The notes under the pieces: generated by a model
Databases searched by the model: none
What the model was told of the DNA's origin: nothing
Seen by the model: only the letters and a program-made list of their open reading frames with translations
IMG/VR virus record: IMGVR_UViG_3300030116_006045
Coordinates: 1 to 64,000 of that record
DNA length: 64,000 nucleotides
DNA from: an uncultured virus (IMG/VR IMGVR_UViG_3300030116_006045)
Lineage: Duplodnaviria > Heunggongvirae > Uroviricota > Caudoviricetes
Direction: 5' to 3' (one strand)
In this document: positions 1 to 64,000 of the stretch, piece by piece
How the letters are laid out: each line of letters opens with the position of its first letter
Numbering within the stretch: the stretch's first letter is position 1
Position numbers and translations under genes: made by a program

Positions 1-984
1 TTAGGAACGGTTCGCGGTGGTTCAGCTCAAGCAAAAGTCCAAGCAACAAATATGGAAAAGGGTGCTTTGAGTGCATTGATGCCGTTCCTGAGTAGTGAAT
101 TAACTCTTGAGCAACAGCTGGCAATAGCAAGGCAGGTGAATACAGGTAAGACAAAGCAGAAATCTCTTGTAATCATGGAAGCAGCTAATGTTACTCATCA
201 CAATGTAAAGGCTACACAAATGGATGGCAGGGCAACGATGGAAGCTGCATTCGCTTATGCCGCAGCCCAAGCACCAATCAAAAACCTAACAGCCGCAAAG
301 AAAGGACTGACCATGACCACTACCAGGTTGACTGGTGTGCTTGCTCTAAGCTCGATGGCTTTGATGTTCTTCCCTGAAAACGAAGACGCTATGCAAGCAA
401 GTATGATTCTGATGACCCTTTCAATGGTTCCAATGATTGTCTCAATGATGTCGTTCAAGACCACTACCGACGGTGCTACTGTGTCTTTACTTAGCTTCCA
501 ATCTGTTGCGTCTGGAGGACTCGCGCTTGGTATTGGTGTTGCTGCGATACTCGGTGCTATGGCCGTTGCTACTATGTTGATGGACAACAGTATGGGTGAT
601 TTATCCGACAGTACTGATCAATTAGCAAGTGATTTGAACGGAATACAGGATGAGTTTAGTGATTTTACCTTCGCTTTGGATAACCCAACGACAGGTGCTA
701 TTCCTACAATGCAAGCCTTTGGTGATGCTACTGCTGATTCAATGAACAAAGCACAATCCTCTGTCAAGGATTTCATGAGTGCGCGGCAAGAATTGTTCTA
801 TGGATTTAGTGCTTCTCGAATGCAGCAGTCCTTGTTCAAAGAATTGGTGAACCAGGGTGTCGGTGAACTTTACTATCGATCTGAAATCACTGTGAACAAC
901 AATTTCTTCGGACTAACCGCCGATGAAATGGTCGATAAGATTACTACTTCTGTGATGAATAATCTCAATACTTCGGTTGGGTGA
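1..984 (+). CDS. Tail tape measure protein, C-terminal part (5' truncated by the window edge; probably the same gene as 63098-64000)
   Basis: Frame is open from base 1. Ala/Gly/Met-rich helical protein with hydrophobic stretches, directly upstream of the giant tail gene. The window end encodes a TMP N-terminus. Confidence 0.8.
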   Translation, partial: LGTVRGGSAQAKVQATNMEKGALSALMPFLSSELTLEQQLAIARQVNTGKTKQKSLVIMEAANVTHHNVKATQMDGRATMEAAFAYAAAQAPIKNLTAAKKGLTMTTTRLTGVLALSSMALMFFPENEDAMQASMILMTLSMVPMIVSMMSFKTTTDGATVSLLSFQSVASGGLALGIGVAAILGAMAVATMLMDNSMGDLSDSTDQLASDLNGIQDEFSDFTFALDNPTTGAIPTMQAFGDATADSMNKAQSSVKDFMSARQELFYGFSASRMQQSLFKELVNQGVGELYYRSEITVNNNFFGLTADEMVDKITTSVMNNLNTSVG

Positions 985-3900
985 TCAAGTGCGCGATGTG
1001 TCTCTTAAGTTTCCTGTATGGCTGGCTGGTTACTATGAAGACATGAACACCCTTCGTGGTGTGTATGAGGGTCAAGATTACGCAAGTTCAACCACTTACG
1101 ATAACCGACTTAACTCTCACTTTGGTAATCCTAACTCAATATCAACCATGATTGGTTCTGCTAGATCCAATGCGCGATTTAACTTTGTAGCAACAGATAG
1201 AAGCAACAGCCCAGATCACAACGAAGCACCCGCTGATTGGCTTACCTTCAACCCATATTCGTTACTTCCTAACTTCTACGAAGGACGCGCTCAAATGGTG
1301 CTACCAGATAGCATAGGAGACATAGCTTCAGGAGCTTTCTTAGCACAGCCTGTCAGAGCTGACTACGTTAGATATGCTTCCGGTCATAACACAAAGGACA
1401 CATATTGGTCAAGAGCTAATAATAACCACGATGTCGATATAGCCGAAGCTGGTTCACCGCAAGCGAAGAACATATCGAGTTATCATCAAACAAACATCGC
1501 TGGTGTGATGACTGGTGAAACACCTCGCGCTGGTGGTGCTGGGCCGATCTATGTGCCATACGCTTATCTTAGTCATATCACCTCACCATCAGGACAGCCT
1601 TTTTTCATTCATAGATTCAATCGACGAGTAGATGATTGGGTGGAGTTTGCCTCTATCGCCAACGATGGATCTGGAAAGAAGAAATACACAATAGCTACCG
1701 CGGCTCATGTTAATGGCGAAGGGCTTCACTCAAGCGACGAGTGGTATATTTTCAATGTGCAAACAGTTACTAAAACCTCGATTACTGTAAGTTTTACATC
1801 TGGTGCTACCTTTGTAGATATCCCAAACGGTGATCTCGACAATCTACTACCACTTGACCCAGGTGTGGCTATGACGAATCCAAACACAACAACAGCAACA
1901 GCTGTACACGCAATTGGTATTGGTAGTGATACATACTACTACAAAACACTCGCCGCTGTTAGCGGTGGTTACAGATTTACTTTAGATCCCGCTCGTCATG
2001 GATCTGGGCTTACTCAAAATTACACCAATCCAGCATTACAGGTGTTTTGTGATAAGCAACAGCTAGATCAAAACCAAACAGATGTGTTGCTTTACAATCA
2101 ATCATCAAGTGGAACCCCTTCAGGTTTTCGTGTTTTACCAACACAAGGAACTAGTGCTACATCTGAGCCACCTCTATGTAATCGACTATACATTGATGAT
2201 AATAGTAGTTCAATCAACATGATACGAGGCCCACAGTTTGATGTTGCTTCAAGTACTACAAGTTCTAGCACATCTGGGCCTTCAGGAACCACAGGAACGT
2301 ATTACATTTACACTATCAAAGTTAGAAGCGGTCAGCTGCCGTCTGATGTAACTATACCTAAAATTGGTGATAACCGAGCTGATGGTAATCCGTTTTACAA
2401 CAAAGCACCATTAAGAGATCTCAATGTGAATGATTACATTCAGGTAAAAGACAGTAGTGGATTCCTCACTACCCCAGAAAAAATAACAGCGATAAGCACA
2501 GGCGCACACGCCATGACAATAACTACTGATGCCACATACAGTGCTACAAGCACAGGGTTCCTTCGTTTCAGCACGTATGGGTCTTATGTCTTGAGTAGTG
2601 GTAGGCCAATTGACGGTTTATTTGGGTTTGAATCTGTAATGGTAGGTGATGTCGAGCTTAACGCACAAGGTAGCGATGGGGAGTGTTTTACGATAAGGAT
2701 GGCGACACAATCATTCGATAACGCCACAGGTGCAACACCAGGACACGCTGATCCCGTTTATGTTCTAAATGTAGGTTACAACAGAAACGACACTGACTTT
2801 GATCTGAACGAAAGAGGTAACATGGCTGGTAAGCTCCCAGCTGTTAGTCACAAGTTTAGACCGAAGGACGGTACTGGATTACCTGCAAGTAGAACACGTT
2901 TGTTCCTAGAATGGAATGGGACTACGAACAATAACTACACTCACGATCAAATATGGTTTGATATTGATGTTCAATTCGACTTCACCAATCAAAAATACCA
3001 GATCTTCGTAGATGGTACAGAGGTTGGGGCTGCAACGCCTTTCAATGCTAAAGCAGACGGTTCTAACTGGGCTGCTACTGATATGTACGGATGGAGTTTG
3101 GGTGTTCAAGTGTTTGATTCATTTCACGAAGCAAACAGCGAGTCGTTATACTTAGGCTACCCAGCATCATATAACGATCCAGGCACACACTCTGTCTTTA
3201 CTTTGGTAGAGCGAGCTGGGTGGTGCTACCGTCTTACTAACCGTCTGATTGCTAACGATGCCGCCTTCGCACCTAACGCACCTAACGCTGATTTCTTGAT
3301 CGACAATCTAAACCTAAAGAGTCAGGTTGATTCAATAAGTAGTTTAGAAATTGAGGTTCATGACGACGCTAACGAGCTTGGAATGTCTGCTCTTTTCAGT
3401 AACGCACCAGATTGGAGTATTCTTCTGTTTCGAGAGAATGATCACAGGCCAATCTGGAAGGGTTTGATTAGTGATGCTGACTTCTCTCAATCATCTTCTC
3501 AAAAGACAAAGGACGTTAGGATAAGAGCAAGAGATAGTTTAGCTGAAATGGAGTTTCAATTTCCATATTTCGATCTGGGACAAGAGGAATCAGGACCGTC
3601 CTTACAATCCGTGTATCGACAGTATGAAATCGCATCATACTCAAGGGCGTTTGATTTCGGAACCAGTAGTTTGTTGAATCTAAATTATACTGTTGGTTTC
3701 GATGAAGAAGCTAAAGATAGCAACGACCGCTATCGTGCAAGATATGATCAACGTATGCGTATGTTTTCCGCACACCCTATTCAGATGTACCTAAACGAAG
3801 ATAGTAACGGGCCTAACTTTGTGGAGGACAATTGGGAAGTGTCTCGAAAGATAGATTACATAGCACCAAGCGGCTCTACAAAGACGGAGATTTTCATGAC

Positions 3901-6900
3901 TAGCGATGGCGAAAACGACACAACCTATGCCGATAACGCCGACTTTACTGTGGGTAAAGAAATCAACATAGCAGGTATGTGGAAAAACAAGGGGATCCCT
4001 AACACTGGCGCAAGAAAATCATTACCTCAACTTGACGAAGGCGGTTACTTGTCTGTAACGCATGGGGGTAATAGTGTGGCTACACCACACAACGACTACT
4101 TAGGAGCTATAGCGATAGACAGTACTGGGACTACCGCCAATTCATTCATAATCGACAAAGCCTGGTCCAGATCCTTGAAGCTGGCTAAATTAGAAAACGC
4201 GAGTGGTTATTTGAAAATGAGATTAGAACCTATTAGTTCTAACAGATATGAATACATGGCTGGAACTACTTCTCAAAGAGAACAGGCTATCATAGCTCGT
4301 AATCCAGTATTGAGTTCGGCTAATGGATTAGAAGTAGTTCGGTTCTATGTTCAACCAAATGCGGGAGCGGCTGGTTCTTACGCTGCAGCTGCTAATCTTC
4401 CGTCTGAGGTATATACCTCATCAGCAATTACTTTTGAATCAACAGGCACCAGGGACTATGCTGTTGAGATCACAACAACAAAAACGGTAGCGAGCTTACC
4501 TTCCGCTTTACAGACAGCTTTGGGTAGTGGTGCTGTCGGTGCTGCATTGAAAGATATAGGAGATGTACTTGAAACGGATCTAGGATTTGTACACATAAAG
4601 GACTCGACATCATCATATCGTAACCATCATGTGAGATGGATGAGAGATATACCTCAGTCGCTTTGGTTTCAGAAAATCTTCGGTAAGATCCGACGTTACC
4701 CGTTCGGTTATACAGATACAACTGGGTTTTCTAACTGCGCTCTTACTACTCTTGAAGCTAATTTCAATACAGGTTCAGATACGACGGTTACTGTTGCTGA
4801 TACCTCTAAGTTCCCGACAGCGGGTGTTTGTGAAATATGGACATTAAACCCATACACACTGAATCTATTTGGTAGAACAAACGCTAGATTGCTAACCTCA
4901 TTTGTCTATAACGGTAAGACAGCCGGTAGTAACCGTTTGGACAATGTTAAGTTCGCAGATACTAATCAGGGAATCATAGCCTCAACAGTGGGTGAAGCCA
5001 CTAATCGTTACGTCGTATGTCGAGATATTAGTGGTGATTACAAACACATATGGGTGCTTTGGGCCGACATGAGAAACGATGGGTCAGCTGACGCTGATGG
5101 AGGCACTAGAAAGGAAGATTTCGGTCTTATTTACCCACTAAAACAGAACTACAAAGCAAGTATGGTTTGGGCTGCGACAGGACAAGAGTTTGTTGATCTC
5201 AAAATAGGTGATGAGATAGATATCTGGGCTGTTTCGGCGGATAAAGATCCAGCTACTACTACTGCCTGGTCTGATAATCCGACAGCTCTCATGATTGATT
5301 ATGGACAAAGAGGCACTAACACAATACGTCTTAGAGGCAACAGGTCAGATGATACAGAGACAATTACTTCATATCACAATTGGGAAAACAAGGCTGGTGC
5401 TTTTATCATATGCGACATGAGTAAGTTCTTCAATCTCAACACTGAAGCTAATAATGGTAGAGTCGGTCAGGACGCCGGTGGGCTTCGCACCCTCGATAAG
5501 CTCCTTGTTGAAAGCGAGGGCTTCCCTATGCTCATCGACAACTTTTGGTATCAAGCATCAGCAAATGATGAAACCGCAGGTAATCCTGTTCCAAAGGATC
5601 TAAATCAATACCAATGGCTTACAGCCCAAACAACACTACAACGAGATGTAGTTCAGACAGGTATAGGGGCTGCTACTCTTACTCAGAATCTTGCTGCGTC
5701 AGATACCGAGATGTTCGTATCGACTAACGCCCCATTCTTGAGTTCAGGTTCAGTGGTTATCAACGGAGATACTATCGCGTACACAGGTCGTGGGGGATCA
5801 CTCGCTAGTATTACTTTGGGTAGTAAAGGGGCTGGTTATCCAGCCGCCGGAGGAACCTGGACTACTACTGGTGGTGGTGGTTCAGCTGGTGCTGGCACTT
5901 ACGCTACTGAAATGGAAATTGCTTCTATGGCTATAAGTAACGGAGGTGCTGGGTATGGTGCTTCTAAGACAGGTATTTGGTGGGCAGACACAGGACAAGC
6001 AACAGGAACTTACACGACTAATGGATCTGGAGTGATTACTGCTGTTGCTATAAGTGGATCTGGAACTCGAAATGATTTCTATACATCAGCACCAACAATA
6101 ACTATCGATCCACCAACAGGACAGACACCCACCACTAACGCTGTATTCACTCCTACTTTAGCTACCACAGGTCGTCTAAGTACCGTTGCCATAACTAACG
6201 TCGGTAAAGGTTACGATCAATCAGGAGGTTCTATGATTACTGCGGTATGGAGCGGATCACCTTCAACTTCTGCTAACGCTCGGTTTGTGAATAACTCCGA
6301 CCAGCTTACGGGTGTTACAGGTATCGCAACAGCACATACGTCCGGCGATGCGGTACAATCAGCAAGCACTAATACGACGATGGAAGTATCTGACACATCA
6401 GGGTTCCCTGCGGCTATGGGGGCTAATCTGTTTAGTGCGGCAGGTATTGCTGGTAAAATCGAAGCGGTTACGACAGATGCTCAAGGTAACGAAAGCACAA
6501 CAGAATACGTCTTTACCTACACAGCGAAGACATCTACTTCATTCACAGGTGTAAAATATCGCCAGATCCGCAGCGGTGAAGATATAGATACCGCAGCTTT
6601 GGGCGTTATCAATAATGATGCTTTTACTATGAGTGGCGTTCCAACAATGAACGCCGCCGGAACTGTGATCCGTAGCTCATTAGGGTCTAACTTCCCAATG
6701 GGCTTCATGCTCAAGCTTGAAGGTAAGATAAAAACACCTAACGGTGGCTCATTTTACGAACATGATAAGATTAGAATCTATCAGGTCAGCTCACTCATCA
6801 ATGATTGGTTTAAGCAGTTAATTATGCCAGCTTTGTCTGACTTCAATAACGTACCAATCATGCACGATTTCAACGTCGATGGTAACACATCAGGAGCGGG

Positions 6901-9328
6901 AACTGTTGAGTCGTTTGGATCTGTATTAGATGCAAGGGGTAAGTCGGTATTATCCACTCTTAGAACGGTAGGTGCATCTTCCGGTGTTGGGGATGGAAGC
7001 TCGACGATTACAATGAACTACATGATGGGTCGAGACAATAGAATGGAGCTACGACCTAACTACAATGCTGGGCATAATTTCACTCGCAACAATCTCAAAA
7101 TATCTGATTTGAAAACAGGCAAGTCGAACACCTTTACTCACATTCGAGTGTATTACAACGGTGGTCAGTCCTTCGTGGATCACCCACAACAATCTTACAA
7201 TTCGCGTAATAGAGTCAAAGTGGTGAATGCGATAGAAGTCGCATCGTATGAACAGGCTCTTGCTATTGCGAAGCGTGAGTATCAGACAAGGAAAGATCCA
7301 GCTTTTAGTTTGGAATGTCAGGTTCTTCGGCAGAGTGGGGCGAGTCAAAGGGATGGCCCGATGCTTGCTGATGCTAAGTATGGGTATATCGCTGACCCAT
7401 ACGTTGTGCAAACAGGGCCATATTACGGTCTTAATCAACACGCAAGCGGTGGTGGTGGCACATTAGCCGTTGGATCTAGCGATGCTATCAATCATGCTTT
7501 TGCTACTCAATCAGTAGGTTACGGTGTTCAAGTGGTGCATATACCTCAAGGAATGCCTTCTGTAAGTGAGACAAGTGGAGAGGAACTTCGTATCTTTATT
7601 GCTGATGCTGTCGCATCTTTACCGGCCAGCACCAGGCTTAGTGATGATGCCGTTGATACTAAGAAGTTCAGGATATTTTTAGCGGATTACTCATTCGTAA
7701 ATAGTGCGTCTGGTGGCGGATCACTCGCACCACTGAAAAAAGCTGATCAAGAAGGAATAGAGGAAATAACAGTCAAGGGCAACGGTTTCTTTGAGATAGC
7801 TATACCCGCATCATACTGGTCGGCTGGTAACGCTGCAGGTTACAAGATTGTGCTATCAGTAAATGCTGACTACCTAAACGCAGTTGGAAGACACGCCGGA
7901 GGCACAAATTACGGCGGTAACGCTTTCGCTAATCAAAACTCAAGTTATGTGTCCGTATCAACGGGTAGTTTGCCTACTTTTACGAATGTGAACACAAGCT
8001 CGGCGTTTCCTTTGGGCATTCGAGATTATTCAGATCGAGGTGATCTCTATGTTTTCCGTAGTGTTTTGTACGCCCCACGATTAAGAATAACAGATGATGT
8101 GAATTACACAGTAGGAACTTATGTGACTTATACAGACAATCGTTTAGCGTTATCTAATCAGGTTATGTTTATTCAAAGTGTGGAGTATAGTTATAGTGCT
8201 AAAAGTTTGGATAGAACTACTTTGAGGCTTGAGAAGGAGCTAAATCGTATTCCAAGCGGTATAGCTGGCTATCTTCTACCAAACGTATTCGACGATAGAG
8301 GTGCTGGTGGCGGTGGTACTGGTGGCGGCGGTGGCTCAGGAGGATCTGGAGGGGGAGGATTCCCTGGCGGTGGTTTAGATGGGCCAGGATTCCCAGGAGG
8401 CGGATTGCTACCTCCGCCTGGGTTTGGACCGGACGGAGGTTATCTTGGACCGCAACAGGGAACATATACCGGACAGGGAGGTATTGTGGGTGAGCTTGGT
8501 TCTGTTAAAACACCGTCTTTGGGAGGTAATGTTCAGAGATTGAACAGAGACACAGGAGAACAGCAGTTTGGGCAATTAGGGGCGCATACTTCACCTGAAA
8601 TGGGTTCTAACAACATAACAAAGAACATGACAAACAAAATCAACGATACGATGAGAATGGACTCTTTAGTACCTAACGCAATTCAAGGATTACCAGGTCA
8701 AAAACCTCCTATCAAGATCGATCCGCGTATCAGAGCGATTGAGGGTATCGACACTAAGTTCTTGTCGAGCGAAGGACAAGCATCAGAAACAGCTGACGGA
8801 TGGATGCTACCTGGTGCTTCTCAGCTCGACGACAGTGAGGCTACTACAAATCAAGTGAACTCTCTGTCTGTTCAGGCTACCTTACCTACTGATGTCGCTA
8901 CACCAAATGTCGGTGTTACAGCCACAGTTTCATGTGATCTCGGACCCGCGAGTGATAAGGTCGTAGAACTAACCACTACTGTAACTTGCCCTGATACCGG
9001 AGATACATTAGAGAATGTTGTTGAGATTAGCGTTGCGAGTTCAATAACACGACAGCAAGTAGCACTTCTCCCATTGATGAAGTTCGATGCGGCTAACACA
9101 GCTGGTAGGAGCTTACAGATTACAATCACTCGAAAGCCAGATCAAGGAAACGACACAGCAGATTATTCTGCACTTACCATACATAACATACAGGTTGAAT
9201 CTAAAGCCCACAACAATCAGGGAACAGCGACTAATCAAAAGGTGCAAGCGTTCACTGGAACAGAACAAACAACCGACGACACAGATGAACTAAATCTCGA
9301 CATACGATCCGATGCTAGTCCAATATGA
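977..9328 (+). CDS. Giant (2783 aa) tail tip/baseplate-hub and receptor-binding protein
   Basis: Follows the TMP. Thr/Gly/Ser-rich beta domains, ISNGGAGY-type fibre repeats, a hub-like segment (LEIEVHDD...IWKGLISD...VRIRARD) and a Gly/Pro linker near the C-terminus. Confidence 0.75.
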   Translation: MGDQVRDVSLKFPVWLAGYYEDMNTLRGVYEGQDYASSTTYDNRLNSHFGNPNSISTMIGSARSNARFNFVATDRSNSPDHNEAPADWLTFNPYSLLPNFYEGRAQMVLPDSIGDIASGAFLAQPVRADYVRYASGHNTKDTYWSRANNNHDVDIAEAGSPQAKNISSYHQTNIAGVMTGETPRAGGAGPIYVPYAYLSHITSPSGQPFFIHRFNRRVDDWVEFASIANDGSGKKKYTIATAAHVNGEGLHSSDEWYIFNVQTVTKTSITVSFTSGATFVDIPNGDLDNLLPLDPGVAMTNPNTTTATAVHAIGIGSDTYYYKTLAAVSGGYRFTLDPARHGSGLTQNYTNPALQVFCDKQQLDQNQTDVLLYNQSSSGTPSGFRVLPTQGTSATSEPPLCNRLYIDDNSSSINMIRGPQFDVASSTTSSSTSGPSGTTGTYYIYTIKVRSGQLPSDVTIPKIGDNRADGNPFYNKAPLRDLNVNDYIQVKDSSGFLTTPEKITAISTGAHAMTITTDATYSATSTGFLRFSTYGSYVLSSGRPIDGLFGFESVMVGDVELNAQGSDGECFTIRMATQSFDNATGATPGHADPVYVLNVGYNRNDTDFDLNERGNMAGKLPAVSHKFRPKDGTGLPASRTRLFLEWNGTTNNNYTHDQIWFDIDVQFDFTNQKYQIFVDGTEVGAATPFNAKADGSNWAATDMYGWSLGVQVFDSFHEANSESLYLGYPASYNDPGTHSVFTLVERAGWCYRLTNRLIANDAAFAPNAPNADFLIDNLNLKSQVDSISSLEIEVHDDANELGMSALFSNAPDWSILLFRENDHRPIWKGLISDADFSQSSSQKTKDVRIRARDSLAEMEFQFPYFDLGQEESGPSLQSVYRQYEIASYSRAFDFGTSSLLNLNYTVGFDEEAKDSNDRYRARYDQRMRMFSAHPIQMYLNEDSNGPNFVEDNWEVSRKIDYIAPSGSTKTEIFMTSDGENDTTYADNADFTVGKEINIAGMWKNKGIPNTGARKSLPQLDEGGYLSVTHGGNSVATPHNDYLGAIAIDSTGTTANSFIIDKAWSRSLKLAKLENASGYLKMRLEPISSNRYEYMAGTTSQREQAIIARNPVLSSANGLEVVRFYVQPNAGAAGSYAAAANLPSEVYTSSAITFESTGTRDYAVEITTTKTVASLPSALQTALGSGAVGAALKDIGDVLETDLGFVHIKDSTSSYRNHHVRWMRDIPQSLWFQKIFGKIRRYPFGYTDTTGFSNCALTTLEANFNTGSDTTVTVADTSKFPTAGVCEIWTLNPYTLNLFGRTNARLLTSFVYNGKTAGSNRLDNVKFADTNQGIIASTVGEATNRYVVCRDISGDYKHIWVLWADMRNDGSADADGGTRKEDFGLIYPLKQNYKASMVWAATGQEFVDLKIGDEIDIWAVSADKDPATTTAWSDNPTALMIDYGQRGTNTIRLRGNRSDDTETITSYHNWENKAGAFIICDMSKFFNLNTEANNGRVGQDAGGLRTLDKLLVESEGFPMLIDNFWYQASANDETAGNPVPKDLNQYQWLTAQTTLQRDVVQTGIGAATLTQNLAASDTEMFVSTNAPFLSSGSVVINGDTIAYTGRGGSLASITLGSKGAGYPAAGGTWTTTGGGGSAGAGTYATEMEIASMAISNGGAGYGASKTGIWWADTGQATGTYTTNGSGVITAVAISGSGTRNDFYTSAPTITIDPPTGQTPTTNAVFTPTLATTGRLSTVAITNVGKGYDQSGGSMITAVWSGSPSTSANARFVNNSDQLTGVTGIATAHTSGDAVQSASTNTTMEVSDTSGFPAAMGANLFSAAGIAGKIEAVTTDAQGNESTTEYVFTYTAKTSTSFTGVKYRQIRSGEDIDTAALGVINNDAFTMSGVPTMNAAGTVIRSSLGSNFPMGFMLKLEGKIKTPNGGSFYEHDKIRIYQVSSLINDWFKQLIMPALSDFNNVPIMHDFNVDGNTSGAGTVESFGSVLDARGKSVLSTLRTVGASSGVGDGSSTITMNYMMGRDNRMELRPNYNAGHNFTRNNLKISDLKTGKSNTFTHIRVYYNGGQSFVDHPQQSYNSRNRVKVVNAIEVASYEQALAIAKREYQTRKDPAFSLECQVLRQSGASQRDGPMLADAKYGYIADPYVVQTGPYYGLNQHASGGGGTLAVGSSDAINHAFATQSVGYGVQVVHIPQGMPSVSETSGEELRIFIADAVASLPASTRLSDDAVDTKKFRIFLADYSFVNSASGGGSLAPLKKADQEGIEEITVKGNGFFEIAIPASYWSAGNAAGYKIVLSVNADYLNAVGRHAGGTNYGGNAFANQNSSYVSVSTGSLPTFTNVNTSSAFPLGIRDYSDRGDLYVFRSVLYAPRLRITDDVNYTVGTYVTYTDNRLALSNQVMFIQSVEYSYSAKSLDRTTLRLEKELNRIPSGIAGYLLPNVFDDRGAGGGGTGGGGGSGGSGGGGFPGGGLDGPGFPGGGLLPPPGFGPDGGYLGPQQGTYTGQGGIVGELGSVKTPSLGGNVQRLNRDTGEQQFGQLGAHTSPEMGSNNITKNMTNKINDTMRMDSLVPNAIQGLPGQKPPIKIDPRIRAIEGIDTKFLSSEGQASETADGWMLPGASQLDDSEATTNQVNSLSVQATLPTDVATPNVGVTATVSCDLGPASDKVVELTTTVTCPDTGDTLENVVEISVASSITRQQVALLPLMKFDAANTAGRSLQITITRKPDQGNDTADYSALTIHNIQVESKAHNNQGTATNQKVQAFTGTEQTTDDTDELNLDIRSDASPI

Positions 9329-10031
9329 ACTCATCGCGTAGATTTAGAATACGACGAGCTACTGTGCGACTAACACCGCTGGTTTCCATCAATTGTTTTT
9401 GAGTAGTGGATGCTTTCATTACATTTTTCAAGCTCCCTAAGCGAACTAATATGTCCATAGCTATACGCTCGCTAACACCAGGGACACCTGAAAGTGCAAG
9501 GATCTGGGGGTTGGTAGATGCCTTCGGTGTCTTACGAACAGCGCGAGCCGTAGTAAGTCGTTGTGATATTTCTTGTTGCTTGTGAACTCGACATACCCAC
9601 TCGACGAAGTGATCCATTGTGTCCACTTGCATGAATTGAATCTGGGGGAAGCGAAGATACAGTTCTTGCTTGAACTGTTTAATGACAGCATGAGCGCGAG
9701 CTATGTCGTCCTGTGGGCGACTGCGCCTATTTTTAGATGGGTTATACACCTTAATCTTAGAACCATACACAACAAGCATAGGTCGCTCAAAAGCTTCTAC
9801 CAGATCCGCAAGCTGGGCGTTGATTGTTCGAGAACGACCGATACCGAGAATAGATCTCCATAAGTCGTTTATTTCCTTAGCCTCGATGCCTATATCCCCA
9901 ACGATATAGTCAGCTGACTGCAGCCTTCTAACCTCAGCCTTACCGTTTGGATCGTGTTCCTTATCACCCAAAGCTATCAAGAACTTCGTGATTACCTTTT
10001 CATTTTCTCGATCATCAATTATCAGTGTCAT
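9315..10031 (-). CDS. ERCC4/XPF-family structure-specific nuclease with C-terminal HhH motifs
   Basis: IIDDRE motif, ADYIVG-IGIEAK(ERKxxxD-like) core, and two HhH motifs (VPGVSERIA, TSGVSRTVA). Confidence 0.85.
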   Translation of the reverse strand: MTLIIDDRENEKVITKFLIALGDKEHDPNGKAEVRRLQSADYIVGDIGIEAKEINDLWRSILGIGRSRTINAQLADLVEAFERPMLVVYGSKIKVYNPSKNRRSRPQDDIARAHAVIKQFKQELYLRFPQIQFMQVDTMDHFVEWVCRVHKQQEISQRLTTARAVRKTPKASTNPQILALSGVPGVSERIAMDILVRLGSLKNVMKASTTQKQLMETSGVSRTVARRILNLRDEFILD

Positions 10032-10189
10032 TTTTCTTCGTCCTCCGCCTGTATAAATAGTGCTTCAGCACCACATTCTGAACATTGTAAATTAGTAACA
10101 AGACCTTCACCTCTCATACAATAATCTTCGCGGGTGTGATCCCCACCCCAAATCAATTTGCCACCACAAAACCAACAAGTAGCGACCAT
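10028..10189 (-). CDS. 53-aa zinc-ribbon microprotein (not in ORF track)
   Basis: Hand translation MVATCWFCGGKLIWGGD...LVTNLQCSECGAE...; stop overlaps the ERCC4 start (ATGA). Confidence 0.7.
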   Translation of the reverse strand: MVATCWFCGGKLIWGGDHTREDYCMRGEGLVTNLQCSECGAEALFIQAEDEEK

Positions 10190-10230
10190 AATGCTACTGG
10201 ATCGAGGTTTTGAACTTGAATGCTTGCCCT

Positions 10231-11229
10231 TTACAGCTGGACTGTGCCATCATATCGCCAGCATTTACCTTTGCACATACCTTTACCTGCGAACCATCTG
10301 CAAGAAGGCGTAGTTTTCATTTCGATAATAGAAGCTAAATGAGTACGTGTGGTCTGTTCTCGAAAGTCACGCCAATTGAGATCCTTGATGTAACCAACAG
10401 CAGCGTCTATCACCGCTTCTTTTTCATCCCCACTCATTTGAGCTGGGTCTGAGAAGTTTCGTAAGTTTTCGACAAGGTGTTGCCCAAAAGCTACCCTGAC
10501 AAAGTGTTGTGGGTTTTCAGTGTGTATAGCGTCTAAGCAAGGCATCATAGGTATTTGATCTGCGCTTACTACGTCGCCAAGCATAGTTTCGCCTATCTCG
10601 GTGTTGTTTGTTTCAGGTGGATTATCTGCGACCCATCTAACTAAGCTGAATGATGAGGTTTGTTTCTTGAATGGGTTTAGGTGCGATAGAGTTCGATCTG
10701 GTGTTTTGGGTATCTCATAACCAAGCGGGTCAGCTGCAAACCGTTCAGGGTCTATCACAACAGCCCATCGTCCTCTCTTTGGGTTGAGTGTGTTAGGTAC
10801 TCGACATAATCTATCGACAGTGCCTATACAATCAAGTGTGCTTAGATCTTGAGCCATTTCTCTTTCATATCGTGTAAGCTCAGAAGGCCATCTGTCGCCA
10901 ATCACAGGTTCTCTAAGGATCTGGTGAACGTGAAATCCACGACCTGTCGCTACCGCGAGAACTGTGCCATCTAATCTCTTGATTAGCTCCGCAGCGTCCC
11001 TCTTCACCTGTGGGTCATCATCACCATCAAAATCCCACCAGGCTCGGTCGATTACAGCGGAATTGTGATCGTAGGTCATCTTGTAGCCATTCCACTTCAT
11101 ATCGTTAAATGAGTATAAGCTGGTGTAGCAAGCCGACTTATCTCTAAGTGTGTTAATGATACGGTTGAAGTCGTCTTTGCTTTCGCACTTAGACCTCTTG
11201 AGGCCCACCTCTCTTGGAAATCGCATCAC
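10231..11229 (-). CDS. priS: Archaeo-eukaryotic primase, PriS catalytic domain fused to a PriL-like Fe-S C-terminal domain
   Basis: AEP motifs WWDFDG, TGRGFHV and RLCRVPNT. The C-terminal PC...H..R...PSC...GMCKGKC pattern is typical of the PriL CTD. Confidence 0.85.
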   Translation of the reverse strand: MMRFPREVGLKRSKCESKDDFNRIINTLRDKSACYTSLYSFNDMKWNGYKMTYDHNSAVIDRAWWDFDGDDDPQVKRDAAELIKRLDGTVLAVATGRGFHVHQILREPVIGDRWPSELTRYEREMAQDLSTLDCIGTVDRLCRVPNTLNPKRGRWAVVIDPERFAADPLGYEIPKTPDRTLSHLNPFKKQTSSFSLVRWVADNPPETNNTEIGETMLGDVVSADQIPMMPCLDAIHTENPQHFVRVAFGQHLVENLRNFSDPAQMSGDEKEAVIDAAVGYIKDLNWRDFREQTTRTHLASIIEMKTTPSCRWFAGKGMCKGKCWRYDGTVQL

Positions 11230-11372
11230 GACACCATCTGAACGTGATCACAAGACGCACAGGTAGCAAATACTTCGAGGTAAGCGTCATGCCCCTCTTC
11301 TCCTTGCACCACCATTCTTTGATGATGATCTAGCCATTCAGGGTTTTGGTCGCCACATTTCATACATTTCAT
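11226..11372 (-). CDS. 48-aa zinc-ribbon microprotein (not in ORF track)
   Basis: Hand translation MKCMKCGDQNPEW...FATCASCDHVQMVS; start and stop overlap both neighbours. Confidence 0.65.
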   Translation of the reverse strand: MKCMKCGDQNPEWLDHHQRMVVQGEEGHDAYLEVFATCASCDHVQMVS

Positions 11373-11623
11373 TCTTCTTCGCCCCCACGATTTACAAACG
11401 CTCCATGTTCCGGTAAAACATTGTCGTATTTAGCAATTTTTTCTTTCGTTTCTTTACTTAACGATGTCTTATGCCCACATAAAGGGCAGTTAGTAACAAG
11501 GAAAAACCCTTCTTTGTCAGAGCCAAATCCTATCCAAAACCCAGTAACAGGACAAGATCGAACTCTACATCGAGCTTCAGCACCCCATATGAAAATCATA
11601 CGTTGTGGATCATATTTCCTCAT
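11369..11623 (-). CDS. Small Cys-rich (CPxCG) hypothetical protein
   Basis: CRVRSC and CPLCG motifs; ATGA-coupled to neighbours. Confidence 0.55.
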   Translation of the reverse strand: MRKYDPQRMIFIWGAEARCRVRSCPVTGFWIGFGSDKEGFFLVTNCPLCGHKTSLSKETKEKIAKYDNVLPEHGAFVNRGGEEE

Positions 11624-12450
11624 ATCGAGCTAACTCCTGTCATCAGTTCGGTATCACAGCTAACGGTGTAATCGCACCACTGAGTACAGAAGTATTCATT
11701 CCAATTGATAGGCCAATCATGATTCTTGATACCATCCACAGAAGCATGGAGATCTCTTTCCATACCTGATATACTTCTATTCGTAACAGGCTCTACAATA
11801 GCGGCCCCCTGGATCTGGCCCAAATACACATCGCGGGTCTGTCGCTTTTGATTGAGTAAAGAAGTAACGAACTTAGCATCGACGCAATCAGGAGCTATCA
11901 CAGCATAATGTGTTATTTCTTCGGTAGCGTAGTCAGGGTGCAGTAAAAGCATTCTACGATAGAAGGCCAGTTCTTTACGGAACCGGCTCATCTTAGAAGA
12001 TGTGAGGTTGCCTGTCTTGAGTTCTACTAAGATAAGACCGCCTTCAGGATGACGCCAAATACCGTCGATAATACCACGAAGCTCGCAAGCAAGCTCGTCG
12101 TCCCAAACCGAAAACTTCTGTTCCACACCCACGATTTCAATACCGTCCGGCCCCATATCTTCTTCAATAAAATCCATGAGTTCGCCCAGGGCAACAATAC
12201 CTTCGTCTGCTGTGATTGGTAATCGAGAGAGGTATGTGCCTGGCGTATCATCTTTCATTACGTCTTCAAGAAGCTGATGTATCTCAGTTCCTCTTGCAGC
12301 TGCAGGGCTTTTGGGCTTTTCCAGATCATACAATGCGATATAGTCCATGTAATACTGACGAGGGCATCTAAGATACGTCGTAAAAGACGATTTTGAAACA
12401 CGCAGATTAGCGTTTTCAACAGCTGGATCGTAACTACTCTTGAACGTCAT
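11620..12450 (-). CDS. Cas4/RecB-like PD-(D/E)xK exonuclease
   Basis: SKSSFTTYLRCPRQY, RGTEIH, RGIIDG...VELKTG and C-terminal CxxCxxxxxC (Fe-S ligands). Confidence 0.85.
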   Translation of the reverse strand: MTFKSSYDPAVENANLRVSKSSFTTYLRCPRQYYMDYIALYDLEKPKSPAAARGTEIHQLLEDVMKDDTPGTYLSRLPITADEGIVALGELMDFIEEDMGPDGIEIVGVEQKFSVWDDELACELRGIIDGIWRHPEGGLILVELKTGNLTSSKMSRFRKELAFYRRMLLLHPDYATEEITHYAVIAPDCVDAKFVTSLLNQKRQTRDVYLGQIQGAAIVEPVTNRSISGMERDLHASVDGIKNHDWPINWNEYFCTQWCDYTVSCDTELMTGVSSI

Positions 12451-12676
12451 CCTTCTTCTTCCCCTTCGTCTTCTTTGGGGCAGGGGTAGTTAAATCGATG
12501 ACTTCATCCCAATCAGCATACTTCTTGGCTTCTGCTAAGGACATTCCTGTTAGAGATCTACCTTCAAAGCCTGGGCATCGGCATCCCGCTAAGAATACCT
12601 CCGCATCATCGGACTTTTCAGCCAGCCATTCTTCGACCAGCTTACGTTCGGTACACCATAACAGAACTGCCATCAC
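12434..12676 (-). CDS. Hypothetical protein
   Basis: Fills the gap in a coupled minus-strand operon. Confidence 0.5.
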   Translation of the reverse strand: MMAVLLWCTERKLVEEWLAEKSDDAEVFLAGCRCPGFEGRSLTGMSLAEAKKYADWDEVIDLTTPAPKKTKGKKKDDVQE

Positions 12677-12915
12677 TCTTCACTATCCCCGCCTGACTCT
12701 TCAATGTGTGTGTCTTGAGTAGGTGGCGGCACAAACTCAACACCTGTCGCATTACATAGGTCTTGTAGCATTCCTTCATGACGAATCGCATCATTGTGAG
12801 ATCCGGCCCATAATAGGCGTAGTATCTCTTGGATTTCGCCAACAGCTCCCTCTAAGTGTTCTAACTTTGTCTGAACTTCCTTCATAGTCAGCTTACGGCT
12901 GCGCGACATGAACAT
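12673..12915 (-). CDS. Hypothetical coiled-coil protein
   Basis: Heptad pattern; TTGATATA promoter-like box about 30 nt upstream of the MSRSRK start. Confidence 0.55.
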   Translation of the reverse strand: MFMSRSRKLTMKEVQTKLEHLEGAVGEIQEILRLLWAGSHNDAIRHEGMLQDLCNATGVEFVPPPTQDTHIEESGGDSEE

Positions 12916-12934
12916 ACGAAATCATTCAAGTATA

Positions 12935-13117
12935 TCAACCCTGTTTATTTTTATCCTTATTTACACTAATATCGCGTGGCGGAGAGTAATCTCTATCAGC
13001 TACTCGAAATACGCCACAGTGCATATTGCCGTTGATTTTATGATTATTGTAACCACACACTCGCTTTATCCCACAATTAGAACAGACGCGCAAGCACTTT
13101 CGCGGCATCAAACCCAC
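12935..13117 (-). CDS. Small Cys-rich zinc-finger protein
   Basis: CSNCG...HCG; overlaps the MTase stop. Confidence 0.5.
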   Translation of the reverse strand: MGLMPRKCLRVCSNCGIKRVCGYNNHKINGNMHCGVFRVADRDYSPPRDISVNKDKNKQG

Positions 13118-14322
13118 TCCATATCTTCGATTTTTTCATTGACTTTGGATATAGAACGAATACGATCTGGAATAAACTCGGCGTATTCAGGATTAAGCTC
13201 GCACAGAATAGCTTCTCGACCATGAAGTAAGGCTACACCAGCTGTTGTCCCAGATCCACCGAACGGATCTAGGACTACTGAAGGAACGATAGGATGCTCA
13301 TCAAGAGGGAGATCACTATGATAGACCAACATTGTTCTAACCTTTTCTTTGGTGGCTGACTCAATCATCCTTCGTTTTACGTCGCTTGCGCCTTGAGCCA
13401 TAGCTGATTCGTAATCTTTCAAGTTAGATCCGCCGTAATTACCTTTTGAGTCAGCACCCCACCCAGTTTCAAGAAGTTCCTTTTGACTCATCTTAGGGGG
13501 TATAACCACTTCTTCTCTTACGAGCTTACCATGACACTCACAGTTAGGACGCCAGGTATCTAAGTTCTTGCCGGTGCTTGAAATGAACTGATCTGTACCA
13601 GCTCTGACCCAGGGTTCTCCGCAATCAGCACAGCATCCTTTAGCACTACTACCAGCTAACACGCATGGTTCTATCAGTTCCGGCGGATATACAGCAAAAT
13701 GCGCCTTTGGGAAGGATTGGGGGTTTATGTGCCAAACATCACGCTTATTCCTGTTGTTTTCACCTTCTTTGATAGCCTCATGATCGTAGAAGTAATGCTT
13801 GTTCTTAGTTAGCATAAAGATAAACTCATGCGATCTGGTGCATCTGTCTTTAACAGGCTCCGGCATACACTTCGGCTTCGCCCAAATAATATCCTGTCGA
13901 AGATACCATCCATCGGCTTGAAGTGCAAAAGCTACACGCCAGGGGATGCCAATGAGATCCTTCGGCTTGAAGTTATTACCTGTCTTACGCTTGAACGACT
14001 TGCCCCCATCCTCATGATAGTTATTGAGATGAGGTCGAAATCGTGAGTTTGTCTGATGACCTCCATTTGAACCGGCGTAAGAGTCGCCCAAGTTAAGCCA
14101 TAGAGTGCCTGTTGGTTTGAGGACACGCCACACTTCTTGAAATACTTGAACCATGTTTTCAATGAAAGCTTCGGGTGTTTCTTCTAACCCGATTTGATCG
14201 TCGTTTCCATAATCTCGAAGGCCGAAGTAAGGCGGTGATGTAACACAACAATCTACTGATTCATCAGGTAGCTCGGAGAGAGTTTCACGGCAGTCGCCTA
14301 AGAGGATCTTAACACCCTTCAT
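13108..14322 (-). CDS. Amino (N4-cytosine/N6-adenine) DNA methyltransferase, beta class
   Basis: TSPPY catalytic motif N-terminal and VLDPFGGSGTT SAM motif C-terminal; Cys-rich insert. SPPY suggests m4C. Confidence 0.9.
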   Translation of the reverse strand: MKGVKILLGDCRETLSELPDESVDCCVTSPPYFGLRDYGNDDQIGLEETPEAFIENMVQVFQEVWRVLKPTGTLWLNLGDSYAGSNGGHQTNSRFRPHLNNYHEDGGKSFKRKTGNNFKPKDLIGIPWRVAFALQADGWYLRQDIIWAKPKCMPEPVKDRCTRSHEFIFMLTKNKHYFYDHEAIKEGENNRNKRDVWHINPQSFPKAHFAVYPPELIEPCVLAGSSAKGCCADCGEPWVRAGTDQFISSTGKNLDTWRPNCECHGKLVREEVVIPPKMSQKELLETGWGADSKGNYGGSNLKDYESAMAQGASDVKRRMIESATKEKVRTMLVYHSDLPLDEHPIVPSVVLDPFGGSGTTAGVALLHGREAILCELNPEYAEFIPDRIRSISKVNEKIEDMEWV

Positions 14323-14465
14323 TCCTCTTCACCTTCCCATGAATATGTTTTCTTAGAGTAAGCAGCTGCATAACCCTCTCTCCATTTTTCGTAGCATTTC
14401 TCACACCAACCATGAATCGACATCATCATAACTTCATTGTCGCATCCTTCTGTCATGCATTTCAT
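14319..14465 (-). CDS. 48-aa Cys-rich microprotein (not in ORF track)
   Basis: Hand translation MKCMTEGCDNEV...WCEKCYEKW...; ATGA overlap with the MTase start. Confidence 0.6.
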   Translation of the reverse strand: MKCMTEGCDNEVMMMSIHGWCEKCYEKWREGYAAAYSKKTYSWEGEEE

Positions 14466-14482
14466 TATAACACGAAATGATC

Positions 14483-15847
14483 TCATAACCACTCAGCTAC
14501 TCCTTTCTTACCTATACCTTCAAACTCCAGATCCTCAACAGCCTGTATTCTTTCTCCAAGCCATCTCATAAGAGGCACAGCCATACTGTTACCCATAGCC
14601 TTGAAACGATGTCCATCTGGACAATCCTCTCTCGCCTTTCCTTTCCATTCAATTAGAGTATAGTTATCAGGAAATCCCTGGAGCCTTTCACACTCAATAG
14701 GTGTGAGGCGTCTAACTCTCATGGTAGATTCGATCATAGCTGTGTTTGTGCGTACATCACTCGCGGTCATATCGTGTGCTGTTAATGTACCAACGGCATC
14801 AGCTTCTCCCCAGGTTTCGTGATCGGTTTCCGATTGGGGTCTTCTTATTTTTCTAAATGGTATAGTTTCACCAGCTTGAGCTACAAACGGTTTCATACGA
14901 CTACCGGCTGACGCCATCAGACCCTTGACTTCTTCATTGAGAGAGATAACCTCATCTCGCTGATTAGCAAAGAACGACAGGACACGGGGTTCAGCCACAG
15001 CTGGTGAGGTCGGTACAGCTCCGTTAGCTTTCAACGTAGGAGCCACTTCTTCGTATATCCCATAGTTCTGTCCAAAAGTATGATCGAATGCGACCAGATC
15101 AGTGCCGTCTTTGTAATCCCTTGCTTTCAAAGTGCTAGCTGTCTCATCACAGGCGTAGTCACCAAAAGCACGTAATCTCGCACCTACTCCTTTTGCTGAG
15201 ACAAGTTCGCTTGATTGTCCAACGCCATTTGTAGTAGGTGGGGCAGTGTCTTGCCTCGACGGGACGCTCGGCGCAGAATCCCCCGACAAGCTCGTTCGCT
15301 CAAATAGTACCGCTGCGGGACGTCGCCAATCTCCAGAAGCGTGTCCGACAACAAACAAACGTCGGCGTCTTTGGGCCACTCCGAAGTAGCGAGCGTCCAA
15401 GATTCTCCAGGCGCAAGAATACCCGATCCGCTCCACTTCTGCGAGGAAGGTTCCAAAATCCCGTCCTTCGTCTGATGACAAGAGACCAGGGACGTTTTCA
15501 AAGAGAAACCACTCCGGTCGAATATCTCGAACAATGCCGAGATAGTGGAGGGCCAAGTTCCCACGCGGGTCATCCAATCCAAGTCGTTGTCCCGCGACTG
15601 AGAAGGATTGGCATGGTGATCCCCCGACGACGAGATCGAGCTGTCCGGCGTATTGTTTCCAGTCATGCTTAGTCACATCTCCCACATTCGGAACTGTCGG
15701 GTAGTGGTGAGCAAGGACTTCTGATGGAAACTCGTCGAACTCTGCGAAGATTTGAGGCTTCCAGCCGAGAGGTTCCCAAGCGACTGTTGCCGCTTCGACT
15801 CCGCTGAATAGGCTTGCGTATCGCACAAACAAACCCACTGGGACCAT
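14483..15847 (-). CDS. C5-cytosine DNA methyltransferase (probable start GTG at 15826)
   Basis: Motif I SLFSGVEA, IV GGSPCQSFS, VI ENVPG, VIII QRRRRLF, IX RRLTPIECERLQGFP and X MGNSMAVP. Confidence 0.93.
   Translation of the reverse strand: MVPVGLFVRYASLFSGVEAATVAWEPLGWKPQIFAEFDEFPSEVLAHHYPTVPNVGDVTKHDWKQYAGQLDLVVGGSPCQSFSVAGQRLGLDDPRGNLALHYLGIVRDIRPEWFLFENVPGLLSSDEGRDFGTFLAEVERIGYSCAWRILDARYFGVAQRRRRLFVVGHASGDWRRPAAVLFERTSLSGDSAPSVPSRQDTAPPTTNGVGQSSELVSAKGVGARLRAFGDYACDETASTLKARDYKDGTDLVAFDHTFGQNYGIYEEVAPTLKANGAVPTSPAVAEPRVLSFFANQRDEVISLNEEVKGLMASAGSRMKPFVAQAGETIPFRKIRRPQSETDHETWGEADAVGTLTAHDMTASDVRTNTAMIESTMRVRRLTPIECERLQGFPDNYTLIEWKGKAREDCPDGHRFKAMGNSMAVPLMRWLGERIQAVEDLEFEGIGKKGVAEWL
15184..15666 (-). 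CDS. Alternative-frame ORF nested in the C5-MTase (M.EcoHK31I beta-like polypeptide)
   Basis: 160-aa stop-free overlapping frame with an ATG start. Protein-like segment WSGSG...LSDTLLEIGDVPQRYYLSERACRGILRRA...LP recalls alt-frame beta subunits of two-component C5 MTases. Confidence 0.5.
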   Translation of the reverse strand: MTGNNTPDSSISSSGDHHANPSQSRDNDLDWMTRVGTWPSTISALFEIFDRSGFSLKTSLVSCHQTKDGILEPSSQKWSGSGILAPGESWTLATSEWPKDADVCLLSDTLLEIGDVPQRYYLSERACRGILRRASRRGKTLPHLLQMALDNQANLSQQKE

Positions 15848-15868
15848 CCATATAAATCATCTGTATAA

Positions 15869-17395
15869 TCAAAGCCACTCAGCCTCCGGTGGGAGTTCTA
15901 AGCTGGTTCCCATATCTGTTTCAACGAGATCAGCTTCGCTCCAATGGGCCATTCTTGCGGTAGCTATATCGGCATACTCTTGAGATATTTCACAGCCGAT
16001 AAAGTCGAATCCTTCAAGCAAAGCCGCAATACCTGTTGTTCCAGATCCTAAGAACGGATCGAGAATCTTACCTCCTGGTGGCGTTACTAACCTACACAAA
16101 TACCGCATCAGTGCGACAGGTTTCACAGTGGGGTGTATGTTCTTTCTAAGCTTATTACCTCGGTTACGTGGGTTATCTGAACCAACACCTGTCGTATCTT
16201 TTCTATCAGTAACTTGAGCTGATTCAAAATCTTCTAAACCAGCTTCTCTTTCTTTTCTTGAAGCCTTAGCACAATAAAAGAATCTTGCAGCTGACGTATC
16301 GACATCATCAAACCCTGGGTGTGCGCCCCCACCCATACCCTCTCCGTACACTTCGTTCTTATTGTTGGGTATGTATTCTTCGTGGTGCATATTCACAGCC
16401 GATGAGTGTTTGGTATCAGGGAACTCGTCTCGAACTTCATCACTACCATCATGGATCACATTCGCAGGGTATCTACCTGAAGGTGATCCTGTCTTTACAT
16501 TCAAAAAGAATCGAGATGCACCTCCTTGATCGTTAAACCCATGTGTTTCAGAACCTCCCTCCCCATGTATCTTACCTACCATCGTTAATTTCTCGCCTTC
16601 TTGCTTATTTTTTCGCACCGCATCACTACTTCTACTCGTACCACTTTGTTCATCAAGCATCTCACCAGCTTCTCCATCAAGAATAACATTAGCTGGAAAG
16701 CGACCATTTTCATGAGCTTCAGTTTCAGTTCCTTCTGATTCGCCCCAATGACCTTTCACTGATTTACGATTAGTATTCTTTGCATGATCCTCGCCCGCCT
16801 TTATTCTGCAATCGTCGATATTGATTGCGCCCGTATCATGTTTGAGGACATTGTTGGGTATATTATTTTCAGATATGGGCTTACGAGCTAACACGCATGG
16901 CTCATGAGCTGGTTTGAGAGCTGTTCCCCAACCTTCCCACTTCTTAGCGTCATCAGTAGCGGGTGCTGTAATCCTTGAGTCGTTACCTTTACCATTGAAA
17001 TCAATAGCACTGTTCTGTTCTCTATCGTTAGGGTTTGGGCCGAGATCTACTCTTTCAGCCCCTGCAGCTTTGTCTATTGCTTTTGATATATTGAGCGACT
17101 TAGGAAAACCAGATCCGTAAATCCACATAATTTGATCACGAATCTCAAAACCCGCATCTTCCACGTTGATAGCTAAACGATGATATGTTCGAGAACCAGC
17201 GAAAGCGATTAGATGACCACCAGGTTTGAGAACACGTAAGCACTGCGCCCAAAGCTCGCGTGAGGGAACATCGTAGTCCCATTTCTTACCCATAAAAGAA
17301 AGACCATACGGAGGATCTGTGACTATACTATCTACGCTGTTCTCTGGTAGCTCCTTAAGTCGCTCTAAAGAATCTCCAACCATTATCATAACCAT
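15869..17395 (-). CDS. Amino (probably N6-adenine) DNA methyltransferase, beta class
   Basis: TDPPY, HPTVKP and ILDPFLGSGTTG motifs; internal duplicated GR(F/Y)PANV...ASRFF segments. Confidence 0.9.
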   Translation of the reverse strand: MVMIMVGDSLERLKELPENSVDSIVTDPPYGLSFMGKKWDYDVPSRELWAQCLRVLKPGGHLIAFAGSRTYHRLAINVEDAGFEIRDQIMWIYGSGFPKSLNISKAIDKAAGAERVDLGPNPNDREQNSAIDFNGKGNDSRITAPATDDAKKWEGWGTALKPAHEPCVLARKPISENNIPNNVLKHDTGAINIDDCRIKAGEDHAKNTNRKSVKGHWGESEGTETEAHENGRFPANVILDGEAGEMLDEQSGTSRSSDAVRKNKQEGEKLTMVGKIHGEGGSETHGFNDQGGASRFFLNVKTGSPSGRYPANVIHDGSDEVRDEFPDTKHSSAVNMHHEEYIPNNKNEVYGEGMGGGAHPGFDDVDTSAARFFYCAKASRKEREAGLEDFESAQVTDRKDTTGVGSDNPRNRGNKLRKNIHPTVKPVALMRYLCRLVTPPGGKILDPFLGSGTTGIAALLEGFDFIGCEISQEYADIATARMAHWSEADLVETDMGTSLELPPEAEWL

Positions 17396-19614
17396 TGTGT
17401 ATCACTTACTCCGTTCATCGCATTTATTATTGGCTGCATCGACCATCCGACCACTGAATAAAGTGGCTCTACTTTTTTTACTACAAATCTTTCAACCATG
17501 ATACGCCATCCTATTTCGGCTATACCTTCTATTTCTTTGGGATCATCGAAAGCTATGTAGTCGCCTTGATTACTGATAGCTACCTTGAAGAAGTCGCCTT
17601 CTTTGTAGCCCTTACCGAGATGCCTGTTAGCCCAGGCTGCAGCCGCAGATGGACCGGATAGTGTTTCGTACTTGTCGAGATTCTTCTTGAGTTTGCCTTT
17701 CATCAGAACCTCACTTGGGTCCAGATCGCCACCCAATACATTCTCTATCAGCTGGCATAGCCTATCATCGACTAAGGACTGTTTCTCACCTTCAAGGATA
17801 GCATCAAGTGTAGTTTTCATAGATTTCTTCATTACGGGGGGCATACGTGCCTGTATAAGCTCGATACCCTTCACATACGTCTGTGGGTCATGGAACGCCC
17901 CATCTGTCCATAAAACGCGAGCAGCGTATCTATTCTTAGCATTGATGAAGAATGAATCGCACCACTTCTCGAACTCTACTACGATTGGGGCCATATCCTC
18001 GTTCAAGTCGGCACAAAGCTGGACACCGGCATCAGGTGTAGCCACATCAACCATAACAGAATCAGTGTGTCCATAGCGAACTTTATGGCCGCGAGCTTCG
18101 CATAGATCACGAAGAAGAAACAAAGTTTGTCTTGATGTAAAGGTGATTGCAGCTGCAATCTCAGGGTGATACAGACCATATCTACTGTCACCACATACAC
18201 CATACAGAGAAGCGACGAGAGTTTTGGTAGCGTGTTGCATAGCATCCCACCTGTGCTTGTTGTCAGGATCTGACTTCATCTTCGCCTTGTATTCATTACG
18301 AAGGTCAGTTAGTCGATCCATAGTGCGTACTAACAACCCCTTCTTCTCCTTACTGAATCGTGTTCCATTACCTATGTCGTCGCCATCTTCGCTAAGGGTG
18401 TCCCAGGATATATTGTGTAGTGCCGCGTTGCTATGATACATCGCCTTGATGTCCATAATACCGATGTGTCGATACACACCTGGTTCGGGTTCTTGAATAT
18501 CAGCACCTTCGTAGTCCACCTTATCGAACTGTGGTTTAGATGGGATTCTTTGTTTGAAATCGGGATCCCGTAAGAAAAGCTGAGTAGCCATCTTGGTAAT
18601 ATGAGGGGTGTCTCTGAAACGGATCTGGGTAAGGAACGACAGTGTAATGTAATGTTCGCTTACATTGAGATATTCGTCCAGCTTAGGCATCAGACGCACA
18701 TCTTGTCGATTGTAGTCCACATAGGTAGCAAAGTCAGTGTAGTAAGTATCGTGGCCGTCCGGTAGCTCCGTCTTGCGTTCTTTTAGTGCCTCCCACGCTA
18801 CATCGTCGAGCTTCTTTGAAGCAAGCTGACCATGCTTTAGCACCCACAGTTTCTCGAAACCAACCATAAGATCGAAGCAAAGACGACCAGGGATGGGTTG
18901 ATCCCAATCCCCATAGGAATAAACGTGTTTCTTGAGCGGCGATAGTGTTCTTGGATCTAGCCCAACCACCTTCATCCTCTTAGCTAACTGAGAAATATCA
19001 GCTCCTTGTAGATACCAACCAATCAACATATCTGGGTCACATCTACTCATATGATTTACGAAATGTTCGATCATGTCTCTTTCGTTATCGAAGGCTAATA
19101 AAACGGGGTACATCTCAATAAACTGATGACCTTCAGGGTGTTTCTTACAACCGAGTGACTCATGCTTCCCTGCAGGAAGTTCATCAGATATGGCCCATGT
19201 GAACATAGCTTCCTCGTAGGAATCCCATACTGATATGATAGTGATCTCACCACTCTCGGTTTTCCACTCCATATCAAGATACCACTTACGATACTGATAG
19301 TAAGGGAAGGGATTGACCCTATCAGCAAGAACACGATTCACCCAGGGTATGTTTGCTTCCCATGTCTGTACTTGTTTCTTAAGCTGGTGTGGCTCGTCGG
19401 TATCACCGAATGTGAGCTTTACCAGATCCTCACCATACACACCTTCGTAACCATCCCTTTTTCTTATGGCTTTGAAAGGCATTCGGGATAAGTCCTTTTT
19501 CTGTACGAAACAGTAAGGGTGATGATCGTTGATGTGTGTTTCTATTCTCGACAATGTGTCTGGGTTGCGATGGCGCACTATTACAGAACGTCCTCTTGTG
19601 CGGTCGGCAATCAT
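17386..19614 (-). CDS. polB: Family B DNA polymerase with 3'-5' exonuclease
   Basis: ExoI LDMEW, ExoIII YNRQD, and polymerase motifs DIKAMYHS, KTLVASLYG, YGHTDS and KNRY. Confidence 0.95.
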   Translation of the reverse strand: MIADRTRGRSVIVRHRNPDTLSRIETHINDHHPYCFVQKKDLSRMPFKAIRKRDGYEGVYGEDLVKLTFGDTDEPHQLKKQVQTWEANIPWVNRVLADRVNPFPYYQYRKWYLDMEWKTESGEITIISVWDSYEEAMFTWAISDELPAGKHESLGCKKHPEGHQFIEMYPVLLAFDNERDMIEHFVNHMSRCDPDMLIGWYLQGADISQLAKRMKVVGLDPRTLSPLKKHVYSYGDWDQPIPGRLCFDLMVGFEKLWVLKHGQLASKKLDDVAWEALKERKTELPDGHDTYYTDFATYVDYNRQDVRLMPKLDEYLNVSEHYITLSFLTQIRFRDTPHITKMATQLFLRDPDFKQRIPSKPQFDKVDYEGADIQEPEPGVYRHIGIMDIKAMYHSNAALHNISWDTLSEDGDDIGNGTRFSKEKKGLLVRTMDRLTDLRNEYKAKMKSDPDNKHRWDAMQHATKTLVASLYGVCGDSRYGLYHPEIAAAITFTSRQTLFLLRDLCEARGHKVRYGHTDSVMVDVATPDAGVQLCADLNEDMAPIVVEFEKWCDSFFINAKNRYAARVLWTDGAFHDPQTYVKGIELIQARMPPVMKKSMKTTLDAILEGEKQSLVDDRLCQLIENVLGGDLDPSEVLMKGKLKKNLDKYETLSGPSAAAAWANRHLGKGYKEGDFFKVAISNQGDYIAFDDPKEIEGIAEIGWRIMVERFVVKKVEPLYSVVGWSMQPIINAMNGVSDTQWL

Positions 19615-19617
19615 AAT

Positions 19618-19788
19618 TTACGCATTGTAAAGTTTGTTATAAGGATTGCTTCTATTCAAGAAACAACCCTTACACATTACGATTGGGAACTCATCACAGT
19701 CGATAACCACCAAAGCACCGAGGGGGATAGGGTCAAAGCAAATCTCACACGACCAGGAGCCATCAGAAATCTGCTTGTCAGTCGTCAC
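19618..19788 (-). CDS. 56-aa Cys-rich microprotein (not in ORF track)
   Basis: Hand translation from GTG: MTTDKQ...CEICFDP...MCKGCF...; fills the gap before polB. Confidence 0.5.
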   Translation of the reverse strand: MTTDKQISDGSWSCEICFDPIPLGALVVIDCDEFPIVMCKGCFLNRSNPYNKLYNA

Positions 19789-20101
19789 TTCTTCTGCCTC
19801 TCTTACGACGGGGGATATTGTGTTTATCCACCCAATACTGAATCGTCATAGCACTTACACCAAACACCAATGCAAGCTCGGCCATCGTTTTGTTCTTTGT
19901 AACATAATGCTCGAATAACCAAGCTGGTTCTTGATATCTAGGTTGATTCGGTTGTTCACCGAACTTAGCTAAAAGGAATACATCTGAGCCACATCTGTCA
20001 CAGTGCTGTACGATCCGTGACTCCTGTTCAGGGATCTCAAGCTGTTTTTCAAAGAAAACGTGCGCCCCACAGTTCGGACAAGCGACTCTCATCAGACCCA
20101 C
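19778..20101 (-). CDS. Zinc-ribbon plus HTH DNA-binding protein
   Basis: CPNCG/CDRCG followed by an HTH (TMAELALVFGVSAMTIQYWVDKHNIPRR). Confidence 0.75.
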   Translation of the reverse strand: MGLMRVACPNCGAHVFFEKQLEIPEQESRIVQHCDRCGSDVFLLAKFGEQPNQPRYQEPAWLFEHYVTKNKTMAELALVFGVSAMTIQYWVDKHNIPRRKRGRRSDD

Positions 20102-20270
20102 CTATACAGTATCTCTTTTATTAAAGAACGCCCTTTGGGTTCACGCTGGCTCAAGAGCCTTTTCACCACATCTGGGGCATATTCTCTTGATAGCTTTAGC
20201 GCGAAGCATACGCTGAGTAGCCCAACCACAGGCTCTACACCTTGCAGCTTCCCACTCAAGACCCAATGGA

Positions 20271-21074
20271 TCACCGTAACAACGAAGCCTGAAAGACCCA
20301 TCCAGATCCACCACAGTCGATTATCAAACGGACACCCTGTTCCTCAGCTCGGAAATCAATGAAATGCAAATCAACATTACCTGTCATTTCCTTGAGAACA
20401 GAATCCAACCCACCCTCGAACACTACTTCTATCACGGGGAAATCTGTTTCTTCGTTTTCCCACTCTGTTGTAGTGTGTCCTTTGAGTTCATCACCCACCG
20501 ATAGGGTGATTTTACCTTCGCCCAGGCTAAAGGTGTAGCGATTTAGCTTCTGTCCATTCATGGTATCGCAACGTAGGGCTTCAAACAGCTCCGTTGCATC
20601 TACTGTCCAAGACAGCATAGCCTCACGCTTATCTCCAGATCGTAGTGTGTACGACCCTTTGGGATCAATCTGTTCAGCCAGCTGAACACTCTTACCTTCC
20701 CACTCACCAATAGTATCAGTGCTATGTGGAAAGGCCAAACCACCGAGATCAGATAGTAGCGTCGTCTGTTTAGAGCCGGACTTGACTCGCAGCTTACTAC
20801 CATCCAGGGAGAGTGTAACACTCGATCCGTGAAACTTCAAGACACCTAACAACCGATCAATATCAGGAATGGGTATCTCCCCAGTTCCATGAGCGGGAAC
20901 TCGGAAGTGAGATAGGCTCGTCTTACCATCTCGCACCAAGCTCGTCGTAGTGCATGAGTCGTTCTCAAACCTTAGAATTGTAGCAAGCACCTGGTCTTGA
21001 GGCTTACCAGCTACAACCTGCGGTCGCTTAGTCAAATTAAGTAGTCGTTGTAACGATGCGTTATTTATGTTCAT
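20271..21074 (-). CDS. Putative DNA sliding clamp (PCNA-like)
   Basis: 267 aa with two repeats of the beta-alpha-beta-beta-beta clamp pattern; lies between polB and RPA/RFC genes. Confidence 0.65.
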   Translation of the reverse strand: MNINNASLQRLLNLTKRPQVVAGKPQDQVLATILRFENDSCTTTSLVRDGKTSLSHFRVPAHGTGEIPIPDIDRLLGVLKFHGSSVTLSLDGSKLRVKSGSKQTTLLSDLGGLAFPHSTDTIGEWEGKSVQLAEQIDPKGSYTLRSGDKREAMLSWTVDATELFEALRCDTMNGQKLNRYTFSLGEGKITLSVGDELKGHTTTEWENEETDFPVIEVVFEGGLDSVLKEMTGNVDLHFIDFRAEEQGVRLIIDCGGSGWVFQASLLR

Positions 21075-21078
21075 TTTT

Positions 21079-21267
21079 TCACCTGTTCTGTCTAATCTTA
21101 AGACAGGATTTACAATTTACGTGCGATCCATCATGGATCACAACATTATCATACAGACGGGCCAAGCCCCTGCAGTCGAGAATGTACACGGAACCGAAGC
21201 GTTTCACGCGATGCCTAACATCACTTGAGCCAAGTGAAGCCACCTGACACTTCGCTGGTAAGCTCAC
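21079..21267 (-). CDS. Small Cys/His-rich protein
   Basis: VNCKSC motif; coupled to neighbours. Confidence 0.45.
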   Translation of the reverse strand: MSLPAKCQVASLGSSDVRHRVKRFGSVYILDCRGLARLYDNVVIHDGSHVNCKSCLKIRQNR

Positions 21268-21488
21268 CCACTCACCTCAAACTCAGCGACGTTATCACGC
21301 TTGGCGACATAACGAATAATAGATTCAAACTGGGCCTGAAGCTGACAGACATCCATCATTTCCTTAGATAGTAGCTCCATTTCACCCTCGAATGTGGCGA
21401 CGGAATCTTCCAGATCCTTTACGGTTTTAGTTAGGGCCTCAAGCATCTGTGTTAGTGAGTCGATTAGATCTAATGTAGCATCTCCCAC
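21264..21488 (-). CDS. Small coiled-coil protein
   Basis: Heptad repeats. Confidence 0.5.
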   Translation of the reverse strand: MGDATLDLIDSLTQMLEALTKTVKDLEDSVATFEGEMELLSKEMMDVCQLQAQFESIIRYVAKRDNVAEFEVSG

Positions 21489-21492
21489 GTGA

Positions 21493-22467
21493 TCACCATC
21501 GTAGTTCAGGTAGCCCTTTGAAGTCCACTTTACCGTTCTTAACAGATAGAATAACTCGATCTTGACCTACCAAATCCATACCCTTACCCTTGATTTCTTC
21601 GATGCGAGCTTTGATGACCCACTCATCGGCATCCAGGGAGCTGTCGGCATACACACCAGCTGAACTGTCGCCCTTCTTCTGATAGCGACCCATGAAAAGC
21701 TGTTGGCTTACAATACGCTGTGTACCATCAACCCAATCAGGGCGTTCGCCAACCTTCATCAGACCCTTAGACCCGTTTCCTAGATCCGCGTATTGTTTAT
21801 CGTCTTTGAGATGGAATGTGAAATACACCTTATCCACAGGTAGCCCGTGAAGTCGTGTGATAGTGTCTCTGAATAGCTGGTTCCTGGTGCGCCACTCCTT
21901 CTGATTGAAAGAGTCGCCTTCTTCCTTGATCACACCGCGAGATAGTAAAACATCAGTCATGGCGAACTCACACCACTTCATGTAAGTAGAACCACCATCG
22001 AAGATTACAGCTGCGTAATCATCAGGGTTAGCTGTTATTTCCTCAGCCATTAGATTCACGAAGATTCTCGTCTTATCGATCAAAGCTTTCCAATTGACAC
22101 TCATATCTTCATGGAAGATAGAATCGTCTGTCTCATCGAATATGTTTAGAATCATGATATTGGGATCATCTCCGTACACATGAAACACGGTCTGAGAAGC
22201 ACTGTTGTCGAAGTCGAAGATGATTACCTTACGACCCTTCTCAATGTCGTCGTCGTTGCGAGCTAAGTGTAGAGCAAGACCCGTCTTGAGTGTGTTTTCA
22301 CGACCAACAAGAGCCATACGTTGCTGTGGCTTTGCCGTGTGCTTCTTCTCGAATAGTCCACGATAGTAATCAATACCATAGCTGGTAGATACCTCTTCGC
22401 CTTTGGTCTGTCCAGATCCTGCAGCCTTGCCGCCGGAACCCCCCCAGGGCGAACTCAAGCGTCCCAC
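21493..22467 (-). CDS. RecA-like/Sak4-like (AAA_24) ATPase, recombination protein
   Basis: Degenerate Walker A GRENTLKT, IIFDFD, and Walker B AVIFDG; adjacent to RPA. Confidence 0.7.
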   Translation of the reverse strand: MGRLSSPWGGSGGKAAGSGQTKGEEVSTSYGIDYYRGLFEKKHTAKPQQRMALVGRENTLKTGLALHLARNDDDIEKGRKVIIFDFDNSASQTVFHVYGDDPNIMILNIFDETDDSIFHEDMSVNWKALIDKTRIFVNLMAEEITANPDDYAAVIFDGGSTYMKWCEFAMTDVLLSRGVIKEEGDSFNQKEWRTRNQLFRDTITRLHGLPVDKVYFTFHLKDDKQYADLGNGSKGLMKVGERPDWVDGTQRIVSQQLFMGRYQKKGDSSAGVYADSSLDADEWVIKARIEEIKGKGMDLVGQDRVILSVKNGKVDFKGLPELRW

Positions 22468-23687
22468 CCACCATTGTCTCCATCAGAGGTAGGGAGATCG
22501 GAAGCGATAGCATCACAGATGAACCAACCTGTGCAGTCCAAACGAGGCTCGTTGTCCCGACTCATCCAAGCGCGACCTACAAGAGCTATTTCGGAACCAA
22601 CGCCGAAATTGATCAGGTCTTCTTGTTCACCTGGAACATACACATCAACAGCTGGTGCGGTAGATGTAATGTCGAGATCACCGACAGTAATGATGTAGCC
22701 GCCCTTCTCACGCGGATCAATGTGTACAACCTCACCATGAACAGCACACAGCTTATCCCAACGCTCATCGGTATCAGCCCACTTAGCGATATGCTCAGGA
22801 AGCAAATCGAAAGAAGGCAAGAAATCACCGTCAGGCCATGTGCCATCAACGAGCTTCGGAATCAAACCAGCAGGGCCGTTCTCACCAATAACGAGTGGAG
22901 ATACAGCAAAGATAGAAGCAACAGCATCGTCAGCTGTGAACTTAGTAACACCAACCTTACCATAACCCACACCGTTACGACCCATACGAACAGGGATGCG
23001 ACCAGGCACGAAGGTAGGATAGATTGTCTCCGCCAAATCACCCTCGGTCTTGACGGTGATTAGCTGAACATCATCATCACCATTCTTGCGTCCGAGGAAT
23101 AAAGATTCACGGCTTGGTTCAGACAAACGGCGAGCGCGACCGAAACGAGGATTGGGATCTCCCGAAGGATAGACAGGTGTTGTGTTGTTCTCGATGATCT
23201 GGAACCATGTAGTATCGTCCAGCTGTTCACAGAACTTAGGGAGTTCACTGATAGTAAGTTCAGCGTTGTCCTCAGAAAAAGCCCCTGTCTTGAAAGATGG
23301 ATTAACAGTATGAGTGTAAGATCCATCGAGATTGTCTTGAATCAAAGTGATACGACCCTGGGACACCAAAGCAACACGCGCATCATCCGATAGTGGTGTA
23401 AGAGTGTCTTTCATCTTCCTGTAAGCGAGCTTTGCCCAATCTTTGTAACGTGGAACACTTACGAACATACCTTCAAGGATTTCAGCACCGGAGCGCGAAA
23501 GCTTCTGAGCCTCGGCCTTAAGCTGGCGTCCGGCTACTCTTATTGCGAGTACGTCGCATTCGTCTTTCGTCTTACCGGAAGCTACCCACGCATTCTGATT
23601 TTCCGCGAGGACTGCATCCACGCGATCTTTCAGCTGGTCGGTCGAGATTCCTATGTTCTTTGCTACTGTGTTCATTAGGTCGGTCAT
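22455..23687 (-). CDS. Single-stranded DNA-binding protein (RPA-like, OB folds)
   Basis: C-terminal OB fold (VHGEVVHID...ITVGD...VGSEIALVG) and an acidic tail; next to the recombinase-like ATPase. Confidence 0.65.
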   Translation of the reverse strand: MTDLMNTVAKNIGISTDQLKDRVDAVLAENQNAWVASGKTKDECDVLAIRVAGRQLKAEAQKLSRSGAEILEGMFVSVPRYKDWAKLAYRKMKDTLTPLSDDARVALVSQGRITLIQDNLDGSYTHTVNPSFKTGAFSEDNAELTISELPKFCEQLDDTTWFQIIENNTTPVYPSGDPNPRFGRARRLSEPSRESLFLGRKNGDDDVQLITVKTEGDLAETIYPTFVPGRIPVRMGRNGVGYGKVGVTKFTADDAVASIFAVSPLVIGENGPAGLIPKLVDGTWPDGDFLPSFDLLPEHIAKWADTDERWDKLCAVHGEVVHIDPREKGGYIITVGDLDITSTAPAVDVYVPGEQEDLINFGVGSEIALVGRAWMSRDNEPRLDCTGWFICDAIASDLPTSDGDNGGWDA

Positions 23688-23744
23688 TGTTGATACCCAT
23701 CTGTCGCACAGACCACACCCATATAAGTGTTCTGATAAAACAAA

Positions 23745-24017
23745 TCAAGGCGTATATGACGGCGATTCGTCGCCCCCTTCTATCTGTCCGTGTAGCAAAG
23801 CATGAGCCATTGAGCTGTCGTATGCGACAGAACCAGGACCGCAACACACCCACTCACATTCATCACAAGCAGCTATGATCACCATCTCATTGAATAGGGT
23901 AACACCAGGCAACCTAAGAATAGGTATGCACTCACCAGGTAGCCACTCATTCCCTTCAGGATCAATATAAGACATAGCAAAGGTTTCTTCCTCGAACATC
24001 AAATCAATTATATCCAT
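23745..24017 (-). CDS. Hypothetical Zn-binding protein
   Basis: CDEC...H..H; similar to 34563-34859 (YIDP.G..W....IP.L.L..GT..NE.VI...C..C). Confidence 0.55.
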   Translation of the reverse strand: MDIIDLMFEEETFAMSYIDPEGNEWLPGECIPILRLPGVTLFNEMVIIAACDECEWVCCGPGSVAYDSSMAHALLHGQIEGGDESPSYTP

Positions 24018-24796
24018 TTGACTCTTGATTCTTTTTCCGACTTGAGTAATTTATGTCGTTGCGCCCACTCGATAGCATAAGTCATACAATTATTACACGC
24101 TAAGGGGGGATCTTCTCTTTTTTCACATAACGAGCATTTTTTCCCCGTTTTATGTGCTAGATATCGGGCTTCTACACTCCATGCAAATGAATCGGCACTG
24201 TGAAGGAATCTACCGTACTTATCTAACCCACGAATCTTTACCCCAAAACCATGCAGCTTCAGTCCCTTTCGATAGAACCTTTCTACAATATCAGCTATTT
24301 CATCTTTCGATTGTCTCCTACAAACCGAACCCAACCCTACCAGATCCTCCTTTACTAAATCCACACCAGCTTTAGCATACATATCAAAACAATTCTCGTA
24401 ATCCTCCAAAGACCAACCTTGAAGAACAGGGATAAATGGGAGATCAGGAGCTGTTGAACGCAAGTAAAGAAAATTATCTACTGTTCGACGTTGATGTTCT
24501 TCGACGGATAAACCGGTCTTTTCTATGATCCAGGGTTCAACCATCCAATCTTGAGGTGCAGCCCACTGAAGACCACCCCATGACTGATACCGCCTAACAG
24601 ATTCTATGTACGAATCAGCATCTATTGTCCATGTGCCATGTAAGTTCAGCTCGGTGAAACCGCCTGAATCCAAAGCCCATGTGCTTATTGCGTTACGTTC
24701 TTTCTTTGTGGTCATCAAGGTTCGATGACTAATGAATAAAGGATGCTTTGTTCTTTCAAGCCAAACAGCTTTGTGGCATCCAATGAAAAACCGCAT
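24008..24796 (-). CDS. dpdA: DpdA-like (TGT-fold) deazaguanine DNA transglycosylase
   Basis: TGT-family motifs ALDSGGF, APQDWM.EP, IPVLQGW, VGLGSVC, LHGFGVK and SADSFAW; C-terminal Cys cluster. Confidence 0.75.
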   Translation of the reverse strand: MRFFIGCHKAVWLERTKHPLFISHRTLMTTKKERNAISTWALDSGGFTELNLHGTWTIDADSYIESVRRYQSWGGLQWAAPQDWMVEPWIIEKTGLSVEEHQRRTVDNFLYLRSTAPDLPFIPVLQGWSLEDYENCFDMYAKAGVDLVKEDLVGLGSVCRRQSKDEIADIVERFYRKGLKLHGFGVKIRGLDKYGRFLHSADSFAWSVEARYLAHKTGKKCSLCEKREDPPLACNNCMTYAIEWAQRHKLLKSEKESRVKWI

Positions 24797-24797
24797 A

Positions 24798-25415
24798 CTA
24801 TCGATCTCCTAAGTGATATACTTCTTCTCGAATTAGCTTCATTCGTTTTCTTTTTTCAGAAGGACTACCCAAAATAAAAATAAAACGATGTTTTGATTCT
24901 CTCCTTACAGGTTTCCAACCAAACGATCTAGCTTGCTCCTTTGTGATATTTTCACCACACTGTCGAGGATGTCTTAAACGAACACCGTCATAATAGAACG
25001 TGGTTTTAGAGGTCATGCCGGAATAAATAGCATTTGAAGCGCGATAGATCGTCCCATTGTGACCTTCGGTCGAATCCGCATAACTGACCAACCCCCAAAT
25101 ATCCGGTCTTACAACACGACACAATTTGAAACATCTTGAAATAAACCACGATTCCGTATTCTTAGGTGTGTCGTCGATCAACACTAAACGATGTAGTTCT
25201 TTTACGTGATCCTTAAGCTCAGGTCCGAAGATATATGAGCGTACGGCTTCTGAACCAGGAGTAGCTATTAGCATAGCACCAATCAACCTCCCATCATCGT
25301 AAAGACCGAAGCATGGGTTAGGGCTTCTCATCGCTCCGTGTGAGTAATGATGCTTAATTACGAACTCTTTACCAACCTTAGCTGAAATATGCCTTACTTC
25401 GTAGGTTTCTTTCAT
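24798..25415 (-). CDS. mom: Mom-family (GNAT-fold) adenine-modification enzyme
   Basis: Motifs FVIKHHYS, FGLY..GRLIG, ELHRL...PKNTESWFIS and VSYAD..GH.GTIYRASN.IY.G are characteristic of phage Mu Mom relatives. Confidence 0.8.
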   Translation of the reverse strand: MKETYEVRHISAKVGKEFVIKHHYSHGAMRSPNPCFGLYDDGRLIGAMLIATPGSEAVRSYIFGPELKDHVKELHRLVLIDDTPKNTESWFISRCFKLCRVVRPDIWGLVSYADSTEGHNGTIYRASNAIYSGMTSKTTFYYDGVRLRHPRQCGENITKEQARSFGWKPVRRESKHRFIFILGSPSEKRKRMKLIREEVYHLGDR

Positions 25416-25416
25416 G

Positions 25417-26325
25417 CTACTGACCTTTCAATAATCTACAAAAGTTCCATGTCACGATCTGGGAATCAACACCATCAATGAGATCCCTTTCAGATTGAAT
25501 CGCTGCGTCAATCACACGTAACTTAGATTTCGATCCGGCTGGTGTATTTACAGCGTAAGCAAACACAGCATGAATACGCTCGCGTACAACCCCACCGTTT
25601 TTCATCAGTTCATCAATAGCATCCTCGATAGCTCCTTCGGTGAAGGCCAGCTTGAGAACGCGCTCAGGTGAGAAGTCAGGGGCTTCAAGCCCATGAATAA
25701 AACGACGACGTTCATTCTCACCCAAATGAGCTGCTGTCTGCAAAGCACCGATAGCATTCCGTAGATCACCTTTGTGCTTACCGGCTATTACTCGAATAGC
25801 GTGGTCGTCCACTTCAACACCTTCCAACGCCGCAATCTTAGCCAAGCGAATCTCAGCGATTTCAGCTGGGATAGGTTTGAATGTGCGTAAGGCGCATCGT
25901 GATTGAATCCAGGGAGATACCCTGGAGAGATCATTACAAGTTAGTATGAAGTAACCTTGAGCATCCTCGATAACACCTTTCAAGGCATCCTGAGCTTGAG
26001 GCGTTAATCGATCTGCCTCGTCGAGAAGAAACATAGTTTCCCATATTCCTATTCGAGACATAGGAGCTACGTCCTCTTCTATGAACTCAATACCTCTCTG
26101 TCTCTTCGATGAAGCATTGAACTTATGCAATTGTAGATTCAGCTTTTCAGCTAATATGTACGCGAGAGTCGTCTTACCTGTGCCTGGTTCGGGCGAGTAG
26201 AACAGATAGTGTTGCATCGGGGCATCACCCTCGATGATTGAACGGAACTCTTCGATGATTCCGTCCTGTCCGACAACATCATCCAGATCCGTTGGCCTGT
26301 GCTTTTCCCACCAAATCTCCTTCAT
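25417..26325 (-). CDS. rfcS: Replication factor C small subunit (clamp loader)
   Basis: WWEKHRP..LDDVVGQ, PGTGKTT, FNASSKR.RGI, LLDEADRLT..AQDAL, IQSRC and GDLRNAI. Start reset to the MKEIWWEK ATG at 26325. Confidence 0.93.
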   Translation of the reverse strand: MKEIWWEKHRPTDLDDVVGQDGIIEEFRSIIEGDAPMQHYLFYSPEPGTGKTTLAYILAEKLNLQLHKFNASSKRQRGIEFIEEDVAPMSRIGIWETMFLLDEADRLTPQAQDALKGVIEDAQGYFILTCNDLSRVSPWIQSRCALRTFKPIPAEIAEIRLAKIAALEGVEVDDHAIRVIAGKHKGDLRNAIGALQTAAHLGENERRRFIHGLEAPDFSPERVLKLAFTEGAIEDAIDELMKNGGVVRERIHAVFAYAVNTPAGSKSKLRVIDAAIQSERDLIDGVDSQIVTWNFCRLLKGQ

Positions 26326-26329
26326 CGAA

Positions 26330-26584
26330 TCAATCCCTATCGTAATAAATAGAACGACGCATAGCTCGTTGGTCGTCTGCTTCAGCACAACATTCCCAAC
26401 AGATACGGTCATCATTTAGTTCACTTCTGTAATCTGAATACTCTTCACAAATGCGGCACTTCAACCAGGCACAGTCGAGGCAAGAAGGACCGCCGGTTAG
26501 CGGATTAACAGCTTGATCACAATCAGGATGAGCGCAGACATAATCTTCGGCTGAATAGCCATGTTCGCATTCACTCATCTTCAT
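26330..26584 (-). CDS. Cys-rich hypothetical protein
   Basis: Multiple CxxC pairs. Confidence 0.55.
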   Translation of the reverse strand: MKMSECEHGYSAEDYVCAHPDCDQAVNPLTGGPSCLDCAWLKCRICEEYSDYRSELNDDRICWECCAEADDQRAMRRSIYYDRD

Positions 26585-26879
26585 CAGCTGGCCTTTGTGC
26601 TTCTTCTACCATTAGTTCCTGGAACTCTTTGTTTTCTTTTTCTATCATCTTCACGACGTCCAGGCAATTATCCATCTTCCTGTAAAGCAGCCAAGCCTGA
26701 TCCTTCAATTCCTTGATGCTTTCCAGATCCATAGTGATTAGCTGAACAGTAGGCAAGTTCATGCAATTCGATAGTGTCGGTTTATATCCCATACTCAGAC
26801 CCCCATGTAGTATTCTTCCCAACGAAGCTGGCTGATGTAAGCGTGTGTGTCGGCTTCCATCTGATTGTTGTATTGGCAA
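26571..26879 (-). CDS. Hypothetical coiled-coil protein (true start probably at MGYKP)
   Basis: Operon packing and heptads. Confidence 0.45.
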   Translation of the reverse strand: MPIQQSDGSRHTRLHQPASLGRILHGGLSMGYKPTLSNCMNLPTVQLITMDLESIKELKDQAWLLYRKMDNCLDVVKMIEKENKEFQELMVEEAQRPADEDE

Positions 26880-27124
26880 GGCTCACACATATCATCAATC
26901 TCTAACTTCATCATCCCTCGGACACGCTCAATCGTCTGAGCTGTCTTACTGGTAATCGGCTGGCGGTCATCACCAATGGGTAGTTCACAATCTACGCATC
27001 GGATAGTCGGTCTTGTAATGAAACGAATTACACTTCGCTTCTTGGTTGTCGGTCGGAGTCCCATAAATAAAGGTAGGGAAGTTCCCTTATTTATACCCTT
27101 ACATTGTTCTAATTCCGCGTTCAC
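26795..27124 (-). CDS. Hypothetical Zn-finger protein (start uncertain)
   Basis: CVDC...CEPC. Confidence 0.45.
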   Translation of the reverse strand: MNAELEQCKGINKGTSLPLFMGLRPTTKKRSVIRFITRPTIRCVDCELPIGDDRQPITSKTAQTIERVRGMMKLEIDDMCEPCQYNNQMEADTHAYISQLRWEEYYMGV

Positions 27125-27503
27125 AGAATAAACAGTGATCTATTTCAGGTGGGATTAAACGACGCATACCACACGCTGTACACTGAGTCATTTTCCTACA
27201 TACAGATTTAGGTTGATGAGCTGCAGGTGTTGTAAAGTAAATGTCTCCTTCTCCCAGGATGAGATTTCTATTTACATCATAGAGGGTTTGCTGTTCCCAT
27301 CCTCGATGAGTTTGCACTTTTGTTTTACCGACATCCTCGAATTGTTTGGATCTGGAAAGTAAAGAAACGATGCGAGTGTGGGAAGCTTGGTTTCTAGGGT
27401 TGGCTGTTTGAAGACGATCCCGTAATTGATCGACAGTCATGGGTCCATTAACAAAAAGTTCCTTTATGGCTGCTTGCCTAACTCTTGTATTGTGGCTGCC
27501 CAC
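27099..27503 (-). CDS. Winged-HTH protein with C-terminal Zn ribbon
   Basis: GPMTVDQLRDRL...IVSLLSRSKQFEDVG and CTAC/CLFC; TTGA box exactly 31 nt upstream of the GTG. Confidence 0.65.
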   Translation of the reverse strand: MGSHNTRVRQAAIKELFVNGPMTVDQLRDRLQTANPRNQASHTRIVSLLSRSKQFEDVGKTKVQTHRGWEQQTLYDVNRNLILGEGDIYFTTPAAHQPKSVCRKMTQCTACGMRRLIPPEIDHCLFCERGIRTM

Positions 27504-27545
27504 GCCAAGTGATCGTGTGCAGTAGATAAATCAAGGTTCGTCCTT

Positions 27546-28220
27546 TTACAACCATTCAGTTAGGGATTCTTTACGCTTCTTTACCCCCTTCGGCAACCCT
27601 CCTGGGTCCACTGATCTCAAATGATTAGCCACATCAGGAGCTAATCGAATTAGTTCTTCGGTGTAATAATCAGATCGACGGAAACCATGTGGTTGTTCAT
27701 CGTTATCTTTGTCCAGCTTACCTCTAACTGGTCTTTCAGGGCTGGACTTTACAGAAAATGCAAAGATAGCGTGAATGAAATCATCCGAAAGCTGGAAGGA
27801 CGATTTAGCTATGCGACGAGCTGTTTCTATGTCGTCGGGGCGATTCATTCTCCATATCGACAGTGAAAGCGGAATCGGCAATTTAGCGATTTCATTGTGC
27901 GCCCTGTTTCGATCATCCCACCGGAGAAGTGCTTCTATCGGTCGTCTAAAATCCTCACCGCCACGCGGTAAGCTCCGGTGTTCAATTACCAGATCGCGTG
28001 ACTTATCTGTAAGCTTAGGTGCTTTCTTGAGGATTACAACCAAACGATATGATACGATAGGCGACCATTCTATGATGTCCTTTTCTGTGAACTTAGATGT
28101 ATGTAAGATGTATGTTGTCTTAGGTGCTGTCGGGGGGCTGGTCAGCTGACTGTGCATAACTATGTAATCACCCTGTCGAAACTCAGAATCGTCGCCAGCT
28201 AAAATTATCACACCCATCAA
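27546..28220 (-). CDS. Hypothetical protein, possibly a degenerate clamp-loader (RFC-L-like) subunit
   Basis: Near rfcS; ends in a basic stretch plus PIP-like KESLTEWL; no Walker A. Confidence 0.4.
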   Translation of the reverse strand: MMGVIILAGDDSEFRQGDYIVMHSQLTSPPTAPKTTYILHTSKFTEKDIIEWSPIVSYRLVVILKKAPKLTDKSRDLVIEHRSLPRGGEDFRRPIEALLRWDDRNRAHNEIAKLPIPLSLSIWRMNRPDDIETARRIAKSSFQLSDDFIHAIFAFSVKSSPERPVRGKLDKDNDEQPHGFRRSDYYTEELIRLAPDVANHLRSVDPGGLPKGVKKRKESLTEWL

Positions 28221-28489
28221 TTAGCCTCCCAGGGGTTGTTCTCGTAAATGTAAGCCATGATTCTTCGGAATTGGTGATCCGTAAAACCCCACGCTTCCCG
28301 AACGACTCTTGCTTTGACTCGGTAGCGACCGGAATACCACTCGACACCACTTGATAGTATGAAACAGGATAGGTCATCTTCGCGCATCATTTCGATAAGG
28401 CCAGGTATTTCATCAGCTCGAATAGGTCGAGTTACTACCATACTGTCGTGTGGTCGCCACTTCATACGCTCAGGCTTCATCCTTATCAC
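28217..28489 (-). CDS. Hypothetical protein
   Basis: Coupled ORF in the operon. Confidence 0.5.
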   Translation of the reverse strand: MIRMKPERMKWRPHDSMVVTRPIRADEIPGLIEMMREDDLSCFILSSGVEWYSGRYRVKARVVREAWGFTDHQFRRIMAYIYENNPWEAN

Positions 28490-28799
28490 CCTTCTTTGGC
28501 TTCCATCTTTTACCAGTTGCGTTCATAACCAGCTCATCATAATTGAATCCTGGTGCGATTGTCCAAACGGTAGGAAAACGGATGCCCCTACCACCTTCCT
28601 CATATTTACTGAAAATGTGAGGGGTCTTGTTTAGTATGTTAGCCAACGCTTGCTTAGTCGGTACATACCGATACCTATTATCGATCATATGTCCTATGAT
28701 CTGGTTTGTCGTGCATGGTCCGTATTTCATTAGTATTCTAACAGCTTGAAGTCGCTTCTTAGCTCCTTTGCCGACTGTCTTGTGTATTGTGTGTTTCAT
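28470..28799 (-). CDS. Winged-HTH protein
   Basis: GPCTTNQII...PTKQALANILNKTPHIFSK. Confidence 0.6.
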   Translation of the reverse strand: MKHTIHKTVGKGAKKRLQAVRILMKYGPCTTNQIIGHMIDNRYRYVPTKQALANILNKTPHIFSKYEEGGRGIRFPTVWTIAPGFNYDELVMNATGKRWKPKKGDKDEA

Positions 28800-29008
28800 T
28801 CATTCACCCCTGTATCAAAGTCAGGATATTGATCACCATCAATTAGGCAAGCATTACACACAACCAAACTGGGAAGGATATAGATTCTCATTGTTTTGGT
28901 ATCGCCACATACATTACAATGCCCTGGAAACGAAGGATGATTTAGATTAGCCATGTTCATTTTTGGACTAAGCCGATTACGAAAGTATGGGGGGTAATAC
29001 TCATTCAT
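28796..29008 (-). CDS. Small Zn-finger protein
   Basis: CNVCG...CNAC. Confidence 0.55.
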   Translation of the reverse strand: MNEYYPPYFRNRLSPKMNMANLNHPSFPGHCNVCGDTKTMRIYILPSLVVCNACLIDGDQYPDFDTGVNE

Positions 29009-29565
29009 TCCAGATCCACCTCAAAGTCAACATCTTGAATATTACTTGGGCTTTTCAGAGCAGCGAATCGTAGCTCGATTTGATCGAGAAGGTGAGGTTT
29101 GTCTGATAGAACTTCAATGAGAATAGAGGACAACATATTCATACGTTGATCAGCTAAGAATAACTGCGAATCAACACCGATTTCTTTCTTGAGCTGGCCC
29201 ACAAGCTTGAGCGAAGATGTGGTTTGCCCTACGAGTTTCGTTGCTGTTGCTACCCATTCAGCGGTCATGCCTTCTCGGTCCTTGAGATCTTCAAGCTCGT
29301 CGAGCCATCCAACCATACGCTGCAGTATTGATTCAGCCGTGTTGAGAGTGTCGATACTCTCGGTTCTCATTTCTTCAACTAAGCGTTCTTCTTCTGGAGT
29401 GTAGTCAATGTGATCCCTCATGTGAGTGGACGCTGTACCAACAGGCCACCCATACTTCGCATCTACCCAAGCGTAAGTGTGTTCACCTCGATGCAATTTG
29501 ATCTCAAGCTGACGGCGTACTGTTTGTGGTAATTTACAAAATGGGCATTCATTCATTGGTTTCAC
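29005..29565 (-). CDS. Zn-HTH/helical protein, possible terminase small subunit
   Basis: CPFC...H...H HTH-like N-terminus followed by long amphipathic helices, an architecture typical of TerS; not adjacent to terL. Confidence 0.4.
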   Translation of the reverse strand: MKPMNECPFCKLPQTVRRQLEIKLHRGEHTYAWVDAKYGWPVGTASTHMRDHIDYTPEEERLVEEMRTESIDTLNTAESILQRMVGWLDELEDLKDREGMTAEWVATATKLVGQTTSSLKLVGQLKKEIGVDSQLFLADQRMNMLSSILIEVLSDKPHLLDQIELRFAALKSPSNIQDVDFEVDLE

Positions 29566-30865
29566 CCCAGGGTAATTTCTGTTCTTCTTTAGGATTGAAA
29601 GCTCCTATACGACATAGTGTTCCTCTCCTTCCTCTACCTGTTTTCTCAGGTCTGAACTCGATGAACCAATCTTGATCTGACAGATTCTCATCCATCCATC
29701 GCTTTGCGGATTGGTAATCTCCTTGAGTAATCATCTTGGCTATTTCTTTTAGTAGAGTGGACTTGGATATGTCTTGACCCCAATAGGTTTCACGGATAAG
29801 GCGCACATCAGCATCCATTACTGTCCGGCGCATTTGTAAGCATCGATCTAACATTTGTGCTAAATCATCGGTGTATTTCACGATGAGAACACCACCATGC
29901 CATATCGGTTGCATCATTGAATAGCCAATAGCGAGGCGACGGAATAGATCACTCTCAAAGTTTCTAACAGCTGGTTGCTCTAACCAGGTGTTGAAATCCT
30001 CATCGAAGATAACACCCGTTAGAGGTGTTTCTTGAACGTCTTTGATTCTTTGTTGAAACCATTCTCGAATATCATACGCTAGATCCGCAAGCCCGACTCT
30101 CTCTTCATTAGTCATGCGAGCTTGAGCTGCTTGGGCCTTTTTGTATGCTAACTCTTTATCTTTGGACATCACGATCTGAATGATAAAGAAACGCCGGTCA
30201 AGACCGGACTCAAGCTCAAGACGAGCTGGTTGAGTGCCTCCCCATACTGTATAGCGTGTAGTATAGCGAACCCATCCGGCTCGCATTCCTTTATTCACTC
30301 GACCTGAATCCAACGATGTAAGAAGCTGATTCACCATATCGCTACTGTGATCCTTTTTGTTACTAATCCACAAGGAGCTTATTTCTTCAAAGGCTAAGAA
30401 GCCACCACACATTTCACGGGCTAACGGACGACCTAGAATATCACCATCTTCATTTACAGAACCAAACATACCAGCTTCGGTGATTGAACCTGGACCCATC
30501 ATAATGTTCAGACCCTCACCTTTAGCAGCGTTTTCAGAGTATAGTAGTCCTGTTCCTTCAGCTAAAAACAGATCGATGAGGGCGTTCTTCCCAGATCCTT
30601 TTTCACCTTCCATCAGTATGTGTACTCTCGTATCTGGTAGATGAGACATAGGAGTGTAGATTGGGTGTCGCTTGTGTCTCAGTGGGCAGAAGTCCAAAGT
30701 AAATGCAGCGTCACCGTCTTCGGGATCAAAGTCACATCGAGAACACTTGTTCGACGTATTGAACAGGTGTGCGCCAATAGAACAGATGAACACAGGGATT
30801 TTATCTTCAACATCAACGTAGTGATTGCCTTGAGCAAAGCTGACTACACTCTCGAAAATATCCAT
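29549..30865 (-). CDS. mcm: MCM-like AAA+ replicative helicase (short form)
   Basis: Walker A GEKGSGKN, ITEAGMFGSV, Walker B FLAFEE and arginine finger LDRRF; only 438 aa. Confidence 0.75.
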   Translation of the reverse strand: MDIFESVVSFAQGNHYVDVEDKIPVFICSIGAHLFNTSNKCSRCDFDPEDGDAAFTLDFCPLRHKRHPIYTPMSHLPDTRVHILMEGEKGSGKNALIDLFLAEGTGLLYSENAAKGEGLNIMMGPGSITEAGMFGSVNEDGDILGRPLAREMCGGFLAFEEISSLWISNKKDHSSDMVNQLLTSLDSGRVNKGMRAGWVRYTTRYTVWGGTQPARLELESGLDRRFFIIQIVMSKDKELAYKKAQAAQARMTNEERVGLADLAYDIREWFQQRIKDVQETPLTGVIFDEDFNTWLEQPAVRNFESDLFRRLAIGYSMMQPIWHGGVLIVKYTDDLAQMLDRCLQMRRTVMDADVRLIRETYWGQDISKSTLLKEIAKMITQGDYQSAKRWMDENLSDQDWFIEFRPEKTGRGRRGTLCRIGAFNPKEEQKLPWGETNE

Positions 30866-30898
30866 GTTCTCCCCCTTTCAAGCCCACAGGCATCCCCC

Positions 30899-31303
30899 TT
30901 ATGAATGCTCCTTAAGCAAAGCTAATTTCGCCTTGCGTTTGAAATGAGATGGTATATTTTTAGTGAAGCCTCTACCTGAATTGATGTGATCTATTATGGC
31001 ATCCTCATCTAAAGGCAACCAAAGATAACCCTTCCTGGTTGGATCCCAAGCGTGTTTCTTGTACTTCTTGAATATAGGTGAGCGAGCGAATGCCATACCA
31101 AGCTCAATGGGCGTTGGCAACGTCTGATAATACTCGTTGGCTACTAACCAATCTAAGATCTGAACAGCCGTCAAAGCTCCTTCTTGTTCTTCCATACATT
31201 GATTCAAACTTCCCAGATCGTAGCCATCAACCGGCCTAAACAGATTTTCAGATTGACCAGCTAACACTTTCCATGCGAATAACAACACTCTTTTGTTTCC
31301 CAT
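30899..31303 (-). CDS. Winged-HTH protein
   Basis: GALTAVQILDWL...PTPIELGMAFARSPIFKK. Confidence 0.6.
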   Translation of the reverse strand: MGNKRVLLFAWKVLAGQSENLFRPVDGYDLGSLNQCMEEQEGALTAVQILDWLVANEYYQTLPTPIELGMAFARSPIFKKYKKHAWDPTRKGYLWLPLDEDAIIDHINSGRGFTKNIPSHFKRKAKLALLKEHS

Positions 31304-31580
31304 AGTCGGCTGTCACCTCCTTTGTTGATAAGTCAAACGGAACAATGCTGTGATGCTCGAAAGAGCGACTGAAAGGAACCTGTTAATTCTTTCAGTAATT
31401 TCAGTAGTCACTGAAAGAAATAATTGCGTATCAGCACATCGTTTCTGCACTATTCTTTTATTTCGTCTATAAGTGTAGAACATTACTAGTATAGATAGAT
31501 AGTAGGGAGGATTTTCAAATCCTTTATGACGAAATAAAATAATTGATGAGATCACTAAGACGCCCCCCGATTTTATTTTT
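31304..31580. other. AT-rich intergenic region with inverted repeats, candidate replication origin
   Basis: TTTTATTTCGTC (31456-31467) and GACGAAATAAAA (31528-31539) form a perfect inverted repeat; AGGATTT-TC-AAATCCT hairpin at 31508-31523; upstream of the wHTH and MCM genes. Confidence 0.4.
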
Positions 31581-32417
31581 TCAGCTCGCACTGAAAGAAT
31601 TAGAAACAATAGAACCTGTGAACCATCGCTTATGTTCAATCTCTGCAGCTTCAGTGCTGTACATAATATCTAGTTGTTGCTTCGGCATGAAAGAAGCTTT
31701 GAACATCATAGAATCGCATGATCTCAAAACCTCCTTGTGTCTTTCCATGCGTGTCTTGAGCTTGAGCATCCAATTCAGATCCTTCTTCATAGATTCTATC
31801 GGTAGTGGTCTAATCGTAGTTCCCATACTATCAGTATGAATACCACCTACAACCAGCTTACTTCCTAGATCGCCGATATGGATAGCTCCACCTTCTGCTT
31901 TTACTACAACACATGGGATTAGATGTGTACCGTTTCTATCTCTCCACATACCAGGTATTACATCACCATCGAGATAATCAGCTATCTCAATACAATCAGC
32001 CGCTTTGAGTCCTGGTGAGCTGGTGATTAGCGTAGCTGCAGAACCATCCCACAAACGCCCACTGTAAGAGGTCGGGTCGGTGATCTCATGGTCCGATGGA
32101 GCGTAGATAGAAATGATTGCTGTTTCTGTCTCCAAGAGCATCAATCGTAAATCGTCCATAAATAGCCCAGGAGCTTGCTGTATGGCCTCATTTACAGGCT
32201 GGCGGGGTAAAGGGTCAAACGGAAACAAAGCGTCCAATAGACCCCATAGAACTTCATTTTTAGAAATCAAAATCTCAGTCGTTCCGATCTGAATTGTTAG
32301 CCAGGGCTGCTTGAGTCGCTTCTTCGAGCGCGTAGATGGTTGAGTCGCATGGAGATCAATCAGATGAATATCTTTTGGCTCGGCATGAATCCAAGATCCC
32401 ACTTGAACATTCATCAA
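31581..32417 (-). CDS. Hypothetical protein (278 aa)
   Basis: Long ORF in the operon; no motif recognised. Confidence 0.6.
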   Translation of the reverse strand: MMNVQVGSWIHAEPKDIHLIDLHATQPSTRSKKRLKQPWLTIQIGTTEILISKNEVLWGLLDALFPFDPLPRQPVNEAIQQAPGLFMDDLRLMLLETETAIISIYAPSDHEITDPTSYSGRLWDGSAATLITSSPGLKAADCIEIADYLDGDVIPGMWRDRNGTHLIPCVVVKAEGGAIHIGDLGSKLVVGGIHTDSMGTTIRPLPIESMKKDLNWMLKLKTRMERHKEVLRSCDSMMFKASFMPKQQLDIMYSTEAAEIEHKRWFTGSIVSNSFSAS

Positions 32418-32791
32418 GCACCCTCCTGAAACATAGACATAGCTAGTACACCTTCTTCGCTCATGGGTTGAGGATCACCATGACGAGCTATTGCTACGTT
32501 CCATGATCGATGAGTAACACCAACATGGAGGATGAAGAAGAACCAGGCAAAGCTGCCTATCATGAAGCAACCAAGATTACCACTGAACAACGTCGCCACA
32601 GGAACACACAACGCGAGTACAATCTTCTCAACGATTGGATTGTAGTGGGTACGAACGGATGAAGGATGTCCGACCAAAGACGATGGGGGGTCCGTCCGAC
32701 CCAAATCAAACACCGCCGTTTGGACTTTCAATATTCGCCCTTTCTTCAAGCTCCAGATCCGTGAATGAGTGACCACACTCAGCACAGACAC
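32414..32791 (-). CDS. Membrane protein (2 TM)
   Basis: Two hydrophobic segments in the C-terminal half. Confidence 0.55.
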   Translation of the reverse strand: MSVLSVVTHSRIWSLKKGRILKVQTAVFDLGRTDPPSSLVGHPSSVRTHYNPIVEKIVLALCVPVATLFSGNLGCFMIGSFAWFFFILHVGVTHRSWNVAIARHGDPQPMSEEGVLAMSMFQEGA

Positions 32792-32862
32792 GACCTACAT
32801 CGCCGGTCCAAATAACCACGCGCATAGGCAAAGGAAACGCATCACAGTTCGGGCATCGGAGA

Positions 32863-34514
32863 TCACTCATCGCCGTCATCCCCTGGACTCGAATCCTTAG
32901 CTATTTCTTCGATGTAGTATCTCTTCTCAAATGTAGCATCTTCTCTACAAGCTCGATTGTACACCTGTCTAACTTCTTCGTAGGTATCAAACGGAGCTGG
33001 GTGATCATCCCAGAACTGTCCAGTTGTGTAATTTGTTATGTAGTAATCAATAGATTCACCCATATATGCAGCATAAGCCTTGAGCATGATTTCGTGAGCC
33101 ACGTTCGCCTCGACCTTAGCATACTTCACTTTGTCCAATGCAAGCATCCAGGTAAGTCGAGCTTTAGCGTATTCAGCCCATAGCGGGTCGTTTCTTTCAT
33201 CCTGGGGGTCAGTCGTTTTCATTGATCTCCACTCTCCATCTTTGCTTGAATCTCTCTCATCTGTTCTTCGGTCCATCCGTAGTGAGTCATGTAGCAACAA
33301 TTAGGATTGATACAAGCCAGGTGTCCAGATCCTTTAGGTGCTTCAACGATAGGAAAAAGCTGGCACAGTGGACATTCAAGTATGTCGTCGATTAGCTTCA
33401 CTCTACTCATGTTTTCACCTCGATCAATTCTTGAGGAACCCATATAGCCCACCAATTCTGACCATCAACCTGTCCAGCTGTCAGCTTATCGGCTGAACAA
33501 TAGTGATTCCAAACGTCATCCAGGGTGTGAACTATCATCATGCAAACGTATGGATCACCAGCGATGTAGCTCGTAGCTCCTTCTTGTGGGGGGAACGAAG
33601 CTTTCATTCCGCCACCACCGTAATTTCTACATTGTGGATAATATTGTGGTACTCGTCGAGAAGTGCATACATCCCTTCTAAGATTTCCTCGACTTCCTCA
33701 CTATATTCGACGGTATCATCTAATGTGATCAAAACACCATACTTACCCATGTATATCACCCCACGTAGAACGTAGGTTTCTTTTGATAGCCTCAATGTAT
33801 TCAGCCATTATCTCGAACTTACTGTCGTCGCAGCCACTGAAAAAGGCCAATCTGTCCTCATTGAAAAGTTTCCACTTGGCTTGTCCGTATGGAGAAATAC
33901 GCACTTCCTCACCCCACCATTCATTAGGGAATAGAAGATCTATGAACTCCTTTGCGTTTAGACGATTCAGATACTTGAAGTCATCAAGCACTTGGCGAAT
34001 TAGTGTGCCGGTCATTTCGTAATGATCACTCATCCCACCACCTCCAGATCCATATTCAGATTCACAGCTGACGACAGACACACCAAATCACCCAATAACT
34101 TAGCTAACTCAGGACTGTCGAATAATGTGACTTTGATTGAATTGGGGATCTCATCCCATCTATCAACCAGGGTCTTAGCGAAATTGAGAATGAGCCTTCG
34201 TCGGACCTCTTCTTTCATCTCAAGATCGGTCATCATTCTACATCAACCCCTTCATGAGCTGGAAAATCAACGCCTCTTAGTGGTGAGACAGGATATTCCT
34301 CCTGTACCTCTTGCCAGCTTTCAGCGTGTAGCAAATCAACCATAGCCTTCACAGACCCTGCCAATGATCTCATCTCGGCATACATTCGCTCGCTTTCTTC
34401 TTCAGAGTCATGCGATGCACCATCAGCGAGAGAGTCAATCCAATCGTAAAGCTGCGAAGCTCGTTCTTTCAGTTCTTGTTCAAGTAGTGTTCTTTGTCGG
34501 GTCATATCCTTCAT
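32863..34514 (-). CDS. Operon of about 7 small acidic hypothetical early genes (32863-33300, 33219-33455, 33407-33607, 33604-33795, 33743-34081, 34030-34236, 34233-34514)
   Basis: Tightly coupled ORFs with GGAGG/GGTGA RBS, downstream of the conserved promoter at 34537; several starts uncertain. Confidence 0.55.
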
Positions 34515-34536
34515 ATCTCCATAGGGGGGTTTTCTT

Positions 34537-34558
34537 ATAAGGGTTTTCTATATAGATT
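34537..34558 (-). promoter_or_regulatory. Early promoter copy 1 (AATCTATATAGAAAACCCTTAT)
   Basis: Identical to 37460-37481; CTATATAG palindrome, BRE-like purine tract and TTATAA TATA box upstream of an operon. Confidence 0.75.
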
Positions 34559-34562
34559 ATTT

Positions 34563-37415
34563 TTACTCCATATCTAGTAAATTGATCTGCTGAACGGCTC
34601 GGCTCTTCAGGTTCTCCCTTCGAGCAAACCAAACAGACCAGGCTCTTGTCTCAGGCCCACAGAAGGCCCAGCTTTCATCAGGCTCGAATCCATCGTGGAG
34701 CTTTTCATGATTCTCATCGAAGATAGGAGGACAACCAGGACAGGTGACTACAATCACTCTTTCGTTGTAGAACGTGCCGTCCTTGAGTACGAGCTGAGGG
34801 ATCACATCGTTAGCTGACCATACGTTCCTGTTGGGGTCAATATAGATGTAATCAGTCATTCCAGATCCACCTCATCGGGCCGCCTAACATAAACGATTGA
34901 TTCGATAGCCTCGGTAATTTCTCGCCTCAGATCATCATCAAAAAAGCTAGATTGTGAGTCCATGTAAAGGGTTTCAATCATGAGATTCCAGGCATCCGCA
35001 GGGAGACACACGACTACGTGACCTGCCTCCTTCATTGGATTACCCCTGTGTAACAACGGAACTCAACATCATAGCAACAGAAGTAACCGTTCTCCCATGT
35101 GTCCTTAGCTAATAGCTCTTCATTATGATCACTCTCAACATTTTCCCAATCAGTACAATTCTTCTCATAACCTAAGATGGTCTGCCTAACCATGTCGAGC
35201 ATATACTCCTTCGCATCCTCTTCATTGATGAACGTCATGAGATCATCAGGAATACCCTGGTCGATAATAAGAACGTGATGAACATTCAACCTCGTCGCAG
35301 GCCAAACCATACTTGTTCCTATATCCACGATTTGTTCTGCGATAAGCTGGGCTTCATTAACAGCCCCCCAAAATCTTGTTTGGTTTTCCTTGTGGCTTAG
35401 GCCAGGGTCGTCCTCGAACTCATCGAAGACGGTTTCAGCATGGTCTTCAAAAGCGAGTTCTTTGGCCCAGCTTAGACCATCAAGGGCCATCTCTACGAGC
35501 TTTTTCCTACTAATATCGTGATCCATTCAGTCCATCTCCTGTACTATCTCTTCAATCCACTCTAACTGCTTATCTAAATCAGCATCATATATTCTCTCTA
35601 AATCAGCATGATATATTCTCTGATAGAACTCAAAGAAGTCATGTACAGTATTCTCTCCGAACTCATGAATCATGTATTCGATGTCTTCTCTGTCCATCTT
35701 TGTTACATCAACTGCAAAATGCCAGCAAACATGAACCGCAAGTGCTTTCATATCGTGTAAGCTCATTCAGGCATCACCTCGCTCGATGTACCCATTCTCT
35801 ACCAGATCCTCGTAGTTATCCATCCACTTCAAGAGGACATCCCTGGCCTCTCTCTGGTCAAGATCAAATGCGTCAGCTAAATACGGGGATGCGCCAAACA
35901 TATTGACGACGCCCGATTGCCGCAGCATTTCAAGCCATTCAAACATTTCAAGTTCTTCTTCTGTATATTTCACTTCTTCACTTCCTTTAGTATATCACCA
36001 ATAACCGCCGCGAGAGTTTCTTCTTCGATGGCAACCAGGCAGCTAACGCCGCACATCATTTCGTTGATTGAAGCTTCAATAGCTCCGTCTGTCCATCTCA
36101 TTGAGATCCCTCCCACTGTTCGATATCTGGTGAGTTTTCTTTGGCGTATAGGTACAAAATGTTGGCGAGCAAACACTCCCAATCATCTAACTGTTGGGGG
36201 AACTCTCCGGTTTCTCCCTCTATCTTCAATCCCAGGATGAGATTTCGCATGAGCCTCAAGAACATCGGCCCATGATCTGACTCAGCGACCAGCTTCAACA
36301 GCTCGTAGTCAGCTTCGTATTGAGTATCTTTAGGCGTCTTCATCACTTCATCATATGCTATTCGAGTTAGTCGGTCGTATGGCATACTTGGTTCGGTTAG
36401 AGTCACCTCCGGCGGGAACTGTGCATAATAAGCAAAGCAATCCCCAGGGCGCAGCACTTCACAGTCGCTGCAGGTAAGTAATCCTTGAAGCACTAAATCG
36501 TCATCGATCTCAACCTCTTGGCAGATGGCGCAGAAGCATGGTCCGTTGGATCTGGAATCATAAGAATCGTAACTCATGTCCACACCTCCAAAGCAACCCA
36601 TTCAATCATTCCATCATATCCGTAGAAATCTTTGATGTCCTCAAGCGTATCTAAATCACAACCTATGAAGATTGGAATATTCTCTTCTTTTTCTTCATCC
36701 CATTCCCAACAATTGTTTTCCCAATCAGGAATATGAGCCATGATCTCCCAATTATCATCACGGCTGATAGCTCCGGTCATCAGATCGATAGCTACGCCCC
36801 AAGTGATTTTCTCACCTAAGCCGTCCGGTAGCTCGTATTTTTCAGACGAGCGATGATACCAGGGTAGCCCCTGATAGTTCTCACCATATCCTTCGCTCAT
36901 AGCCTCACCTCATCAACAGGATTGCCGTTTTGGTCTTTCCAACCAACGATATCACCATTATCACCCCATATAGGGAATGGCCCATAGATATGTTGAGCAT
37001 CTTCCTCAAATACAGCGGCCATTTTCAAACCGAGTAAAGCGTTCACGGCTGAATCAAAGATAGCCATCGGCCATTCACCGGACCCATATTCTTGAAAACC
37101 AGCTGAGGCGGTAAGAGCATCAACCATATTCATGTTAGGTGTCCACCCTACGAAGTCGTTACCATCATCGCAATAGAACCCCAGGTGTGTAGGTGTCTCT
37201 TCATGGACATCCACCACATCGCAGTCGGTATCGGTAATCCACGCCATCCATCCATTAGGCATGGTGATTTCGTAGGCGAAGCATCCTCCGCCGGTATGGA
37301 TCACCTCTCCGGTAGCACCTTCAGGTAAGAAAAGTCGGTATTCTTCGGTCAGCTGTATGAGCTGGCGGTATCGTTCTAAGTAGGTTGGTCTATATCCGTC
37401 GTCTATAATCGTCAT
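34563..37415 (-). CDS. Operon of 9 small acidic hypothetical early genes (34563-34859, 34856-35056, 35032-35526, 35527-35766, 35767-35973, 35970-36182, 36098-36601, 36574-36900, 36897-37415)
   Basis: Coupled ORFs downstream of the promoter at 37460; 35767-35973 has the common phage motif LE.LR.SG..NMFGA.PYL. Confidence 0.55.
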
Positions 37416-37459
37416 TCTTCGGCCTCCTTTCGGCTATTTACCCATAAACGAACTACATC

Positions 37460-37481
37460 ATAAGGGTTTTCTATATAGATT
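37460..37481 (-). promoter_or_regulatory. Early promoter copy 2
   Basis: 22-bp identical to 34537-34558; followed by GGAGG RBS and ATG at 37415. Confidence 0.75.
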
Positions 37482-37587
37482 CTATAGTCGGAGATCCCGT
37501 GAAAATCCTGCAGGATCTGACGATTAGCTACCATCTGTACCGATATGGTCAAATCTAGTGCTGCTTGAAGTGGCGTCATCTTCTCGT

Positions 37588-39910
37588 TCATTTAATCACC
37601 TCGTAGGTGTACACATACCACTTTGTTGAATCGTCCATGAAATCTTTGAGCAGATTGATTCCCGCGCATGAGTCGGGATGTCTGGTATTTTCAGCTAAAA
37701 TGTCCTCTTTTACACGTTTAATGTCGATACCAGGTATTCGGTCTTCAAGTAGCTCCATCATCTCGTCGAGGATGGCTTCAAAGGAACCCTCCCACTCAAG
37801 CGGTTTTCTATCATACCAGGAAAGTTGACCTTCCCAGATTTTTAAGAAATGCTCGCGGAATATAATTTTCAACGGATCACCTCCCAAACGGCCCACCAAT
37901 GTAGCTGACCATATCGACCAGCTGTCAGAAATAGGTCATCGAGCTGTGAGGGTGAGAATCCCAGATCCTCCGGCGAGTTTGCTACTCGAATGCACATCCT
38001 TGATTTTCCATGAAGATCCCTCACGGACCCCAGTTTAGGCGGCGCACTCATTCAACCACCTCGTAACCCCAGGGGAAAGAACCCCACATATGAGGACCGA
38101 GGAAATGACCGGCGTGTTCTCCACATTCGGGGCATTTTGTCGGCAGTTCCAGATTGCACCAATATTCATCATGAATATTCATCGTGTCTTCATCGGCGGT
38201 CCATCCACAACAAGGGCAGAGCGCGTAAGGCATTTCATCTTCGGTGATGGTCAGGATTTGACCATTTACCTCGGCGCATAATTTTTCAGTCATTCAACCG
38301 CCTCCTTCAGCAGATCCATGACCAAAAAGGACAATTCATCGACGGCCTCTTCTTTTGTCATGTCTCGGATATTATCAAAGAAGGCGTTCAATATGAGCGT
38401 CTTAATTAGCTGCTCCGGCGCGTTTTTGTATTCTTGAGAAAAGGAGTCATCCCACTCTCGCGGGTCATAGCCTGGTAGCAATTTCTCAAGCTGGCTCAAG
38501 CTCAAATCCTGAAGCTGACCGCATAGGACATTCAGGCCGTGACTCATACCTCTGACCCCCATTCGCAGTATTTGCATTGATTGGGATTCGTTGGTTTGAG
38601 CCATACTTCTTGACCCGTTGCCTCGTAGATTTTCAGATCGATGACAGACCAGGAGAAGTCATTTTGATTTCTACTTTCGCCACAGGTGGGGCATTCCTTC
38701 ATTCGTCATCACCTCTTAGGGAATCAATTATCTCGATGGCACAGATGCCTCGGTTTAGAATCAAGCGCATAATTTCAGGGATGACGTCAATGATCTCCCC
38801 GTCTTTTGTTTCGATTTCTGAATCTGGATAGCAGCCGAACGAGACATCAATAAAAGCGCGGATGTCTATAACGGCCTGCTCGAACTGTTCTTCATTGAAG
38901 AAAACGCCTTCGGGTAATTGATAATCAGTCATCAAGCCACCCCCTCGATATCTGGGACGTAAATGATTTCCCAGTTTTCATCGTGTGCCAGGGTGCAACC
39001 CTCCGAGCAAATCAAATAGCTCCCCTCAGCGTCGATTGAGAAACCGTCACATTCAGGATTCGGGCAGGAGTCGATATATGCGGCGTGATGATAGCACCAC
39101 TCATGAACAGAGGGGCCAGATGAAGCCGGTCGGCACATATCGCAACCGCAGACATATTCCGCACCGCATGAAAGCATCTCACCGTGACGAGCCTCTGAAA
39201 CGATTCTCAAGAATTGGGTATTCTCTAGATAACAGACATCCGACATACCTTGAAGTTCGTGGCGTTCCATCTCGATGAGATGGGTTCGGATGATGTAAGG
39301 GTGTTCAGTGTCGCATCCTTGTGGGGTTTCTTCGATTGTACCGAGGATGTCATGCCCCAGGGGATAGACAGAATATCGGACGGAATCGCCGACCGTCAGA
39401 TCTATTAGACGGACTGATGAGTTTTCAAACATCAATGGCCTCAATGAAGGTAATTGATCACTCATGGTCTTCATCTCCTAGATATCGGTCAAACCAGGCA
39501 TCAAAGTCGAAATCTCTGACGTGATACTCTGCCCATTGTGTCAGATTGTCGCAGTATGCTATACCGAGGAAATGTTCAACGGTTTCGCGGTCATCTCTGT
39601 ATAGTGTGATTTCTTCAAACTCGCCCCAATCCATGAAAACAAAGGAGGCCGAGCCATCGGAATAGAAACGGAACTCTTCAGAAGGACCGCCCCAGGATAT
39701 TTGAAAACGGATAAACGGGCATTGATTTTCAAAAGTTCCCGCTTCTACCATGTCGATAGATAGTCCATATTCGTTCGGTTCGCCCATCTCGTCGGGGTCG
39801 TAGTTGTTACTATTGAAAGCGTGAAGGTCTTCAAGCCTTGAATACATCAAGGAATAAGCCCGCTCTCTGGGTGTCGGTCGTGTGTCGTTCTGTTCAAGTT
39901 CTGTGTTCAT
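37588..39910 (-). CDS. Operon of small acidic/Cys-rich hypothetical early genes (37588-37899, 37869-38051, 38048-38293, 38290-38604, 38699-38935, 38932-39474, 39458-39910)
   Basis: Coupled ORFs downstream of the promoter at 39955. Confidence 0.55.
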
Positions 39911-39954
39911 ATTTTTGTCGCCTCCGCGTTAATTAGGAATAGAAGTTCAAGTAA

Positions 39955-39976
39955 ATAAAGGTCATCTATATAGATT
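39955..39976 (-). promoter_or_regulatory. Early promoter copy 3 (AATCTATATAGATGACCTTTAT)
   Basis: 19/22 match to copies 1 and 2; upstream of the ATG at 39910. Confidence 0.7.
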
Positions 39977-40340
39977 ATTGAGGGGTTTTTTTGAGATCTT
40001 TGGGGGGATTTTGGGGATCTGGGATTTTTAGCTATTTCAGCTGCTCCGAGGTTTTTGAAATTAGGATTTCTTAAATCTGTCAACTTTGAACTCCGAGCTT
40101 TTTTCATTTTTCTCACCGTCAAAATAGCTCCGTCAGATCATCGGGATTTTTAGCTATTCCGAGCTTTTACTTGACCAGCTGGTCAACCGGTCAAAATAAC
40201 ACCTGAAGCTGACCCCGTAGTTTGACGGGTCAAAAACAGTTATAGTCAAAATAGCTCCGGTTGAAAAATCCTAGATCCGCCACCCCCAAATCAAAATTAT
40301 GAATTGATCTCATCGAGTCAGGATCTGCACTTTTCAGGAA
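39977..40340. repeat. Non-coding repeat/palindrome cluster rich in AGCT and GATC
   Basis: GGGATTTTTAGCTATT x2 (40021, 40143); GTCAAAATAGCTCCG x2 (40118, 40245); 16-bp palindrome TTGACCAGCTGGTCAA (40171-40186); 9 AGCT in 40030-40256. Confidence 0.8.
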
Positions 40341-42225
40341 TCAGGAATTGCCGAACATCGCGGCGAACGCCTGAATCTTGGCGGTTTTGTCTGAATCTGG
40401 ATAGTGTCGGCATTTGCACCGATTACACCACACGCCCAGGGCGTGAGTTCGGCGATGGATGATGACCCCTCGCTTCATTCGGATATCGGCGGCTTCCGCG
40501 TTGATTGTGGATTGAATCGGACAGTTCATTGACCCACCTTCTTCAACGGCTTCAAGAGGTATCGACGGCGTTCCCTATGGGTTTTCAATGTGTAAATCCT
40601 CTCAGGAGGTTGGCAATTGCACACAGGGCGACACCAACCGCATCGATATTCATACTCTTGACCCTGAATCACGATGACGGTCATTCTTCTTCACCATCCC
40701 AGGTCATTGACCATCCTTCGCGTTCCGCTCGTTCTGCAGGAGTACTGAGGCAGTGGGTGCATCTTCCGCTCATGTCGGTTGTTATGCACTCGCATTCATC
40801 TTCAATTCCTAACTCATCAAGGGCATCATCAACAGCGTTTGAAATGTTTCCAGATATCAAAGGTCGTTCAACCGGATTATAGACGTCGTATTCGTATTGC
40901 TGGCCTCTCATGATTCTGACGAATCTCTCCGCTTCCTCAAGTTTCTCGAATGTGTAAGTGTAGGATATCATCGGGTCATCTTGATTCTCGATGAGGACGG
41001 TGAAAATCTGAGAAGTCATCTCAAAACCACTCTCCTTCACAATCTTCACAAAGCCAAGAAGCGGAACCTTCACCAGGGAAAACACCGATAGCGGGCTTAT
41101 CACAATCGGAGCAATCGCAGAGGCGGTCGCCTTCATCATTCCATCCACCTTCGCCATGAGAATAAGCAACGTCTGAGCATTTTTCGCAGACACAGTTAGG
41201 GCCGATATCTTGGAGCATATCGCAAACCTCGACACCGCACAGATAAACCGGTTTTGAACCACCGTCGCCATCTGAGACATATCCGAAAGGCTTGATATCT
41301 GGGTCGCCCTCGATTTCCACCGAGGCCAATTCTCGGACGAGTTCAACAGCGTCGAGGATTGGACTTGATGCCTCCATGTTGAGGTCGATGCAGTCACCGT
41401 CCTCATCAACAGCCATCAAAGCCCGCGCCCACTCGACGTATTCCTTGAGTCCGTAGGTCATCAGTAATCACCTCTGATACAGTGAATGCACTCATCGCCC
41501 AGGTAGTCATATTCCTCGTCGGTGCAAATCTCACCACAACCGGCACAAGGCATCACATGAGACAGGTGCGCCCTACTGTGAAGAATCGACTTCACCAAAG
41601 TAGATTGATCTGCGGCCAATTTTCGGATGAGTACGGTGGCTTCTTCTGATGCTTCCCTCGCCAATGGAACATAATGCGCCTTCGCCAATTCGTCGATATC
41701 CGGAAATGAATCCAGAACTGGCCAGACATTGTTGATGAATAGGGTATCAATTCCGAGATAGGAATCAACCCAGGGGGAAACGGTCAAACTCATCAAATCA
41801 ACACAGTCGCCCGATTCAGGCTTGATGATTTGCATCTTGAGGGTGTGGTTCGCTTTGGTCGGTTGGTTGCCCTCGATGGTTGAAAGTCGGCACTGATAGC
41901 CGAATGCAAGTTCACACTTGAGGAAATTGCCGGTTTCGTAGGATGAGGGTGCTTCCCACTTCCATCCGTTTCCGTTGATGAAGTCGAGGTATTCGTCCTC
42001 GTCCTTGTTCTCGTTGTGGATTGCTTCAATTGAATCTTGTCCGGTGATGGTTCCACATGGTCCGTCTTCACAGTCGGCCCAAATGTAGGGTTGCCCATCG
42101 CATCGGGTTGATTCGTCCTCAATCCATGCGGGTACAATCGTTCCACAGTCGGCGCATTTCACCTCCTTAATTGCCGATACGTCGTTCATTTGTCGTTCAC
42201 TTGGGTTCACGTGGTCGTCCTCCAT
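40341..42225 (-). CDS. Pre-early operon of 5 Cys-rich hypothetical genes (41461-42225, 41021-41461, 40681-41019, 40526-40684, 40341-40529)
   Basis: Coupled ORFs, each with CxxC motifs; TTGATATA box at 42250-42257, 32 nt before the first ATG. 40526-40684 and the 41019 start were translated by hand. Confidence 0.6.
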
Positions 42226-42714
42226 ATGATACCTGAGAGGGGGGTGGAGTATATCAAGAGTAGGTTTGAAAGGGGTTCAGTCGTGCGATTTGCTCAATCT
42301 GTGGTCAATTCCAGGTTATCGGCTAATCGTGGGCGGTGGCCTTGATTGGTGGGTGGGTGGTGGTGGATTGGTTGCCGATGCTGCAGATATCGAGCATGTG
42401 GCCCCACTCGGAGCATCAGAAGACGGACCCACTGCTAAGACGTCTGCGGCTTTTGGAGATCCAATAGCTAAAAACCGGTAGACGTAGCCTGAGCTGCCGT
42501 ATTTGCTAGCTAGGATCGCGCTGTGACGCGTTGACGGGTGCAGTGGTAGGTCGGGACCCAGGAGCTATTTGACGCGTCACAGACCCCCTTAAAACGCAAA
42601 ATAAGGGCATATTCTCAGGTTGGTCACGGGTAGTCGATTTGACCCCAAAATATCGGATATCCTGAAATCTGTAAAGAAAAGGGGTGTTCAAAATATCACC
42701 TCAAAAATTAACAC

Positions 42715-42824
42715 TGCAGAAATTGTGATGACTGCAGAAATTGAAGCAGGTGCAGAAATTACACCGCCCAGATATCTGCGTCAAAATCCGGTGTAGATTT
42801 GGGAGCAGGTGCAGAAAATACACC
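42715..42824 (+). repeat. Iteron-like direct repeats TGCAGAAATT with 18-bp period
   Basis: Copies at 42715, 42733 and 42751; AGCAGGTGCAGAAA(T/A)TACACC at 42745 and 42804; followed by T-tracts 42877-42920. Confidence 0.8.
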
Positions 42825-42948
42825 ACTTCCAAAACCCAAAATTGACGAAGGGATCGCCCTCGGCTACCACCCCGCGATTTTTTCAATAATTTTTTCATTT
42901 TCGATTTTTTATTTTTCTTCCTGATTTATCATGGTTCGGCCTTCAACC

Positions 42949-42958
42949 TTGATATGTC
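42949..42958 (+). promoter_or_regulatory. TTGATA-type TATA box (leaderless start at 42980)
   Basis: TTGATATGTC, 31 nt upstream of the ATG; the same motif and spacing recur at 48523, 52407, 53362 and 61106. Confidence 0.65.
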
Positions 42959-42979
42959 GCAAGGTGCAAACGACCCTTC

Positions 42980-43498
42980 ATGCCTCGCAACCGCCAGCTG
43001 AATAACATCATCCGGTCTGAACACCTACGTCCCGATGCGGTCGTTGAATCTGACGTCAAGGATCTGGCGGTTACTACAGCAAAGATCGCTAACGATGCGG
43101 TCACTAACGACAAGCTCGGCCCTCATCAGAAGAAACACCTTACTTTTACAGCTGATGTTTCATCTCAAGGAGTCGGCGTGTTCACAATGACAAGCGCGGC
43201 TGGTGCAGCTCAAACAATTCCCGACAATGCAATCATCACAGCGGTCATTTACGAAAAGTCCATTGGTCTTGGATCATCTGGTTCCCCAACCGTCAAGCTC
43301 GGTGTTACAGGAAACGATGACGCTTTTATTGGCGCAACAGCTTTCGACAACGCAGCTTTCACAGCTGACGTCACCGCACTTACTAACGAAATCCCACTCA
43401 AGCTCGATGGTGCAAAGTCCGTTATCGGTACTGTCGCAACCGCAGCACTAACTGCTGGTATTTTCTTTATTAGAGTAGAATACTACGAAGGTGCTTGA
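42980..43498 (+). CDS. Putative virion decoration/fibre protein
   Basis: AVTTAKIANDAVTNDKL fibre repeat followed by a beta-sandwich typical of capsid spike proteins. Confidence 0.55.
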   Translation: MPRNRQLNNIIRSEHLRPDAVVESDVKDLAVTTAKIANDAVTNDKLGPHQKKHLTFTADVSSQGVGVFTMTSAAGAAQTIPDNAIITAVIYEKSIGLGSSGSPTVKLGVTGNDDAFIGATAFDNAAFTADVTALTNEIPLKLDGAKSVIGTVATAALTAGIFFIRVEYYEGA

Positions 43499-43502
43499 TT
43501 AC

Positions 43503-45011
43503 TCACTCTGAGTGAACCACCGGACTGAATAGGCTACCCACGATTCCGTGATCCCTATCAACGAAGTGCGCCATCAAGCCAGCTCGTGCCAGGACATACC
43601 CCTTATGCGCGTGATACCTATCGTGTCCAGCTAAGCTTGGTAGCTGTATCATAAGCGCACCTCCAGCTTCTTTCACTTGCTGATGATGAAGATGTCCGGT
43701 GAACCAAACCTTGTGTTGGCATTGACCCCACTCGACTCTTTTCTCACCTGCCATGATTGAAGGCAATTGATCCATCTTCGCACCATCTCCATGAGTGAAC
43801 CCTATCAATGTCTGCCCATAGACCCTGTATTGACGATCTGCCGGTGAGATAAACACCTCTACGTCCTCCACAGCCTCGTAAGCCGCATTAAGATACAGCA
43901 TCAGTGTAAGAGCTGAATGTCTATCGTGATTACCAGGCATAAACACCACTTCCACAGGAGCTACCTGTCGAAGCATCTCAATGTGCTTTCGAGCCAGCTC
44001 ACAACCACTCATTAGGATCTGGGCCGGACTACCTTGCATATCTTGGGGAGTTCCTTTCGTTGTTCCCCCTTGATAGTTATCCACATGGAACCAATCTGAT
44101 CCAGTACTGATCACAATCTTTTCAGGACGACCAGGCAAACGACCTAACAACTCAGTCGTCGTGCTAACCAATCTTCGCTCGGCTTCCTCGAAACCAAAGT
44201 CCTCACCAACCTCATCCTTCCATCCGAACTTACCCCAATGAAAATCAGTAGGACTCATTACTAACGCATAAGGTCGTTTAGCACTCTCTATTTCGATTTT
44301 AGCTACTTCTGATGGGGCCATAACTAAATTACCGCGAATATCATTCAACACTGACTCATTGAAGTCACGCCATTTTTGAGCTTCCTTCTCGGTGTCTTTC
44401 CATTTTCTCTTTTCGTATCGAACGTGTAAAGCTTGACGACGCTTTAGAACCAGATCCTCGACTAACTCATCAACAGTGCTTTCTGTCATTTCCTCATCAG
44501 TAAAGGGATCCATGTCGTGTGTCCAATGATGCCTTCTTCGATACTCATCAAACCAAATACGAGGAAACTGAAAGTCCCTGGCTATTTGATTCATAGAAGC
44601 TGGCTGACCATCCCAATTAGAATATGCCTGACGCATGGCCCTGTGGGTTTCACCAGGAACAGAAATAGATTCACCTGCAGCTCGAAGGTATGTAATGTAA
44701 ATGTCGTGTTCGGCATCATAATGATATTCAGCACTTGCCCAAAGTTCTCGTACGTCAGATCCAACCTCTTCTTCGTTCATTTCCATATAGATTTGAAGAA
44801 TCTCGGCCCATCGTTCCCTACCAGATCCTTTCTTCCACCTACGAAGTGCTATGTTCCAAGCTCCAGCTGATCTTTCGGGATGCACCCTATGTATTTCTTC
44901 AGCCCATCGCTTCATCGAGCCATCAAATAAATGAACACATTCTTCTATAATTTTATCACGCGCAATAATATTAGAAGCTAATTTCTTTTTCGGCTTTGGT
45001 TCTTCGCTCAT
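43503..45011 (-). CDS. Calcineurin-like metallophosphoesterase (Mre11/SbcD superfamily) with N-terminal extension
   Basis: DxH (PTDFHWG), GSDWFHVD, PGNHD, THGD and GHLHH motifs. Confidence 0.85.
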   Translation of the reverse strand: MSEEPKPKKKLASNIIARDKIIEECVHLFDGSMKRWAEEIHRVHPERSAGAWNIALRRWKKGSGRERWAEILQIYMEMNEEEVGSDVRELWASAEYHYDAEHDIYITYLRAAGESISVPGETHRAMRQAYSNWDGQPASMNQIARDFQFPRIWFDEYRRRHHWTHDMDPFTDEEMTESTVDELVEDLVLKRRQALHVRYEKRKWKDTEKEAQKWRDFNESVLNDIRGNLVMAPSEVAKIEIESAKRPYALVMSPTDFHWGKFGWKDEVGEDFGFEEAERRLVSTTTELLGRLPGRPEKIVISTGSDWFHVDNYQGGTTKGTPQDMQGSPAQILMSGCELARKHIEMLRQVAPVEVVFMPGNHDRHSALTLMLYLNAAYEAVEDVEVFISPADRQYRVYGQTLIGFTHGDGAKMDQLPSIMAGEKRVEWGQCQHKVWFTGHLHHQQVKEAGGALMIQLPSLAGHDRYHAHKGYVLARAGLMAHFVDRDHGIVGSLFSPVVHSE

Positions 45012-45058
45012 GCCGTTCCCTAAACCGTCCCACTACCCTGCCACTTAAGAAGAATCGG

Positions 45059-46546
45059 TCAAAAGAAGCTTACGAAACGGGTATTCCTCGGTCTACCCCT
45101 TGCTTTTTCTTTACCACCTGACCATTCACCCGCCTGAATCTTACCTGTGATCACCGGAGTTTGACGAGAAGCCCCCACTGAGAATTGATCAACAGCATGA
45201 GCTAACGCCATCACACAATCGTTGTGTTTTCCTAGATCCACAATGTCTCCACCTTTCCACACATGGGTTTCAAGCTCGTCGAGTAAAATGTTCACTGCTT
45301 GGCGCGTATGATGCTCACCATAAGGAAAAACCATTTTTTCTTGCTCAAACCACACCCTCAAACGGTTCAAAAGACCCTGTTTTAGTCCTTTGTTGCTAAC
45401 TTTTGACGGTTGATAGTCGATTGTAGCCCCCATTTGGTTGATCAAAGCTTGGTAAAGCTGCTGAAAACCGACTACTTCCGCTGAAACAGTCGCATTTCCG
45501 TATATTTTAGCTAATTCTACTAATTTTTCTGCTTGACGGGCTGGTGGGAAGTCATTTCGCCTCCAAATGTTCACCAAATGCAGATTTCCGTCAGCTGCCT
45601 GTCTCATCACGACCATTACGCTGTAATCTTGCCCCAAACCATGCGAAGGGTCGAATCCAATCACATATCTCCCTTGATGATGCTTCTCGAACTCTAATCT
45701 TGACTCCATATCGAGATTTTTACGTGTGTGTTGCCTCGGATAAGCCGCTGAATCGTCATCTACCACTTTACAGAGGTATTCTTGGGTAAAAGCCAGATCG
45801 CCCATAGCTCCACGCTGTTCCATAATGAACGCCAAGCTTCTTTGTTGAGGCCAAAGAACCTGAAGCTCGACATTTGGATCTGCCCGATGTTCATCCCAAT
45901 TAGGTATAGCACTCCAAACACCGCATTTCCAAGCATCATTAGGCAACATTTCGGTATGATAGAGATCAACGGCACTCATGGGCGTACCAACACAAAACAG
46001 ATTTGTCCCAGGACTAAGCATAGGGGTCACTACCTTTCGTAACCAATCACGTACTACGTCCATAGGAGTATCACCCATATCTGTTAGAATATCATCAAGA
46101 GCGATACAAGCTGGGTGTTCACCACGCATAGCGGCCCCCATACCAGTTGCCTTTATCCAAGACCCATTCGTTAAGCGTAACTCAAACTTTCCACCACGTT
46201 TTTCATCAATATATTGCCTAAGCTCAGGGTGGCGTTTCAAATCTTCACGTATTTCTGTTAGCCTATTGCTTGCTGTATCTTTACTTGCTGAAAACAACCA
46301 GCACGTAAAGGGTTTATTTCGCCACTTACTGAACAACATATGATGCAAAAGGCACACTCTGAGCGTTGTGGACTTAGAATGGTCCCTGGGCGCAATAATA
46401 CACACCCGATGCACCTCAGCACCTTTTCTATCTGCATACAGATCTAACCATTCGTGAATGTGATCCCCAAGCTCATAACCCAACCAACGGTAAAAGTAAG
46501 CCACATCGTTTTCAGATCGCTTCATTGAGAAGCCGGTTAAACTCAT
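45059..46546 (-). CDS. terL: Terminase large subunit
   Basis: APRDHSKST Walker A variant, IALDD Walker B, VGTP coupling motif, and nuclease motifs GFDPS and HNDCVMALA. Confidence 0.92.
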   Translation of the reverse strand: MSLTGFSMKRSENDVAYFYRWLGYELGDHIHEWLDLYADRKGAEVHRVCIIAPRDHSKSTTLRVCLLHHMLFSKWRNKPFTCWLFSASKDTASNRLTEIREDLKRHPELRQYIDEKRGGKFELRLTNGSWIKATGMGAAMRGEHPACIALDDILTDMGDTPMDVVRDWLRKVVTPMLSPGTNLFCVGTPMSAVDLYHTEMLPNDAWKCGVWSAIPNWDEHRADPNVELQVLWPQQRSLAFIMEQRGAMGDLAFTQEYLCKVVDDDSAAYPRQHTRKNLDMESRLEFEKHHQGRYVIGFDPSHGLGQDYSVMVVMRQAADGNLHLVNIWRRNDFPPARQAEKLVELAKIYGNATVSAEVVGFQQLYQALINQMGATIDYQPSKVSNKGLKQGLLNRLRVWFEQEKMVFPYGEHHTRQAVNILLDELETHVWKGGDIVDLGKHNDCVMALAHAVDQFSVGASRQTPVITGKIQAGEWSGGKEKARGRPRNTRFVSFF

Positions 46547-46707
46547 CGTGGACCCTCACTCAAGAACATTTCAAGAGTTCGGATTAACAATTGTCTATCT
46601 ATGTCTCCAGATCCACGACGTAATCCAGATAAATATACTTCTAACCTGTGTTGTAGATGCCCACAGCGAACTTGAGGCAATTCAATATGTGCCACAGGTC
46701 TTTTCAT
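46543..46707 (-). CDS. 54-aa hypothetical protein (not in ORF track)
   Basis: Hand translation MKRPVAHIELPQVRCG...; ATGA overlaps on both sides. Confidence 0.55.
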   Translation of the reverse strand: MKRPVAHIELPQVRCGHLQHRLEVYLSGLRRGSGDIDRQLLIRTLEMFLSEGPR

Positions 46708-46904
46708 ATCTCATCACCCATATCTGTTTTTGTCCACCACGCTTCTGCGCCACAGTGTTCGTTACTACATATTAGCACAGTAACTAAACCATCCATGCCC
46801 ATTCGAGAACCATCAGCTTCTCCAACATACACCATGCGATGACGACAGTACCAACAGGCGAGATTGGTGCTAATCTCTGTTATTTGTATGTTGGGCGACC
46901 CCAT
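46704..46904 (-). CDS. Zinc-ribbon protein, paralogue of 10028-10189
   Basis: CWYC...GLVTVLICSNEHCGAE. Confidence 0.65.
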   Translation of the reverse strand: MGSPNIQITEISTNLACWYCRHRMVYVGEADGSRMGMDGLVTVLICSNEHCGAEAWWTKTDMGDEI

Positions 46905-47020
46905 CTGACTCTACACTCCTGACAATACGCCCTATTTCTCATGGCTTCTTGTTTGTGGCAGATGACACAGATACATGAAACATTGGGTAAAAATACCCGT
47001 GAACCACCTAACCGCGCCAT
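46880..47020 (-). CDS. 46-aa Zn-finger microprotein with a TMP-like N-terminus (not in ORF track)
   Basis: MARLGGSRVFLPNVSCICVICHKQEAMRNRAYCQECRVRWGRPTYK; GGAGG RBS and an AT-rich promoter-like element upstream. Confidence 0.65.
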   Translation of the reverse strand: MARLGGSRVFLPNVSCICVICHKQEAMRNRAYCQECRVRWGRPTYK

Positions 47021-47113
47021 CAGCCTCCAATATCCTGTTGATGGTTAAATTATTTCGGTCAAAACCAAATAGATAGCGAACATTCATCAGTCATAGCATT
47101 CGTCCGAGCTATT

Positions 47114-48526
47114 GTGGGAGTGTGGTCTGATCTTGTTGGGCGTGTGCGTCCGACCAAAAGTGCCGTGACAGCGGATATTCCTCCTACCCCAGCTGTTCTT
47201 ACACCAATTGGGACGCCTCCCACATTTGCTGCTATCGCCGGACTGACCGACATTTTAAAGGACACAAACAAGTTACGCACCGATACTAACTACGATAACG
47301 AGTTTGATGTGTTTGATGCGATGGTTCGGCTAGATCCTGAGCTAAACGGTGCTGTTCGTTCCGTGTCTCTTACAGGAAATAACTACCACATTCACTACGA
47401 TAAGGCCAAAAACACACAGATTCGAGAAGCAATTAGAGATCTCGTAGAGGATCTGGATTTTGATGACCTTCTTATCTCCGCTATGCGCGACTTGATGGTA
47501 TATGGTAACTGTATCAATAAGCTCGTCGGTCGAGCTGGAGAAGGTATAACAAAGGTTCAGTCGCTACCTGTAAAGCAAATTACCATTCTTGATGAGCGTG
47601 ACCCTTACACAGTACACAAAAGCGGTATCGCAGCTACAAAAGACGACCCTATCATGGAAGCTGTCTTCTATCGTTTCCGCGAACAGGGCATAGATGAGAT
47701 GATTTTTCCAGCTGATGAAATACTACACTTCCGTATCGACTACCGTTCTAATTGGTATCAGGATTACTTGGGACGTCAAACATACGGTGTATGGGGCGAA
47801 TCTCGTTTTACTTCGCTAAAACAGGCGATTAGAGCCAAGTATAACACAATTAACAACAGAATAGCTCTTGAGGACAGCCTTACCAAGCAATACGTCCGAA
47901 TAGGAAAGGAAGCAATAGAAGGCATTCCAGATCCTGAAGAGGCCAAAGATAGGCTAACTTACATTATGGACCAGGTAGGAACCTTACTTGAAGGACTTCG
48001 GGGAGATCAAATACCCATCTTACCTCATTACGTCGAGCTTAACCATATGGATATGAACAACGCTATCCCCGATAACAGCAATTTCCTTGATAGCATCAAC
48101 GCAGACATCAGTGCTGTGCTTAACGTACCGCGTGTGGCGGCAGGTCAAGAGAAGGGTAGCACCTTCGCAGCAACCTACAATGCTAACCTATGGAGTATCA
48201 TGTCGATTGAACGCCTACAAAGCGTGGTAGCAGAACGCATTCATGATCTATTCTCAAAGCACCTGGAGCTATTAGGCATACCTCACCGCAAGCGTGATCT
48301 CCCTGAACTTACTTTCCATCCTGTTGATCAGGAATCCCCACTACATAGAATGCAAAGAGCGCAAATCGGTATCAATTCGGGAGTGATAACTGTGAATGAA
48401 GCGCGTGATATTGTCGGCCTTAGAGACATAGCTAATGGTGATGAGCGTGAGCCTAAGCAAACAACACGCCCATCGCAAGCGTTACCTCGTCAGAATGAAC
48501 AGGATGGAGCTTCAGATGTCCGTTGA
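47114..48526 (+). CDS. Portal protein
   Basis: 470 aa; MRDLMVYGN, FPADEILHFR, YGVWGES, ISAVLNVP and GVITVNEAR..GL motifs; first gene of the head module. Confidence 0.88.
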   Translation: MGVWSDLVGRVRPTKSAVTADIPPTPAVLTPIGTPPTFAAIAGLTDILKDTNKLRTDTNYDNEFDVFDAMVRLDPELNGAVRSVSLTGNNYHIHYDKAKNTQIREAIRDLVEDLDFDDLLISAMRDLMVYGNCINKLVGRAGEGITKVQSLPVKQITILDERDPYTVHKSGIAATKDDPIMEAVFYRFREQGIDEMIFPADEILHFRIDYRSNWYQDYLGRQTYGVWGESRFTSLKQAIRAKYNTINNRIALEDSLTKQYVRIGKEAIEGIPDPEEAKDRLTYIMDQVGTLLEGLRGDQIPILPHYVELNHMDMNNAIPDNSNFLDSINADISAVLNVPRVAAGQEKGSTFAATYNANLWSIMSIERLQSVVAERIHDLFSKHLELLGIPHRKRDLPELTFHPVDQESPLHRMQRAQIGINSGVITVNEARDIVGLRDIANGDEREPKQTTRPSQALPRQNEQDGASDVR

Positions 48527-48583
48527 TAAGTCGTGTGGGTGTCAGACAAGCTGCATGACTTGTCTATGGTGGAGGTTTTGGTG

Positions 48584-48931
48584 ATGGCTGATGATAAATC
48601 GTTTAACGACCGGATGGTTTCAAGAACAGTCCTTCCCGTTATTTATCTCTGGATGCTTGCCTCCGGCGCGGTCGTGGCTATGGGTATCTATGCTCCTGAT
48701 GTGGTTCTCACTAATCTGGACGGCTTCATCGCACTAATCGCTATTATTGGCGGTGTGGCGGCTCCAGCTTTCAATACGCTACTTCGTATGTGGGAACAAG
48801 AACAATCAGCCGAAGGAGATGAAATACCTACTAACGCACAACATGAGCGTGACCGTGAATCCGCAGAACATGAACACGTAATGCACATGGAAAAAACACT
48901 TGAGAAGGTATGGGGTGAAAAGGATGAGTGA
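48584..48931 (+). CDS. 2-TM membrane protein (holin-like)
   Basis: Two TM helices and a charged C-terminus; start reset to MADDKS after a GGAGG RBS. Confidence 0.55.
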   Translation: MADDKSFNDRMVSRTVLPVIYLWMLASGAVVAMGIYAPDVVLTNLDGFIALIAIIGGVAAPAFNTLLRMWEQEQSAEGDEIPTNAQHERDRESAEHEHVMHMEKTLEKVWGEKDE

Positions 48932-49244
48932 TTCTTTTAAGCCAGTCGTGGACCCACTAACAGAAAGATTCGGTAATCCAGTTCAAGACGCACATTTTCA
49001 ATGGACCCAAGCTATTCACCGCGATCTGGTTAATCTTCGAGATAATCACTTAGCACACATAGCTCAGGATCTCAACGGCATAAAGTCCGATGTTAAAGAT
49101 TTGAGAACTGATGTGGATGAATTAAAAGATCTAAAAGATGAGGCTATGTCCATTGTCTCTAAGTTCGGGTGGAAGATTTTACTTATCGTGATTGCCGGTC
49201 TTGGGGGTTCAGCTGGACTTCCTATAATGATGGAGGGAATGTGA
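48924..49244 (+). CDS. Coiled-coil protein with C-terminal TM helix
   Basis: NHLAHI..D coiled coil plus a hydrophobic C-terminus, typical of small phage lysis-region proteins. Confidence 0.55.
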   Translation: MSDSFKPVVDPLTERFGNPVQDAHFQWTQAIHRDLVNLRDNHLAHIAQDLNGIKSDVKDLRTDVDELKDLKDEAMSIVSKFGWKILLIVIAGLGGSAGLPIMMEGM

Positions 49245-49332
49245 TGACTTCTGATGAAGATTTAGACGCTGAGTTTTGGGCTTGGTGGGACTCTTTAACA
49301 GATTATGATCGAGAAATGTTGAGGGGTGTGTA

Positions 49333-50883
49333 ATGGAAGACCTTGATGAAATCAAAGAAAGGGCAAAAGTTCTCGCTGAGGCAACAGGTCGTTCAGAAGA
49401 AGACGTTCTTGCTGACCTTCTTGATGACGGTGTGCTTAACGAATCCAACAAAGAAAGCAAGGATCTGGTTTCCCAGCTCAAAGAAGCAGCTGCACTGATC
49501 ACTACCGTTCAGTCGATCAACAAGGAGGTTTCTGAAAACAAAGTGTTGAATGGTGGCGACAACAAAACAGAAGTCGCTATCGAAACCACACTTGAAGGCG
49601 ACATAGTAGATCGAGCTATCGAATCGGCACAGCGAAAAGCTGAGAATATAAAAAAACTGGTGGCGACTTTACTCCCTTTAGTGTTACTCGTCGGGGGCGG
49701 TGGTTCCCTCGAAATGTTCGGCGTAACCGACTTCGTAGGTTCAGAAGACGATGGTGAATACTACGACGATACTTATGTTGAGATTTGGGGCTGTACTGAT
49801 TGGAACGCAGATAATTATGATGAGTATGCAAACATGGATGATGGGTCTTGCTCTTACCCTGTTTATGGATGCACTAACGACGCTGCACCAAATTACAATT
49901 CCGATGCGACAGTAGATGATGGGTCGTGTGAACCTAACCCACCTCCACCTCGACCTGGCTGTACAGACCCCGAAGCTGATAACTACGATGAAGAAGCACA
50001 GCAAGATGATGGTTCGTGCGAATACCCTCCAGATCCAATACTAGGATGCACCGATTCTGAAGCTGACAATTATGACGATGAGGCCACAGAGGACGATGGA
50101 TCTTGCGAATACCCACCTGAACCCGTTTATGGCTGCACAGATGATTCAGCTAATAACTACAATCCTGAAGCAACCGAAGACGACGAATCGTGTGAATACG
50201 ACCCTGAACCTGAATGTGAGGTTGAAATCCATAATCACTACCGAGGACACGTAGCAGACGATGATGAACAGGATGCTATCTTAGTAGCCTTTAGAGTTCA
50301 TCCAATAGATTGTGAAGGGGAGACAATTGAAATTGATATTGATATGCACCCTCCAGGTGAAGATGATGAGGTGGACTACCATCACTACATAACTGTCAGT
50401 GGAGACAATGATACTGTCGTTTCTCATGTTTTTGATCACGTTGCTGTTGGAGTGTGGGTTCCCCGTATCACAGCGATAATTGATGATGAGCAATTAGAGC
50501 GCGTGTGGTTTTGGTCGATAGAGGTTGTAGAGCAAACGTGTGAGATTAACCTATATGGTATCAACATAGGCACTAACAACACATCTGCTGTCGTGTTTTA
50601 TGATCTTGATTGTGGCACAGAACAAAACGATCTCGATGGCTACAATGTGTCTGTACAGTTCCTTGTGTATGCTGTGAACTCAACCGATGACCCCATCGAG
50701 TATAACACCTCTTTACACTATATTGAAGGCTACGAAGATGACACACAGATGCTACGCCTAAGTAATTTTACTGATGGCAATACAACACACTATGATTTCT
50801 ATTGGTATGCCATATGGGAAGATGCAGATGGTGAGCAACAGTTCATCGAGCGGAAGTGGTTGAATAGGGAGCTATCCCCATGA
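49333..50883 (+). CDS. Membrane-anchored protein with five GCTD...NY...DDGSC repeats
   Basis: N-terminal coiled coil, single TM (LVATLLPLVLLVGG), five acidic Cys-bridged repeats (about 49790-50200) and Ig-like C-terminal domains. Confidence 0.75.
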   Translation: MEDLDEIKERAKVLAEATGRSEEDVLADLLDDGVLNESNKESKDLVSQLKEAAALITTVQSINKEVSENKVLNGGDNKTEVAIETTLEGDIVDRAIESAQRKAENIKKLVATLLPLVLLVGGGGSLEMFGVTDFVGSEDDGEYYDDTYVEIWGCTDWNADNYDEYANMDDGSCSYPVYGCTNDAAPNYNSDATVDDGSCEPNPPPPRPGCTDPEADNYDEEAQQDDGSCEYPPDPILGCTDSEADNYDDEATEDDGSCEYPPEPVYGCTDDSANNYNPEATEDDESCEYDPEPECEVEIHNHYRGHVADDDEQDAILVAFRVHPIDCEGETIEIDIDMHPPGEDDEVDYHHYITVSGDNDTVVSHVFDHVAVGVWVPRITAIIDDEQLERVWFWSIEVVEQTCEINLYGINIGTNNTSAVVFYDLDCGTEQNDLDGYNVSVQFLVYAVNSTDDPIEYNTSLHYIEGYEDDTQMLRLSNFTDGNTTHYDFYWYAIWEDADGEQQFIERKWLNRELSP

Positions 50884-51317
50884 GCCATTATCAGCTCATG
50901 AATGAATCCGAAATCAAAGACAAAGTTAGCTCGTTTCAATGCCCTGTCGATAAGGGCTACCCTCAGCTGGTAACACCACTAACTTACTATACTCGCGTAG
51001 ATGGTGACGAAGTTCTTGCTTACTCATCCTTTTCTGATCTGGGTTCGTTCTATTTTGTAGGCAACACCTACGTTTTACCAAAGAATAGAGGACAGGGTAT
51101 CTATGGGGATCTTCTTACCAATCGCAATAACCACTTGAACGATAAGCCCAAGATTACCATTGTTAATCCCATAGAGGGTACAGACATAGATATTCTGCAC
51201 AGGCAAGTCGCCAAGCAAGGAGGGGTCAAGATTAACCTATATATTCAAGTGGCGGATTTTATGTCGAAGGAGTTATACAAGGAGCTAAGTGATCTCCCCA
51301 TCTATTTTTATCGGTGA
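50880..51317 (+). CDS. GNAT-family acetyltransferase
   Basis: Acetyl-CoA motif YVLPKNRGQGIY. Confidence 0.75.
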   Translation: MSHYQLMNESEIKDKVSSFQCPVDKGYPQLVTPLTYYTRVDGDEVLAYSSFSDLGSFYFVGNTYVLPKNRGQGIYGDLLTNRNNHLNDKPKITIVNPIEGTDIDILHRQVAKQGGVKINLYIQVADFMSKELYKELSDLPIYFYR

Positions 51318-51321
51318 TACT

Positions 51322-52410
51322 ATGCCAAATCCAAAACCAGGTGAAGAACGCGACGATTACATGCAACGCTGTATGCGTGATGGTAAGATGAACAAGCAAT
51401 TCCCTGACTCGAAACAACGCTATGCTGTGTGCGTCCGATATTATGATGAATCACCAGAGGCTTCGGAGGAAACAATGGACGCGACTGACTCATTGGGTAT
51501 TGACCCTAATCACGGATATGATTTGGATTACATACGCGAAGCTGAAGCTGACGAGCTTTGGGAATCTATTATTGAAGCATCACATGAAGGCTCAGTGGTT
51601 TTAGATGAGGCTACTGTTGAAGCCCTGCAATACGGACGACCAGGAAAGAATGATCCACGGAAGACACCAGCTAAACCAAGTGAACGTCGCAAGGGGTCTA
51701 AGAAAAACAAACCTGGGTCTGCTAAGAAACCTAACAAATCTATTCAAGTTTCAAAAGGAACAGAATCAAGGCTTCGCAAACTCATGACTGAACACAACGC
51801 GAAAGTCAAGAAGAAAGGTAAAGGATCTAGGGCAGGTATGGGCGCACTCAAGAGTGTGTTTCGTCGCGGTGCTGGTGCTTTCAGCCGTAGCCACGCCCCA
51901 GGCATGGGACGTACAGGTTGGGGAATCGCAAGAGTCAAGGCATTCCTATACCTTCTTCGTAATGGACGACCTTCCAACCCCAATTACAAGCAAGACAATG
52001 ACTTACTTCCTAAAGGACATCCGAGAGCAAAGAAAGCTAACGTAGATGAAGACGAGGAAGTGTCTGACTTTGTTATTCTGTCAGCATCTGCTGTATATCA
52101 AGGTAGAAAGGTCACACTAAATAAACCATTTAGAACTCCTAAAGGTCCGAAGAAGTTTTCTGTTTATGTTAAGAATGAAAAGGGTAATGTCGTAAAGGTG
52201 AACTTTGGTGATCCCAACATGGAAATAAAACGTGATGACCCCGCAAGACGCAAATCATTTCGAGCAAGACACAATTGCGATAACCCTGGCCCAAAGACAA
52301 AAGCTCGTTACTGGAGCTGTAAAATGTGGGAACGATCTAAAAGTGTAAAGGACTACACAAGTTCTGAGGATCTGGAGAATCAAATCGCAGAACTTCTTTC
52401 AGAAGATTGA
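51322..52410 (+). CDS. Basic multi-domain head-associated protein
   Basis: Three modules common in marine phage head regions: PKPGE..DDYM.RC...QRYAVC; VFRRG.GAF..SH.P...W..ARV.AFL; and KVTLNKPFR...VNFGDP...SFRARH.C...ARYWSC. Confidence 0.65.
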   Translation: MPNPKPGEERDDYMQRCMRDGKMNKQFPDSKQRYAVCVRYYDESPEASEETMDATDSLGIDPNHGYDLDYIREAEADELWESIIEASHEGSVVLDEATVEALQYGRPGKNDPRKTPAKPSERRKGSKKNKPGSAKKPNKSIQVSKGTESRLRKLMTEHNAKVKKKGKGSRAGMGALKSVFRRGAGAFSRSHAPGMGRTGWGIARVKAFLYLLRNGRPSNPNYKQDNDLLPKGHPRAKKANVDEDEEVSDFVILSASAVYQGRKVTLNKPFRTPKGPKKFSVYVKNEKGNVVKVNFGDPNMEIKRDDPARRKSFRARHNCDNPGPKTKARYWSCKMWERSKSVKDYTSSEDLENQIAELLSED

Positions 52411-52437
52411 TGAATCAGATGGTGGCTGACACCGTTC

Positions 52438-53892
52438 ATGTCCGATGACTGTGACTGTGGTTGTGCTGATTGTGATGATAATGTCATAGCAGAAGAAATG
52501 GGTAAAGACATCTTTGATAATCCAGGCGAGGCTATGCGTCGTTCTAAGGAATTAGGATGCGATAAGGTTCACACCATGCGTCGTGACGGACAGACACTTT
52601 TCATGCCTTGTGGCACTCATGATGAATATGATAGAAAAATGTCTGAAGAAGCTGGTTATCATGATGATGATGAAGACGAGGACAAAAAGAAAGCTGAAGA
52701 TGATGATGAAGAGGAATACGACGCATCAGCTAACTGTGAGTCCGGTTATTGTCCTCCTGGTTTTGAGTTTGTAGCTGGAGAATGTATTACTGTAACGTGC
52801 GATCTGGATATTCAAAGTGTTGAGGTTATAGCCGAGGCAAACACAGGTATCAATGTAATCCGAATATCTGGTGTAGCGTTCACAAATGGCTACAATAAGA
52901 ATGGGTGGCGTCTTACTAAAGAAGCTGCAGAAAACACTGTTGAACAAATGGTCGGAGCCGATCTTACTCTAAATCACCCTAAGCAAAAGGGTGTTGGCTT
53001 TTCTCGAAACATGGATGGTGGAGTCGATGAAGCCGTTGTTGGTATTGTTACAGAAGCCAAGATGAACTATGGTGATGAAGACGACGAGAAATACTCTGTT
53101 CGATTCAAGGGTGAGGTGTATAGAGAGGAATTGTTCGCAGCTCTTGAGTCCGGCTTATGGCTTCGTGAGGGCTATGGTGTGTCTATCGGTGGTACTGGAA
53201 TACCTACCGCTACCGAGGAAGATGAGAAGGGTCGAAGGCGCATGACTTTTGGTGGAGATTTTAGCTTTGATCACCTCGCAATCGTTCACAAACCCGCATA
53301 CGCAGACGCTAAGATAGACAAAGTGGAGAAGGTTGAGCTGGAAATGCCCTCAGCCTCCACCTTGATATATCAAACGGGTGATGGCTCAATTCAACCAAAG
53401 GGTGAAGAGAACATGAGTGACGAAATCGAAATGGTCGAAGCATCGGAAGCATCTGATGATCTGGCCGCTATTCAAGAACAATTGGTATTAGCCAATGCAC
53501 GAATCGCTGAGTTTGAAGCTCAGGCTATGGAAGCTGCTGAATCAGAGCGTGTTGCTCTTGTTGAGAAGGCAAGCGAGCTTGGTCTTTCCGGTCACGACGA
53601 CTTTACCACTGAAATGTTAGAGCGCGTGATCTCATCCTGGGAAGCATCCCGACCTGAGCCACGCGAAATGGCTCCGGCTACTCCAGCAGCTCCTGAAGCT
53701 GTTATCGAAGCGAGTGAAGAGGTTCCTGAGAACCGCTCAGTCGTTGCTAACTACCTGAATGGGGAACTTGTTGAGTCCTCACAGGATCTTTACAGTCGCG
53801 CATGGAACGCTTGGGCTTCCGCCTGGAATGGAACTATTTCCGGTGGAGATGAACGCGCTCCAATGTTCGATGAAATCAAGGAAAAGGTGTGA
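52438..53892 (+). CDS. Prohead protease fused to C-terminal scaffold
   Basis: LTLNH, VSIGG and DHLAIVHKPAY protease motifs; acidic coiled-coil C-terminus; upstream of the capsid genes. Confidence 0.8.
   Translation: MSDDCDCGCADCDDNVIAEEMGKDIFDNPGEAMRRSKELGCDKVHTMRRDGQTLFMPCGTHDEYDRKMSEEAGYHDDDEDEDKKKAEDDDEEEYDASANCESGYCPPGFEFVAGECITVTCDLDIQSVEVIAEANTGINVIRISGVAFTNGYNKNGWRLTKEAAENTVEQMVGADLTLNHPKQKGVGFSRNMDGGVDEAVVGIVTEAKMNYGDEDDEKYSVRFKGEVYREELFAALESGLWLREGYGVSIGGTGIPTATEEDEKGRRRMTFGGDFSFDHLAIVHKPAYADAKIDKVEKVELEMPSASTLIYQTGDGSIQPKGEENMSDEIEMVEASEASDDLAAIQEQLVLANARIAEFEAQAMEAAESERVALVEKASELGLSGHDDFTTEMLERVISSWEASRPEPREMAPATPAAPEAVIEASEEVPENRSVVANYLNGELVESSQDLYSRAWNAWASAWNGTISGGDERAPMFDEIKEKV
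53413..53892 (+). CDS. Nested in-frame scaffold protein (MSDEIEMVEASE...)
   Basis: Internal TTGATATATC promoter at 53362, GGTGA RBS at 53401 and in-frame ATG at 53413. Confidence 0.6.
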   Translation: MSDEIEMVEASEASDDLAAIQEQLVLANARIAEFEAQAMEAAESERVALVEKASELGLSGHDDFTTEMLERVISSWEASRPEPREMAPATPAAPEAVIEASEEVPENRSVVANYLNGELVESSQDLYSRAWNAWASAWNGTISGGDERAPMFDEIKEKV

Positions 53893-53897
53893 TTAAA

Positions 53898-54305
53898 ATG
53901 ACATACGGTGCATCAGACGCAAGAACTTACACAGTGAAAGACGGGGTTTATCCAAAGAAGGGTAGCCTACTAACTATTCAGACCAGCGATGGTAAGGTAG
54001 ATCTCACTACCGCTACCGAGGTATGCCACCTCATAGCTGTTGATGAGTCCTCCAGGGACGCAGACGGCACTCTTGTAGCGGCAAGCGCGACTGTAACAGC
54101 AGTCCCTGTCGGTGGAGTAGCATTCGTACTCATGACAAATGGGCAGACGCTCACAGCTGGCGACGAAATCTTCGTCGGTGCTGATGGTTTGGGAACTGTC
54201 ACAGCTGGTTCAAGCAAGAAGCTCGGTATCAATCTCGGTCCAGCAGCTACCACAGCAACAGGAGTTGTTTATCCGGTAAATACTAATGGAGCGGAACAGA
54301 TCTGA
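53898..54305 (+). CDS. Capsid cement/decoration protein
   Basis: Small beta-rich protein between protease and MCP, with a GDEIFVGADG pattern. Confidence 0.7.
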   Translation: MTYGASDARTYTVKDGVYPKKGSLLTIQTSDGKVDLTTATEVCHLIAVDESSRDADGTLVAASATVTAVPVGGVAFVLMTNGQTLTAGDEIFVGADGLGTVTAGSSKKLGINLGPAATTATGVVYPVNTNGAEQI

Positions 54306-54340
54306 GGATTTGGAGAATAAAAAATAGGAAGTGATTAAAA

Positions 54341-55252
54341 ATGACGAACTTGAACTTGAAACAGATCTTGAACATCGAAGCAGCTGACGGACCTTTTGGT
54401 AAGGAAGATGCTGTCCTACAACAGACCCTCCGTGATTTCATCCAGCTACAATCTGATGTGATCTCCGTAGGAACAAAGGTTGTTGGAACCCGAACGGTTC
54501 CCTGGATGACCTACAAATACTACACTGGAGCTTCTGGAAGCTTTACTTTCCCAATCGACGAGAACGCAGTCGTAGATGCTACTCACATCGGAACCGAGAA
54601 CTACACGGTTGCTTTGGAGAAGGGTCAGGGACGCACTGTGTTCCTCGACTCCGTTCGCCTACGTGGTGAAACTTTCGAGACATTGGATCGTCAGCAGCTT
54701 GCTATCGTCCGTCGCCGAGCTGAGGTTATCGACAACCACATTCTAAGCAAGCTTCACGGTGGAGCTGGTCAGACAAAGGCTGCAACAGCTGTTTTCAATA
54801 ACGCTTCCGCAGATCCTGAGCAAGACATTCTTGATGCTATGGATCAGATTTTCGACAATGGCCGTGTAACTGGTGATGAGGCATTGGCTCTTATCCTACC
54901 GGCTAACACTCGCTCGATTCTTCTAAACACCAGCTTGTATGGAAACGTCATTGAATCTCTACAAGAACACCTGGGCCGTATCGCAAACTTGAGTATCTAC
55001 TACTCGCGTGATCATGGTTCAAGTTCCGCTCTTGGAACCGACGCTGTTCTTTTGATTCCTGGTGCTGAAACCGCTGAGTTCTTCACCTACAACGGACCTG
55101 GCTACATGGAGACAGAAGTAACTCGAATGGAAGGCGTTGGCTACTCATACCTACTAACCTCCTACATGGGAACTGTGATCCACGAACACCAAGACGGTGC
55201 ATCCTCCGGCACAAGCAACAGAATCTGCAAGATTACAGGCGTTATCTCCTGA
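54341..55252 (+). CDS. Major capsid protein (HK97 fold)
   Basis: 303 aa; position after protease and cement; strong RBS; HK97-like pattern (...RAEVIDNHILSKL...DPEQDILDA...LIL). Confidence 0.8.
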   Translation: MTNLNLKQILNIEAADGPFGKEDAVLQQTLRDFIQLQSDVISVGTKVVGTRTVPWMTYKYYTGASGSFTFPIDENAVVDATHIGTENYTVALEKGQGRTVFLDSVRLRGETFETLDRQQLAIVRRRAEVIDNHILSKLHGGAGQTKAATAVFNNASADPEQDILDAMDQIFDNGRVTGDEALALILPANTRSILLNTSLYGNVIESLQEHLGRIANLSIYYSRDHGSSSALGTDAVLLIPGAETAEFFTYNGPGYMETEVTRMEGVGYSYLLTSYMGTVIHEHQDGASSGTSNRICKITGVIS

Positions 55253-55269
55253 TTAGGAGATGGCATCTC

Positions 55270-55485
55270 ATGAGCTGGCTTGAGCGTGTTTATGCCCAGG
55301 AAGGGCTGCAATACGTTGCTGTCCCAGATCCTGAACCTTCTATGGATTATTCGGGTCTAAAGGTAGCTGAACTACGTGATTTATTAGAAGCTCAAGGGCT
55401 TCCTACTAACGGTCGAAAGGCCGATTTGATTGCTCGTCTTGAAGAGAATAGTGAAGTGAGTACAGATGGCGAAGAAGAAGAGTAA
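55270..55485 (+). CDS. SAP/HeH-domain protein
   Basis: YSGLKVAELRDLLEAQGLPTNGRKADLIARL is a canonical SAP motif. Confidence 0.85.
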   Translation: MSWLERVYAQEGLQYVAVPDPEPSMDYSGLKVAELRDLLEAQGLPTNGRKADLIARLEENSEVSTDGEEEE

Positions 55486-55819
55486 AGCGAAGATTGTTAG
55501 AGAATTACACGATGCAGGTATTCCTGTGGACGCTGATCTCACGATAGCCGATCTTGAACATCGACTCAATCATTGGAAAGGCCCGAAGGGTTGGGTTTTA
55601 CGGCGATTCCGTCCTATTCCTAATAACTACACGCACCCAGCTATGATGCTCAACATCAACGAAACAACATGGGTTCCAGATTCTGACTTCGCCGAGATTA
55701 TTGTTTCATCACAAAAAGTTATGATAGTCGGTAGATGCAACACACCGCCTGAAGGTGTGCGTGTGTTAGACGTACCAAAACATCTCGACTTCTATGGTAG
55801 CCCAGGAGAGGAAGAATAA
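55466..55819 (+). CDS. Hypothetical virion-associated protein
   Basis: Coupled ORF in the head-neck module. Confidence 0.55.
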   Translation: MAKKKSKAKIVRELHDAGIPVDADLTIADLEHRLNHWKGPKGWVLRRFRPIPNNYTHPAMMLNINETTWVPDSDFAEIIVSSQKVMIVGRCNTPPEGVRVLDVPKHLDFYGSPGEEE

Positions 55820-56205
55820 TGGCTGTTACCACAACACAGATTCGTGATTTACTTAACAGACCTACGGGACTTGTTGAAGGAACAATCACAGAATACATCA
55901 ACATGAGGGATCGTGAAGCTACTAAGATAGCAAGAACTAGCTCATACAACATAGGAACGGATCACCAAGTCACTACGGATCTAAAAGAAGATTTCATCAA
56001 GGCTGCTGTATGCGTCGATTGTCTTATCGTATTGATTGATACTCTCCCATCGGATCTGGAGCCAAATCAACGCACTGTCAGTGATACACGGTTTCGAGAA
56101 CAATTGAACGCATTCAAAGAGCGCATGGCTACTGCCCGACAGAACATAGCAGAACCTAACGCAGCTGCCTTCGCTACGGATTCAACAGCGACCAGGCAGG
56201 AGTAA
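55819..56205 (+). CDS. Putative head-tail adaptor
   Basis: Helical, MAVTTTQIRDLL-type N-terminus, located after the MCP. Confidence 0.5.
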   Translation: MAVTTTQIRDLLNRPTGLVEGTITEYINMRDREATKIARTSSYNIGTDHQVTTDLKEDFIKAAVCVDCLIVLIDTLPSDLEPNQRTVSDTRFREQLNAFKERMATARQNIAEPNAAAFATDSTATRQE

Positions 56206-56207
56206 GC

Positions 56208-58124
56208 ATGACTGATTTTTATTGGGTAGCTACCGGCACTACCGCTACTGACGCAGCAGCGGCTGGTGGGTGGAGTACAAGCTCAGGAGGTTCAGCACAG
56301 TCGTCTTGGCCTGGCTCAAGCCCTACAACCACAGATAATTTTTATTTCGATGCTAATTCAAACGCCCCTTGTATATGGGGCATCGCTTCTGTGGAATCCA
56401 TAGTATGTAGCCTTACATCTCTTTTCACAGCTGGTATTCAGCTTAAAGGAAATGTGGCCCTAAAAGGATTACAATTGAACACACCTCTTACTCTCAACAG
56501 TGGAACCGCGTCTTCAACACTCACATTCAGCAGTCCTTTGAGTGGCTTTCGAGATTCAGCATCAAAGGATAGATTTGTTTTGAATGGTCAGAAGGCTAAC
56601 GTCACAGGAGACATTACTTACAAGTTTCAAGGAAACGTGTACTTAGATGACGGCCCATATCAAAAGATAGATCTCAATAGTGGTATCTTACTACCTGGTT
56701 ACAATGTTCCTACAAGCACTGTTCATGACAATGCTGATGACGGCTTTGCTCATGTTAAGGGGGCATTCATAACATCAGGTGGAACAGTGTCCAGATCCAC
56801 AGTAGTTCCTAACCGAGCTTTAGATTCAGCTAAGAAGTTCAAGATCGATACTACCACATTCACTTATGCACATACCAGCTTTGATGCTATGCTGTCCCAA
56901 TGGTGGTTTAGAGGTATTACTTTGCCTGTGTCCGGCTCTACGACATATGGTGGTGGTTCTCCAGCTTTCCAAGCTAAACACCACTCGATTGTAATCTTCG
57001 CAAGCTCGGCTGGTGATAAAGTAACAATTACATCGGGTCTTACTCTCGACTGTTATGATCTGGAGATTCGTGCTGGTGCTAGATTAGTCAGCTCATCAAA
57101 CGGAGATCCCGTAACAATCCGCACACAAAAGCTTCCCACGATTAACGGTGGCTGGTCTTTCGAGCCGGTAGCATCGTTTGAGTTCGTATCTCCCAGGAAC
57201 AACCCTGTCCTTCCTATCGTTCGTGGCGGAACAGGACTGAAGACCATAGGAACAGCTGGGCAGGTATTGAAAGTCAATAGCAGTGCTAACGCTCTTGAAT
57301 ATGGAGCTGTCTCCGGTGGATCTGGAACAGTAACAAGTGTTGCTACCTCAGCCCCAATCACAGGAGGAACAATTACAGCAACAGGTACAATCGGTATCAG
57401 CGCGGCAACGACAAGTGCCGCTGGATCTATGTCTTCGGCTGATAAGACCAAGTTAGACGGTATCGAAGCCTCGGCTGACGTTACCGATGCAACAAACGTG
57501 GCGGCGGCAGGAGCGTTAATGGATTCAGAGCTTACAGATTTAGCTGGCGTCAAAGGTGTAACAATATCTACGCTTCAAGTAAAGCCAAGTGAGGGTGCAT
57601 TCGCAAATGGAGACAAAACTAAACTCGATGGAATAGCTGCTAACGCTACTGCATACGCTGATGCTAACGCACAACAAGCATCTCTTGGTGTGGCACTAAC
57701 AACAGTGACGCTTGGCACAACCGTTAGCGGTTTTACTTCGGGTGCATACACAATCGCACCCTTGAACAACGTCGTGAAAGACGTAACAAGTGCGTGGGAT
57801 GGCTCAGGATATTACTTTACTGCACCCGCCGATGGGATCTATCATGTTACTTTCAATGCCTCTATACAAGGACTTACCACCTTATCACACGTTGCTATCA
57901 CTAGATTATACAAAGACACAGGCAGCGGATTTAACTTCATAGCATCTGGAAGCACCGCCAGACAAAGTGGTGCTGTGGCAGTAGGAAATGTAACTTTAGC
58001 CCTAAATACTGGTGATAAGTTAGCACTATATGTTTATCATGATGGGGGTTCCAGTAAGAATCTTCTTGGTGATAACATAGCACCAAATTACACAATGATG
58101 TCTATTAGGATGGTGGGTCTATGA
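56208..58124 (+). CDS. Fibre protein with C1q/TNF-like C-terminal domain
   Basis: GTAGQVLK and DKTKLDGI fibre repeats; C-terminal FTAPADGIYHV...LNTGDKL C1q pattern. Confidence 0.75.
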   Translation: MTDFYWVATGTTATDAAAAGGWSTSSGGSAQSSWPGSSPTTTDNFYFDANSNAPCIWGIASVESIVCSLTSLFTAGIQLKGNVALKGLQLNTPLTLNSGTASSTLTFSSPLSGFRDSASKDRFVLNGQKANVTGDITYKFQGNVYLDDGPYQKIDLNSGILLPGYNVPTSTVHDNADDGFAHVKGAFITSGGTVSRSTVVPNRALDSAKKFKIDTTTFTYAHTSFDAMLSQWWFRGITLPVSGSTTYGGGSPAFQAKHHSIVIFASSAGDKVTITSGLTLDCYDLEIRAGARLVSSSNGDPVTIRTQKLPTINGGWSFEPVASFEFVSPRNNPVLPIVRGGTGLKTIGTAGQVLKVNSSANALEYGAVSGGSGTVTSVATSAPITGGTITATGTIGISAATTSAAGSMSSADKTKLDGIEASADVTDATNVAAAGALMDSELTDLAGVKGVTISTLQVKPSEGAFANGDKTKLDGIAANATAYADANAQQASLGVALTTVTLGTTVSGFTSGAYTIAPLNNVVKDVTSAWDGSGYYFTAPADGIYHVTFNASIQGLTTLSHVAITRLYKDTGSGFNFIASGSTARQSGAVAVGNVTLALNTGDKLALYVYHDGGSSKNLLGDNIAPNYTMMSIRMVGL

Positions 58125-58294
58125 CGAAAACATTAGAACAAGTATTGTTAGAAAACTATCCTAATTACATACCTTACTTTCATGGCTGTGTTCAAGATGA
58201 TGGCGACGGTCCTTACTTTCGCAGGGACATATGGCCGAGTGAGCTTGGAACAGCACCAACAGACGCACAATTAACGGAGTGGATGAATGAATGA
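58121..58294 (+). CDS. XkdW-like fibre assembly protein (not in ORF track)
   Basis: Hand translation ...VQDDGDGPYF..W...APTDAQL; directly after the fibre gene. Confidence 0.6.
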   Translation: MTKTLEQVLLENYPNYIPYFHGCVQDDGDGPYFRRDIWPSELGTAPTDAQLTEWMNE

Positions 58295-58467
58295 GTAAAA
58301 GAGTAGGAAAGATCGTGTACACCCCACCTGAAAGGTGCTTAAATCACGTGATCATAGAAGAGACACCGCATGGCTACAAAATCTATCAACGGGGTCAAGA
58401 TAGACCTTTCAAGGTGCTACCTTTAAGCGTGGTAAAGAGCGTGGATTACAATGAGGGAGAGCGTTAG
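58291..58467 (+). CDS. 58-aa hypothetical protein (not in ORF track)
   Basis: MSKRVGKIVYTPPERC...; ATGA-coupled. Confidence 0.55.
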   Translation: MSKRVGKIVYTPPERCLNHVIIEETPHGYKIYQRGQDRPFKVLPLSVVKSVDYNEGER

Positions 58468-58469
58468 TC

Positions 58470-58667
58470 ATGGACATCGAGCTTTGGTTAGTAGCTGTTT
58501 TAGCTGGTGTTGCTTTCGGACTTTGGGGTTGGGAGAGATGGAAGGCTATTACCGCAGATGGTAAGATCACTCTCGATGAAATCGTCGCCGCCGTAAGGGA
58601 GGCCGCTCCAATGGCGCAAGACGTCAAGGAGAAGGTCGAAGATGCGGTGGACGGTGAGGAAGAGTGA
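58470..58667 (+). CDS. Small membrane protein
   Basis: N-terminal TM helix followed by ADGKITLDE. Confidence 0.6.
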   Translation: MDIELWLVAVLAGVAFGLWGWERWKAITADGKITLDEIVAAVREAAPMAQDVKEKVEDAVDGEEE

Positions 58668-59191
58668 CTTACTACTGTTCAACCGCAGACGTAGCTCAAC
58701 GCTTAGGTCTTGATGCAGCTCAACGCACCAGATCCGCAAGTCGATTAGGTAGTGTGATCCGTAGAGCTACTGTTGAAATCGATTCCTGTTTTCGTAACTA
58801 CGGTCGTGATGCACCCTCCCGCGAAACAGCTTCTTCGACGTTAAATGGCGGAGTTAGTGCTGGTGCTACTACTATCACACTCGCAAGCGGAACGGGCTTT
58901 AGCAACGCAGGTAACGGTAACGTCGATGGTGATTCATTCAAGTGGACTGGTAAATCTACTAACGACCTTACAGGTGTTACTGGACTTAGCGCGGATCACG
59001 CCACTGGGGTCACGGTCGAACAGGGTGAGTTCGCTCATGTTATGCGCGAGGTATGTGCTGACATCGCTGCAGGTATGTATCTTCAAGATGAAGCTGCTTT
59101 TTCAACAGAAACAGCTATTCGCGCTCCGATCTATACCCAACGTGGCTACGAACTTCTATATCGAACAGCCAAGCTTGGGACGGTGGATTGA
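58664..59191 (+). CDS. Head-tail adaptor (gp15/gp6-like) with an inserted beta domain
   Basis: YYCSTADV...IRRATVEIDS...REVCADIAA adaptor pattern. Confidence 0.7.
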   Translation: MTYYCSTADVAQRLGLDAAQRTRSASRLGSVIRRATVEIDSCFRNYGRDAPSRETASSTLNGGVSAGATTITLASGTGFSNAGNGNVDGDSFKWTGKSTNDLTGVTGLSADHATGVTVEQGEFAHVMREVCADIAAGMYLQDEAAFSTETAIRAPIYTQRGYELLYRTAKLGTVD

Positions 59192-60027
59192 TGGCAAAGC
59201 AACACTATCAAACATTCAAGGCTAAGAACCTCAGTGGAGGATCTAGCAACATAGGAACAAGTAGGCGTCAGGGTCTTCTTCGTTTCACAGTGGACTTCAA
59301 TAGCCGTGAGCTGGAAATGAGCCTCGGACGTATGGCTCAAGAGGGGCAAGATGTCCTTACTCGATTTTCTGTATTGGCTTTGAGAAGGGCCATGAAGGAA
59401 ACACAGGAGCTTTTACTTGAGCAAGAAATAGGCGATGGTCGTACAGCCCGTGATGTTCGTAACGATGCTGTCGCTGGATCGAAAAATATCTATGTTCGTT
59501 TAGCTGAATCTCTTCGTGTAACATCATCGAATAATCGAGCAAGAATCTATTCAGCACCTTATCCTACCGGATATGTCTCTCAATCCCGACCTGGGAAGGT
59601 AAAACTCGCACGTATTCATGCCGGAGGTTTAGATGAGTTCCCGTATTCTGAGAATCTTCCTATGTATGTGAAGTCATCAATAAGATACGCTGCATTTGAT
59701 AGGGCTAATAACCCGACAGCTCGCGGTAGAACACACGCTCAAACAAGCGGAATGAAAATGGCCGAGGAACACCCAGGATTCTCAAAGACAGATTTCTTAG
59801 GTTATGCGGAGCGGGTTTATGCAGACATATTCAACGAGGAACTATTCGACTATATTTTTAACAAAAGTGAGTTTAGACGTATTTTTAGTAGGGTTATTGC
59901 GTCTAAGGGTACTGATGGTAAGATGGATGGCTACCTTCGAGACATTGTTCACAACCCAGGAACAAAGCATGAGTATGTAGAAAAGAAGCAAGCGTTTAGA
60001 ACATATAGAAGAAACAGGAGTCAGTAA
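59191..60027 (+). CDS. Putative neck/tail-completion protein
   Basis: Basic protein between adaptor and tail terminator; HPG motif. Confidence 0.45.
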   Translation: MAKQHYQTFKAKNLSGGSSNIGTSRRQGLLRFTVDFNSRELEMSLGRMAQEGQDVLTRFSVLALRRAMKETQELLLEQEIGDGRTARDVRNDAVAGSKNIYVRLAESLRVTSSNNRARIYSAPYPTGYVSQSRPGKVKLARIHAGGLDEFPYSENLPMYVKSSIRYAAFDRANNPTARGRTHAQTSGMKMAEEHPGFSKTDFLGYAERVYADIFNEELFDYIFNKSEFRRIFSRVIASKGTDGKMDGYLRDIVHNPGTKHEYVEKKQAFRTYRRNRSQ

Positions 60028-60029
60028 CA

Positions 60030-61109
60030 ATGGCGGTCGCACCTTTTACTACAATTTGGTCGAGTCGTATAGATGGGGGAGATCCCACAGACCCACCAGG
60101 CTCACAGAACACAGCTTTCACAGGAAGTGCTGGGTCAGCTGACGGTAAGAATTGGAAGATCAATAGTAGCACAGGATCTGGCTACTACTCACTTACACCT
60201 ACTACTACTGCCTACACAATGTTCATCGGCATTTCTTACACTAACGCGAGTGATCTCCCCGCTGATGGGACAGTTCTCGCTGAGTTGGACAACGGCACAA
60301 AGAAGGTTCAGCTTCAGGCTGATGGGACAGCTACCGGACTAAAGCTCGTAGGCGCAACAACACAGTCGTTTGGCGATCTGGATCTAACTCGAACAGAGGT
60401 TGATTCGTTACCTACTTCTGTTCGTATCACTCTTGACGCAGCTGGTAACGCGAAAGCCTATCTGTTTGAGATTATAGAAGGTGATGATGGTAACGATCTG
60501 ACTTTAGCTGTTGCGGGTTCTAGCGGTTCAAGTGCAACAGCAAAGTGGGGCAACAATGACGGAGAGGTAACTTGGCATACCACTTACCTATGTACAGCTG
60601 GAGCGTTCAATCCTGATGAGATTTCTATTGCTGACTATACTACACAAACACTCATCCAAACCGCATTCTCTGTTATCGAGACACTAAAGGATAGTTCACG
60701 ATTTCATCTAAAGTCAGTCGATCCAGGCTCTATCTATTATGGTTATGATCTCAGCTCACAAATGATGACCCGCACAGTGCTACCAGCTATCGTAGTTCTT
60801 GTTGAACGTATAGACAGCCCTGATATGTACGCGCTTGCTGGTGTTGCCGCTGAATACACCTTTAACGTAAGAATCATGGTTGTTACAAAGGGAATCGACT
60901 ACAAGAACGCATATCGTCAAGGTTTGGATCTGGTCGGTGAGATAATGGACGAGCTTTACGCTAAGACAGGACTCAAAGCATCTGTGGACTCTCTTACAGC
61001 GCATCAGACCCGCCTTGATAGTCGAATGGACCCCGATGAACAGATTAGTATTCACGACATATCACTAACATATATGAAAAGAATCGATCTCCATCGTCGC
61101 TCACCTTGA
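60030..61109 (+). CDS. Putative tail terminator with N-terminal beta-sandwich domain
   Basis: C-terminal LPAIVV...YTFNVRIMVV pattern, immediately before the tail tube gene. Confidence 0.55.
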   Translation: MAVAPFTTIWSSRIDGGDPTDPPGSQNTAFTGSAGSADGKNWKINSSTGSGYYSLTPTTTAYTMFIGISYTNASDLPADGTVLAELDNGTKKVQLQADGTATGLKLVGATTQSFGDLDLTRTEVDSLPTSVRITLDAAGNAKAYLFEIIEGDDGNDLTLAVAGSSGSSATAKWGNNDGEVTWHTTYLCTAGAFNPDEISIADYTTQTLIQTAFSVIETLKDSSRFHLKSVDPGSIYYGYDLSSQMMTRTVLPAIVVLVERIDSPDMYALAGVAAEYTFNVRIMVVTKGIDYKNAYRQGLDLVGEIMDELYAKTGLKASVDSLTAHQTRLDSRMDPDEQISIHDISLTYMKRIDLHRRSP

Positions 61110-61146
61110 TAAGTCGCCCGAATAGTGATTCGTTATAGGTGAGTCC

Positions 61147-62205
61147 ATGACAAACGTGTTAGCGAGCCGATATGTAGCGTTCATCAAGGAATCGACTTAT
61201 GGTACAGCGGTAGCCGCAAGTTCGAGTTATAAAATTGGTGAAGTGGATGATGAATCATTTACTCAACAGTTCGACGTTCTAAACCGAGCGAGCATGAGCC
61301 ATTACGGAGCTACCGCAGCTACTGAAGGTGTCTTTAGCTCATCCGGTGATATTAACGCGCCTGTAATCCTCGATGATTTTACTTTGATTTGTTTCTTTGA
61401 AGCCTTTGGTGTGGACACTTACAGTGGCGGATCAAAGCAACATCTTCTAAGCGAAACAACCGATGAAGATAATCTAAACTCCTACACTATTCGTGTGGGC
61501 CGTGAAAACAAAGAACACGTTTTCACAGGTATGGTTCTTGATTCTATTTCCCTTAGCGCGAACATCAACGAGTATGCTATGTTCAACGCTTCTTTCGTTG
61601 GATGCGGTGAAGCAGGAACAGCATCTCTTCAAACACCTGGCTCCAGTTTCCCTAACTTTGAGGGATCAGAAGCTTTGCACTTCTCTCGCGCATTCGTTAG
61701 GTTTGGTAACGCGGCTACGGACACACAATTTTCAAAGGCAATCACCAGCTTTGAAGTAACAATCAATTTAGGTCGTGATGTAGAAAACGCCAGATCGCTT
61801 GGAGACAGCACTTACGTCCGAAAGCCAAACCCTACTCTAAGAGAGATTAGTGGTAGCATAGAGTTCAACCGAGCTTTGTATGCTACTTCTCAAGCTGACG
61901 ACCCTGGTGGCACAGCATCTGGTTCTCCAACATACGATGAGTTAAGGCAAGGTCTTGACAGAAACGGAGATAGCGCAGGTCAGGCAGCACTTTCGATTCT
62001 CCTTGAAGAATCAGGTGGCTCTAACTACTTCAGGATGGATCTCTTCAATGTTCATTTCGAGGCTCCTGAAGCTGCAGTAAGTGGTCGTGATGGACAAACT
62101 ATGAGTGTTAGCTTCGTAGGTCTTTATGATTTAGGAGACAGCAACGCTATGGCTCGGTGCTTATTTGAGAAGGACGGCCTCAACGCTAATGCTGCATACA
62201 CATGA
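61147..62205 (+). CDS. Major tail tube protein
   Basis: KESTYGT N-terminus, FTGMVLDSISLS and REISGSIEF; own promoter and RBS; upstream of the chaperone and TMP genes. Confidence 0.8.
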   Translation: MTNVLASRYVAFIKESTYGTAVAASSSYKIGEVDDESFTQQFDVLNRASMSHYGATAATEGVFSSSGDINAPVILDDFTLICFFEAFGVDTYSGGSKQHLLSETTDEDNLNSYTIRVGRENKEHVFTGMVLDSISLSANINEYAMFNASFVGCGEAGTASLQTPGSSFPNFEGSEALHFSRAFVRFGNAATDTQFSKAITSFEVTINLGRDVENARSLGDSTYVRKPNPTLREISGSIEFNRALYATSQADDPGGTASGSPTYDELRQGLDRNGDSAGQAALSILLEESGGSNYFRMDLFNVHFEAPEAAVSGRDGQTMSVSFVGLYDLGDSNAMARCLFEKDGLNANAAYT

Positions 62206-62218
62206 TGAGGTGATTTAG

Positions 62219-62431
62219 GTGGCAGTAGGCGACGGCGGAATCAAGATAGTCGATAAGACAAAGATTACAGTAGCCTCTCTTGCTACTAACTTAGCATCAC
62301 TTCAAACTGATCTCCAAACATTCCTTCGTGGTAGCACTTTTGCTAACAACGATATTATCTATCAAATAATCTACGAGCGCAATAAGAACAATAACGATGT
62401 AATGGTTTATGTCGTATTTGAAGATCAGTAA
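62219..62431 (+). CDS. Small hypothetical tail protein
   Basis: GAGGTGA RBS and GTG start. Confidence 0.55.
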   Translation: MAVGDGGIKIVDKTKITVASLATNLASLQTDLQTFLRGSTFANNDIIYQIIYERNKNNNDVMVYVVFEDQ

Positions 62432-62472
62432 TAGTCGGCCATGAGCCATAAGTAAAAGAAGAAGTGAAAAAA

Positions 62473-62817
62473 ATGCCAGTGAAGAGAAAAGAAGTCGAAC
62501 TAGACGATGGACGCAAGATCTGGGTGCGGCAAGCATCCGGTATGGACAAACTCAAAATCGAGGCCAAGCAGGGGCGAGTACTCCGCAAGGTCCGTCACTT
62601 CGGAGTGGACATGACAGCATGGACCGAAGAACAACAAGATGAGTTCTTGGAACTATGTGATGCGGAAGGCTGTGGCTTTACGGATCAGGTAGAAGCTTGG
62701 GTTCCTAAGTGTGTTCTCGACGATGTTGATACTGACTCCCTGACAAGTGAAGAACTTGTCCGAATCCTAAACGTGATTCGAGGGGAGGACACGGATGATG
62801 TTGTCCCTTTGGCGTAA
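62473..62817 (+). CDS. Tail assembly chaperone (gpG-like)
   Basis: Between tail tube and TMP; ends at a slippery heptamer. Confidence 0.75.
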   Translation: MPVKRKEVELDDGRKIWVRQASGMDKLKIEAKQGRVLRKVRHFGVDMTAWTEEQQDEFLELCDAEGCGFTDQVEAWVPKCVLDDVDTDSLTSEELVRILNVIRGEDTDDVVPLA

Positions 62818-63098
62818 TCTATCAGGTAGCCCCGATCCTGTGTTCGACGTTCAAGGGGATTCTTCCTTCGGATCTGGTGGACAGATACGATGGGCCGTTA
62901 GGTCGTTGGAAGATGGAGTTAGATGTAGCAGTAGCTGGAGAAATAGCAGACCAATTGAACGAGTCAGCTCAGTCCAACAAGAAAGGAGCCAACCGCAACA
63001 AAGCTCGCGGTGCTGTGGCTCGTCGGAAACAGCGCAGAAAGCTGTATTCGGGAGTCGAAACGAGTGATTCGCTTAAGAGTATGATGGAGGGAGATTGA
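62805..63098 (+). CDS. -1 frameshift extension of the tail chaperone (gpGT-like)
   Basis: C CCT TTG (62805-62811) is an X XXY YYZ site; the -1 frame is open from there (FGVIYQVAPILC...) to TGA at 63098. Confidence 0.75.
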   Translation, partial: PFGVIYQVAPILCSTFKGILPSDLVDRYDGPLGRWKMELDVAVAGEIADQLNESAQSNKKGANRNKARGAVARRKQRRKLYSGVETSDSLKSMMEGD

Positions 63099-64000
63099 TG
63101 GCACGTGTTGGTGGTTCCCGTGTATTCTTCGACGTTATTGGTGTGATGAACACAGCCAAGATGGTCAAAGATGCTCAGGACTCCGCCACAGTGATTCGTG
63201 CGTTATATCTTGATGCCTTTGAAGGGATCACAGGTTCTTTAGACGGAATATTTGGAGGCGTAACTCAGGCGGTAGAAGCCCTTCGTGATCCCGCTATGGA
63301 GCTTGGGGAATCACAGATTTTCTTCCGTAAGTTCTTCGACTTCGACGATGTTGCTGCTTATGAATCACGTATTATGGATCTAGGAGTGGCCTTTGGGTTC
63401 ACTGCATCCGAAGCACTTGAAGCCGGTGCAAAGATGGCGCAGCTCGGTGGTCAGATTGGTGGTCAAGGAGCTGTTGAAGGTCTAACCGAAGCAAGTATGT
63501 TATTCGGGTTAGTCGGTGGTATGACTACTGAAGATGCGGCAACAAAGCTGGTTTCGTTAGGTCAGCAGACAGGTTTCTTCTACGAAGGGACTACAAGAGA
63601 GGCACNNNNNNNNNNTCACTTATGTCGATGGATGCTGAAGAGCAACGACAAATTGTTCTTCGTAATTCACTTCATGCGATGGATCAGCTAAACACTGTCG
63701 AAAACAACAGCCTCGCTACCATGTCGCAATTATCTGAGGCTATGGATAACTTCTCGGCGTCTGCAACCATTTCTAATGAGTCGCTTGCTAACCAGGCAGC
63801 TCAGGCCGCTATCTTGATTCAGTCAGGGGAAAGAGCATCTAAAGCTGGTCGTGGTTTGCGTACCATCTATACTAGATTAGCCACCGACACAGGTGGTGCT
63901 GCCACAGCACTTCATGAAGTCGGTGTAGCAACAACGGACGCATCAGGAGAGCTTATCGGTCTAAACGACATACTCACACAGTTACACGCCGTAGGGTTTG
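63098..64000 (+). CDS. Tail tape measure protein, N-terminal part (TP901-type; interrupted by an N gap, runs off the window)
   Basis: After the gap the frame reads ...MDQLNTVENNSLATMSQLSEAM...GERASKAGRGLRTIYTRL...GVATTDASGELIGLNDIL, the TP901 TMP core. Confidence 0.85.

Follow-up and report, generated by a model that had tools for sequence, protein, structure and literature searches.

HIP1, an as yet unexplained word of cyanobacteria, has a GATC core and occurs about once per kilobase. According to Elhai (2015, PMC4390886), alternate HIP words accompany alternate methyltransferases, and a ratchet driven by methyl-directed repair is expected to level off at about one site per 1,000 nt. In transformation, methylated HIP1 is described as Chi-like (Kamoku and Nielsen, 2024 preprint). 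The octamer GGATCTGG of an uncultured marine tailed virus has the same core and about the same density, and the virus encodes methyltransferases of two classes side by side; on these points the analogy with HIP1 drawn in the preliminary description of this DNA holds well.

The window (the whole stretch analysed, positions 1 to 64,000 of IMG/VR record IMGVR_UViG_3300030116_006045) was searched on both strands, and GGATCTGG/CCAGATCC was matched exactly 52 times, 23 on the plus and 29 on the minus strand (Table 1). All 52 positions first read by eye were exact copies. The complete genome spans about 64.7 kb (the whole record is 64,951 bases, with a terminal overlap of about 292 bases) and contains 53 copies, the extra one lying at 64320, beyond the window. 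Over the whole record the word was by far the commonest octamer (53 vs 20 for the next unrelated octamer). Dinucleotide shuffling gave 2.18 expected copies (sd 1.37, largest 8; 52 reached in 0 of 100 shuffles), in line with the original estimate of about 2, Markov models of orders 0-4 gave 1.6-4.7, and codon-order shuffling gave 2.65. Raw fifth- and sixth-order Markov models gave 19.3 and 42.0, figures that are circular because the 6- and 7-mers that feed them come mostly from the word; once all 53 copies were masked, these models gave 4.3 and 3.9, and the excess persisted. It persisted also when synonymous codons were shuffled within genes (5.70 ± 2.32 expected, maximum 13 in 200 shuffles). 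Near-identical contigs were present in the independent metagenome of a second study (2 differences in 4,386 bases), and a Tara scaffold with 99.97% identity across 11.1 kb carried 10/10 of the word copies of that stretch. The excess is confirmed as real.

Table 1. Copies of the word and genes discussed in the text (positions in the window).
Feature	Position	Strand	Context or evidence
Word copy	1667..1674	+	sense, GSG, in 2783-aa ORF
Word copy	2000..2007	+	sense, GSG
Word copy	4167..4174	-	antisense (SRS)
Word copy	6023..6030	+	sense, GSG
Word copy	6056..6063	+	sense, GSG; with 6023 copy, only pair <300 bases apart
Word copy	6562..6569	-	antisense (QI)
Word copy	8342..8349	+	sense, GSG
Word copy	9500..9507	+	antisense (QI), ERCC4 nuclease gene
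Word copy	9800..9807	-	sense, DL, ERCC4 nuclease gene
Word copy	10917..10924	+	antisense (QI), primase-like ORF
Word copy	11811..11818	+	antisense (QI), Cas4-like nuclease gene
Word copy	13250..13257	-	sense, GSG, N6/N4 methyltransferase a
Word copy	14527..14534	-	sense, DL, C5 methyltransferase; missing at same place in L203
Word copy	16041..16048	-	sense, GSG, N6/N4 methyltransferase b
Word copy	17109..17116	-	sense, GSG, N6/N4 methyltransferase b
Word copy	18621..18628	+	antisense (QI), PolB
Word copy	19422..19429	-	sense, DL, PolB
Word copy	20302..20309	-	sense, GSG
Word copy	21410..21417	-	sense, DL
Word copy	22412..22419	-	sense, GSG, Sak4-like AAA_24 gene
Word copy	24340..24347	-	sense, DL, DpdA
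Word copy	26283..26290	-	sense, DL, clamp-loader gene
Word copy	26723..26730	-	outside called ORFs
Word copy	27348..27355	+	antisense (SRS)
Word copy	29010..29017	-	sense, DL, stop/start junction; 18-mer identical to that at 34861
Word copy	30591..30598	-	sense, GSG, helicase-like ORF
Word copy	32753..32760	-	sense frame 1 (IW), sole IW copy
Word copy	33325..33332	-	outside called ORFs
Word copy	34044..34051	-	sense, GSG
Word copy	34861..34868	-	sense, DL, stop/start junction
Word copy	35802..35809	-	sense, DL
Word copy	36548..36555	+	antisense (SRS)
Word copy	37961..37968	-	sense, DL
Word copy	40015..40022	+	antisense (xRS)
Word copy	43060..43067	+	sense, DL
Word copy	44015..44022	+	antisense (QI), Mre11/SbcD-like exonuclease gene
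Word copy	44450..44457	-	sense, DL, Mre11/SbcD-like gene
Word copy	44821..44828	-	sense, GSG, Mre11/SbcD-like gene
Word copy	46607..46614	-	antisense to small, uncertain ORF
Word copy	47449..47456	+	sense, DL, portal gene
Word copy	47927..47934	-	antisense (PDP), portal gene
Word copy	49461..49468	+	sense, DL
Word copy	50029..50036	-	antisense (PDP)
Word copy	52368..52375	+	sense, DL
Word copy	55324..55331	-	antisense (PDP)
Word copy	56052..56059	+	sense, DL
Word copy	56791..56798	-	antisense (SRS)
Word copy	57318..57325	+	sense, GSG
Word copy	58728..58735	-	antisense (xRS)
Word copy	60174..60181	+	sense, GSG
Word copy	60926..60933	+	sense, DL
Word copy	62870..62877	+	sense, GSG
ERCC4/XPF-type nuclease with HhH domain	9315..10031	-	Pfam PF02732 1.2e-09
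Cas4-like PD-(D/E)XK exonuclease, candidate end-processing reader	11620..12450	-	Pfam PF12705 1.3e-15; PHROG exonuclease
N6/N4 DNA methyltransferase a (beta class), Cys-rich insertion	13108..14322	-	Pfam PF01555 9.3e-44
C5 cytosine DNA methyltransferase, modular variable (TRD) region	14483..15847	-	Pfam PF00145 1.1e-56
Module D of C5 methyltransferase, residues 286-373	14729-14992	-	private to this virus lineage (alignments, module search)
N6/N4 DNA methyltransferase b (beta class), large repeated insertion	15869..17395	-	Pfam PF01555 2.5e-33
Sak4-like AAA_24 recombination ATPase	21493..22467	-	Pfam PF13479 1.8e-09; phrog_124
DpdA (7-deazaguanine DNA transglycosylase family)	24008..24796	-	Pfam PF23859 5.5e-74
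Mom-family DNA adenine modification protein	24798..25415	-	Pfam PF25680 1.1e-34
Mre11/SbcD-like DNA repair exonuclease, candidate end-processing reader	43503..45011	-	phrog_704 1.2e-62; Pfam Metallophos_2 below cut-off

Six genomes were compared, this virus (G000) and five complete related genomes (G001-G005). Frames and genes were assigned to word copies from crude longest-ORF calls. The word was found in five reading frames and on both strands; the 53 copies comprised GSG (16), xDL (17) and IW (1) in sense, PDP (3), xRS (7) and QI (7) in antisense, and 2 outside called ORFs. The mixture of frames and orientations and the bias to the coding strand reported earlier were recovered as 34 sense vs 17-18 antisense copies (two counts), and a similar share of the synonymously possible sites was occupied in each (34/72 sense, 18/46 antisense). 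Silent changes could make the word at 118 places, 52 of which are used, including 16 of the 22 Gly-Ser-Gly tripeptides; of the 67 such places in G001 and the 61 in G002, none is used. Density was uniform, at 0.64-1.04 per kb in every gene-length class and all four genome regions, a range that also covers small ORFs lacking homologues in relatives. Codon usage, already doubted as a cause, was ruled out by the synonymous-codon shuffle (5.70 expected vs 53), and the word is a DNA-level signal, neither a codon nor a peptide effect. The extreme degree to which this genome avoids other short words does not account for the excess either.

GGATCTGG is a sharp octamer, and its flanks are without conservation. 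Most one-letter variants were seen 0-4 times, the exceptions being CGATCTGG (14 vs 2.2 expected), TGATCTGG (9 vs 3.8) and GGATCTAG (12 vs 3.8); in the proposed reading the word would be recognised loosely, in the form [G>C,T]GATCT[G>A]G. Copies occurred roughly every 1.2 kb, and the CV of their gaps was 0.55 vs 0.97 under random placement, a value as low in 0 of 5,000 simulations and below that of each of the 972 control words (40-160 copies). Two gaps were shorter than 304 bases (11.6 expected) and none exceeded 3,049 bases (4.3 expected). The 36 near-cognate copies lay at a greater distance from true copies than did shifted controls (median 506 vs 332 bases, P = 0.006), and with them the combined set was more even (P = 0.010). 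The gaps between copies of GGATCTGG are thereby filled by near-cognate words; no such behaviour was seen for AGCTGG, GGATCA and CTCGAA. The recombination-hotspot or self-mark role suggested in the preliminary description would fit this regular spacing.

GGATCTGG had 0 copies in G001-G005 and 2 copies across 50 related loci totalling 504 kb. In the nearest clade GGATCA was enriched about 3-fold (G001, 132 vs 43 expected; G002, 103 vs 49) and, with 35-64% of sites, was the dominant GATC context across 20 further or overlapping clade loci. Like GGATCTGG in G000, this GATC-centred word was regularly spaced, with a gap CV of 0.55 in G001 (second lowest of 967 control words) and 0.57 in G002 (third lowest of 1,001). 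GGATCTGG is a word of this one virus lineage, and the relatives use a different GATC-centred word. Selection on HIP1 is argued mainly from positional conservation, which is weak here: 34-47% of GGATCA sites were common to G001 and G002, vs 25.6% across hexamers as a whole (rank 88 of 285), and the single G000 copy open to comparison with locus L203 was not conserved. The check for mirroring of host k-mer bias was confined to 401 Alphaproteobacteria.

A viral methyltransferase, DpdA or Mom had been put forward as reading the word as its target. PDB relatives of the three methyltransferases matched catalytic cores only. The C5 methyltransferase was present, among the six genomes, in G000-G002 only. 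Its TRD module B was found in 5/5 GGATCA-type genomes in which the gene was seen (G001, G002, L191, L193 and L199) and was missing from G000, L197 and L192. Besides this virus (L202, 99.97% identical), module D was found only in L203, which shows 86.5% identity over 1.3 kb and has one copy of GGATCTGG at a different place, about 0.04 being expected there at uniform base frequencies. Two other modules of the G000 enzyme, A and C, are present in genomes without GGATCTGG, so that the C5 link rests wholly on module D. The switch between GGATCA and GGATCTGG coincides with swapped C5 TRD modules, a correlation across few, phylogenetically dependent genomes, and the C5 methyltransferase is the best candidate writer; the methyltransferase part of the earlier proposal is upheld to that extent. 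It would be unusual for a C5 recognition module to read an asymmetric site of 8 bp; palindromes of 4-6 bp are the targets of the classical multispecific phage enzymes.

DpdA had a homologue in G001 and none in G002-G005. No Mom gene was found in G001-G005, and Mom was the only modification gene unique to G000 among the six. Being private to G000 in this set, as module D is, Mom may be part of the GGATCTGG story; its known target (SAS) is far looser than an octamer. Neither DpdA nor Mom is needed for the sister word, because G002, which has neither, still carries GGATCA, and for GGATCA this part of the proposal falls away.

No MutS, MutL, MutH or Vsr-like genes were detected in the genome by Pfam or PHROGs. 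In the proposed mechanism, the virus's own methyltransferases would together have GGATCTGG as their extended target, with a putative Dam-type GATC activity nested in a site read by the private module of the C5 enzyme. The genome has accumulated GGATCTGG by both silent and amino-acid-changing substitutions, on either strand and in every kind of gene. With the change of the C5 recognition module in this lineage, GGATCA, the ancestral word of the clade, lost its excess and GGATCTGG was written in. Each methylated copy would mark its ~1 kb neighbourhood for a DNA-processing machine. The machine may serve repair, through strand or self discrimination, or act on an end-resecting nuclease, through Chi-like restraint and recombination loading; an extra copy close by would bring no gain, and leaving a long stretch without a mark would carry a cost. 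By analogy with HIP1, and at somewhat less than even confidence, GGATCTGG may be a methylation-linked self-word that marks roughly each kilobase of this virus for repair, recombination or nuclease control and is kept by selection or biased repair.

A pattern search of the window recovered 52 exact copies of GGATCTGG or its reverse complement CCAGATCC, 23 on the plus and 29 on the minus strand, at all 52 positions that had been read off by eye. Dinucleotide-preserving shuffles gave 2.18 copies (maximum 8 in 100). The whole record, one viral contig, is 64,951 bases long and overlaps itself by ~292 bases at its two ends, indicating a complete assembly of ~64,659 unique bases. It contains 53 copies, and the word is its commonest octamer, the next unrelated octamer occurring 20 times. 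Markov models of order 0-4 yielded 1.6-4.7 copies, codon-order permutation 2.65, and permutation of synonymous codons within genes 5.70 ± 2.32 (maximum 13 in 200). The excess was ~18-24 fold over the 2.2-2.9 copies expected from dinucleotides and order-2 Markov models, and ~9 fold over the synonymous-codon shuffle. Raw fifth- and sixth-order Markov expectations were 19.3 and 42.0 copies, figures that are circular because their input 6-mers and 7-mers come largely from the word; masking of the 53 copies lowered them to 4.3 and 3.9. The preliminary description had named models of these orders as a test of the enrichment, which survived them once the copies were masked (~4 expected). The word is present at 52 of the 118 positions that could be converted to it silently, with 16 of the 22 Gly-Ser-Gly tripeptides used; in the related virus genomes G001 and G002 there are 67 and 61 such positions, with 0 used in either. 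Codon or dipeptide bias as a source was ruled out by the two codon shuffles and by the possible-site count; that codon usage is an unlikely cause had been argued from the sequence. Contigs from the metagenome of another study differ from this virus at 2 of 4,386 bases, a Tara scaffold is 99.97% identical to it, and strains diverged by 3-13% are present in later samples. No RNA dataset was among those listed as containing the virus.

Word avoidance was estimated against synonymous shuffles in the genome of this virus (G000) and five related virus genomes (G001-G005). Each avoids different short words, and does so extremely. Observed/expected counts in G000 were AGACT 0/103, CAACT 18/140, CCAAGG 0/31, GAATTT 0/35, GAGGAG 0/30, CTGTAG 1/38 and CTAG 45/162, with CCCGG, GGATAC, GTAAAC and TTCGAA each at 0. 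CTAG, GTAGA and GAGAC are at 0 in G001; CCGG, CTAG, ACTGG and CTCAG in G002; GATC, TCGA, AGCT, ACGT and GTAC in G003; and GATC and AGCT in G004. G005 has one AGCT and 67 of 405 expected CCAG, and AGCT is almost wholly missing from G003-G005. This genome-specific avoidance looks like a record of many restriction systems.

The octamer could be a compositional by-product, with codon usage, dipeptides or restriction-word avoidance funnelling synonymous choices into it; in a variant of this, protection of embedded CTGG, CTAG or CCAGA sites by overlapping methylation is perhaps the sole reason for its retention. The nearly complete avoidance of many words (AGACT, CCAAGG, GAATTT, GAGGAG) fits such an origin. 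So does the distribution of embedded words: total TCTGG is about as expected (124 vs 135) but concentrated behind GA, CCAGA with A, C or G as the next base occurs less often than expected (18 vs 84), and 12 of 44 genic CTAG sites (45 CTAG in the whole genome) lie in GGATCTAG. However, synonymous shuffles gave only 5.7 copies, other CTGG contexts are undepleted (TCCTGG 35 vs 33, ACCTGG 33 vs 31), and the regular spacing of the word is unpredicted. A synonymous-swap chain in which none of 58 avoided words could exceed its observed count let the octamer decay from 52 to 3-9 copies, so avoidance does not create the word, and its origin as a by-product of avoidance was ruled out. The compositional explanation as a whole is largely refuted, and we regard it as highly improbable.

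The word is palindromic only in its GATC core, GGATCTGG not being identical to CCAGATCC. It is sharply defined, with most one-letter variants at 0-4 copies each. The enriched variants are CGATCTGG (14 copies, 2.2 expected), TGATCTGG (9, 3.8 expected) and GGATCTAG (12, 3.8 expected), and their excess falls at outer positions 1 and 7. Flanks are unconserved, with weak preferences only (G avoided at -1, A favoured at +1). With crude ORF calls, 51 of the 53 copies were placed inside ORFs. They occupy several reading frames (sense GSG 16, xDL 17, IW 1; antisense PDP 3, xRS 7, QI 7) and favour the coding strand by ~2:1, both orientations occurring throughout; on both points the initial reading was correct. 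Possible sites are used similarly in each orientation (sense 34 of 72, 47%; antisense 18 of 46, 39%), and the coding-strand excess therefore follows coding opportunity. Gene direction and GC skew switch together, which makes them inseparable as the source of the 34:18 sense to antisense ratio. Density is uniform (0.64-1.04 per kb) over gene-length classes and over tail-fibre, replication, small-ORF and structural regions, and position within genes is roughly flat, with 14, 12, 8, 8 and 9 copies per fifth.

A promoter-type motif, of which the simple late-promoter octamers of T4-like phages are an example, was ruled out by the intra-ORF location, the one third of copies that are antisense and the nearly uniform position in genes. 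A dispersed repeat element of REP or MITE type was ruled out by the flanks, and the gap-free alignment of all comparable copies except 1 of 22 with orthologous codons of relatives also speaks against repeat insertions. The 18-mer GAGGTGGATCTGGAATGA is present at two gene junctions, where a Shine-Dalgarno-like GAGGTG is followed by the octamer and then by ATGA, an overlapping start and stop.

Gaps between copies had a coefficient of variation (CV) of 0.55, compared with 0.97 for random placement, and 0 of 5,000 simulations were as low. The longest gap was 3,045 bases (random mean 5,583). None of 972 other G000 words with 40-160 copies (median CV 1.01) was as regular. Both ends of the distribution were depleted: 2 gaps were shorter than a quarter of the mean (11.6 expected) and 0 exceeded 2.5 times the mean (4.3 expected). 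The 36 near-cognate copies sit farther from true copies than expected (median 506 vs 332 bases in circularly shifted controls, P = 0.006), and the combined set is more even (P = 0.010). AGCTGG, GGATCA and CTCGAA in the same genome showed neither avoidance of true copies nor an evening effect. This spacing pattern argues for a function acting over ~1 kb. G000 also carries a second, weaker excess centred on AGCT (AGCT 483 vs 329 expected, AGCTG 335 vs 190, AGCTGG 111 vs 46). AGCTGG has moderately even spacing (CV 0.75), with positions independent of the octamer; as its copies do not avoid octamer copies, it was rejected as a second form of the same signal.

The five near-complete related genomes (61-68 kb) contain 0 copies of the word. 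A terminase search of IMG/VR returned 50 related loci (59-84% identity) with 2 copies in 504 kb, and no named phage was close (terminase identity <25%). Copies paired within 30 bases occur in at least 120 IMG/VR loci; in the 8 loci with the most dispersed copies among the IMG/VR matches listed, the word was never among the five commonest octamers. The nearest clade (G001, G002 and further loci) has a GATC-centred sister word, GGATCA, with 132 genic copies in G001 (43 expected) and 103 in G002 (49 expected). GGATCA accounts for 35-64% of the GATC sites in 20 further or overlapping clade loci, and its gap CV is 0.55 in G001 (second lowest of 967 control words) and 0.57 in G002 (third lowest of 1,001). 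In G000, GGATCA is not in excess (53 observed, 53 expected). AGATCA is favoured in two other related loci, L004 and L011.

Frequent words of the more distant relatives were not evenly dispersed but formed clustered local repeats or a repeat protein (CV 2-6). TTATGTAAC and ACAGGACC of G004, ACGGCCAAA of G003 and CGCAAGCGT of G005 were rejected as comparable words for this reason. In G004, TTATGTAAC (42 copies) and ACAGGACC (37 copies) are arrayed in clusters, every copy of the latter reading Thr-Gly-Pro in a single frame, and G003 has a cluster of ACGGCCAAA; iteron-like arrays and a protein with collagen-like repeats may account for them. G002 carries the palindromic octamer GGAGCTCC at 15 sites (0.9 expected in genes), with 0 in G000 and G001, and 14 of its 15 genic GAGCTC sites are in this context.

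Alignable orthologues were available at 22 octamer copies for G001 and 19 for G002, and the relative never has GATC there. Residues are the same at 5 of 22 and 3 of 19; the protein differs at 16 of 22 and 15 of 19 (~three quarters), so accumulation is not limited to silent positions. Of GGATCA sites, 34-47% are common to G001 and G002, compared with 25.6% for hexamers generally (rank 88 of 285), which indicates that density is maintained with turnover. L203, a 1.3-kb metagenome fragment 86.5% identical to G000, does not have the copy found at 14527 in G000, the one copy that could be compared, and has one word copy 123 bases from that site where G000 has none. A genome-wide, lineage-specific directional force writes the word with coverage-type spacing.

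This force could leave a word without further use, a neutral by-product of methyl-directed biased repair (Elhai's 'epiphenomenon') in which mismatches beside a methylated core are resolved towards the word-completing strand. The repair ratchet proposed for the cyanobacterial HIP words saturates at ~1 site per kb (PMC4390886), which the one copy per 1.2 kb and the shortage of short and long gaps match. An excess of variants at outer positions, described for HIP1 (PMC4390886), is found here at positions 1 and 7, and copies turn over in position. Avoidance of true copies by near-cognates is likewise predicted by such a ratchet and does not discriminate. No mismatch-repair genes were detected in the virus with Pfam or PHROGs, though, and the protein differs at ~three quarters of comparable copies (16 of 22, 15 of 19); neutral repair is, on balance, an improbable explanation.

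The virus might instead mirror a host rich in GGATCTGG, as a Chi, uptake or architecture word, and match it by selection or shared repair biases. Differing hosts could then account for the differing words of related viruses, and the individual avoidance profiles show each genome facing a different set of host defences. Against this, word density in 401 alphaproteobacterial genomes reached at most ~0.27 per kb (G046, an unpublished genome; next ~0.24 in G064), compared with 0.82 in the virus. The higher densities were in large genomes, where GAT-CTG is plausibly the usual coding of Asp-Leu. A terminase search of GTDB genomes found one cellular relative, on a 4.2-kb contig (L201) in a Rhodobiaceae bin, and this bin is not enriched (10 copies in 1.3 Mb). 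We consider host mirroring improbable as well, if anything slightly more so than neutral repair. Two conserved proteins resembling archaeal primase subunits and SF3 helicases hint at an archaeal host.

The gene set of G000 is that of a tailed virus (terminase, portal, tail tube). Replication and repair are represented by PolB, a clamp loader, an ERCC4 nuclease, a Cas4-like nuclease, an Mre11-like exonuclease and a Sak4-like ATPase, and modification by two N6/N4 methyltransferases, one C5 methyltransferase, DpdA and Mom. A small ORF of HTH/Zn-ribbon type lies at 19778-20101. A search of G000 for tRNA genes was negative, and relaxed Pfam searches of 13 unknown ORFs returned nothing usable. Coordinates are collected in the table.

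Features of the window referred to in the text
Feature	Position	Strand	Observation
2,783-residue ORF	977-9328	+	No Pfam match; 46-48% identical to G001 and G002 counterparts; probably a tail fibre or host-recognition protein
Conserved protein	10231-11229	-	Resembles archaeal PriX/PriL primase subunits (language-model look-alike, lead only)
Three methyltransferases	13108-17395	-	End, like the homologues of relatives, in a short (E/G)-W-(L/V/I) tail
Module D of the C5 methyltransferase	14729-14992	-	Residues 286-373
GAGGTGGATCTGGAATGA, first junction	29006-29023	-	
Conserved protein	29549-30865	-	Resembles SF3 helicases (language-model look-alike, lead only)
GAGGTGGATCTGGAATGA, second junction	34857-34874	-	
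Run of 10 N	63606-63615		

Among the six genomes the C5 methyltransferase is present only in G000-G002. Its catalytic parts are conserved, and the variable (TRD) region between them is made of exchangeable modules. Module B was found in 5 of 5 GGATCA-type genomes in which the gene was seen, and is absent from G000 and from the related loci L197 and L192. The G000 enzyme combines module A, in common with L197 (which has no word excess), module C, in common with G001 and G002, and module D, for which the JGI metagenomes searched had no other source than the same virus (L202) and L203. Judged by sequence comparison, the swap of TRD modules thus appears to correlate with the switch of word, in genomes that are few and related. 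L197, a 43.8-kb IMG/VR contig, encodes a short C5 methyltransferase of 308 residues with module A only, and its favoured GATC contexts are AGATCT and AGATCA. IMG/VR contained no homologue of the G000 C5 enzyme above 48% identity over the full length, and PDB sequence searches with the three methyltransferases gave catalytic-core matches only. The C-terminal tail of these enzymes may serve as a common docking peptide.

DpdA is absent from G002, and Mom, private to G000 among the six genomes compared, from G001 and G002; neither is therefore needed for GGATCA. For Mu Mom, the known target is just SAS/SASNY (PMC13219725). The preliminary description had suggested, among other readings, that the word may be the target of a viral methyltransferase, DpdA or Mom. 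Of these, the methyltransferase gains correlative support from the module swap that tracks the word switch; the sister word does without DpdA and Mom.

We tentatively prefer to see the octamer as a HIP1-like, methylation-linked word, although this remains short of an even chance. The viral methyltransferase set, through module D and GATC methylation, would act as writer, and the methylated word would be read over ~1 kb by a repair, recombination or nuclease-control process. HIP1 (GCGATCGC) and the alternate HIP words of cyanobacteria, the nearest known system, are associated with orphan GATC and CGATCG methyltransferases (PMC4390886; PMC5861425), and alternate words go with alternate methyltransferases (Elhai, 2015, PMC4390886). 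HIP-type octamers are 15-300 fold over compositional expectation, with sites conserved beyond background (Xu, Lawrence and Durand, 2018, PMC5861425). The same work describes selection on HIP1 and its periodicity (PMC5861425). Methylation-dependent, Chi-like effects of HIP1 have been reported in a preprint, and a role as uptake signal was proposed in 2026 (PMC13756078).

Both the word and HIP1 are GATC-centred octamers, present at ~1 per kb, intragenic in several frames and many-fold enriched, in genomes with N6-type and C5-type methyltransferase genes. In both cases, a different word in related lineages appears to go with another methyltransferase specificity or module. The word differs in being asymmetric, whereas HIP-type words are palindromic, and in belonging to one lineage of a 65-kb tailed virus, whereas HIP1 is found in cellular chromosomes across a phylum. 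It is regular at short range (CV 0.55), compared with a HIP1 periodicity of 10-90 kb, and its positional conservation appears weak (34-47% vs 25.6% for the sister word GGATCA; one octamer copy comparable). In archaeal tailed viruses, GATC is tolerated only where a Dam-type methyltransferase is encoded (Liu et al., 2021, PMC8651126). The same dichotomy is seen here, with 0 GATC in G003 and G004 and 245-384 in G000-G002, which have more methyltransferases; that rule covers tolerance of GATC, not the 10-20 fold enrichment and regular placement of one 8-letter context.

Uptake sequences of Neisseriaceae (DUS) and Pasteurellaceae (USS) resemble the word in their density (~1 per kb), occurrence on either strand, intragenic location against codon preference and 'dialects' between related lineages. 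They are read by cellular competence machinery, however, and a virus lacks an uptake step of this kind; Pfam detected no competence genes in the present genome. DUS are also often paired in terminators, whereas 51 of 53 copies here are intra-ORF.

A Chi-like signal, independent of the viral methyltransferases, would be the bare word read by a helicase-nuclease or recombination module, viral (Cas4-like, Mre11-like, Sak4-like, ERCC4) or host. It would attenuate degradation or load a recombinase, and a copy would be needed less than ~1 kb from any break in both orientations. Chi (GCTGGTGG of E. coli, read by RecBCD/AddAB) and its counterparts are non-palindromic, 5-8 bases long, over-represented and mostly intragenic, and the word is likewise a non-palindromic octamer. 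Action at a distance along DNA would explain the even coverage, with short and long gaps both depleted. Both orientations are present everywhere, and the virus encodes four nuclease or recombination proteins. Chi words vary between host lineages, and such lineage specificity would explain the differing words of related viruses. The 17 antisense copies among the 51 genic ones are adjacent only once (permutation P = 0.005), a scarcity that two-ended breaks would favour, but this adjacency test was post hoc. Taken singly, neither orientation is significantly regular (P = 0.18 and 0.15), and orientation-specific regular spacing was rejected. The sense to antisense ratio tracks coding opportunity with no sign of polarity, and no clear replication-linked strand skew is apparent beyond it. 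No RecBCD/AddAB-type protein was detected among 98 ORFs with Pfam or 35 ORFs with PHROGs. The word is ~4 fold denser than Chi in E. coli, where Chi occurs at ~1 per 4.5 kb. A GATC core and a methyltransferase link have no counterpart in Chi, and a Chi-like signal leaves unexplained the GATC-centring of the clade words and the coincidence of word switch with module swap. We consider such a signal rather unlikely, though less so than host mirroring or neutral repair.

The methylation-linked reading can be extended to a re-programmable 'self-word' system in a marine family of tailed viruses, a joint claim that we find possible but doubtful. A modular methyltransferase would define a short asymmetric word, which the genome would write into every ~1 kb. 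An end-processing or repair machine would recognise viral DNA, or the parental strand, by the methylated word and so distinguish it from other DNA. Swapping of the recognition module would then lead to rewriting of the whole genome, from GGATCA to GGATCTGG.

Among the matches listed, literature on GGATCTGG itself concerned primer and linker uses only. No description of such a pattern emerged from a literature search on phage genome words that are evenly spaced or over-represented, which does not imply absence from print. Few examples show selection acting on DNA itself as clearly as HIP1, Chi and uptake sequences, and what HIP1 does is still debated. The present case is compact: a 65-kb genome holds the candidate writer genes, and sister genomes differ in word and enzyme module. 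If the methyltransferase link holds, word and writer could be moved together into a laboratory system and the reader sought directly. In its extreme, genome-specific avoidance, this family richly documents an arms race of viruses with restriction systems. If the self-word reading is true, the octamer would be the first viral counterpart of HIP1, and a small genome encoding its own writer would offer a tractable way to learn the role of HIP-type words, a question now 30 years old.

Follow-up and report, generated by a model that had tools for sequence, protein, structure and literature searches.

A C-terminal W-[LIV] tail shared by the polymerase and DNA-modification enzymes of an uncultured tailed virus from the sea and of related viruses, a probable clamp-docking tag

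Results

Replication and DNA-modification genes at the locus

The window, that is the complete stretch of 64,000 nucleotides analysed here, originates from an uncultured marine tailed virus whose record comprises 64,951 bases (CheckV 100%). Open reading frames were called mechanically (longest non-overlapping, greedy, at least 50 aa in the window), which leaves start codons uncertain while C-termini are set by the stop codons. All genes given with coordinates in this section are encoded on the minus strand. The DNA polymerase PolB (742 aa, 17386-19614; Pfam DNA_pol_B, 3e-30, plus an exonuclease domain) ends GVSDTQWL, the W-L codons occupying positions 17389-17394. Three DNA methyltransferases are encoded nearby, an N6/N4 enzyme of 508 aa (15869-17395; N6_N4_Mtase, 2.6e-33) ending LPPEAEWL, a C5 cytosine enzyme of 454 aa (14483-15847; DNA_methylase, 1.1e-56) ending KKGVAEWL and a second N6/N4 enzyme of 404 aa (13108-14322; N6_N4_Mtase, 9.4e-44) ending KIEDMEWV. 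Related endings are present on a DpdA protein of the 7-deazaguanine DNA transglycosylase family (262 aa, 24008-24796; Pfam DpdA, 4.4e-74; KESRVKWI), on a conserved 224-aa protein (27546-28220; KKRKESLTEWL) and on a doubtful gene of 69 aa, orf69 (20092-20301; LYRWV), homologues of which were not found in 80 related loci.

An earlier note on this DNA had drawn attention to six of these C-termini, and all of them (EDMEWV, GVAEWL, PEAEWL, SDTQWL, SRVKWI and SLTEWL) are present in the translations of the window. Its family names are borne out by Pfam, which assigns two N6_N4_Mtase, one C-5 DNA_methylase, DNA_pol_B and DpdA; its description of the six proteins as unrelated is not quite accurate, with N6_N4 methyltransferases accounting for two of the six. 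The further statement that the motif sits on a short tail beyond the catalytic fold applies well to DpdA and to the C5 and 508-aa methyltransferases, whose Pfam domains stop 14-29 residues before the C-terminus (match ends at 248/262, 435/454 and 479/508, respectively). The 404-aa methyltransferase conforms less closely; two Pfam stretches are reported for it, the best-scoring one ending at 234/404.

The same region encodes a protein of 267 aa (20271-21074) that has no Pfam family match and is assigned to PHROG 947, 'processivity factor' (7.1e-6). Its AlphaFold model (pLDDT 92.9, pTM 0.89) aligns in VIA-align with PCNA (6j0j_A and 1rwz_A, Z 19.2, rmsd 2.9-3.3 over 216-218 aa) and with phage T4 gp45 (6drt_A, 'GP45 complexed with recognition peptide of ligase', Z 18.8, rmsd 2.6, 216 residues), and Foldseek ranks peptide-bound beta clamps first (E 2.5e-12). 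According to the model the protein has the fold of a PCNA/gp45-type sliding clamp, with two repeated beta-alpha-beta-beta-beta domains and the size of a trimer subunit. The clamp itself lacks the tail, and so does an AAA+ clamp-loader ATPase resembling the RFC small subunit (332 aa, 25417-26415; Pfam AAA, DNA_pol3_delta2 and RFC lid; PHROG 168 'clamp loader', 2.6e-39).

Neither Pfam nor PHROG provides a match for the 224-aa protein. Its best Foldseek matches are RFC subunits, albeit weak (E 0.016), and VIA-align returns CTF18 (Z 6.9, rmsd 14), 3u5z_A (Z 6.1, rmsd 2.9, 74 aa), RFC1 (Z 5.5) and delta (Z 5.0), all below Z 8, under which the tool itself advises caution. Comparison with the RFC-like family by hhalign gave a probability of 0.3%. 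The structural matches are compatible with the 224-aa protein possibly being an accessory subunit of the clamp loader.

Two further proteins of interest end differently. A Mom-family DNA-modification protein (205 aa, 24798-25415; Pfam Mom, 1.1e-34) terminates in HLGDR, and the single Mom relative found, a 295-aa protein, ends DDFLWI. A short XPF-type nuclease with ERCC4 and HhH domains (238 aa, 9315-10031; ERCC4, 1.2e-9, and HHH_5) terminates in EFILD.

Magroviruses (Poseidoniales viruses) are described as having genomes of about 100 kb that encode DNAP, clamp, RFC, AEP primase, MCM, a RadA-like ATPase and SSB (PMC5434244; PMC11706807). The window encodes DNAP, the clamp, the RFC-like ATPase and an AAA_24 ATPase; neither MCM nor primase was detected in it by Pfam, and the record is about 65 kb long. 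The magrovirus label used in the earlier note gains no support from this comparison.

Frequency and conservation of the tail

A C-terminal W-[LIV] occurs in seven of the 97 ORFs of the window, as compared with 0.33 expected from the frequency of the W-[LIV] dipeptide in the window (0.0034; binomial p 5.5e-8). When the window and the 80 related IMG/VR loci (the PolB loci) are taken together, 168 of 1500 chosen ORFs (11.2%) end in W[LIV] versus 17 of 4211 shadow ORFs (0.40%), the latter being ORFs in the non-chosen frames of the same DNA. The shared tail is real and far above chance. The structural module of the window (47-64 kb, plus strand) does not contain a single ORF with this ending, in agreement with the earlier claim that structural proteins are devoid of it.

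Across the window and the 80 loci, W[LIVMF] terminates 76 of 77 PolB homologues and W[LIVF] all 38 homologues of the 224-aa protein, raw counts that overstate independence because many of the IMG/VR loci are closely related; PolB has 52 distinct tails and the 224-aa protein 28 when the last nine residues are compared, and 52 and 29 distinct W-ending tails, respectively, when the last twelve are. Other enzymes were surveyed by phmmer over the same loci, with family identities taken from Pfam. The tail is present in 18 of 21 N6/N4 methyltransferases, two of the other three ending DLF/ALF, and in five of seven C5 methyltransferases, where both exceptions are ORFs of 61-65 aa. Among blast relatives, four of six share it with the 508-aa methyltransferase (the others end DLF and ALF) and five of five end W[LV] like the 404-aa enzyme. 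Furthermore, it was found on DpdA (2/2), PAPS_reduct proteins (5/5), a GNAT enzyme (1/1), Mom (1/2) and PALP (1/5); modification-type proteins without the tail include the Mom protein of the window, four PALP proteins and three N6/N4 methyltransferases. In the XPF-type nuclease family, which together with PolB represents the established types of clamp client, W[VL] is found at the end of 10 of 43 relatives. W[LIVMF] is seen in none of 74 clamp family members, encoded in 73 of the 80 PolB loci and in the window, and in none of 44 RFC-like ATPases. The earlier note had named retention in orthologues beforehand as a test of its reading, and the tail is indeed retained in PolB, the 224-aa protein, DpdA and most N6/N4 methyltransferases. 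By these comparisons and those beyond the clade given below, the tail is confined to DNA-transaction proteins and specific to the lineage.

Other conserved ends containing tryptophan also occur in the clade, namely on a 410-aa protein (acidic GWD, 53/57), on the AAA_24 ATPase (50/65) and on a PD-(D/E)XK nuclease (41/60).

Conservation at the codon level

It had been put forward as an objection that the tryptophan codon might merely reflect overlapping starts or ribosome-binding sites. In the window, the genes for PolB, DpdA, the 404-aa methyltransferase, the C5 methyltransferase (followed by a 57-aa ORF, 14319-14492) and orf69 do have an ATG start that overlaps or directly adjoins their ends, and an A preceding TGG, or an ATG overlapping the stop, is found in 50 of the 76 genes for PolB and in 33 of the 38 for the 224-aa protein. 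In single genes, part of the constraint may thus come from overlapping starts. They do not explain the tail, because the invariant tryptophan of PolB is followed by any of 12 codons for L, I, V or F (10 codons in the 224-aa protein) and by all three stop codons (TGA 41, TAA 21, TAG 14). In fact, 26 of 76 PolB genes carry an ATG neither at the W codon nor at the stop and yet keep W-[LIV]. The genes for the 508-aa methyltransferase and the 224-aa protein in the window are followed by 21 and 42 nt of intervening sequence, respectively. The tail also tracks the protein family and not gene position, as the clamp and RFC-like genes are packed equally tightly. The objection fails, and the pattern of codons argues that conservation of the tail acts at the protein level. 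For the ending of orf69, on the other hand, an explanation by a ribosome-binding site or overlap is plausible, since AGGTGG lies just 5' of an ATG that overlaps its stop.

Homologues outside the clade and a second lineage

In DpdA the tail lengthens the C-terminus by about 15 residues and is limited to the 14 closest among the best 120 homologues; the other 106, including ones named after Streptomyces and Kitasatospora, lack it. Among the best 120 database homologues of the C5 methyltransferase, 40 end W-[LIVMF], 36 have no tail at all and stop near the catalytic core, 24 end Qxx(x)[LIVM]W(G), 18 end Qxx[LIVM]FxF and two end Qxx[LIVM]xx[FL]FD, which is the canonical Qxx[LIVM]xx[FL]F box plus a terminal D. 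Beyond the last W[IL]G core motif, tailed C5 methyltransferases continue for 28 residues (median) and the others for 14. The earlier note had proposed to check whether cellular and bacteriophage homologues lack the tail; more distant homologues do lack it, namely 106 of DpdA and 36 of the C5 methyltransferase, a result in favour of its reading. The tail is an add-on to DpdA and the C5 methyltransferase, and homologues from other viruses carry other PIP-like tails instead, one type of which is a canonical box.

In a second virus lineage PolB ends SLW in nine of nine complete copies, and nine of ten N6/N4 methyltransferases as well as the only C5 methyltransferase (1/1) end LW or LFDW. W[LIVMF] endings are found in none of 218 ORFs of this lineage, and of the 1500 ORFs in the first lineage a single one ends [LIVM]W. 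Modification enzymes and PolB hence seem to covary in tail type across the two lineages, which we count in support of a docking role.

Comparison with the PIP box

The PIP box is defined as QXXhXXaa, where h is L, I or M and a is aromatic, and the clients that bind archaeal PCNA through a C-terminal box include PolB, PolD, RFC, Fen1, RNase H2, NucS and NreA (PMC4929162). The glutamine of this definition is absent from all tails of the window. Save for this residue KESLTEWL and KKGVAEWL fit the consensus, the latter also having V at position h. Among the distinct W-ending tails of the relatives, the canonical form Qxx[LIVM]xxW[LIVMF] accounts for 6 of 29 in the 224-aa family, 5 of 29 in modification enzymes and 1 of 52 in PolB. 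HRTV-11, a haloarchaeal virus that provides the best cultured match to PolB (24% identity), has a polymerase ending QSGLGAFI. Conserved hydrophobic residues are located at -3 and -6 in the PolB tails, versus -4 in the PIP box, so the binding geometry of the PolB tail, if any, would not be that of a textbook PIP box. The tails are situated on flexible terminal extensions, as exemplified by the DpdA extension and by the model of the 224-aa protein, in which the last ~17 residues are coil (pLDDT 54 for the last block).

Discussion

The earlier note had read the shared tail as a reduced PIP-like tag. This reading gains support from the relatives with Qxx[LIVM]xxW[LIV], from the HRTV-11 polymerase and from the clamp fold of the 267-aa protein, and the interpretation in the note as a whole is partly supported. 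We regard it as probable that x-W-[L/I/V]-COOH is a reduced C-terminal PIP-like clamp-docking tag common to the replisome and the DNA-modification enzymes, with the viral clamp as the likely receptor. Against it speak the PolB tails, which seldom match the PIP box, as well as several modification-type proteins and most XPF-like nucleases, which lack the tail. The tag would be borne on a flexible and often basic linker by PolB, the 224-aa protein encoded near the RFC-like ATPase, some XPF nucleases and almost every DNA-modifying enzyme, that is by N6/N4 and C5 methyltransferases, DpdA, PAPS-reductase-like proteins, a GNAT enzyme and part of the Mom proteins. The tail would most likely be received by the hydrophobic pocket for clients on the clamp of the PCNA/gp45 type, presumably trimeric, that the virus itself encodes. 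Since each ring would offer three pockets, the polymerase and the modification enzymes could share one clamp or occupy successive ones, and it is proposed that nascent viral DNA would be marked directly behind the fork as a consequence. The clamp as receptor, the coupling of modification to replication and any benefit thereof are what we infer; a sparing of host DNA by clamp-tethered modification is speculation.

A docking peptide may also be real and have a receptor other than the viral clamp, such as host PCNA, the 410-aa GWD-tailed protein, the AAA_24 ATPase or a helicase/primase. The conserved tryptophan ends on other replication proteins of the clade, which point to a wider network of tail-mediated contacts, and the spacing in the PolB tail, which differs from the canonical PIP box, speak in favour of such a receptor. 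We nevertheless consider it unlikely, as PolB and the XPF-type nuclease, which carry the tail, are classical clients of a clamp, canonical Qxx[LIVM]xxW[LIV] forms occur at the same position, methyltransferase homologues elsewhere bear the textbook Qxx[LIVM]xx[FL]F box and a clamp gene accompanies PolB in nearly all loci. Archaeal XPF is known to bind PCNA via its C-terminus.

It is considerably less probable that the tail has no docking function and acts as a degradation or stability signal timing the presence of the enzymes, or as a signal for packaging into the capsid. The tail is short and terminal, and short C-terminal hydrophobic tags do act as degrons in bacteria and archaea. However, neither a degron nor a packaging tag would be expected on nearly every copy of a replicative polymerase or to grade into canonical PIP boxes, and the structural proteins of the window all lack the tail. 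The least credible explanation, that the tail is a nucleotide-level by-product of TGG and the following codon overlapping the ATG or ribosome-binding site of the next gene in packed operons, is largely refuted by the codon usage and the shadow ORFs, even if the end of orf69 resembles such a case.

Returning to the clamp-docking tag, a more far-reaching version of it is conceivable, to which we assign a rather low likelihood. The diverged clamp of the clade would read x-W-[LIV]-COOH and that of the sister lineage L-W-COOH as private docking codes, and captured modification enzymes would acquire the tail of the respective lineage. Clamps loaded at the fork might then serve as a sequence-independent marker of 'self' that confines m6A/m4C, m5C, 7-deazaguanine, Mom-type and possibly sulfur-based modification to nascent viral DNA, while the enzymes are kept off the host chromosome.

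The usual picture of viral DNA hypermodification is that of untethered enzymes that work on DNA, or on nucleotides that have yet to be incorporated. If enzymes of at least six Pfam families are indeed tethered to the replisome clamp by the docking peptide of the polymerase, protection from host restriction would be built into replication. New DNA-modifying enzymes in viral dark matter could then be predicted from the two-residue tag, and the pair of tail and clamp would offer a simple system for studying how one ring shares three pockets among its clients. A full-text literature search that covered sources outside subscription journals yielded no description of DNA-modification enzymes that are tethered to a clamp in viruses of archaea or bacteria.

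Several known systems resemble the proposed one in part. The C-terminal PIP clients of archaeal PCNA likewise carry their motif at the extreme C-terminus, on a linker and with an aromatic plus hydrophobic end, and PolB is among the carriers. Unlike the archaeal PIP box, most tails described here are reduced to [hydrophobic]-x-W-[LIV], without Q or the hydrophobic residue at -4; furthermore, the clamp is encoded by the virus and the clients include methyltransferases, DpdA, Mom and PAPS-reductase-like proteins. Such modification enzymes do not appear in the PIP-client list of the review, as far as the sections consulted extend, and the sole methyltransferase mentioned there was co-purified with NucS (PMC4929162).

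Phages T4 and RB69 are likewise tailed viruses that have their own trimeric two-domain clamp, an RFC-like loader and short terminal docking peptides; in the present case the trimer and the docking are predicted. In T4, gp43, gp33 and gp55 dock on gp45 by C-terminal tails; the literature searched yielded no account of gp45 as a docking site for the DNA-modifying enzymes of T4. The bacterial beta clamp, whose clients bind via motifs of the QL[SD]LF type, also exemplifies one hub pocket serving many short linear motifs, as is predicted here; it has three domains versus two in the viral clamp, and the viral motif ends W-[LIV]. In eukaryotes, maintenance methylation is coupled to the replication fork by a PIP-type contact of DNMT1 with PCNA, and the recruitment of a DNA methyltransferase to nascent DNA through the clamp is the likeness that we predict. 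DNMT1, however, is a single cellular enzyme with an internal, N-terminal motif, whereas the virus would employ up to four or five modification enzymes with a strictly C-terminal tag identical to that of its polymerase.

Results

All six C-terminal endings quoted in the earlier note occur in the window, and Pfam bore out the families it had named. They belong to two N6_N4 methyltransferases of 404 and 508 aa (13108-14322(-) and 15869-17395(-)), a C5 methyltransferase (14483-15847(-)), PolB (17386-19614(-)), DpdA (24008-24796(-)) and a 224-aa protein without Pfam family (27546-28220(-)). A seventh ending of the W-[LIV] type, R-W-V, is found on a 69-aa ORF (20092-20301(-)) that is doubtful because it has no homologues in related loci and shows an AGGTGG...ATG junction. 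With seven of 97 mechanically called ORFs against 0.33 expected from the window's own dipeptide frequency (binomial p 5.5e-8), the W-[LIV] endings are not due to chance. No structural protein in the window ends in this way, as had been stated before.

The virus record comprises 64,951 bases, is rated 100% complete by CheckV and is almost entirely covered by the window, in which no tRNA genes were found; a run of 10 N lies at 63605-63614. A tailed-virus structural module with terminase, portal and tail tube is encoded on the plus strand from about 47 kb, and a long replication and modification module occupies the minus strand at roughly 9-31 kb. At the edge of the latter, a giant 2783-aa ORF runs on the opposite strand (977-9328(+)); it has no Pfam match, and its family counts 41 blast members among ORFs of the related loci, the window copy included. 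Two small ORFs begin with an ATG overlapping the stop of a methyltransferase gene: one of 60 aa with a Cys-rich, zinc-ribbon-like start (12935-13117(-)) follows the 404-aa enzyme and one of 57 aa (14319-14492(-)) the C5 enzyme. DpdA and Mom (24798-25415(-)) are encoded side by side and adjoin the RFC-like gene, the three spanning 24008-26415(-). Genes for preQ0 synthesis (QueC/D/E, FolE) were not found by Pfam among the scanned window ORFs, and the virus may therefore depend on preQ0 from its host. Magroviruses are described in parts of two reports (PMC5434244, PMC11706807) as having genomes of about 100 kb with MCM and AEP primase; neither protein was found by Pfam in this 65-kb record, and the magrovirus label is not established for this virus.

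A PolB-seeded IMG/VR scan provided 80 related loci, mostly on contigs of about 60-68 kb, with PolB proteins 45-65% identical. Together with the window they contain W-[LIV] endings in 168 of 1500 greedily called ORFs, compared with 17/4211 ORFs in non-chosen frames of the same DNA. Retention of the tail by orthologues, named as a check in the earlier note, is evident: endings of the type W[LIVMF] are present in 76/77 PolB, 38/38 224-aa and 2/2 DpdA family members. The same holds for all five relatives of the 404-aa methyltransferase, both relatives of the C5 enzyme and four of six relatives of the 508-aa methyltransferase. Lower counts were obtained for Mom (1/2, the window's own copy being tailless) and an XPF-type ERCC4-HhH nuclease (10/43), and none for the clamp (0/74) and RFC-like ATPase (0/44) families. 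Presence of the tail goes with the protein family and not with gene position. Many of the loci are close relatives; the last nine residues take 52 distinct forms in PolB and 28 in the 224-aa family.

In a phmmer census of enzyme classes with identities from Pfam, the tail was present on 18/21 N6/N4 methyltransferases (two of the three exceptions end ...DLF/...ALF), 5/7 C5 methyltransferases (both exceptions are ORFs of 61-65 aa), 5/5 PAPS-reductase-like proteins, the single GNAT enzyme and 1/5 PLP-dependent enzymes. Some tailed enzymes of the relatives are missing from the window (L039:5442-6617, L058:3317-4138, L041:4688-5500 and L051:6801-7643). These loci provide W-L-tailed enzymes of three types, namely a GNAT acetyltransferase of 391 aa whose N-terminus is P-loop-like, a group of PAPS-reductase-like proteins (about 270 aa) and one PLP-dependent enzyme, all of which are candidates for new DNA-modification activities.

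Comparison with database homologues indicates that the tail is a lineage-specific add-on. For DpdA, a W-[LI] ending was found in 14 of the best 120 homologues, all near the top of the ranking (ranks 1-13 and 17). The other 106 lack the tail, among them proteins named from genomes of Streptomyces and Kitasatospora; in the alignment the tail adds about 15 residues beyond the conserved ...YALxWR helix. For the C5 methyltransferase, the best 120 homologues end in W-[LIVMF] (40), Qxx[LIVM]FxF (18, of the form Qxx[LI]FDF), Qxx(x)[LIVM]W(G) (24) or QPTMDS[FL]FD (2), the last corresponding to a canonical QxxMxx[FL]F box plus a terminal D, or stop shortly past the W[IL]G core motif without any tail (36). 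The median extension past this motif is 28 residues in tail-bearing proteins and 14 in the others. The expectation that more distant homologues lack the tail held for DpdA (106/120) and for 36/120 C5 enzymes. The other PIP-like endings stem from other marine viral contigs (homologues P0121-P0240; loci L082, L083, L088-L092, L101 and L102). In L102, a 395-aa protein without Pfam family ends ...KTIFDF and a methyltransferase of the same locus ...QQMTLW.

One of these contigs, L092, found via a methyltransferase, carries a different PolB lineage, to which eleven more loci (L163-L173) were added. PolB proteins of this second lineage are 80-87% identical and end ...RPxSLW. In L092 itself the ending is ...KSLW in PolB, ...QKKLW in the C5 methyltransferase beside it and ...QKLLW in the N6/N4 methyltransferase that comes next. 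In the eleven added loci, PolB ends ...SLW in all nine complete copies and the N6/N4 methyltransferases in ...LW or ...LFDW in nine of ten cases; methyltransferases following PolB in this lineage end ...QKKLW, ...QKLLW, ...EQRTLFDW or ...QKSLFDW. W-[LIVMF] endings are absent from the 218 ORFs of the added loci, and in the first lineage only 1/1500 ORFs ends in [LIVM]W. In both lineages the modification enzymes thus have the ending of their own polymerase, as would be expected if they shared a receptor that co-evolves with them. Six of the second-lineage loci encode an RFC-like ATPase, and no clamp homologue was found within these locus stretches. A PF00136 search of five incomplete IMG/VR records revealed no PolB to go with methyltransferases of the Qxx[LI]FDF or QxxTLW type, so the covariation rests on two lineages, the first and one second lineage.

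According to one report (PMC4929162), PIP boxes follow the pattern QXXhXXaa and occur at the C-termini of archaeal PolB, RFC, Fen1, NucS and NreA. A full Qxx[LIVM]xxW[LIVMF] box is present in 6/29 distinct tails of the 224-aa family, e.g. ...QSKLDGWL and ...QPTLDGWI, and in 5/29 distinct tails of the modification enzymes, such as ...QKTLAEWL, found on N6/N4 methyltransferases about 310 aa long. PolB almost never has a canonical box (1/52 distinct tails), and its hydrophobic residues reside at -3 and -6 instead of -4. Judged by motif, the tails appear to be equivalents of PIP boxes, with off-canon spacing in PolB. The best PolB match among deposited phage and archaeal-virus genomes, that of haloarchaeal virus HRTV-11 (24% identity), carries QSGLGAFI at its end, a canonical terminal PIP.

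The putative clamp of 267 aa (20271-21074(-)) has neither a Pfam match nor a PDB sequence match below E 0.1, and the fold search alone was decisive. Its model (pLDDT 92.9, pTM 0.89; 32 aligned homologues) is predicted to adopt a sliding-clamp fold: the top Foldseek matches are bacterial beta clamps (E 2.5e-12), and in VIA-align two-domain clamps rank first, with Z 19.2 and an rmsd of 2.9-3.3 over 216-218 residues for Leishmania and A. fulgidus PCNA and Z 18.8 for T4 gp45. In the module, an RFC-small-like ATPase (25417-26415(-)) is encoded next to the clamp, and the gene for the 224-aa protein comes two small genes further on. The model of this protein (pLDDT 82.5, pTM 0.43) has an unstructured, tail-bearing end of about 17 residues. 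No match was found in Pfam or PHROGs or by Foldseek at E <=0.001, and the best ESM Atlas score of 0.76 is below the lead threshold. The VIA-align matches are weak, all below the caution line, and tend towards clamp-loader subunits: CTF18 (Z 6.9), T4 clamp loader chain A (Z 6.1 over 74 residues; read by us as gp62 from its length of 186 residues), RFC1 (Z 5.5) and E. coli delta (Z 5.0). Against the RFC-like ATPase family, hhalign gave a probability of 0.3%. In view of these low scores and the negative profile comparison, reading the 224-aa protein as an analogue of the large clamp-loader subunit, with a PIP tail like that of RFC-L, is a lead and not a finding.

Discussion

We propose that the tail is a reduced C-terminal PIP-like peptide that would dock PolB, some nucleases and DNA-modification enzymes on the viral clamp, with host PCNA as a possible second partner. 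Newly made viral DNA could then receive methylation, 7-deazaguanine exchange and other marks at the fork or shortly after its passage. The data above show the tail itself, its conservation and family specificity, its gain as a module, its likeness to PIP boxes, its covariation with PolB and the predicted fold of the clamp; that the tail binds the clamp, links modification to replication and brings a selective benefit is what we infer, and that the tailed enzymes spare host DNA is pure speculation. The rarity of canonical boxes and the off-canon spacing in PolB count against this reading, as do the window's Mom, most PLP enzymes and three quarters of the XPF-like nucleases, which have no tail.

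It is conceivable that another replisome hub and not the viral clamp is the receptor, as other replication proteins of the clade keep different conserved Trp-containing ends, and the rarity of canonical boxes in PolB points in the same direction. A 410-aa protein without Pfam or PHROG family (22455-23687(-)) has an acidic C-terminus ending ...GGWDA, and in 53/57 homologues one of the final three residues is Trp (...GWD, ...GWDA, ...GW). This terminus is reminiscent of the acidic tails that serve single-stranded-DNA-binding proteins as hubs. The AAA_24 ATPase family (21493-22467(-)) ends ...GLPxLKW or ...W-D/E in 50/65 members and the PD-(D/E)XK nuclease family (11620-12450(-)) ...G-E-W or similar in 41/60. 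These termini, distinct from W-[LIV], suggest a possible wider set of tail-mediated replisome contacts.

An origin of the tail from overlapping starts or ribosome-binding sites, which the earlier note considered since several window tails overlap or abut the next ATG, is rejected: in 26/76 PolB genes neither the W codon nor the stop coincides with an ATG, the last residue is specified by 12 different codons in PolB and ten in the 224-aa protein, PolB stops are mixed (TGA 41, TAA 21, TAG 14), and start overlap cannot account for a last residue of the L/I/V class, for E/Q being preferred at -2 and hydrophobic residues at -3, or for the restriction of the tail to certain families. Just 5/38 genes for the 224-aa protein are free of such an ATG, so overlap may add constraint in some genes.

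Our full-text search, with subscription journals outside its scope, found no paper on clamp-tethered modification enzymes in archaeal or bacterial viruses. Clamp recruitment via terminal peptides is textbook knowledge, and with DNMT1 eukaryotes possess a methyltransferase that rides PCNA. What would be new, if docking of the tail on the clamp is true, is a virus in which an entire set of DNA-modifying enzymes, unrelated to one another, has been given the docking tag of the viral polymerase.

Follow-up and report, generated by a model that had tools for sequence, protein, structure and literature searches.

The window, by which we mean the whole 64,000-nucleotide stretch analysed (positions 1 to 64,000 of the 64,951-bp record IMGVR_UViG_3300030116_006045, from an uncultured tailed virus), encodes two predicted DNA-modifying enzymes side by side on its minus strand: a DpdA-family DNA guanine transglycosylase (24008..24796) and a Mom-family GNAT (24798..25415). 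We consider it probable that the two genes, each serving DNA modification against restriction, act independently and were acquired separately, and that they share one variable accessory slot behind the clamp-loader gene of the replication operon. On this reading no new pathway is opened; two separate anti-restriction tools would have come to lie in one spot, and a Mom-family gene and a singleton DpdA of bacterial-phage type would have been added to a virus lineage with archaeal-looking replication genes. CheckV estimated the completeness of the 64,951-bp record at 100%.

Upstream of the pair lies an RFC-like clamp-loader gene (25417..26415, minus strand), whose 3' end borders the slot and is separated from the Mom ATG by 1 nt; the Mom stop codon, TAG, is followed after 1 nt by the DpdA ATG. 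The RFC label is supported by sequence matches to the archaeal RFC small subunit (NF001679, the best NCBIfam model; E 9e-47, 159.7 bits, below the 303-bit cut-off) and to the phrog_168 clamp loader. On the far side, a small conserved ORF of 90 aa (23745..24017, minus strand) overlaps the 3' end of DpdA by 10 nt and lies between it and a conserved 410-aa ORF (22455..23687, minus strand). Neither has a family match, the smaller in Pfam or PHROG and the larger in Pfam, PHROG or NCBIfam, a protein-atlas search with the latter yielding sub-threshold OB-fold leads only. An earlier note on this DNA had described a dpdA-like and a mom-like gene 1 nt apart between rfcS and RPA. The pair, its spacing and the RFC neighbour stand. 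The RPA identity is not confirmed: the 410-aa ORF has no family match, and the 90-aa ORF intervenes. Shine-Dalgarno-like sequences, a common strand and 1-nt spacers run through the replication operon, DpdA and Mom included. GC3 is lower in DpdA (0.357) and in Mom (0.350) than in the genes on either side (0.444 and 0.448) and than the mean of the genome (0.431, sd 0.066). The virus also has a Hef/XPF-like nuclease gene, part of an archaeal-type replication module together with the RFC small-subunit-like gene.

Family, fold and active-site residues of the two enzymes

In a Pfam scan of 84 window ORFs, each 60 aa or longer, the 262-aa DpdA matched PF23859 only (E 4.4e-74; 249.5 bits against a cut-off of 27; profile positions 4-249 of 291), with no match to PF20314 (DUF6610, DpdA4) at E<=0.01. 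A six-frame search of the whole record with PF23859 led to the same place, and phrog_1279 was matched at E 5e-80. The AF2 model (pLDDT 93.9, pTM 0.89) has a TGT-type fold, with Foldseek matches to the Z. mobilis TGT (E 3e-7), bDpdA (7ui4; E 1.3e-6) and ArcTGT (1iq8) at probability 1.00 and TMq 0.56-0.64. TGTs bind zinc at a C-terminal site, and the C-terminal cysteines of the window DpdA are C221, C224, C234 and C237 (CxxC...CxxC), most clade members having C...H-x2-C-x2-C. Three Asp residues do not vary across 33 clade members, namely D43 (LDSGGF), D83 (QDW) and D202 (SADS), and nor does the base-stacking hydrophobic Phe. The D43-x3-F47 motif mirrors D95-x3-F99 of bDpdA, from the Dpd system of S. 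Montevideo, and D83 and D202 then follow in order. For bDpdA, PMC10164549 describes D95 as general acid/base, D130 as base-binding and D256 as nucleophile, and reports that D95A abolishes guanine exchange. As neither the DpdA sequence nor the 33-sequence profile found a relative among PDB sequences, the residues were mapped by motif order and fold, not by residue-level superposition; by that mapping, the two proteins have the TGT fold and the active-site Asp trio in common at ~10% sequence identity. Profile and structure thus agree with the earlier identification of a TGT-fold, DpdA-like gene, and none of the three catalytic Asp residues is missing. Unlike the bacterial Dpd genes, the window gene is viral, would be offensive, and lies outside any restriction-modification island; neither a ParB-like DpdB ATPase nor a DpdC turned up in the scan of 84 window ORFs.

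The 205-aa Mom matched PF25680 (E 1.1e-34; 120.3 bits against a cut-off of 27.1), phrog_1384 (E 2.7e-49) and, by phmmer, the Mom protein of phage Mu (8bv8; E 6e-11). With the AF2 model (pLDDT 90.9), Foldseek ranked 8bv8_B/A first (E 3e-14, TMq 0.72-0.75), the next GNATs following at ~1e-5, so that membership of the Mom family, too, is upheld by both profile and structure. Identity to Mu Mom is ~23-25% over the fold alignment. The residues of Mu Mom that PMC13219725 lists as contacting substrate, H58, Y59, R111, S124, D149 and Y159, are all kept in the window protein as H23, Y24, R76, S89, D114 and Y124, each invariant in 21 homologues. The protein in the 8bv8 crystal carries S124A, and S89 stands opposite this Ala in the alignment. 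The same source gives R111 and S124, chosen from the structure and from conservation across metagenomic homologues, as essential. Mu Mom also needs an HTH-like insertion (residues about 175-209) for activity. An insertion of similar length (~residues 140-175) aligns with it in the window Mom and is modelled as one short helix plus beta hairpins at pLDDT 78-84. Sequence and model together make ORF 24798..25415 a Mom-family GNAT and a putative aminoacyl-tRNA-dependent DNA adenine modifier. Unlike Mu mom, the gene lacks regulation of the com/Dam-OxyR type and forms part of a replication operon, set off from its neighbours by single nucleotides. Its closest homologues, at 48-55% identity, occur in unrelated phages, often beside methyltransferases. 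At one Mom locus (L082) three Mom paralogues stand in tandem.

The window Mom also differs from Mu Mom at three positions. Mu R151, whose replacement by Ala is reported to leave no detectable in vivo activity (PMC13219725), corresponds to T116, in a column that varies among the 21 homologues; R154 corresponds to H119, a His invariant in all of them; and the dimer residue W48 corresponds to K13. From the alignment, T116 and H119 may signal a chemistry different from Mu's. We regard it as possible, though unlikely, that the enzyme installs a non-Mu adduct, using another aminoacyl-tRNA, acyl donor or target base, and does so independently of DpdA. The low identity to Mu Mom would fit such an adduct, and the tandem trio hints at diversified specificities. 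Against it, the equivalents of the essential R111 and S124 are retained, and metagenome-mined Mom homologues are described as active (PMC13219725).

Precursor supply and host

The virus has no preQ0 biosynthesis genes of its own. No preQ0 biosynthesis family was matched in Pfam by the 84 window ORFs, and six-frame searches covering all 64,951 bp of the record, in which the controls were detected, found no QueC, FolE, QueD/PTPS, radical SAM protein or QueF at E<=1. These searches bear out the earlier impression that folE, queD, queE and queC are missing, and any 7-deazaguanine must therefore come from outside the virus. The same note had suggested the host pathway as the source of preQ0: the need for an outside source stands with the lack of biosynthesis genes. 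The premise of an archaeal host is plausible at most; for DpdA and for Mom alike, the closest relatives are found in bacterial phages.

DpdA without biosynthesis genes is a known class, termed "singleton", and on its sequence and genome context ORF 24008..24796 belongs to this type. The same condition, DpdA without preQ0/G+ genes, is described for the "third group" of phages in PMC6884629 (Orion gp20, Salmonella phage 7-11) and for HRTV-29 in PMC8651126, a host or imported precursor being the proposed source. An outside precursor for DpdA-only viruses is thus already in print (PMC6884629, and PMC8651126 for HRTV-29, an archaeal virus). Unlike in those phages, the window DpdA comes right after Mom, in a genome whose replication module is of archaeal type. 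It is 46% identical to gp20 of mycobacteriophage Orion, and Mycobacterium phages account for 399 of the 408 matching records of its nearest isolates by tblastn; as no Halorubrum virus was among these matches, the HRTV-29 protein is not one of its close relatives. Another DNA transglycosylase from a virus with archaeal-type genes is DpdA4 (DUF6610, PF20314) of Halovirus HVTV-1, of a subfamily that PMC10516641 calls specific to archaeal viruses. Unlike the window virus, HVTV-1 carries a complete set of preQ0 pathway genes and a QueF-like gene besides, and the window DpdA belongs to PF23859, not to PF20314.

The clade of the window DpdA provides comparative support for precursor salvage. QueC was present in only 3 of its 50 records, and a gene of the YhhQ/Vut_1 family in 12, 11 of them over the cut-off. 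In the four cases checked the YhhQ-type gene adjoins DpdA (L058, by Pfam scan; G011, G013 and G026, by coordinates). A predicted transporter gene accompanying DpdA in about a quarter of the clade fits salvage of the precursor by singleton DpdAs, whose activity is itself predicted. Expression of phage dpdA alone in E. coli is reported to have yielded dPreQ0 in plasmid DNA (PMC6884629).

Guanine modification would be doubtful if the singleton DpdA used a base other than preQ0, or were inactive without an unusual precursor. We hold this to be unlikely, at about the same level as a non-Mu adduct. Orion DNA, from phage grown on a host without preQ0, is reported in PMC6884629 to contain no detectable 7-deazaguanine, and that paper raises functional divergence of singleton DpdAs as a question; the unusual CxxC...CxxC pattern of the window protein points in the same direction. 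However, with preQ0 absent from M. smegmatis, the negative result for Orion is what salvage would predict, and both the invariance of the three Asp residues and the stacking Phe across the clade and the YhhQ-type genes beside DpdA argue for a working enzyme supplied from outside.

An archaeal host is plausible, although the viral proteins point in different directions. The closest isolates for the family B DNA polymerase (PolB; 17386..19614, minus strand; PF00136 and PF03104) are haloarchaeal tailed viruses, at ~24% identity; for TerL they are T4-like cyanophages and a pelagiphage, also at ~24%; and RFC is ~31% identical to a halovirus and to bacterial phages alike. Scans of genome contigs, with TerL alone and with an RFC alignment, confirmed no relative. 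Sigma-70-like promoter matches were fewer than in shuffled sequence (20 vs 33.1, sd 5.5; 15 vs 29.8, sd 5.2), terminator-like sites were not clearly enriched (22 vs 14.9, sd 3.6; 12 vs 14.9), and inspection of the intergenic regions by eye gave no obvious common motif. Shine-Dalgarno-like 4-mers precede 43 of 80 ORFs, vs 16.5% of random sites, a frequency compatible with bacteria as well as with many archaea. The window encodes 0 tRNAs. A literature search combining DpdA with archaeal lineages found no paper with DpdA. A fuller version of the archaeal reading would have a virus with two hypermodified bases and no biosynthesis genes of its own, its DpdA using free preQ0 that the host makes for archaeosine and its Mom a charged archaeal tRNA, with T116/H119 giving an adduct other than 6-NcmdA. 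This we think improbable; if true, an archaeal virus would for the first time be found with a Mom-type DNA modification, and the base itself might be new.

The accessory slot and the linkage of the pair

The genes between RFC and the 410-aa gene vary among relatives of the virus. Among 16 relatives ascertained through the RFC protein, all had the 410-aa gene as the other border of the slot. In eight it followed RFC directly, in three the small ORF lay between them, and in five the order was RFC, DpdA, small ORF, 410-aa gene. In relatives, the RFC stop codon directly adjoins or overlaps the DpdA ATG. The small ORFs are homologues of the 90-aa ORF at 30-43% identity and hold the same position with DpdA (5/16 loci) and without it (3 relatives). 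Mom was present in none of the 16. A complete relative with DpdA had Mom nowhere in its genome, and neither gene occurred at all in five long relatives, 3 of them complete, whose slot lacks DpdA. From this variation we conclude that the RFC junction is an accessory slot of variable content, into which DpdA came first and Mom afterwards. The relatives make a stepwise stacking of DNA-modification genes visible: an empty junction, the small ORF, DpdA, and DpdA with Mom.

Beyond these relatives, the two genes are seldom found together. Of 80 DpdA loci, 2 had a Mom gene within +-6 kb, 3.6 and 1.1 kb off and never adjacent. DpdA was found in 0 of 43 Mom loci, a result repeated with HMMs; a second set of 80 Mom loci, searched to +-8 kb and sharing 5 contigs with the first, likewise contained none. 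At the level of whole records, Mom occurred in 3 of 50 DpdA records, 2 of them over the cut-off, and DpdA in 0 of 43 Mom records. The two loci with both genes, L058 and L069, are modification islands in which the genes stand 1-4 kb apart. They resemble the window virus in combining a C5 methyltransferase, a Mom-type gene and DpdA within a few kb of one viral genome. Unlike the window pair, their genes are non-adjacent, L058 adds the YhhQ-type transporter gene, and the L069 record carries QueC. Two of 80 is probably more than chance and suggests a loose clustering in modification islands. Among the matches listed in a literature search for DpdA with Mom was a single phage paper, merely citing a review of Mu mom.

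These counts bear on the proposal in the earlier note that the two enzymes act together, DpdA inserting a 7-deazaguanine and the Mom-like GNAT acylating the inserted base to give a new one. Adjacency in one operon would be expected of such partners, and the single-nucleotide gap is compatible with a functional pair too; L058 and L069 hold both genes; the Mom branch departs from Mu at R151 and R154; and enzymes acting on DNA-borne dPreQ1, namely the DpdN formyltransferase and a dPreQ1 methyltransferase, have been predicted or validated according to PMC10516641. Against this, co-occurrence across viral genomes did not bear the linkage out, as DpdA was absent from all the Mom loci and Mom records surveyed and Mom from all 16 RFC-found relatives, five of them with DpdA. 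The chemistry is a further obstacle: preQ0 has a nitrile, not an amine, and there is no QueF to make preQ1 with its acylatable aminomethyl group. The full set of Mu substrate-contacting residues is also kept in Mom. A joint pathway is therefore very improbable, and we favour two independent, separately acquired genes.

Proposed marks on the viral DNA

As independent enzymes, DpdA would most likely act on replicated viral DNA, where it puts a 7-deazaguanine made or imported by the host, most probably preQ0, in place of guanines. Action on tRNA instead (queuosine or archaeosine insertion) would fit the TGT fold, the bacterial tRNA TGTs at the top of the Foldseek matches and the GenBank label "queuine tRNA-ribosyltransferase" on phage homologues, but is very improbable given the match to the DpdA model (E 4e-74) with no other Pfam family at E<=0.01, a chain much shorter than those of the matched TGTs (352-382 aa) and ArcTGT (577 aa), and a CAjan dpdA deletion mutant reported to be without phage DNA modification (PMC6884629). 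Mom would most likely take the aminoacyl group of a charged host tRNA and attach it to adenine N6 in double-stranded DNA, as with glycine from Gly-tRNAGly, the donor in phage Mu. We assume that preQ0 and a usable charged tRNA are available in the host. As DpdA and Mom are predicted to be co-transcribed with the replication genes, viral DNA would be marked as it is made, presumably in evasion of host restriction.

Three methyltransferase genes follow PolB on the minus strand, as had been noted before. First comes an N6/N4 DNA methyltransferase with DPPY at residue 27 (15869..17395; PF01555, E 2.6e-33; phrog_67), then a C5 cytosine DNA methyltransferase with PCQ at 78 and ENV at 117 (14483..15847; PF00145, E 1.1e-56; TIGR00675, E 2.7e-55), and then a second N6/N4 enzyme with SPPY at residue 29 (13108..14322; PF01555, E 9.4e-44). 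They could add up to three further marks, and together with an intact-looking DpdA and Mom they support the suggestion that the virus could modify G, A and C.

Gene order and integrity of the DpdA-family and Mom-family proteins

The virus record is 64,951 bases long (CheckV completeness, 100%), of which the window covers 64,000, with a run of 10 N at 63606-63615 near the window end. A long minus-strand operon of replication genes holds, in order of transcription, the ORFs at 25417-26415, 24798-25415 and 24008-24796. The first encodes an RFC-like clamp loader that matched phrog_168 and, as its best NCBIfam model, the archaeal RFC small subunit (NF001679; E 9e-47, 159.7 bits, under the 303-bit cut-off). 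The second is a Mom-family ORF of 205 aa (Pfam PF25680, E 1.1e-34; phrog_1384) and the third a DpdA-family ORF of 262 aa (Pfam PF23859, E 4.4e-74; phrog_1279). A single nucleotide separates RFC from Mom, and likewise Mom from DpdA. A small ORF (23745-24017, minus strand; 90 aa) overlaps the 3’ end of DpdA and is followed by a 410-aa ORF (22455-23687, minus strand) that is kept in all 16 relatives described below.

The families, coordinates and 1-nt spacer that the earlier note gave for a dpdA-like and a mom-like gene following rfcS therefore stand. Its label of RPA for the 410-aa ORF was not confirmed, as this ORF had zero matches in Pfam, PHROG and NCBIfam, and just weak, sub-threshold structural leads to an OB-fold (tRNA_anti-codon-like). 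Family matches and motifs also agreed with its placing of three DNA methyltransferases downstream of PolB (17386-19614, minus strand), with DPPY, C5 (PCQ/ENV) and SPPY motifs. On the plus strand, neither Pfam nor PHROG gave a match for a giant ORF (977-9328; 2,783 aa).

Searching PDB chains with the DpdA sequence and with a profile gave no match. An AlphaFold2 model built from 33 clade sequences (pLDDT 93.9) matched, each at probability 1.00, the tRNA-guanine transglycosylase of Zymomonas mobilis (E 3e-7), the bacterial enzyme bDpdA that inserts preQ0 into DNA (PDB 7ui4; E 1.3e-6) and the archaeosine TGT 1iq8. In bDpdA, roles have been assigned to D95 (general acid/base), F99 (base stacking), D130 (base binding) and D256 (nucleophile) (PMC10164549). 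Mapped by motif order and fold, the window protein has D43-x3-F47 (LDSGGF), D83 (QDW) and D202 (SADS), with no variation across the 33-sequence alignment. HMM and structure searches thus agree on a TGT-fold DpdA in which all three Asp residues are present.

The Mom-family assignment was upheld in the same manner. Window Mom matched phage Mu Mom (PDB 8bv8) by phmmer at E 6e-11, and its AlphaFold2 model (pLDDT 90.9) had 8bv8 as best fold match (E 3e-14, TMq 0.72-0.75), nine orders of magnitude ahead of other GNATs at about 1e-5. Mu Mom moves glycine from Gly-tRNAGly onto adenine N6 in dsDNA; R111 and S124 are essential, H58, Y59, D149, R151 and Y159 are further active-site residues, and the R151A variant has undetectable activity (Silva et al. 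2026, PMC13219725). At a constant offset of 35 from Mu, the window protein has H23, Y24, R76, S89, D114 and Y124, none of which varies in an alignment of 21 homologues. T116 sits at the position of Mu R151, in a column that varies among these homologues, while the Mu R154 position is an invariant His (H119 in the window); K13 replaces W48, a dimer residue in Mu. Because the fold and active-site residues are kept and R151 is not, we regard this as a sound Mom-family member for which Mu gives no exact donor or product. With its variable T116 and invariant His, this branch may have a different pocket.

Linkage of the two genes and history of the slot

Linkage was tested in both directions, from DpdA loci and from Mom loci, as well as in the virus’s own relatives. 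Among the best 80 IMG/VR DpdA loci (±6 kb; tblastn, repeated with local HMMs), two (L058 and L069) carried a Mom gene, 3.6 and 1.1 kb from DpdA and never adjacent. Conversely, DpdA was found in none of 43 Mom loci by tblastn or local HMMs, and in none of 80 further Mom loci from a profile-based scan (±8 kb, 789 kb in total; 5 contigs common to the first set). Whole-record searches covered 50 of the 80 DpdA records, leaving out 21 contigs under 16 kb and 9 look-alike records of 58-62 kb. A Mom-family match was present in 3 of the 50 (2 above cut-off), and in 1 of the 27 that were at least 90% complete; DpdA was absent from all 43 Mom records, just 5 of which are at least 90% complete.

Five relatives found via DpdA (L002-L006) have replication genes 40-74% identical to those of the window in the same order, with DpdA directly after RFC, whose stop abuts or overlaps the DpdA ATG. 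Mom is absent from the whole record of the complete one among them (63,749 bp). Since these loci had been ascertained through DpdA, the search was repeated with RFC, yielding 16 loci. Five have the order RFC, DpdA, small ORF, 410-aa gene; three at comparable RFC identity (63-67%) run RFC, small ORF, 410-aa gene; and in eight more distant loci (RFC 50-61%) the 410-aa gene lies about 70-90 nt past RFC. No Mom was found in any of the 16. Five long relatives whose slot lacks DpdA, including three complete ones (61-65 kb), had neither gene anywhere. SPPY-type methyltransferase homologues occur at differing places in relatives L218, L220, L224 and L225.

In the simplest history, the junction between RFC and the 410-aa gene is a variable accessory slot. 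The small ORF would have come first; one sub-lineage would later have gained DpdA, and the window’s virus alone would have added Mom last. GC3 points weakly the same way, at 0.357 for DpdA and 0.350 for Mom against 0.444 and 0.448 for the flanks and a genome mean of 0.431 (sd 0.066).

Both genes have relatives in bacterial phages. Among isolates, window DpdA had matches at about 48% identity in 408 phage records, of which 399 belong to Mycobacterium phages; Orion gp20 is 46% identical to it (E 3e-76). Mom has its closest homologues (48-55%) in unrelated phages, often adjoining methyltransferases. These phages have hallmarks of bacterial viruses, namely CW_7 and CHAP lysin domains, bacterial SSB, ERF, PolA and mycobacteriophage GP88. 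Both genes would thus appear to be anti-restriction cargo that travels widely. One unrelated phage contig (L082:5221-9687, record G004) has three Mom paralogues in tandem, two strong and one weak, followed by two N6/N4 methyltransferases.

The adjacency had raised the idea that both enzymes act on one base, but the pair is not conserved as neighbors across viral genomes and the linkage counts above make a joint pathway highly improbable. Two independent anti-restriction modifiers, which entered a single accessory slot one after the other, are the likely explanation. The earlier note’s observation is confirmed, and its interpretation holds in part. The DpdA papers searched contain 0 occurrences of Mom, and the 2026 Mom paper mentions neither deazaguanine nor archaea (PMC13219725). 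Our literature search, which covered main texts, returned no paper treating deazaguanine and Mom-like enzymes together, and no relevant DpdA and Mom paper. In L058 and L069 the two genes also share one island, whereas in the window they are directly adjacent; the adjacency is therefore new only as an arrangement. Viruses that stack independent DNA-modification enzymes, with a singleton DpdA that would rely on host precursor, are a kind already known.

Precursor supply and host domain

The reported absence of preQ0 biosynthesis genes held in a scan of 84 window ORFs and in six-frame searches of the whole record, where QueC, FolE, PTPS/QueD, radical SAM and QueF were all without match at E<=1 and control genomes were positive. 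DpdA without biosynthesis genes is the rule in the window’s DpdA clade, with QueC in only 3 of 50 records, and forms the biggest class (76 phages) in Hutinet et al. 2019, who proposed host or imported preQ0 as the source (PMC6884629). The archaeal tailed virus HRTV-29 has been read likewise (PMC8651126). The clade itself lends support to precursor salvage, as genes of the YhhQ/Vut_1 family, that of the preQ0 transporter, occur in 12 of the 50 records, 11 above cut-off (G007, G009, G011-G014, G017, G026, G032, G040, G041 and G049; loci including L058, L036, L015 and L017). This gene adjoins DpdA wherever compared (L058 by Pfam scan; G011, G013 and G026 by coordinates), and the two look like a salvage module; none was found among the window ORFs scanned by Pfam. 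Substantial DNA modification is shown for no member of the clade: 7-deazaguanine was undetectable in Orion DNA, as expected because M. smegmatis is without the pathway, and DNA of Salmonella phage 7-11 had only about 0.02% dADG (PMC6884629).

The host domain matters because the host has to supply both the charged tRNA for Mom and the preQ0 for DpdA. The window itself contains no tRNA gene. Against an archaeal host, or neutral, are a TerL closest to T4-like cyanophages, an RFC equally near bacterial phage clamp loaders, the bacterial-phage relatives of DpdA and Mom, and two scans of genome contigs for relatives, both empty. For it are an RFC-like protein that fits the archaeal small-subunit model along its whole length and much better than DnaX (160 versus 96 bits), the absence of a recognized peptidoglycan lysin among the 84 ORFs scanned, and a PolB closest to haloarchaeal tailed viruses (24% identity). 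An ERCC4 nuclease of Hef/XPF type with a C-terminal HhH domain (9315-10031, minus strand) points the same way; its best NCBIfam match, well under cut-off at E 1e-18, is to the nuclease part of archaeal Hef. Sigma-70-like promoter matches are likewise depleted relative to shuffles (20 versus 33.1, sd 5.5, in 9001-29000; 15 versus 29.8, sd 5.2, in 44001-63600). On balance, we lean towards an archaeal host.
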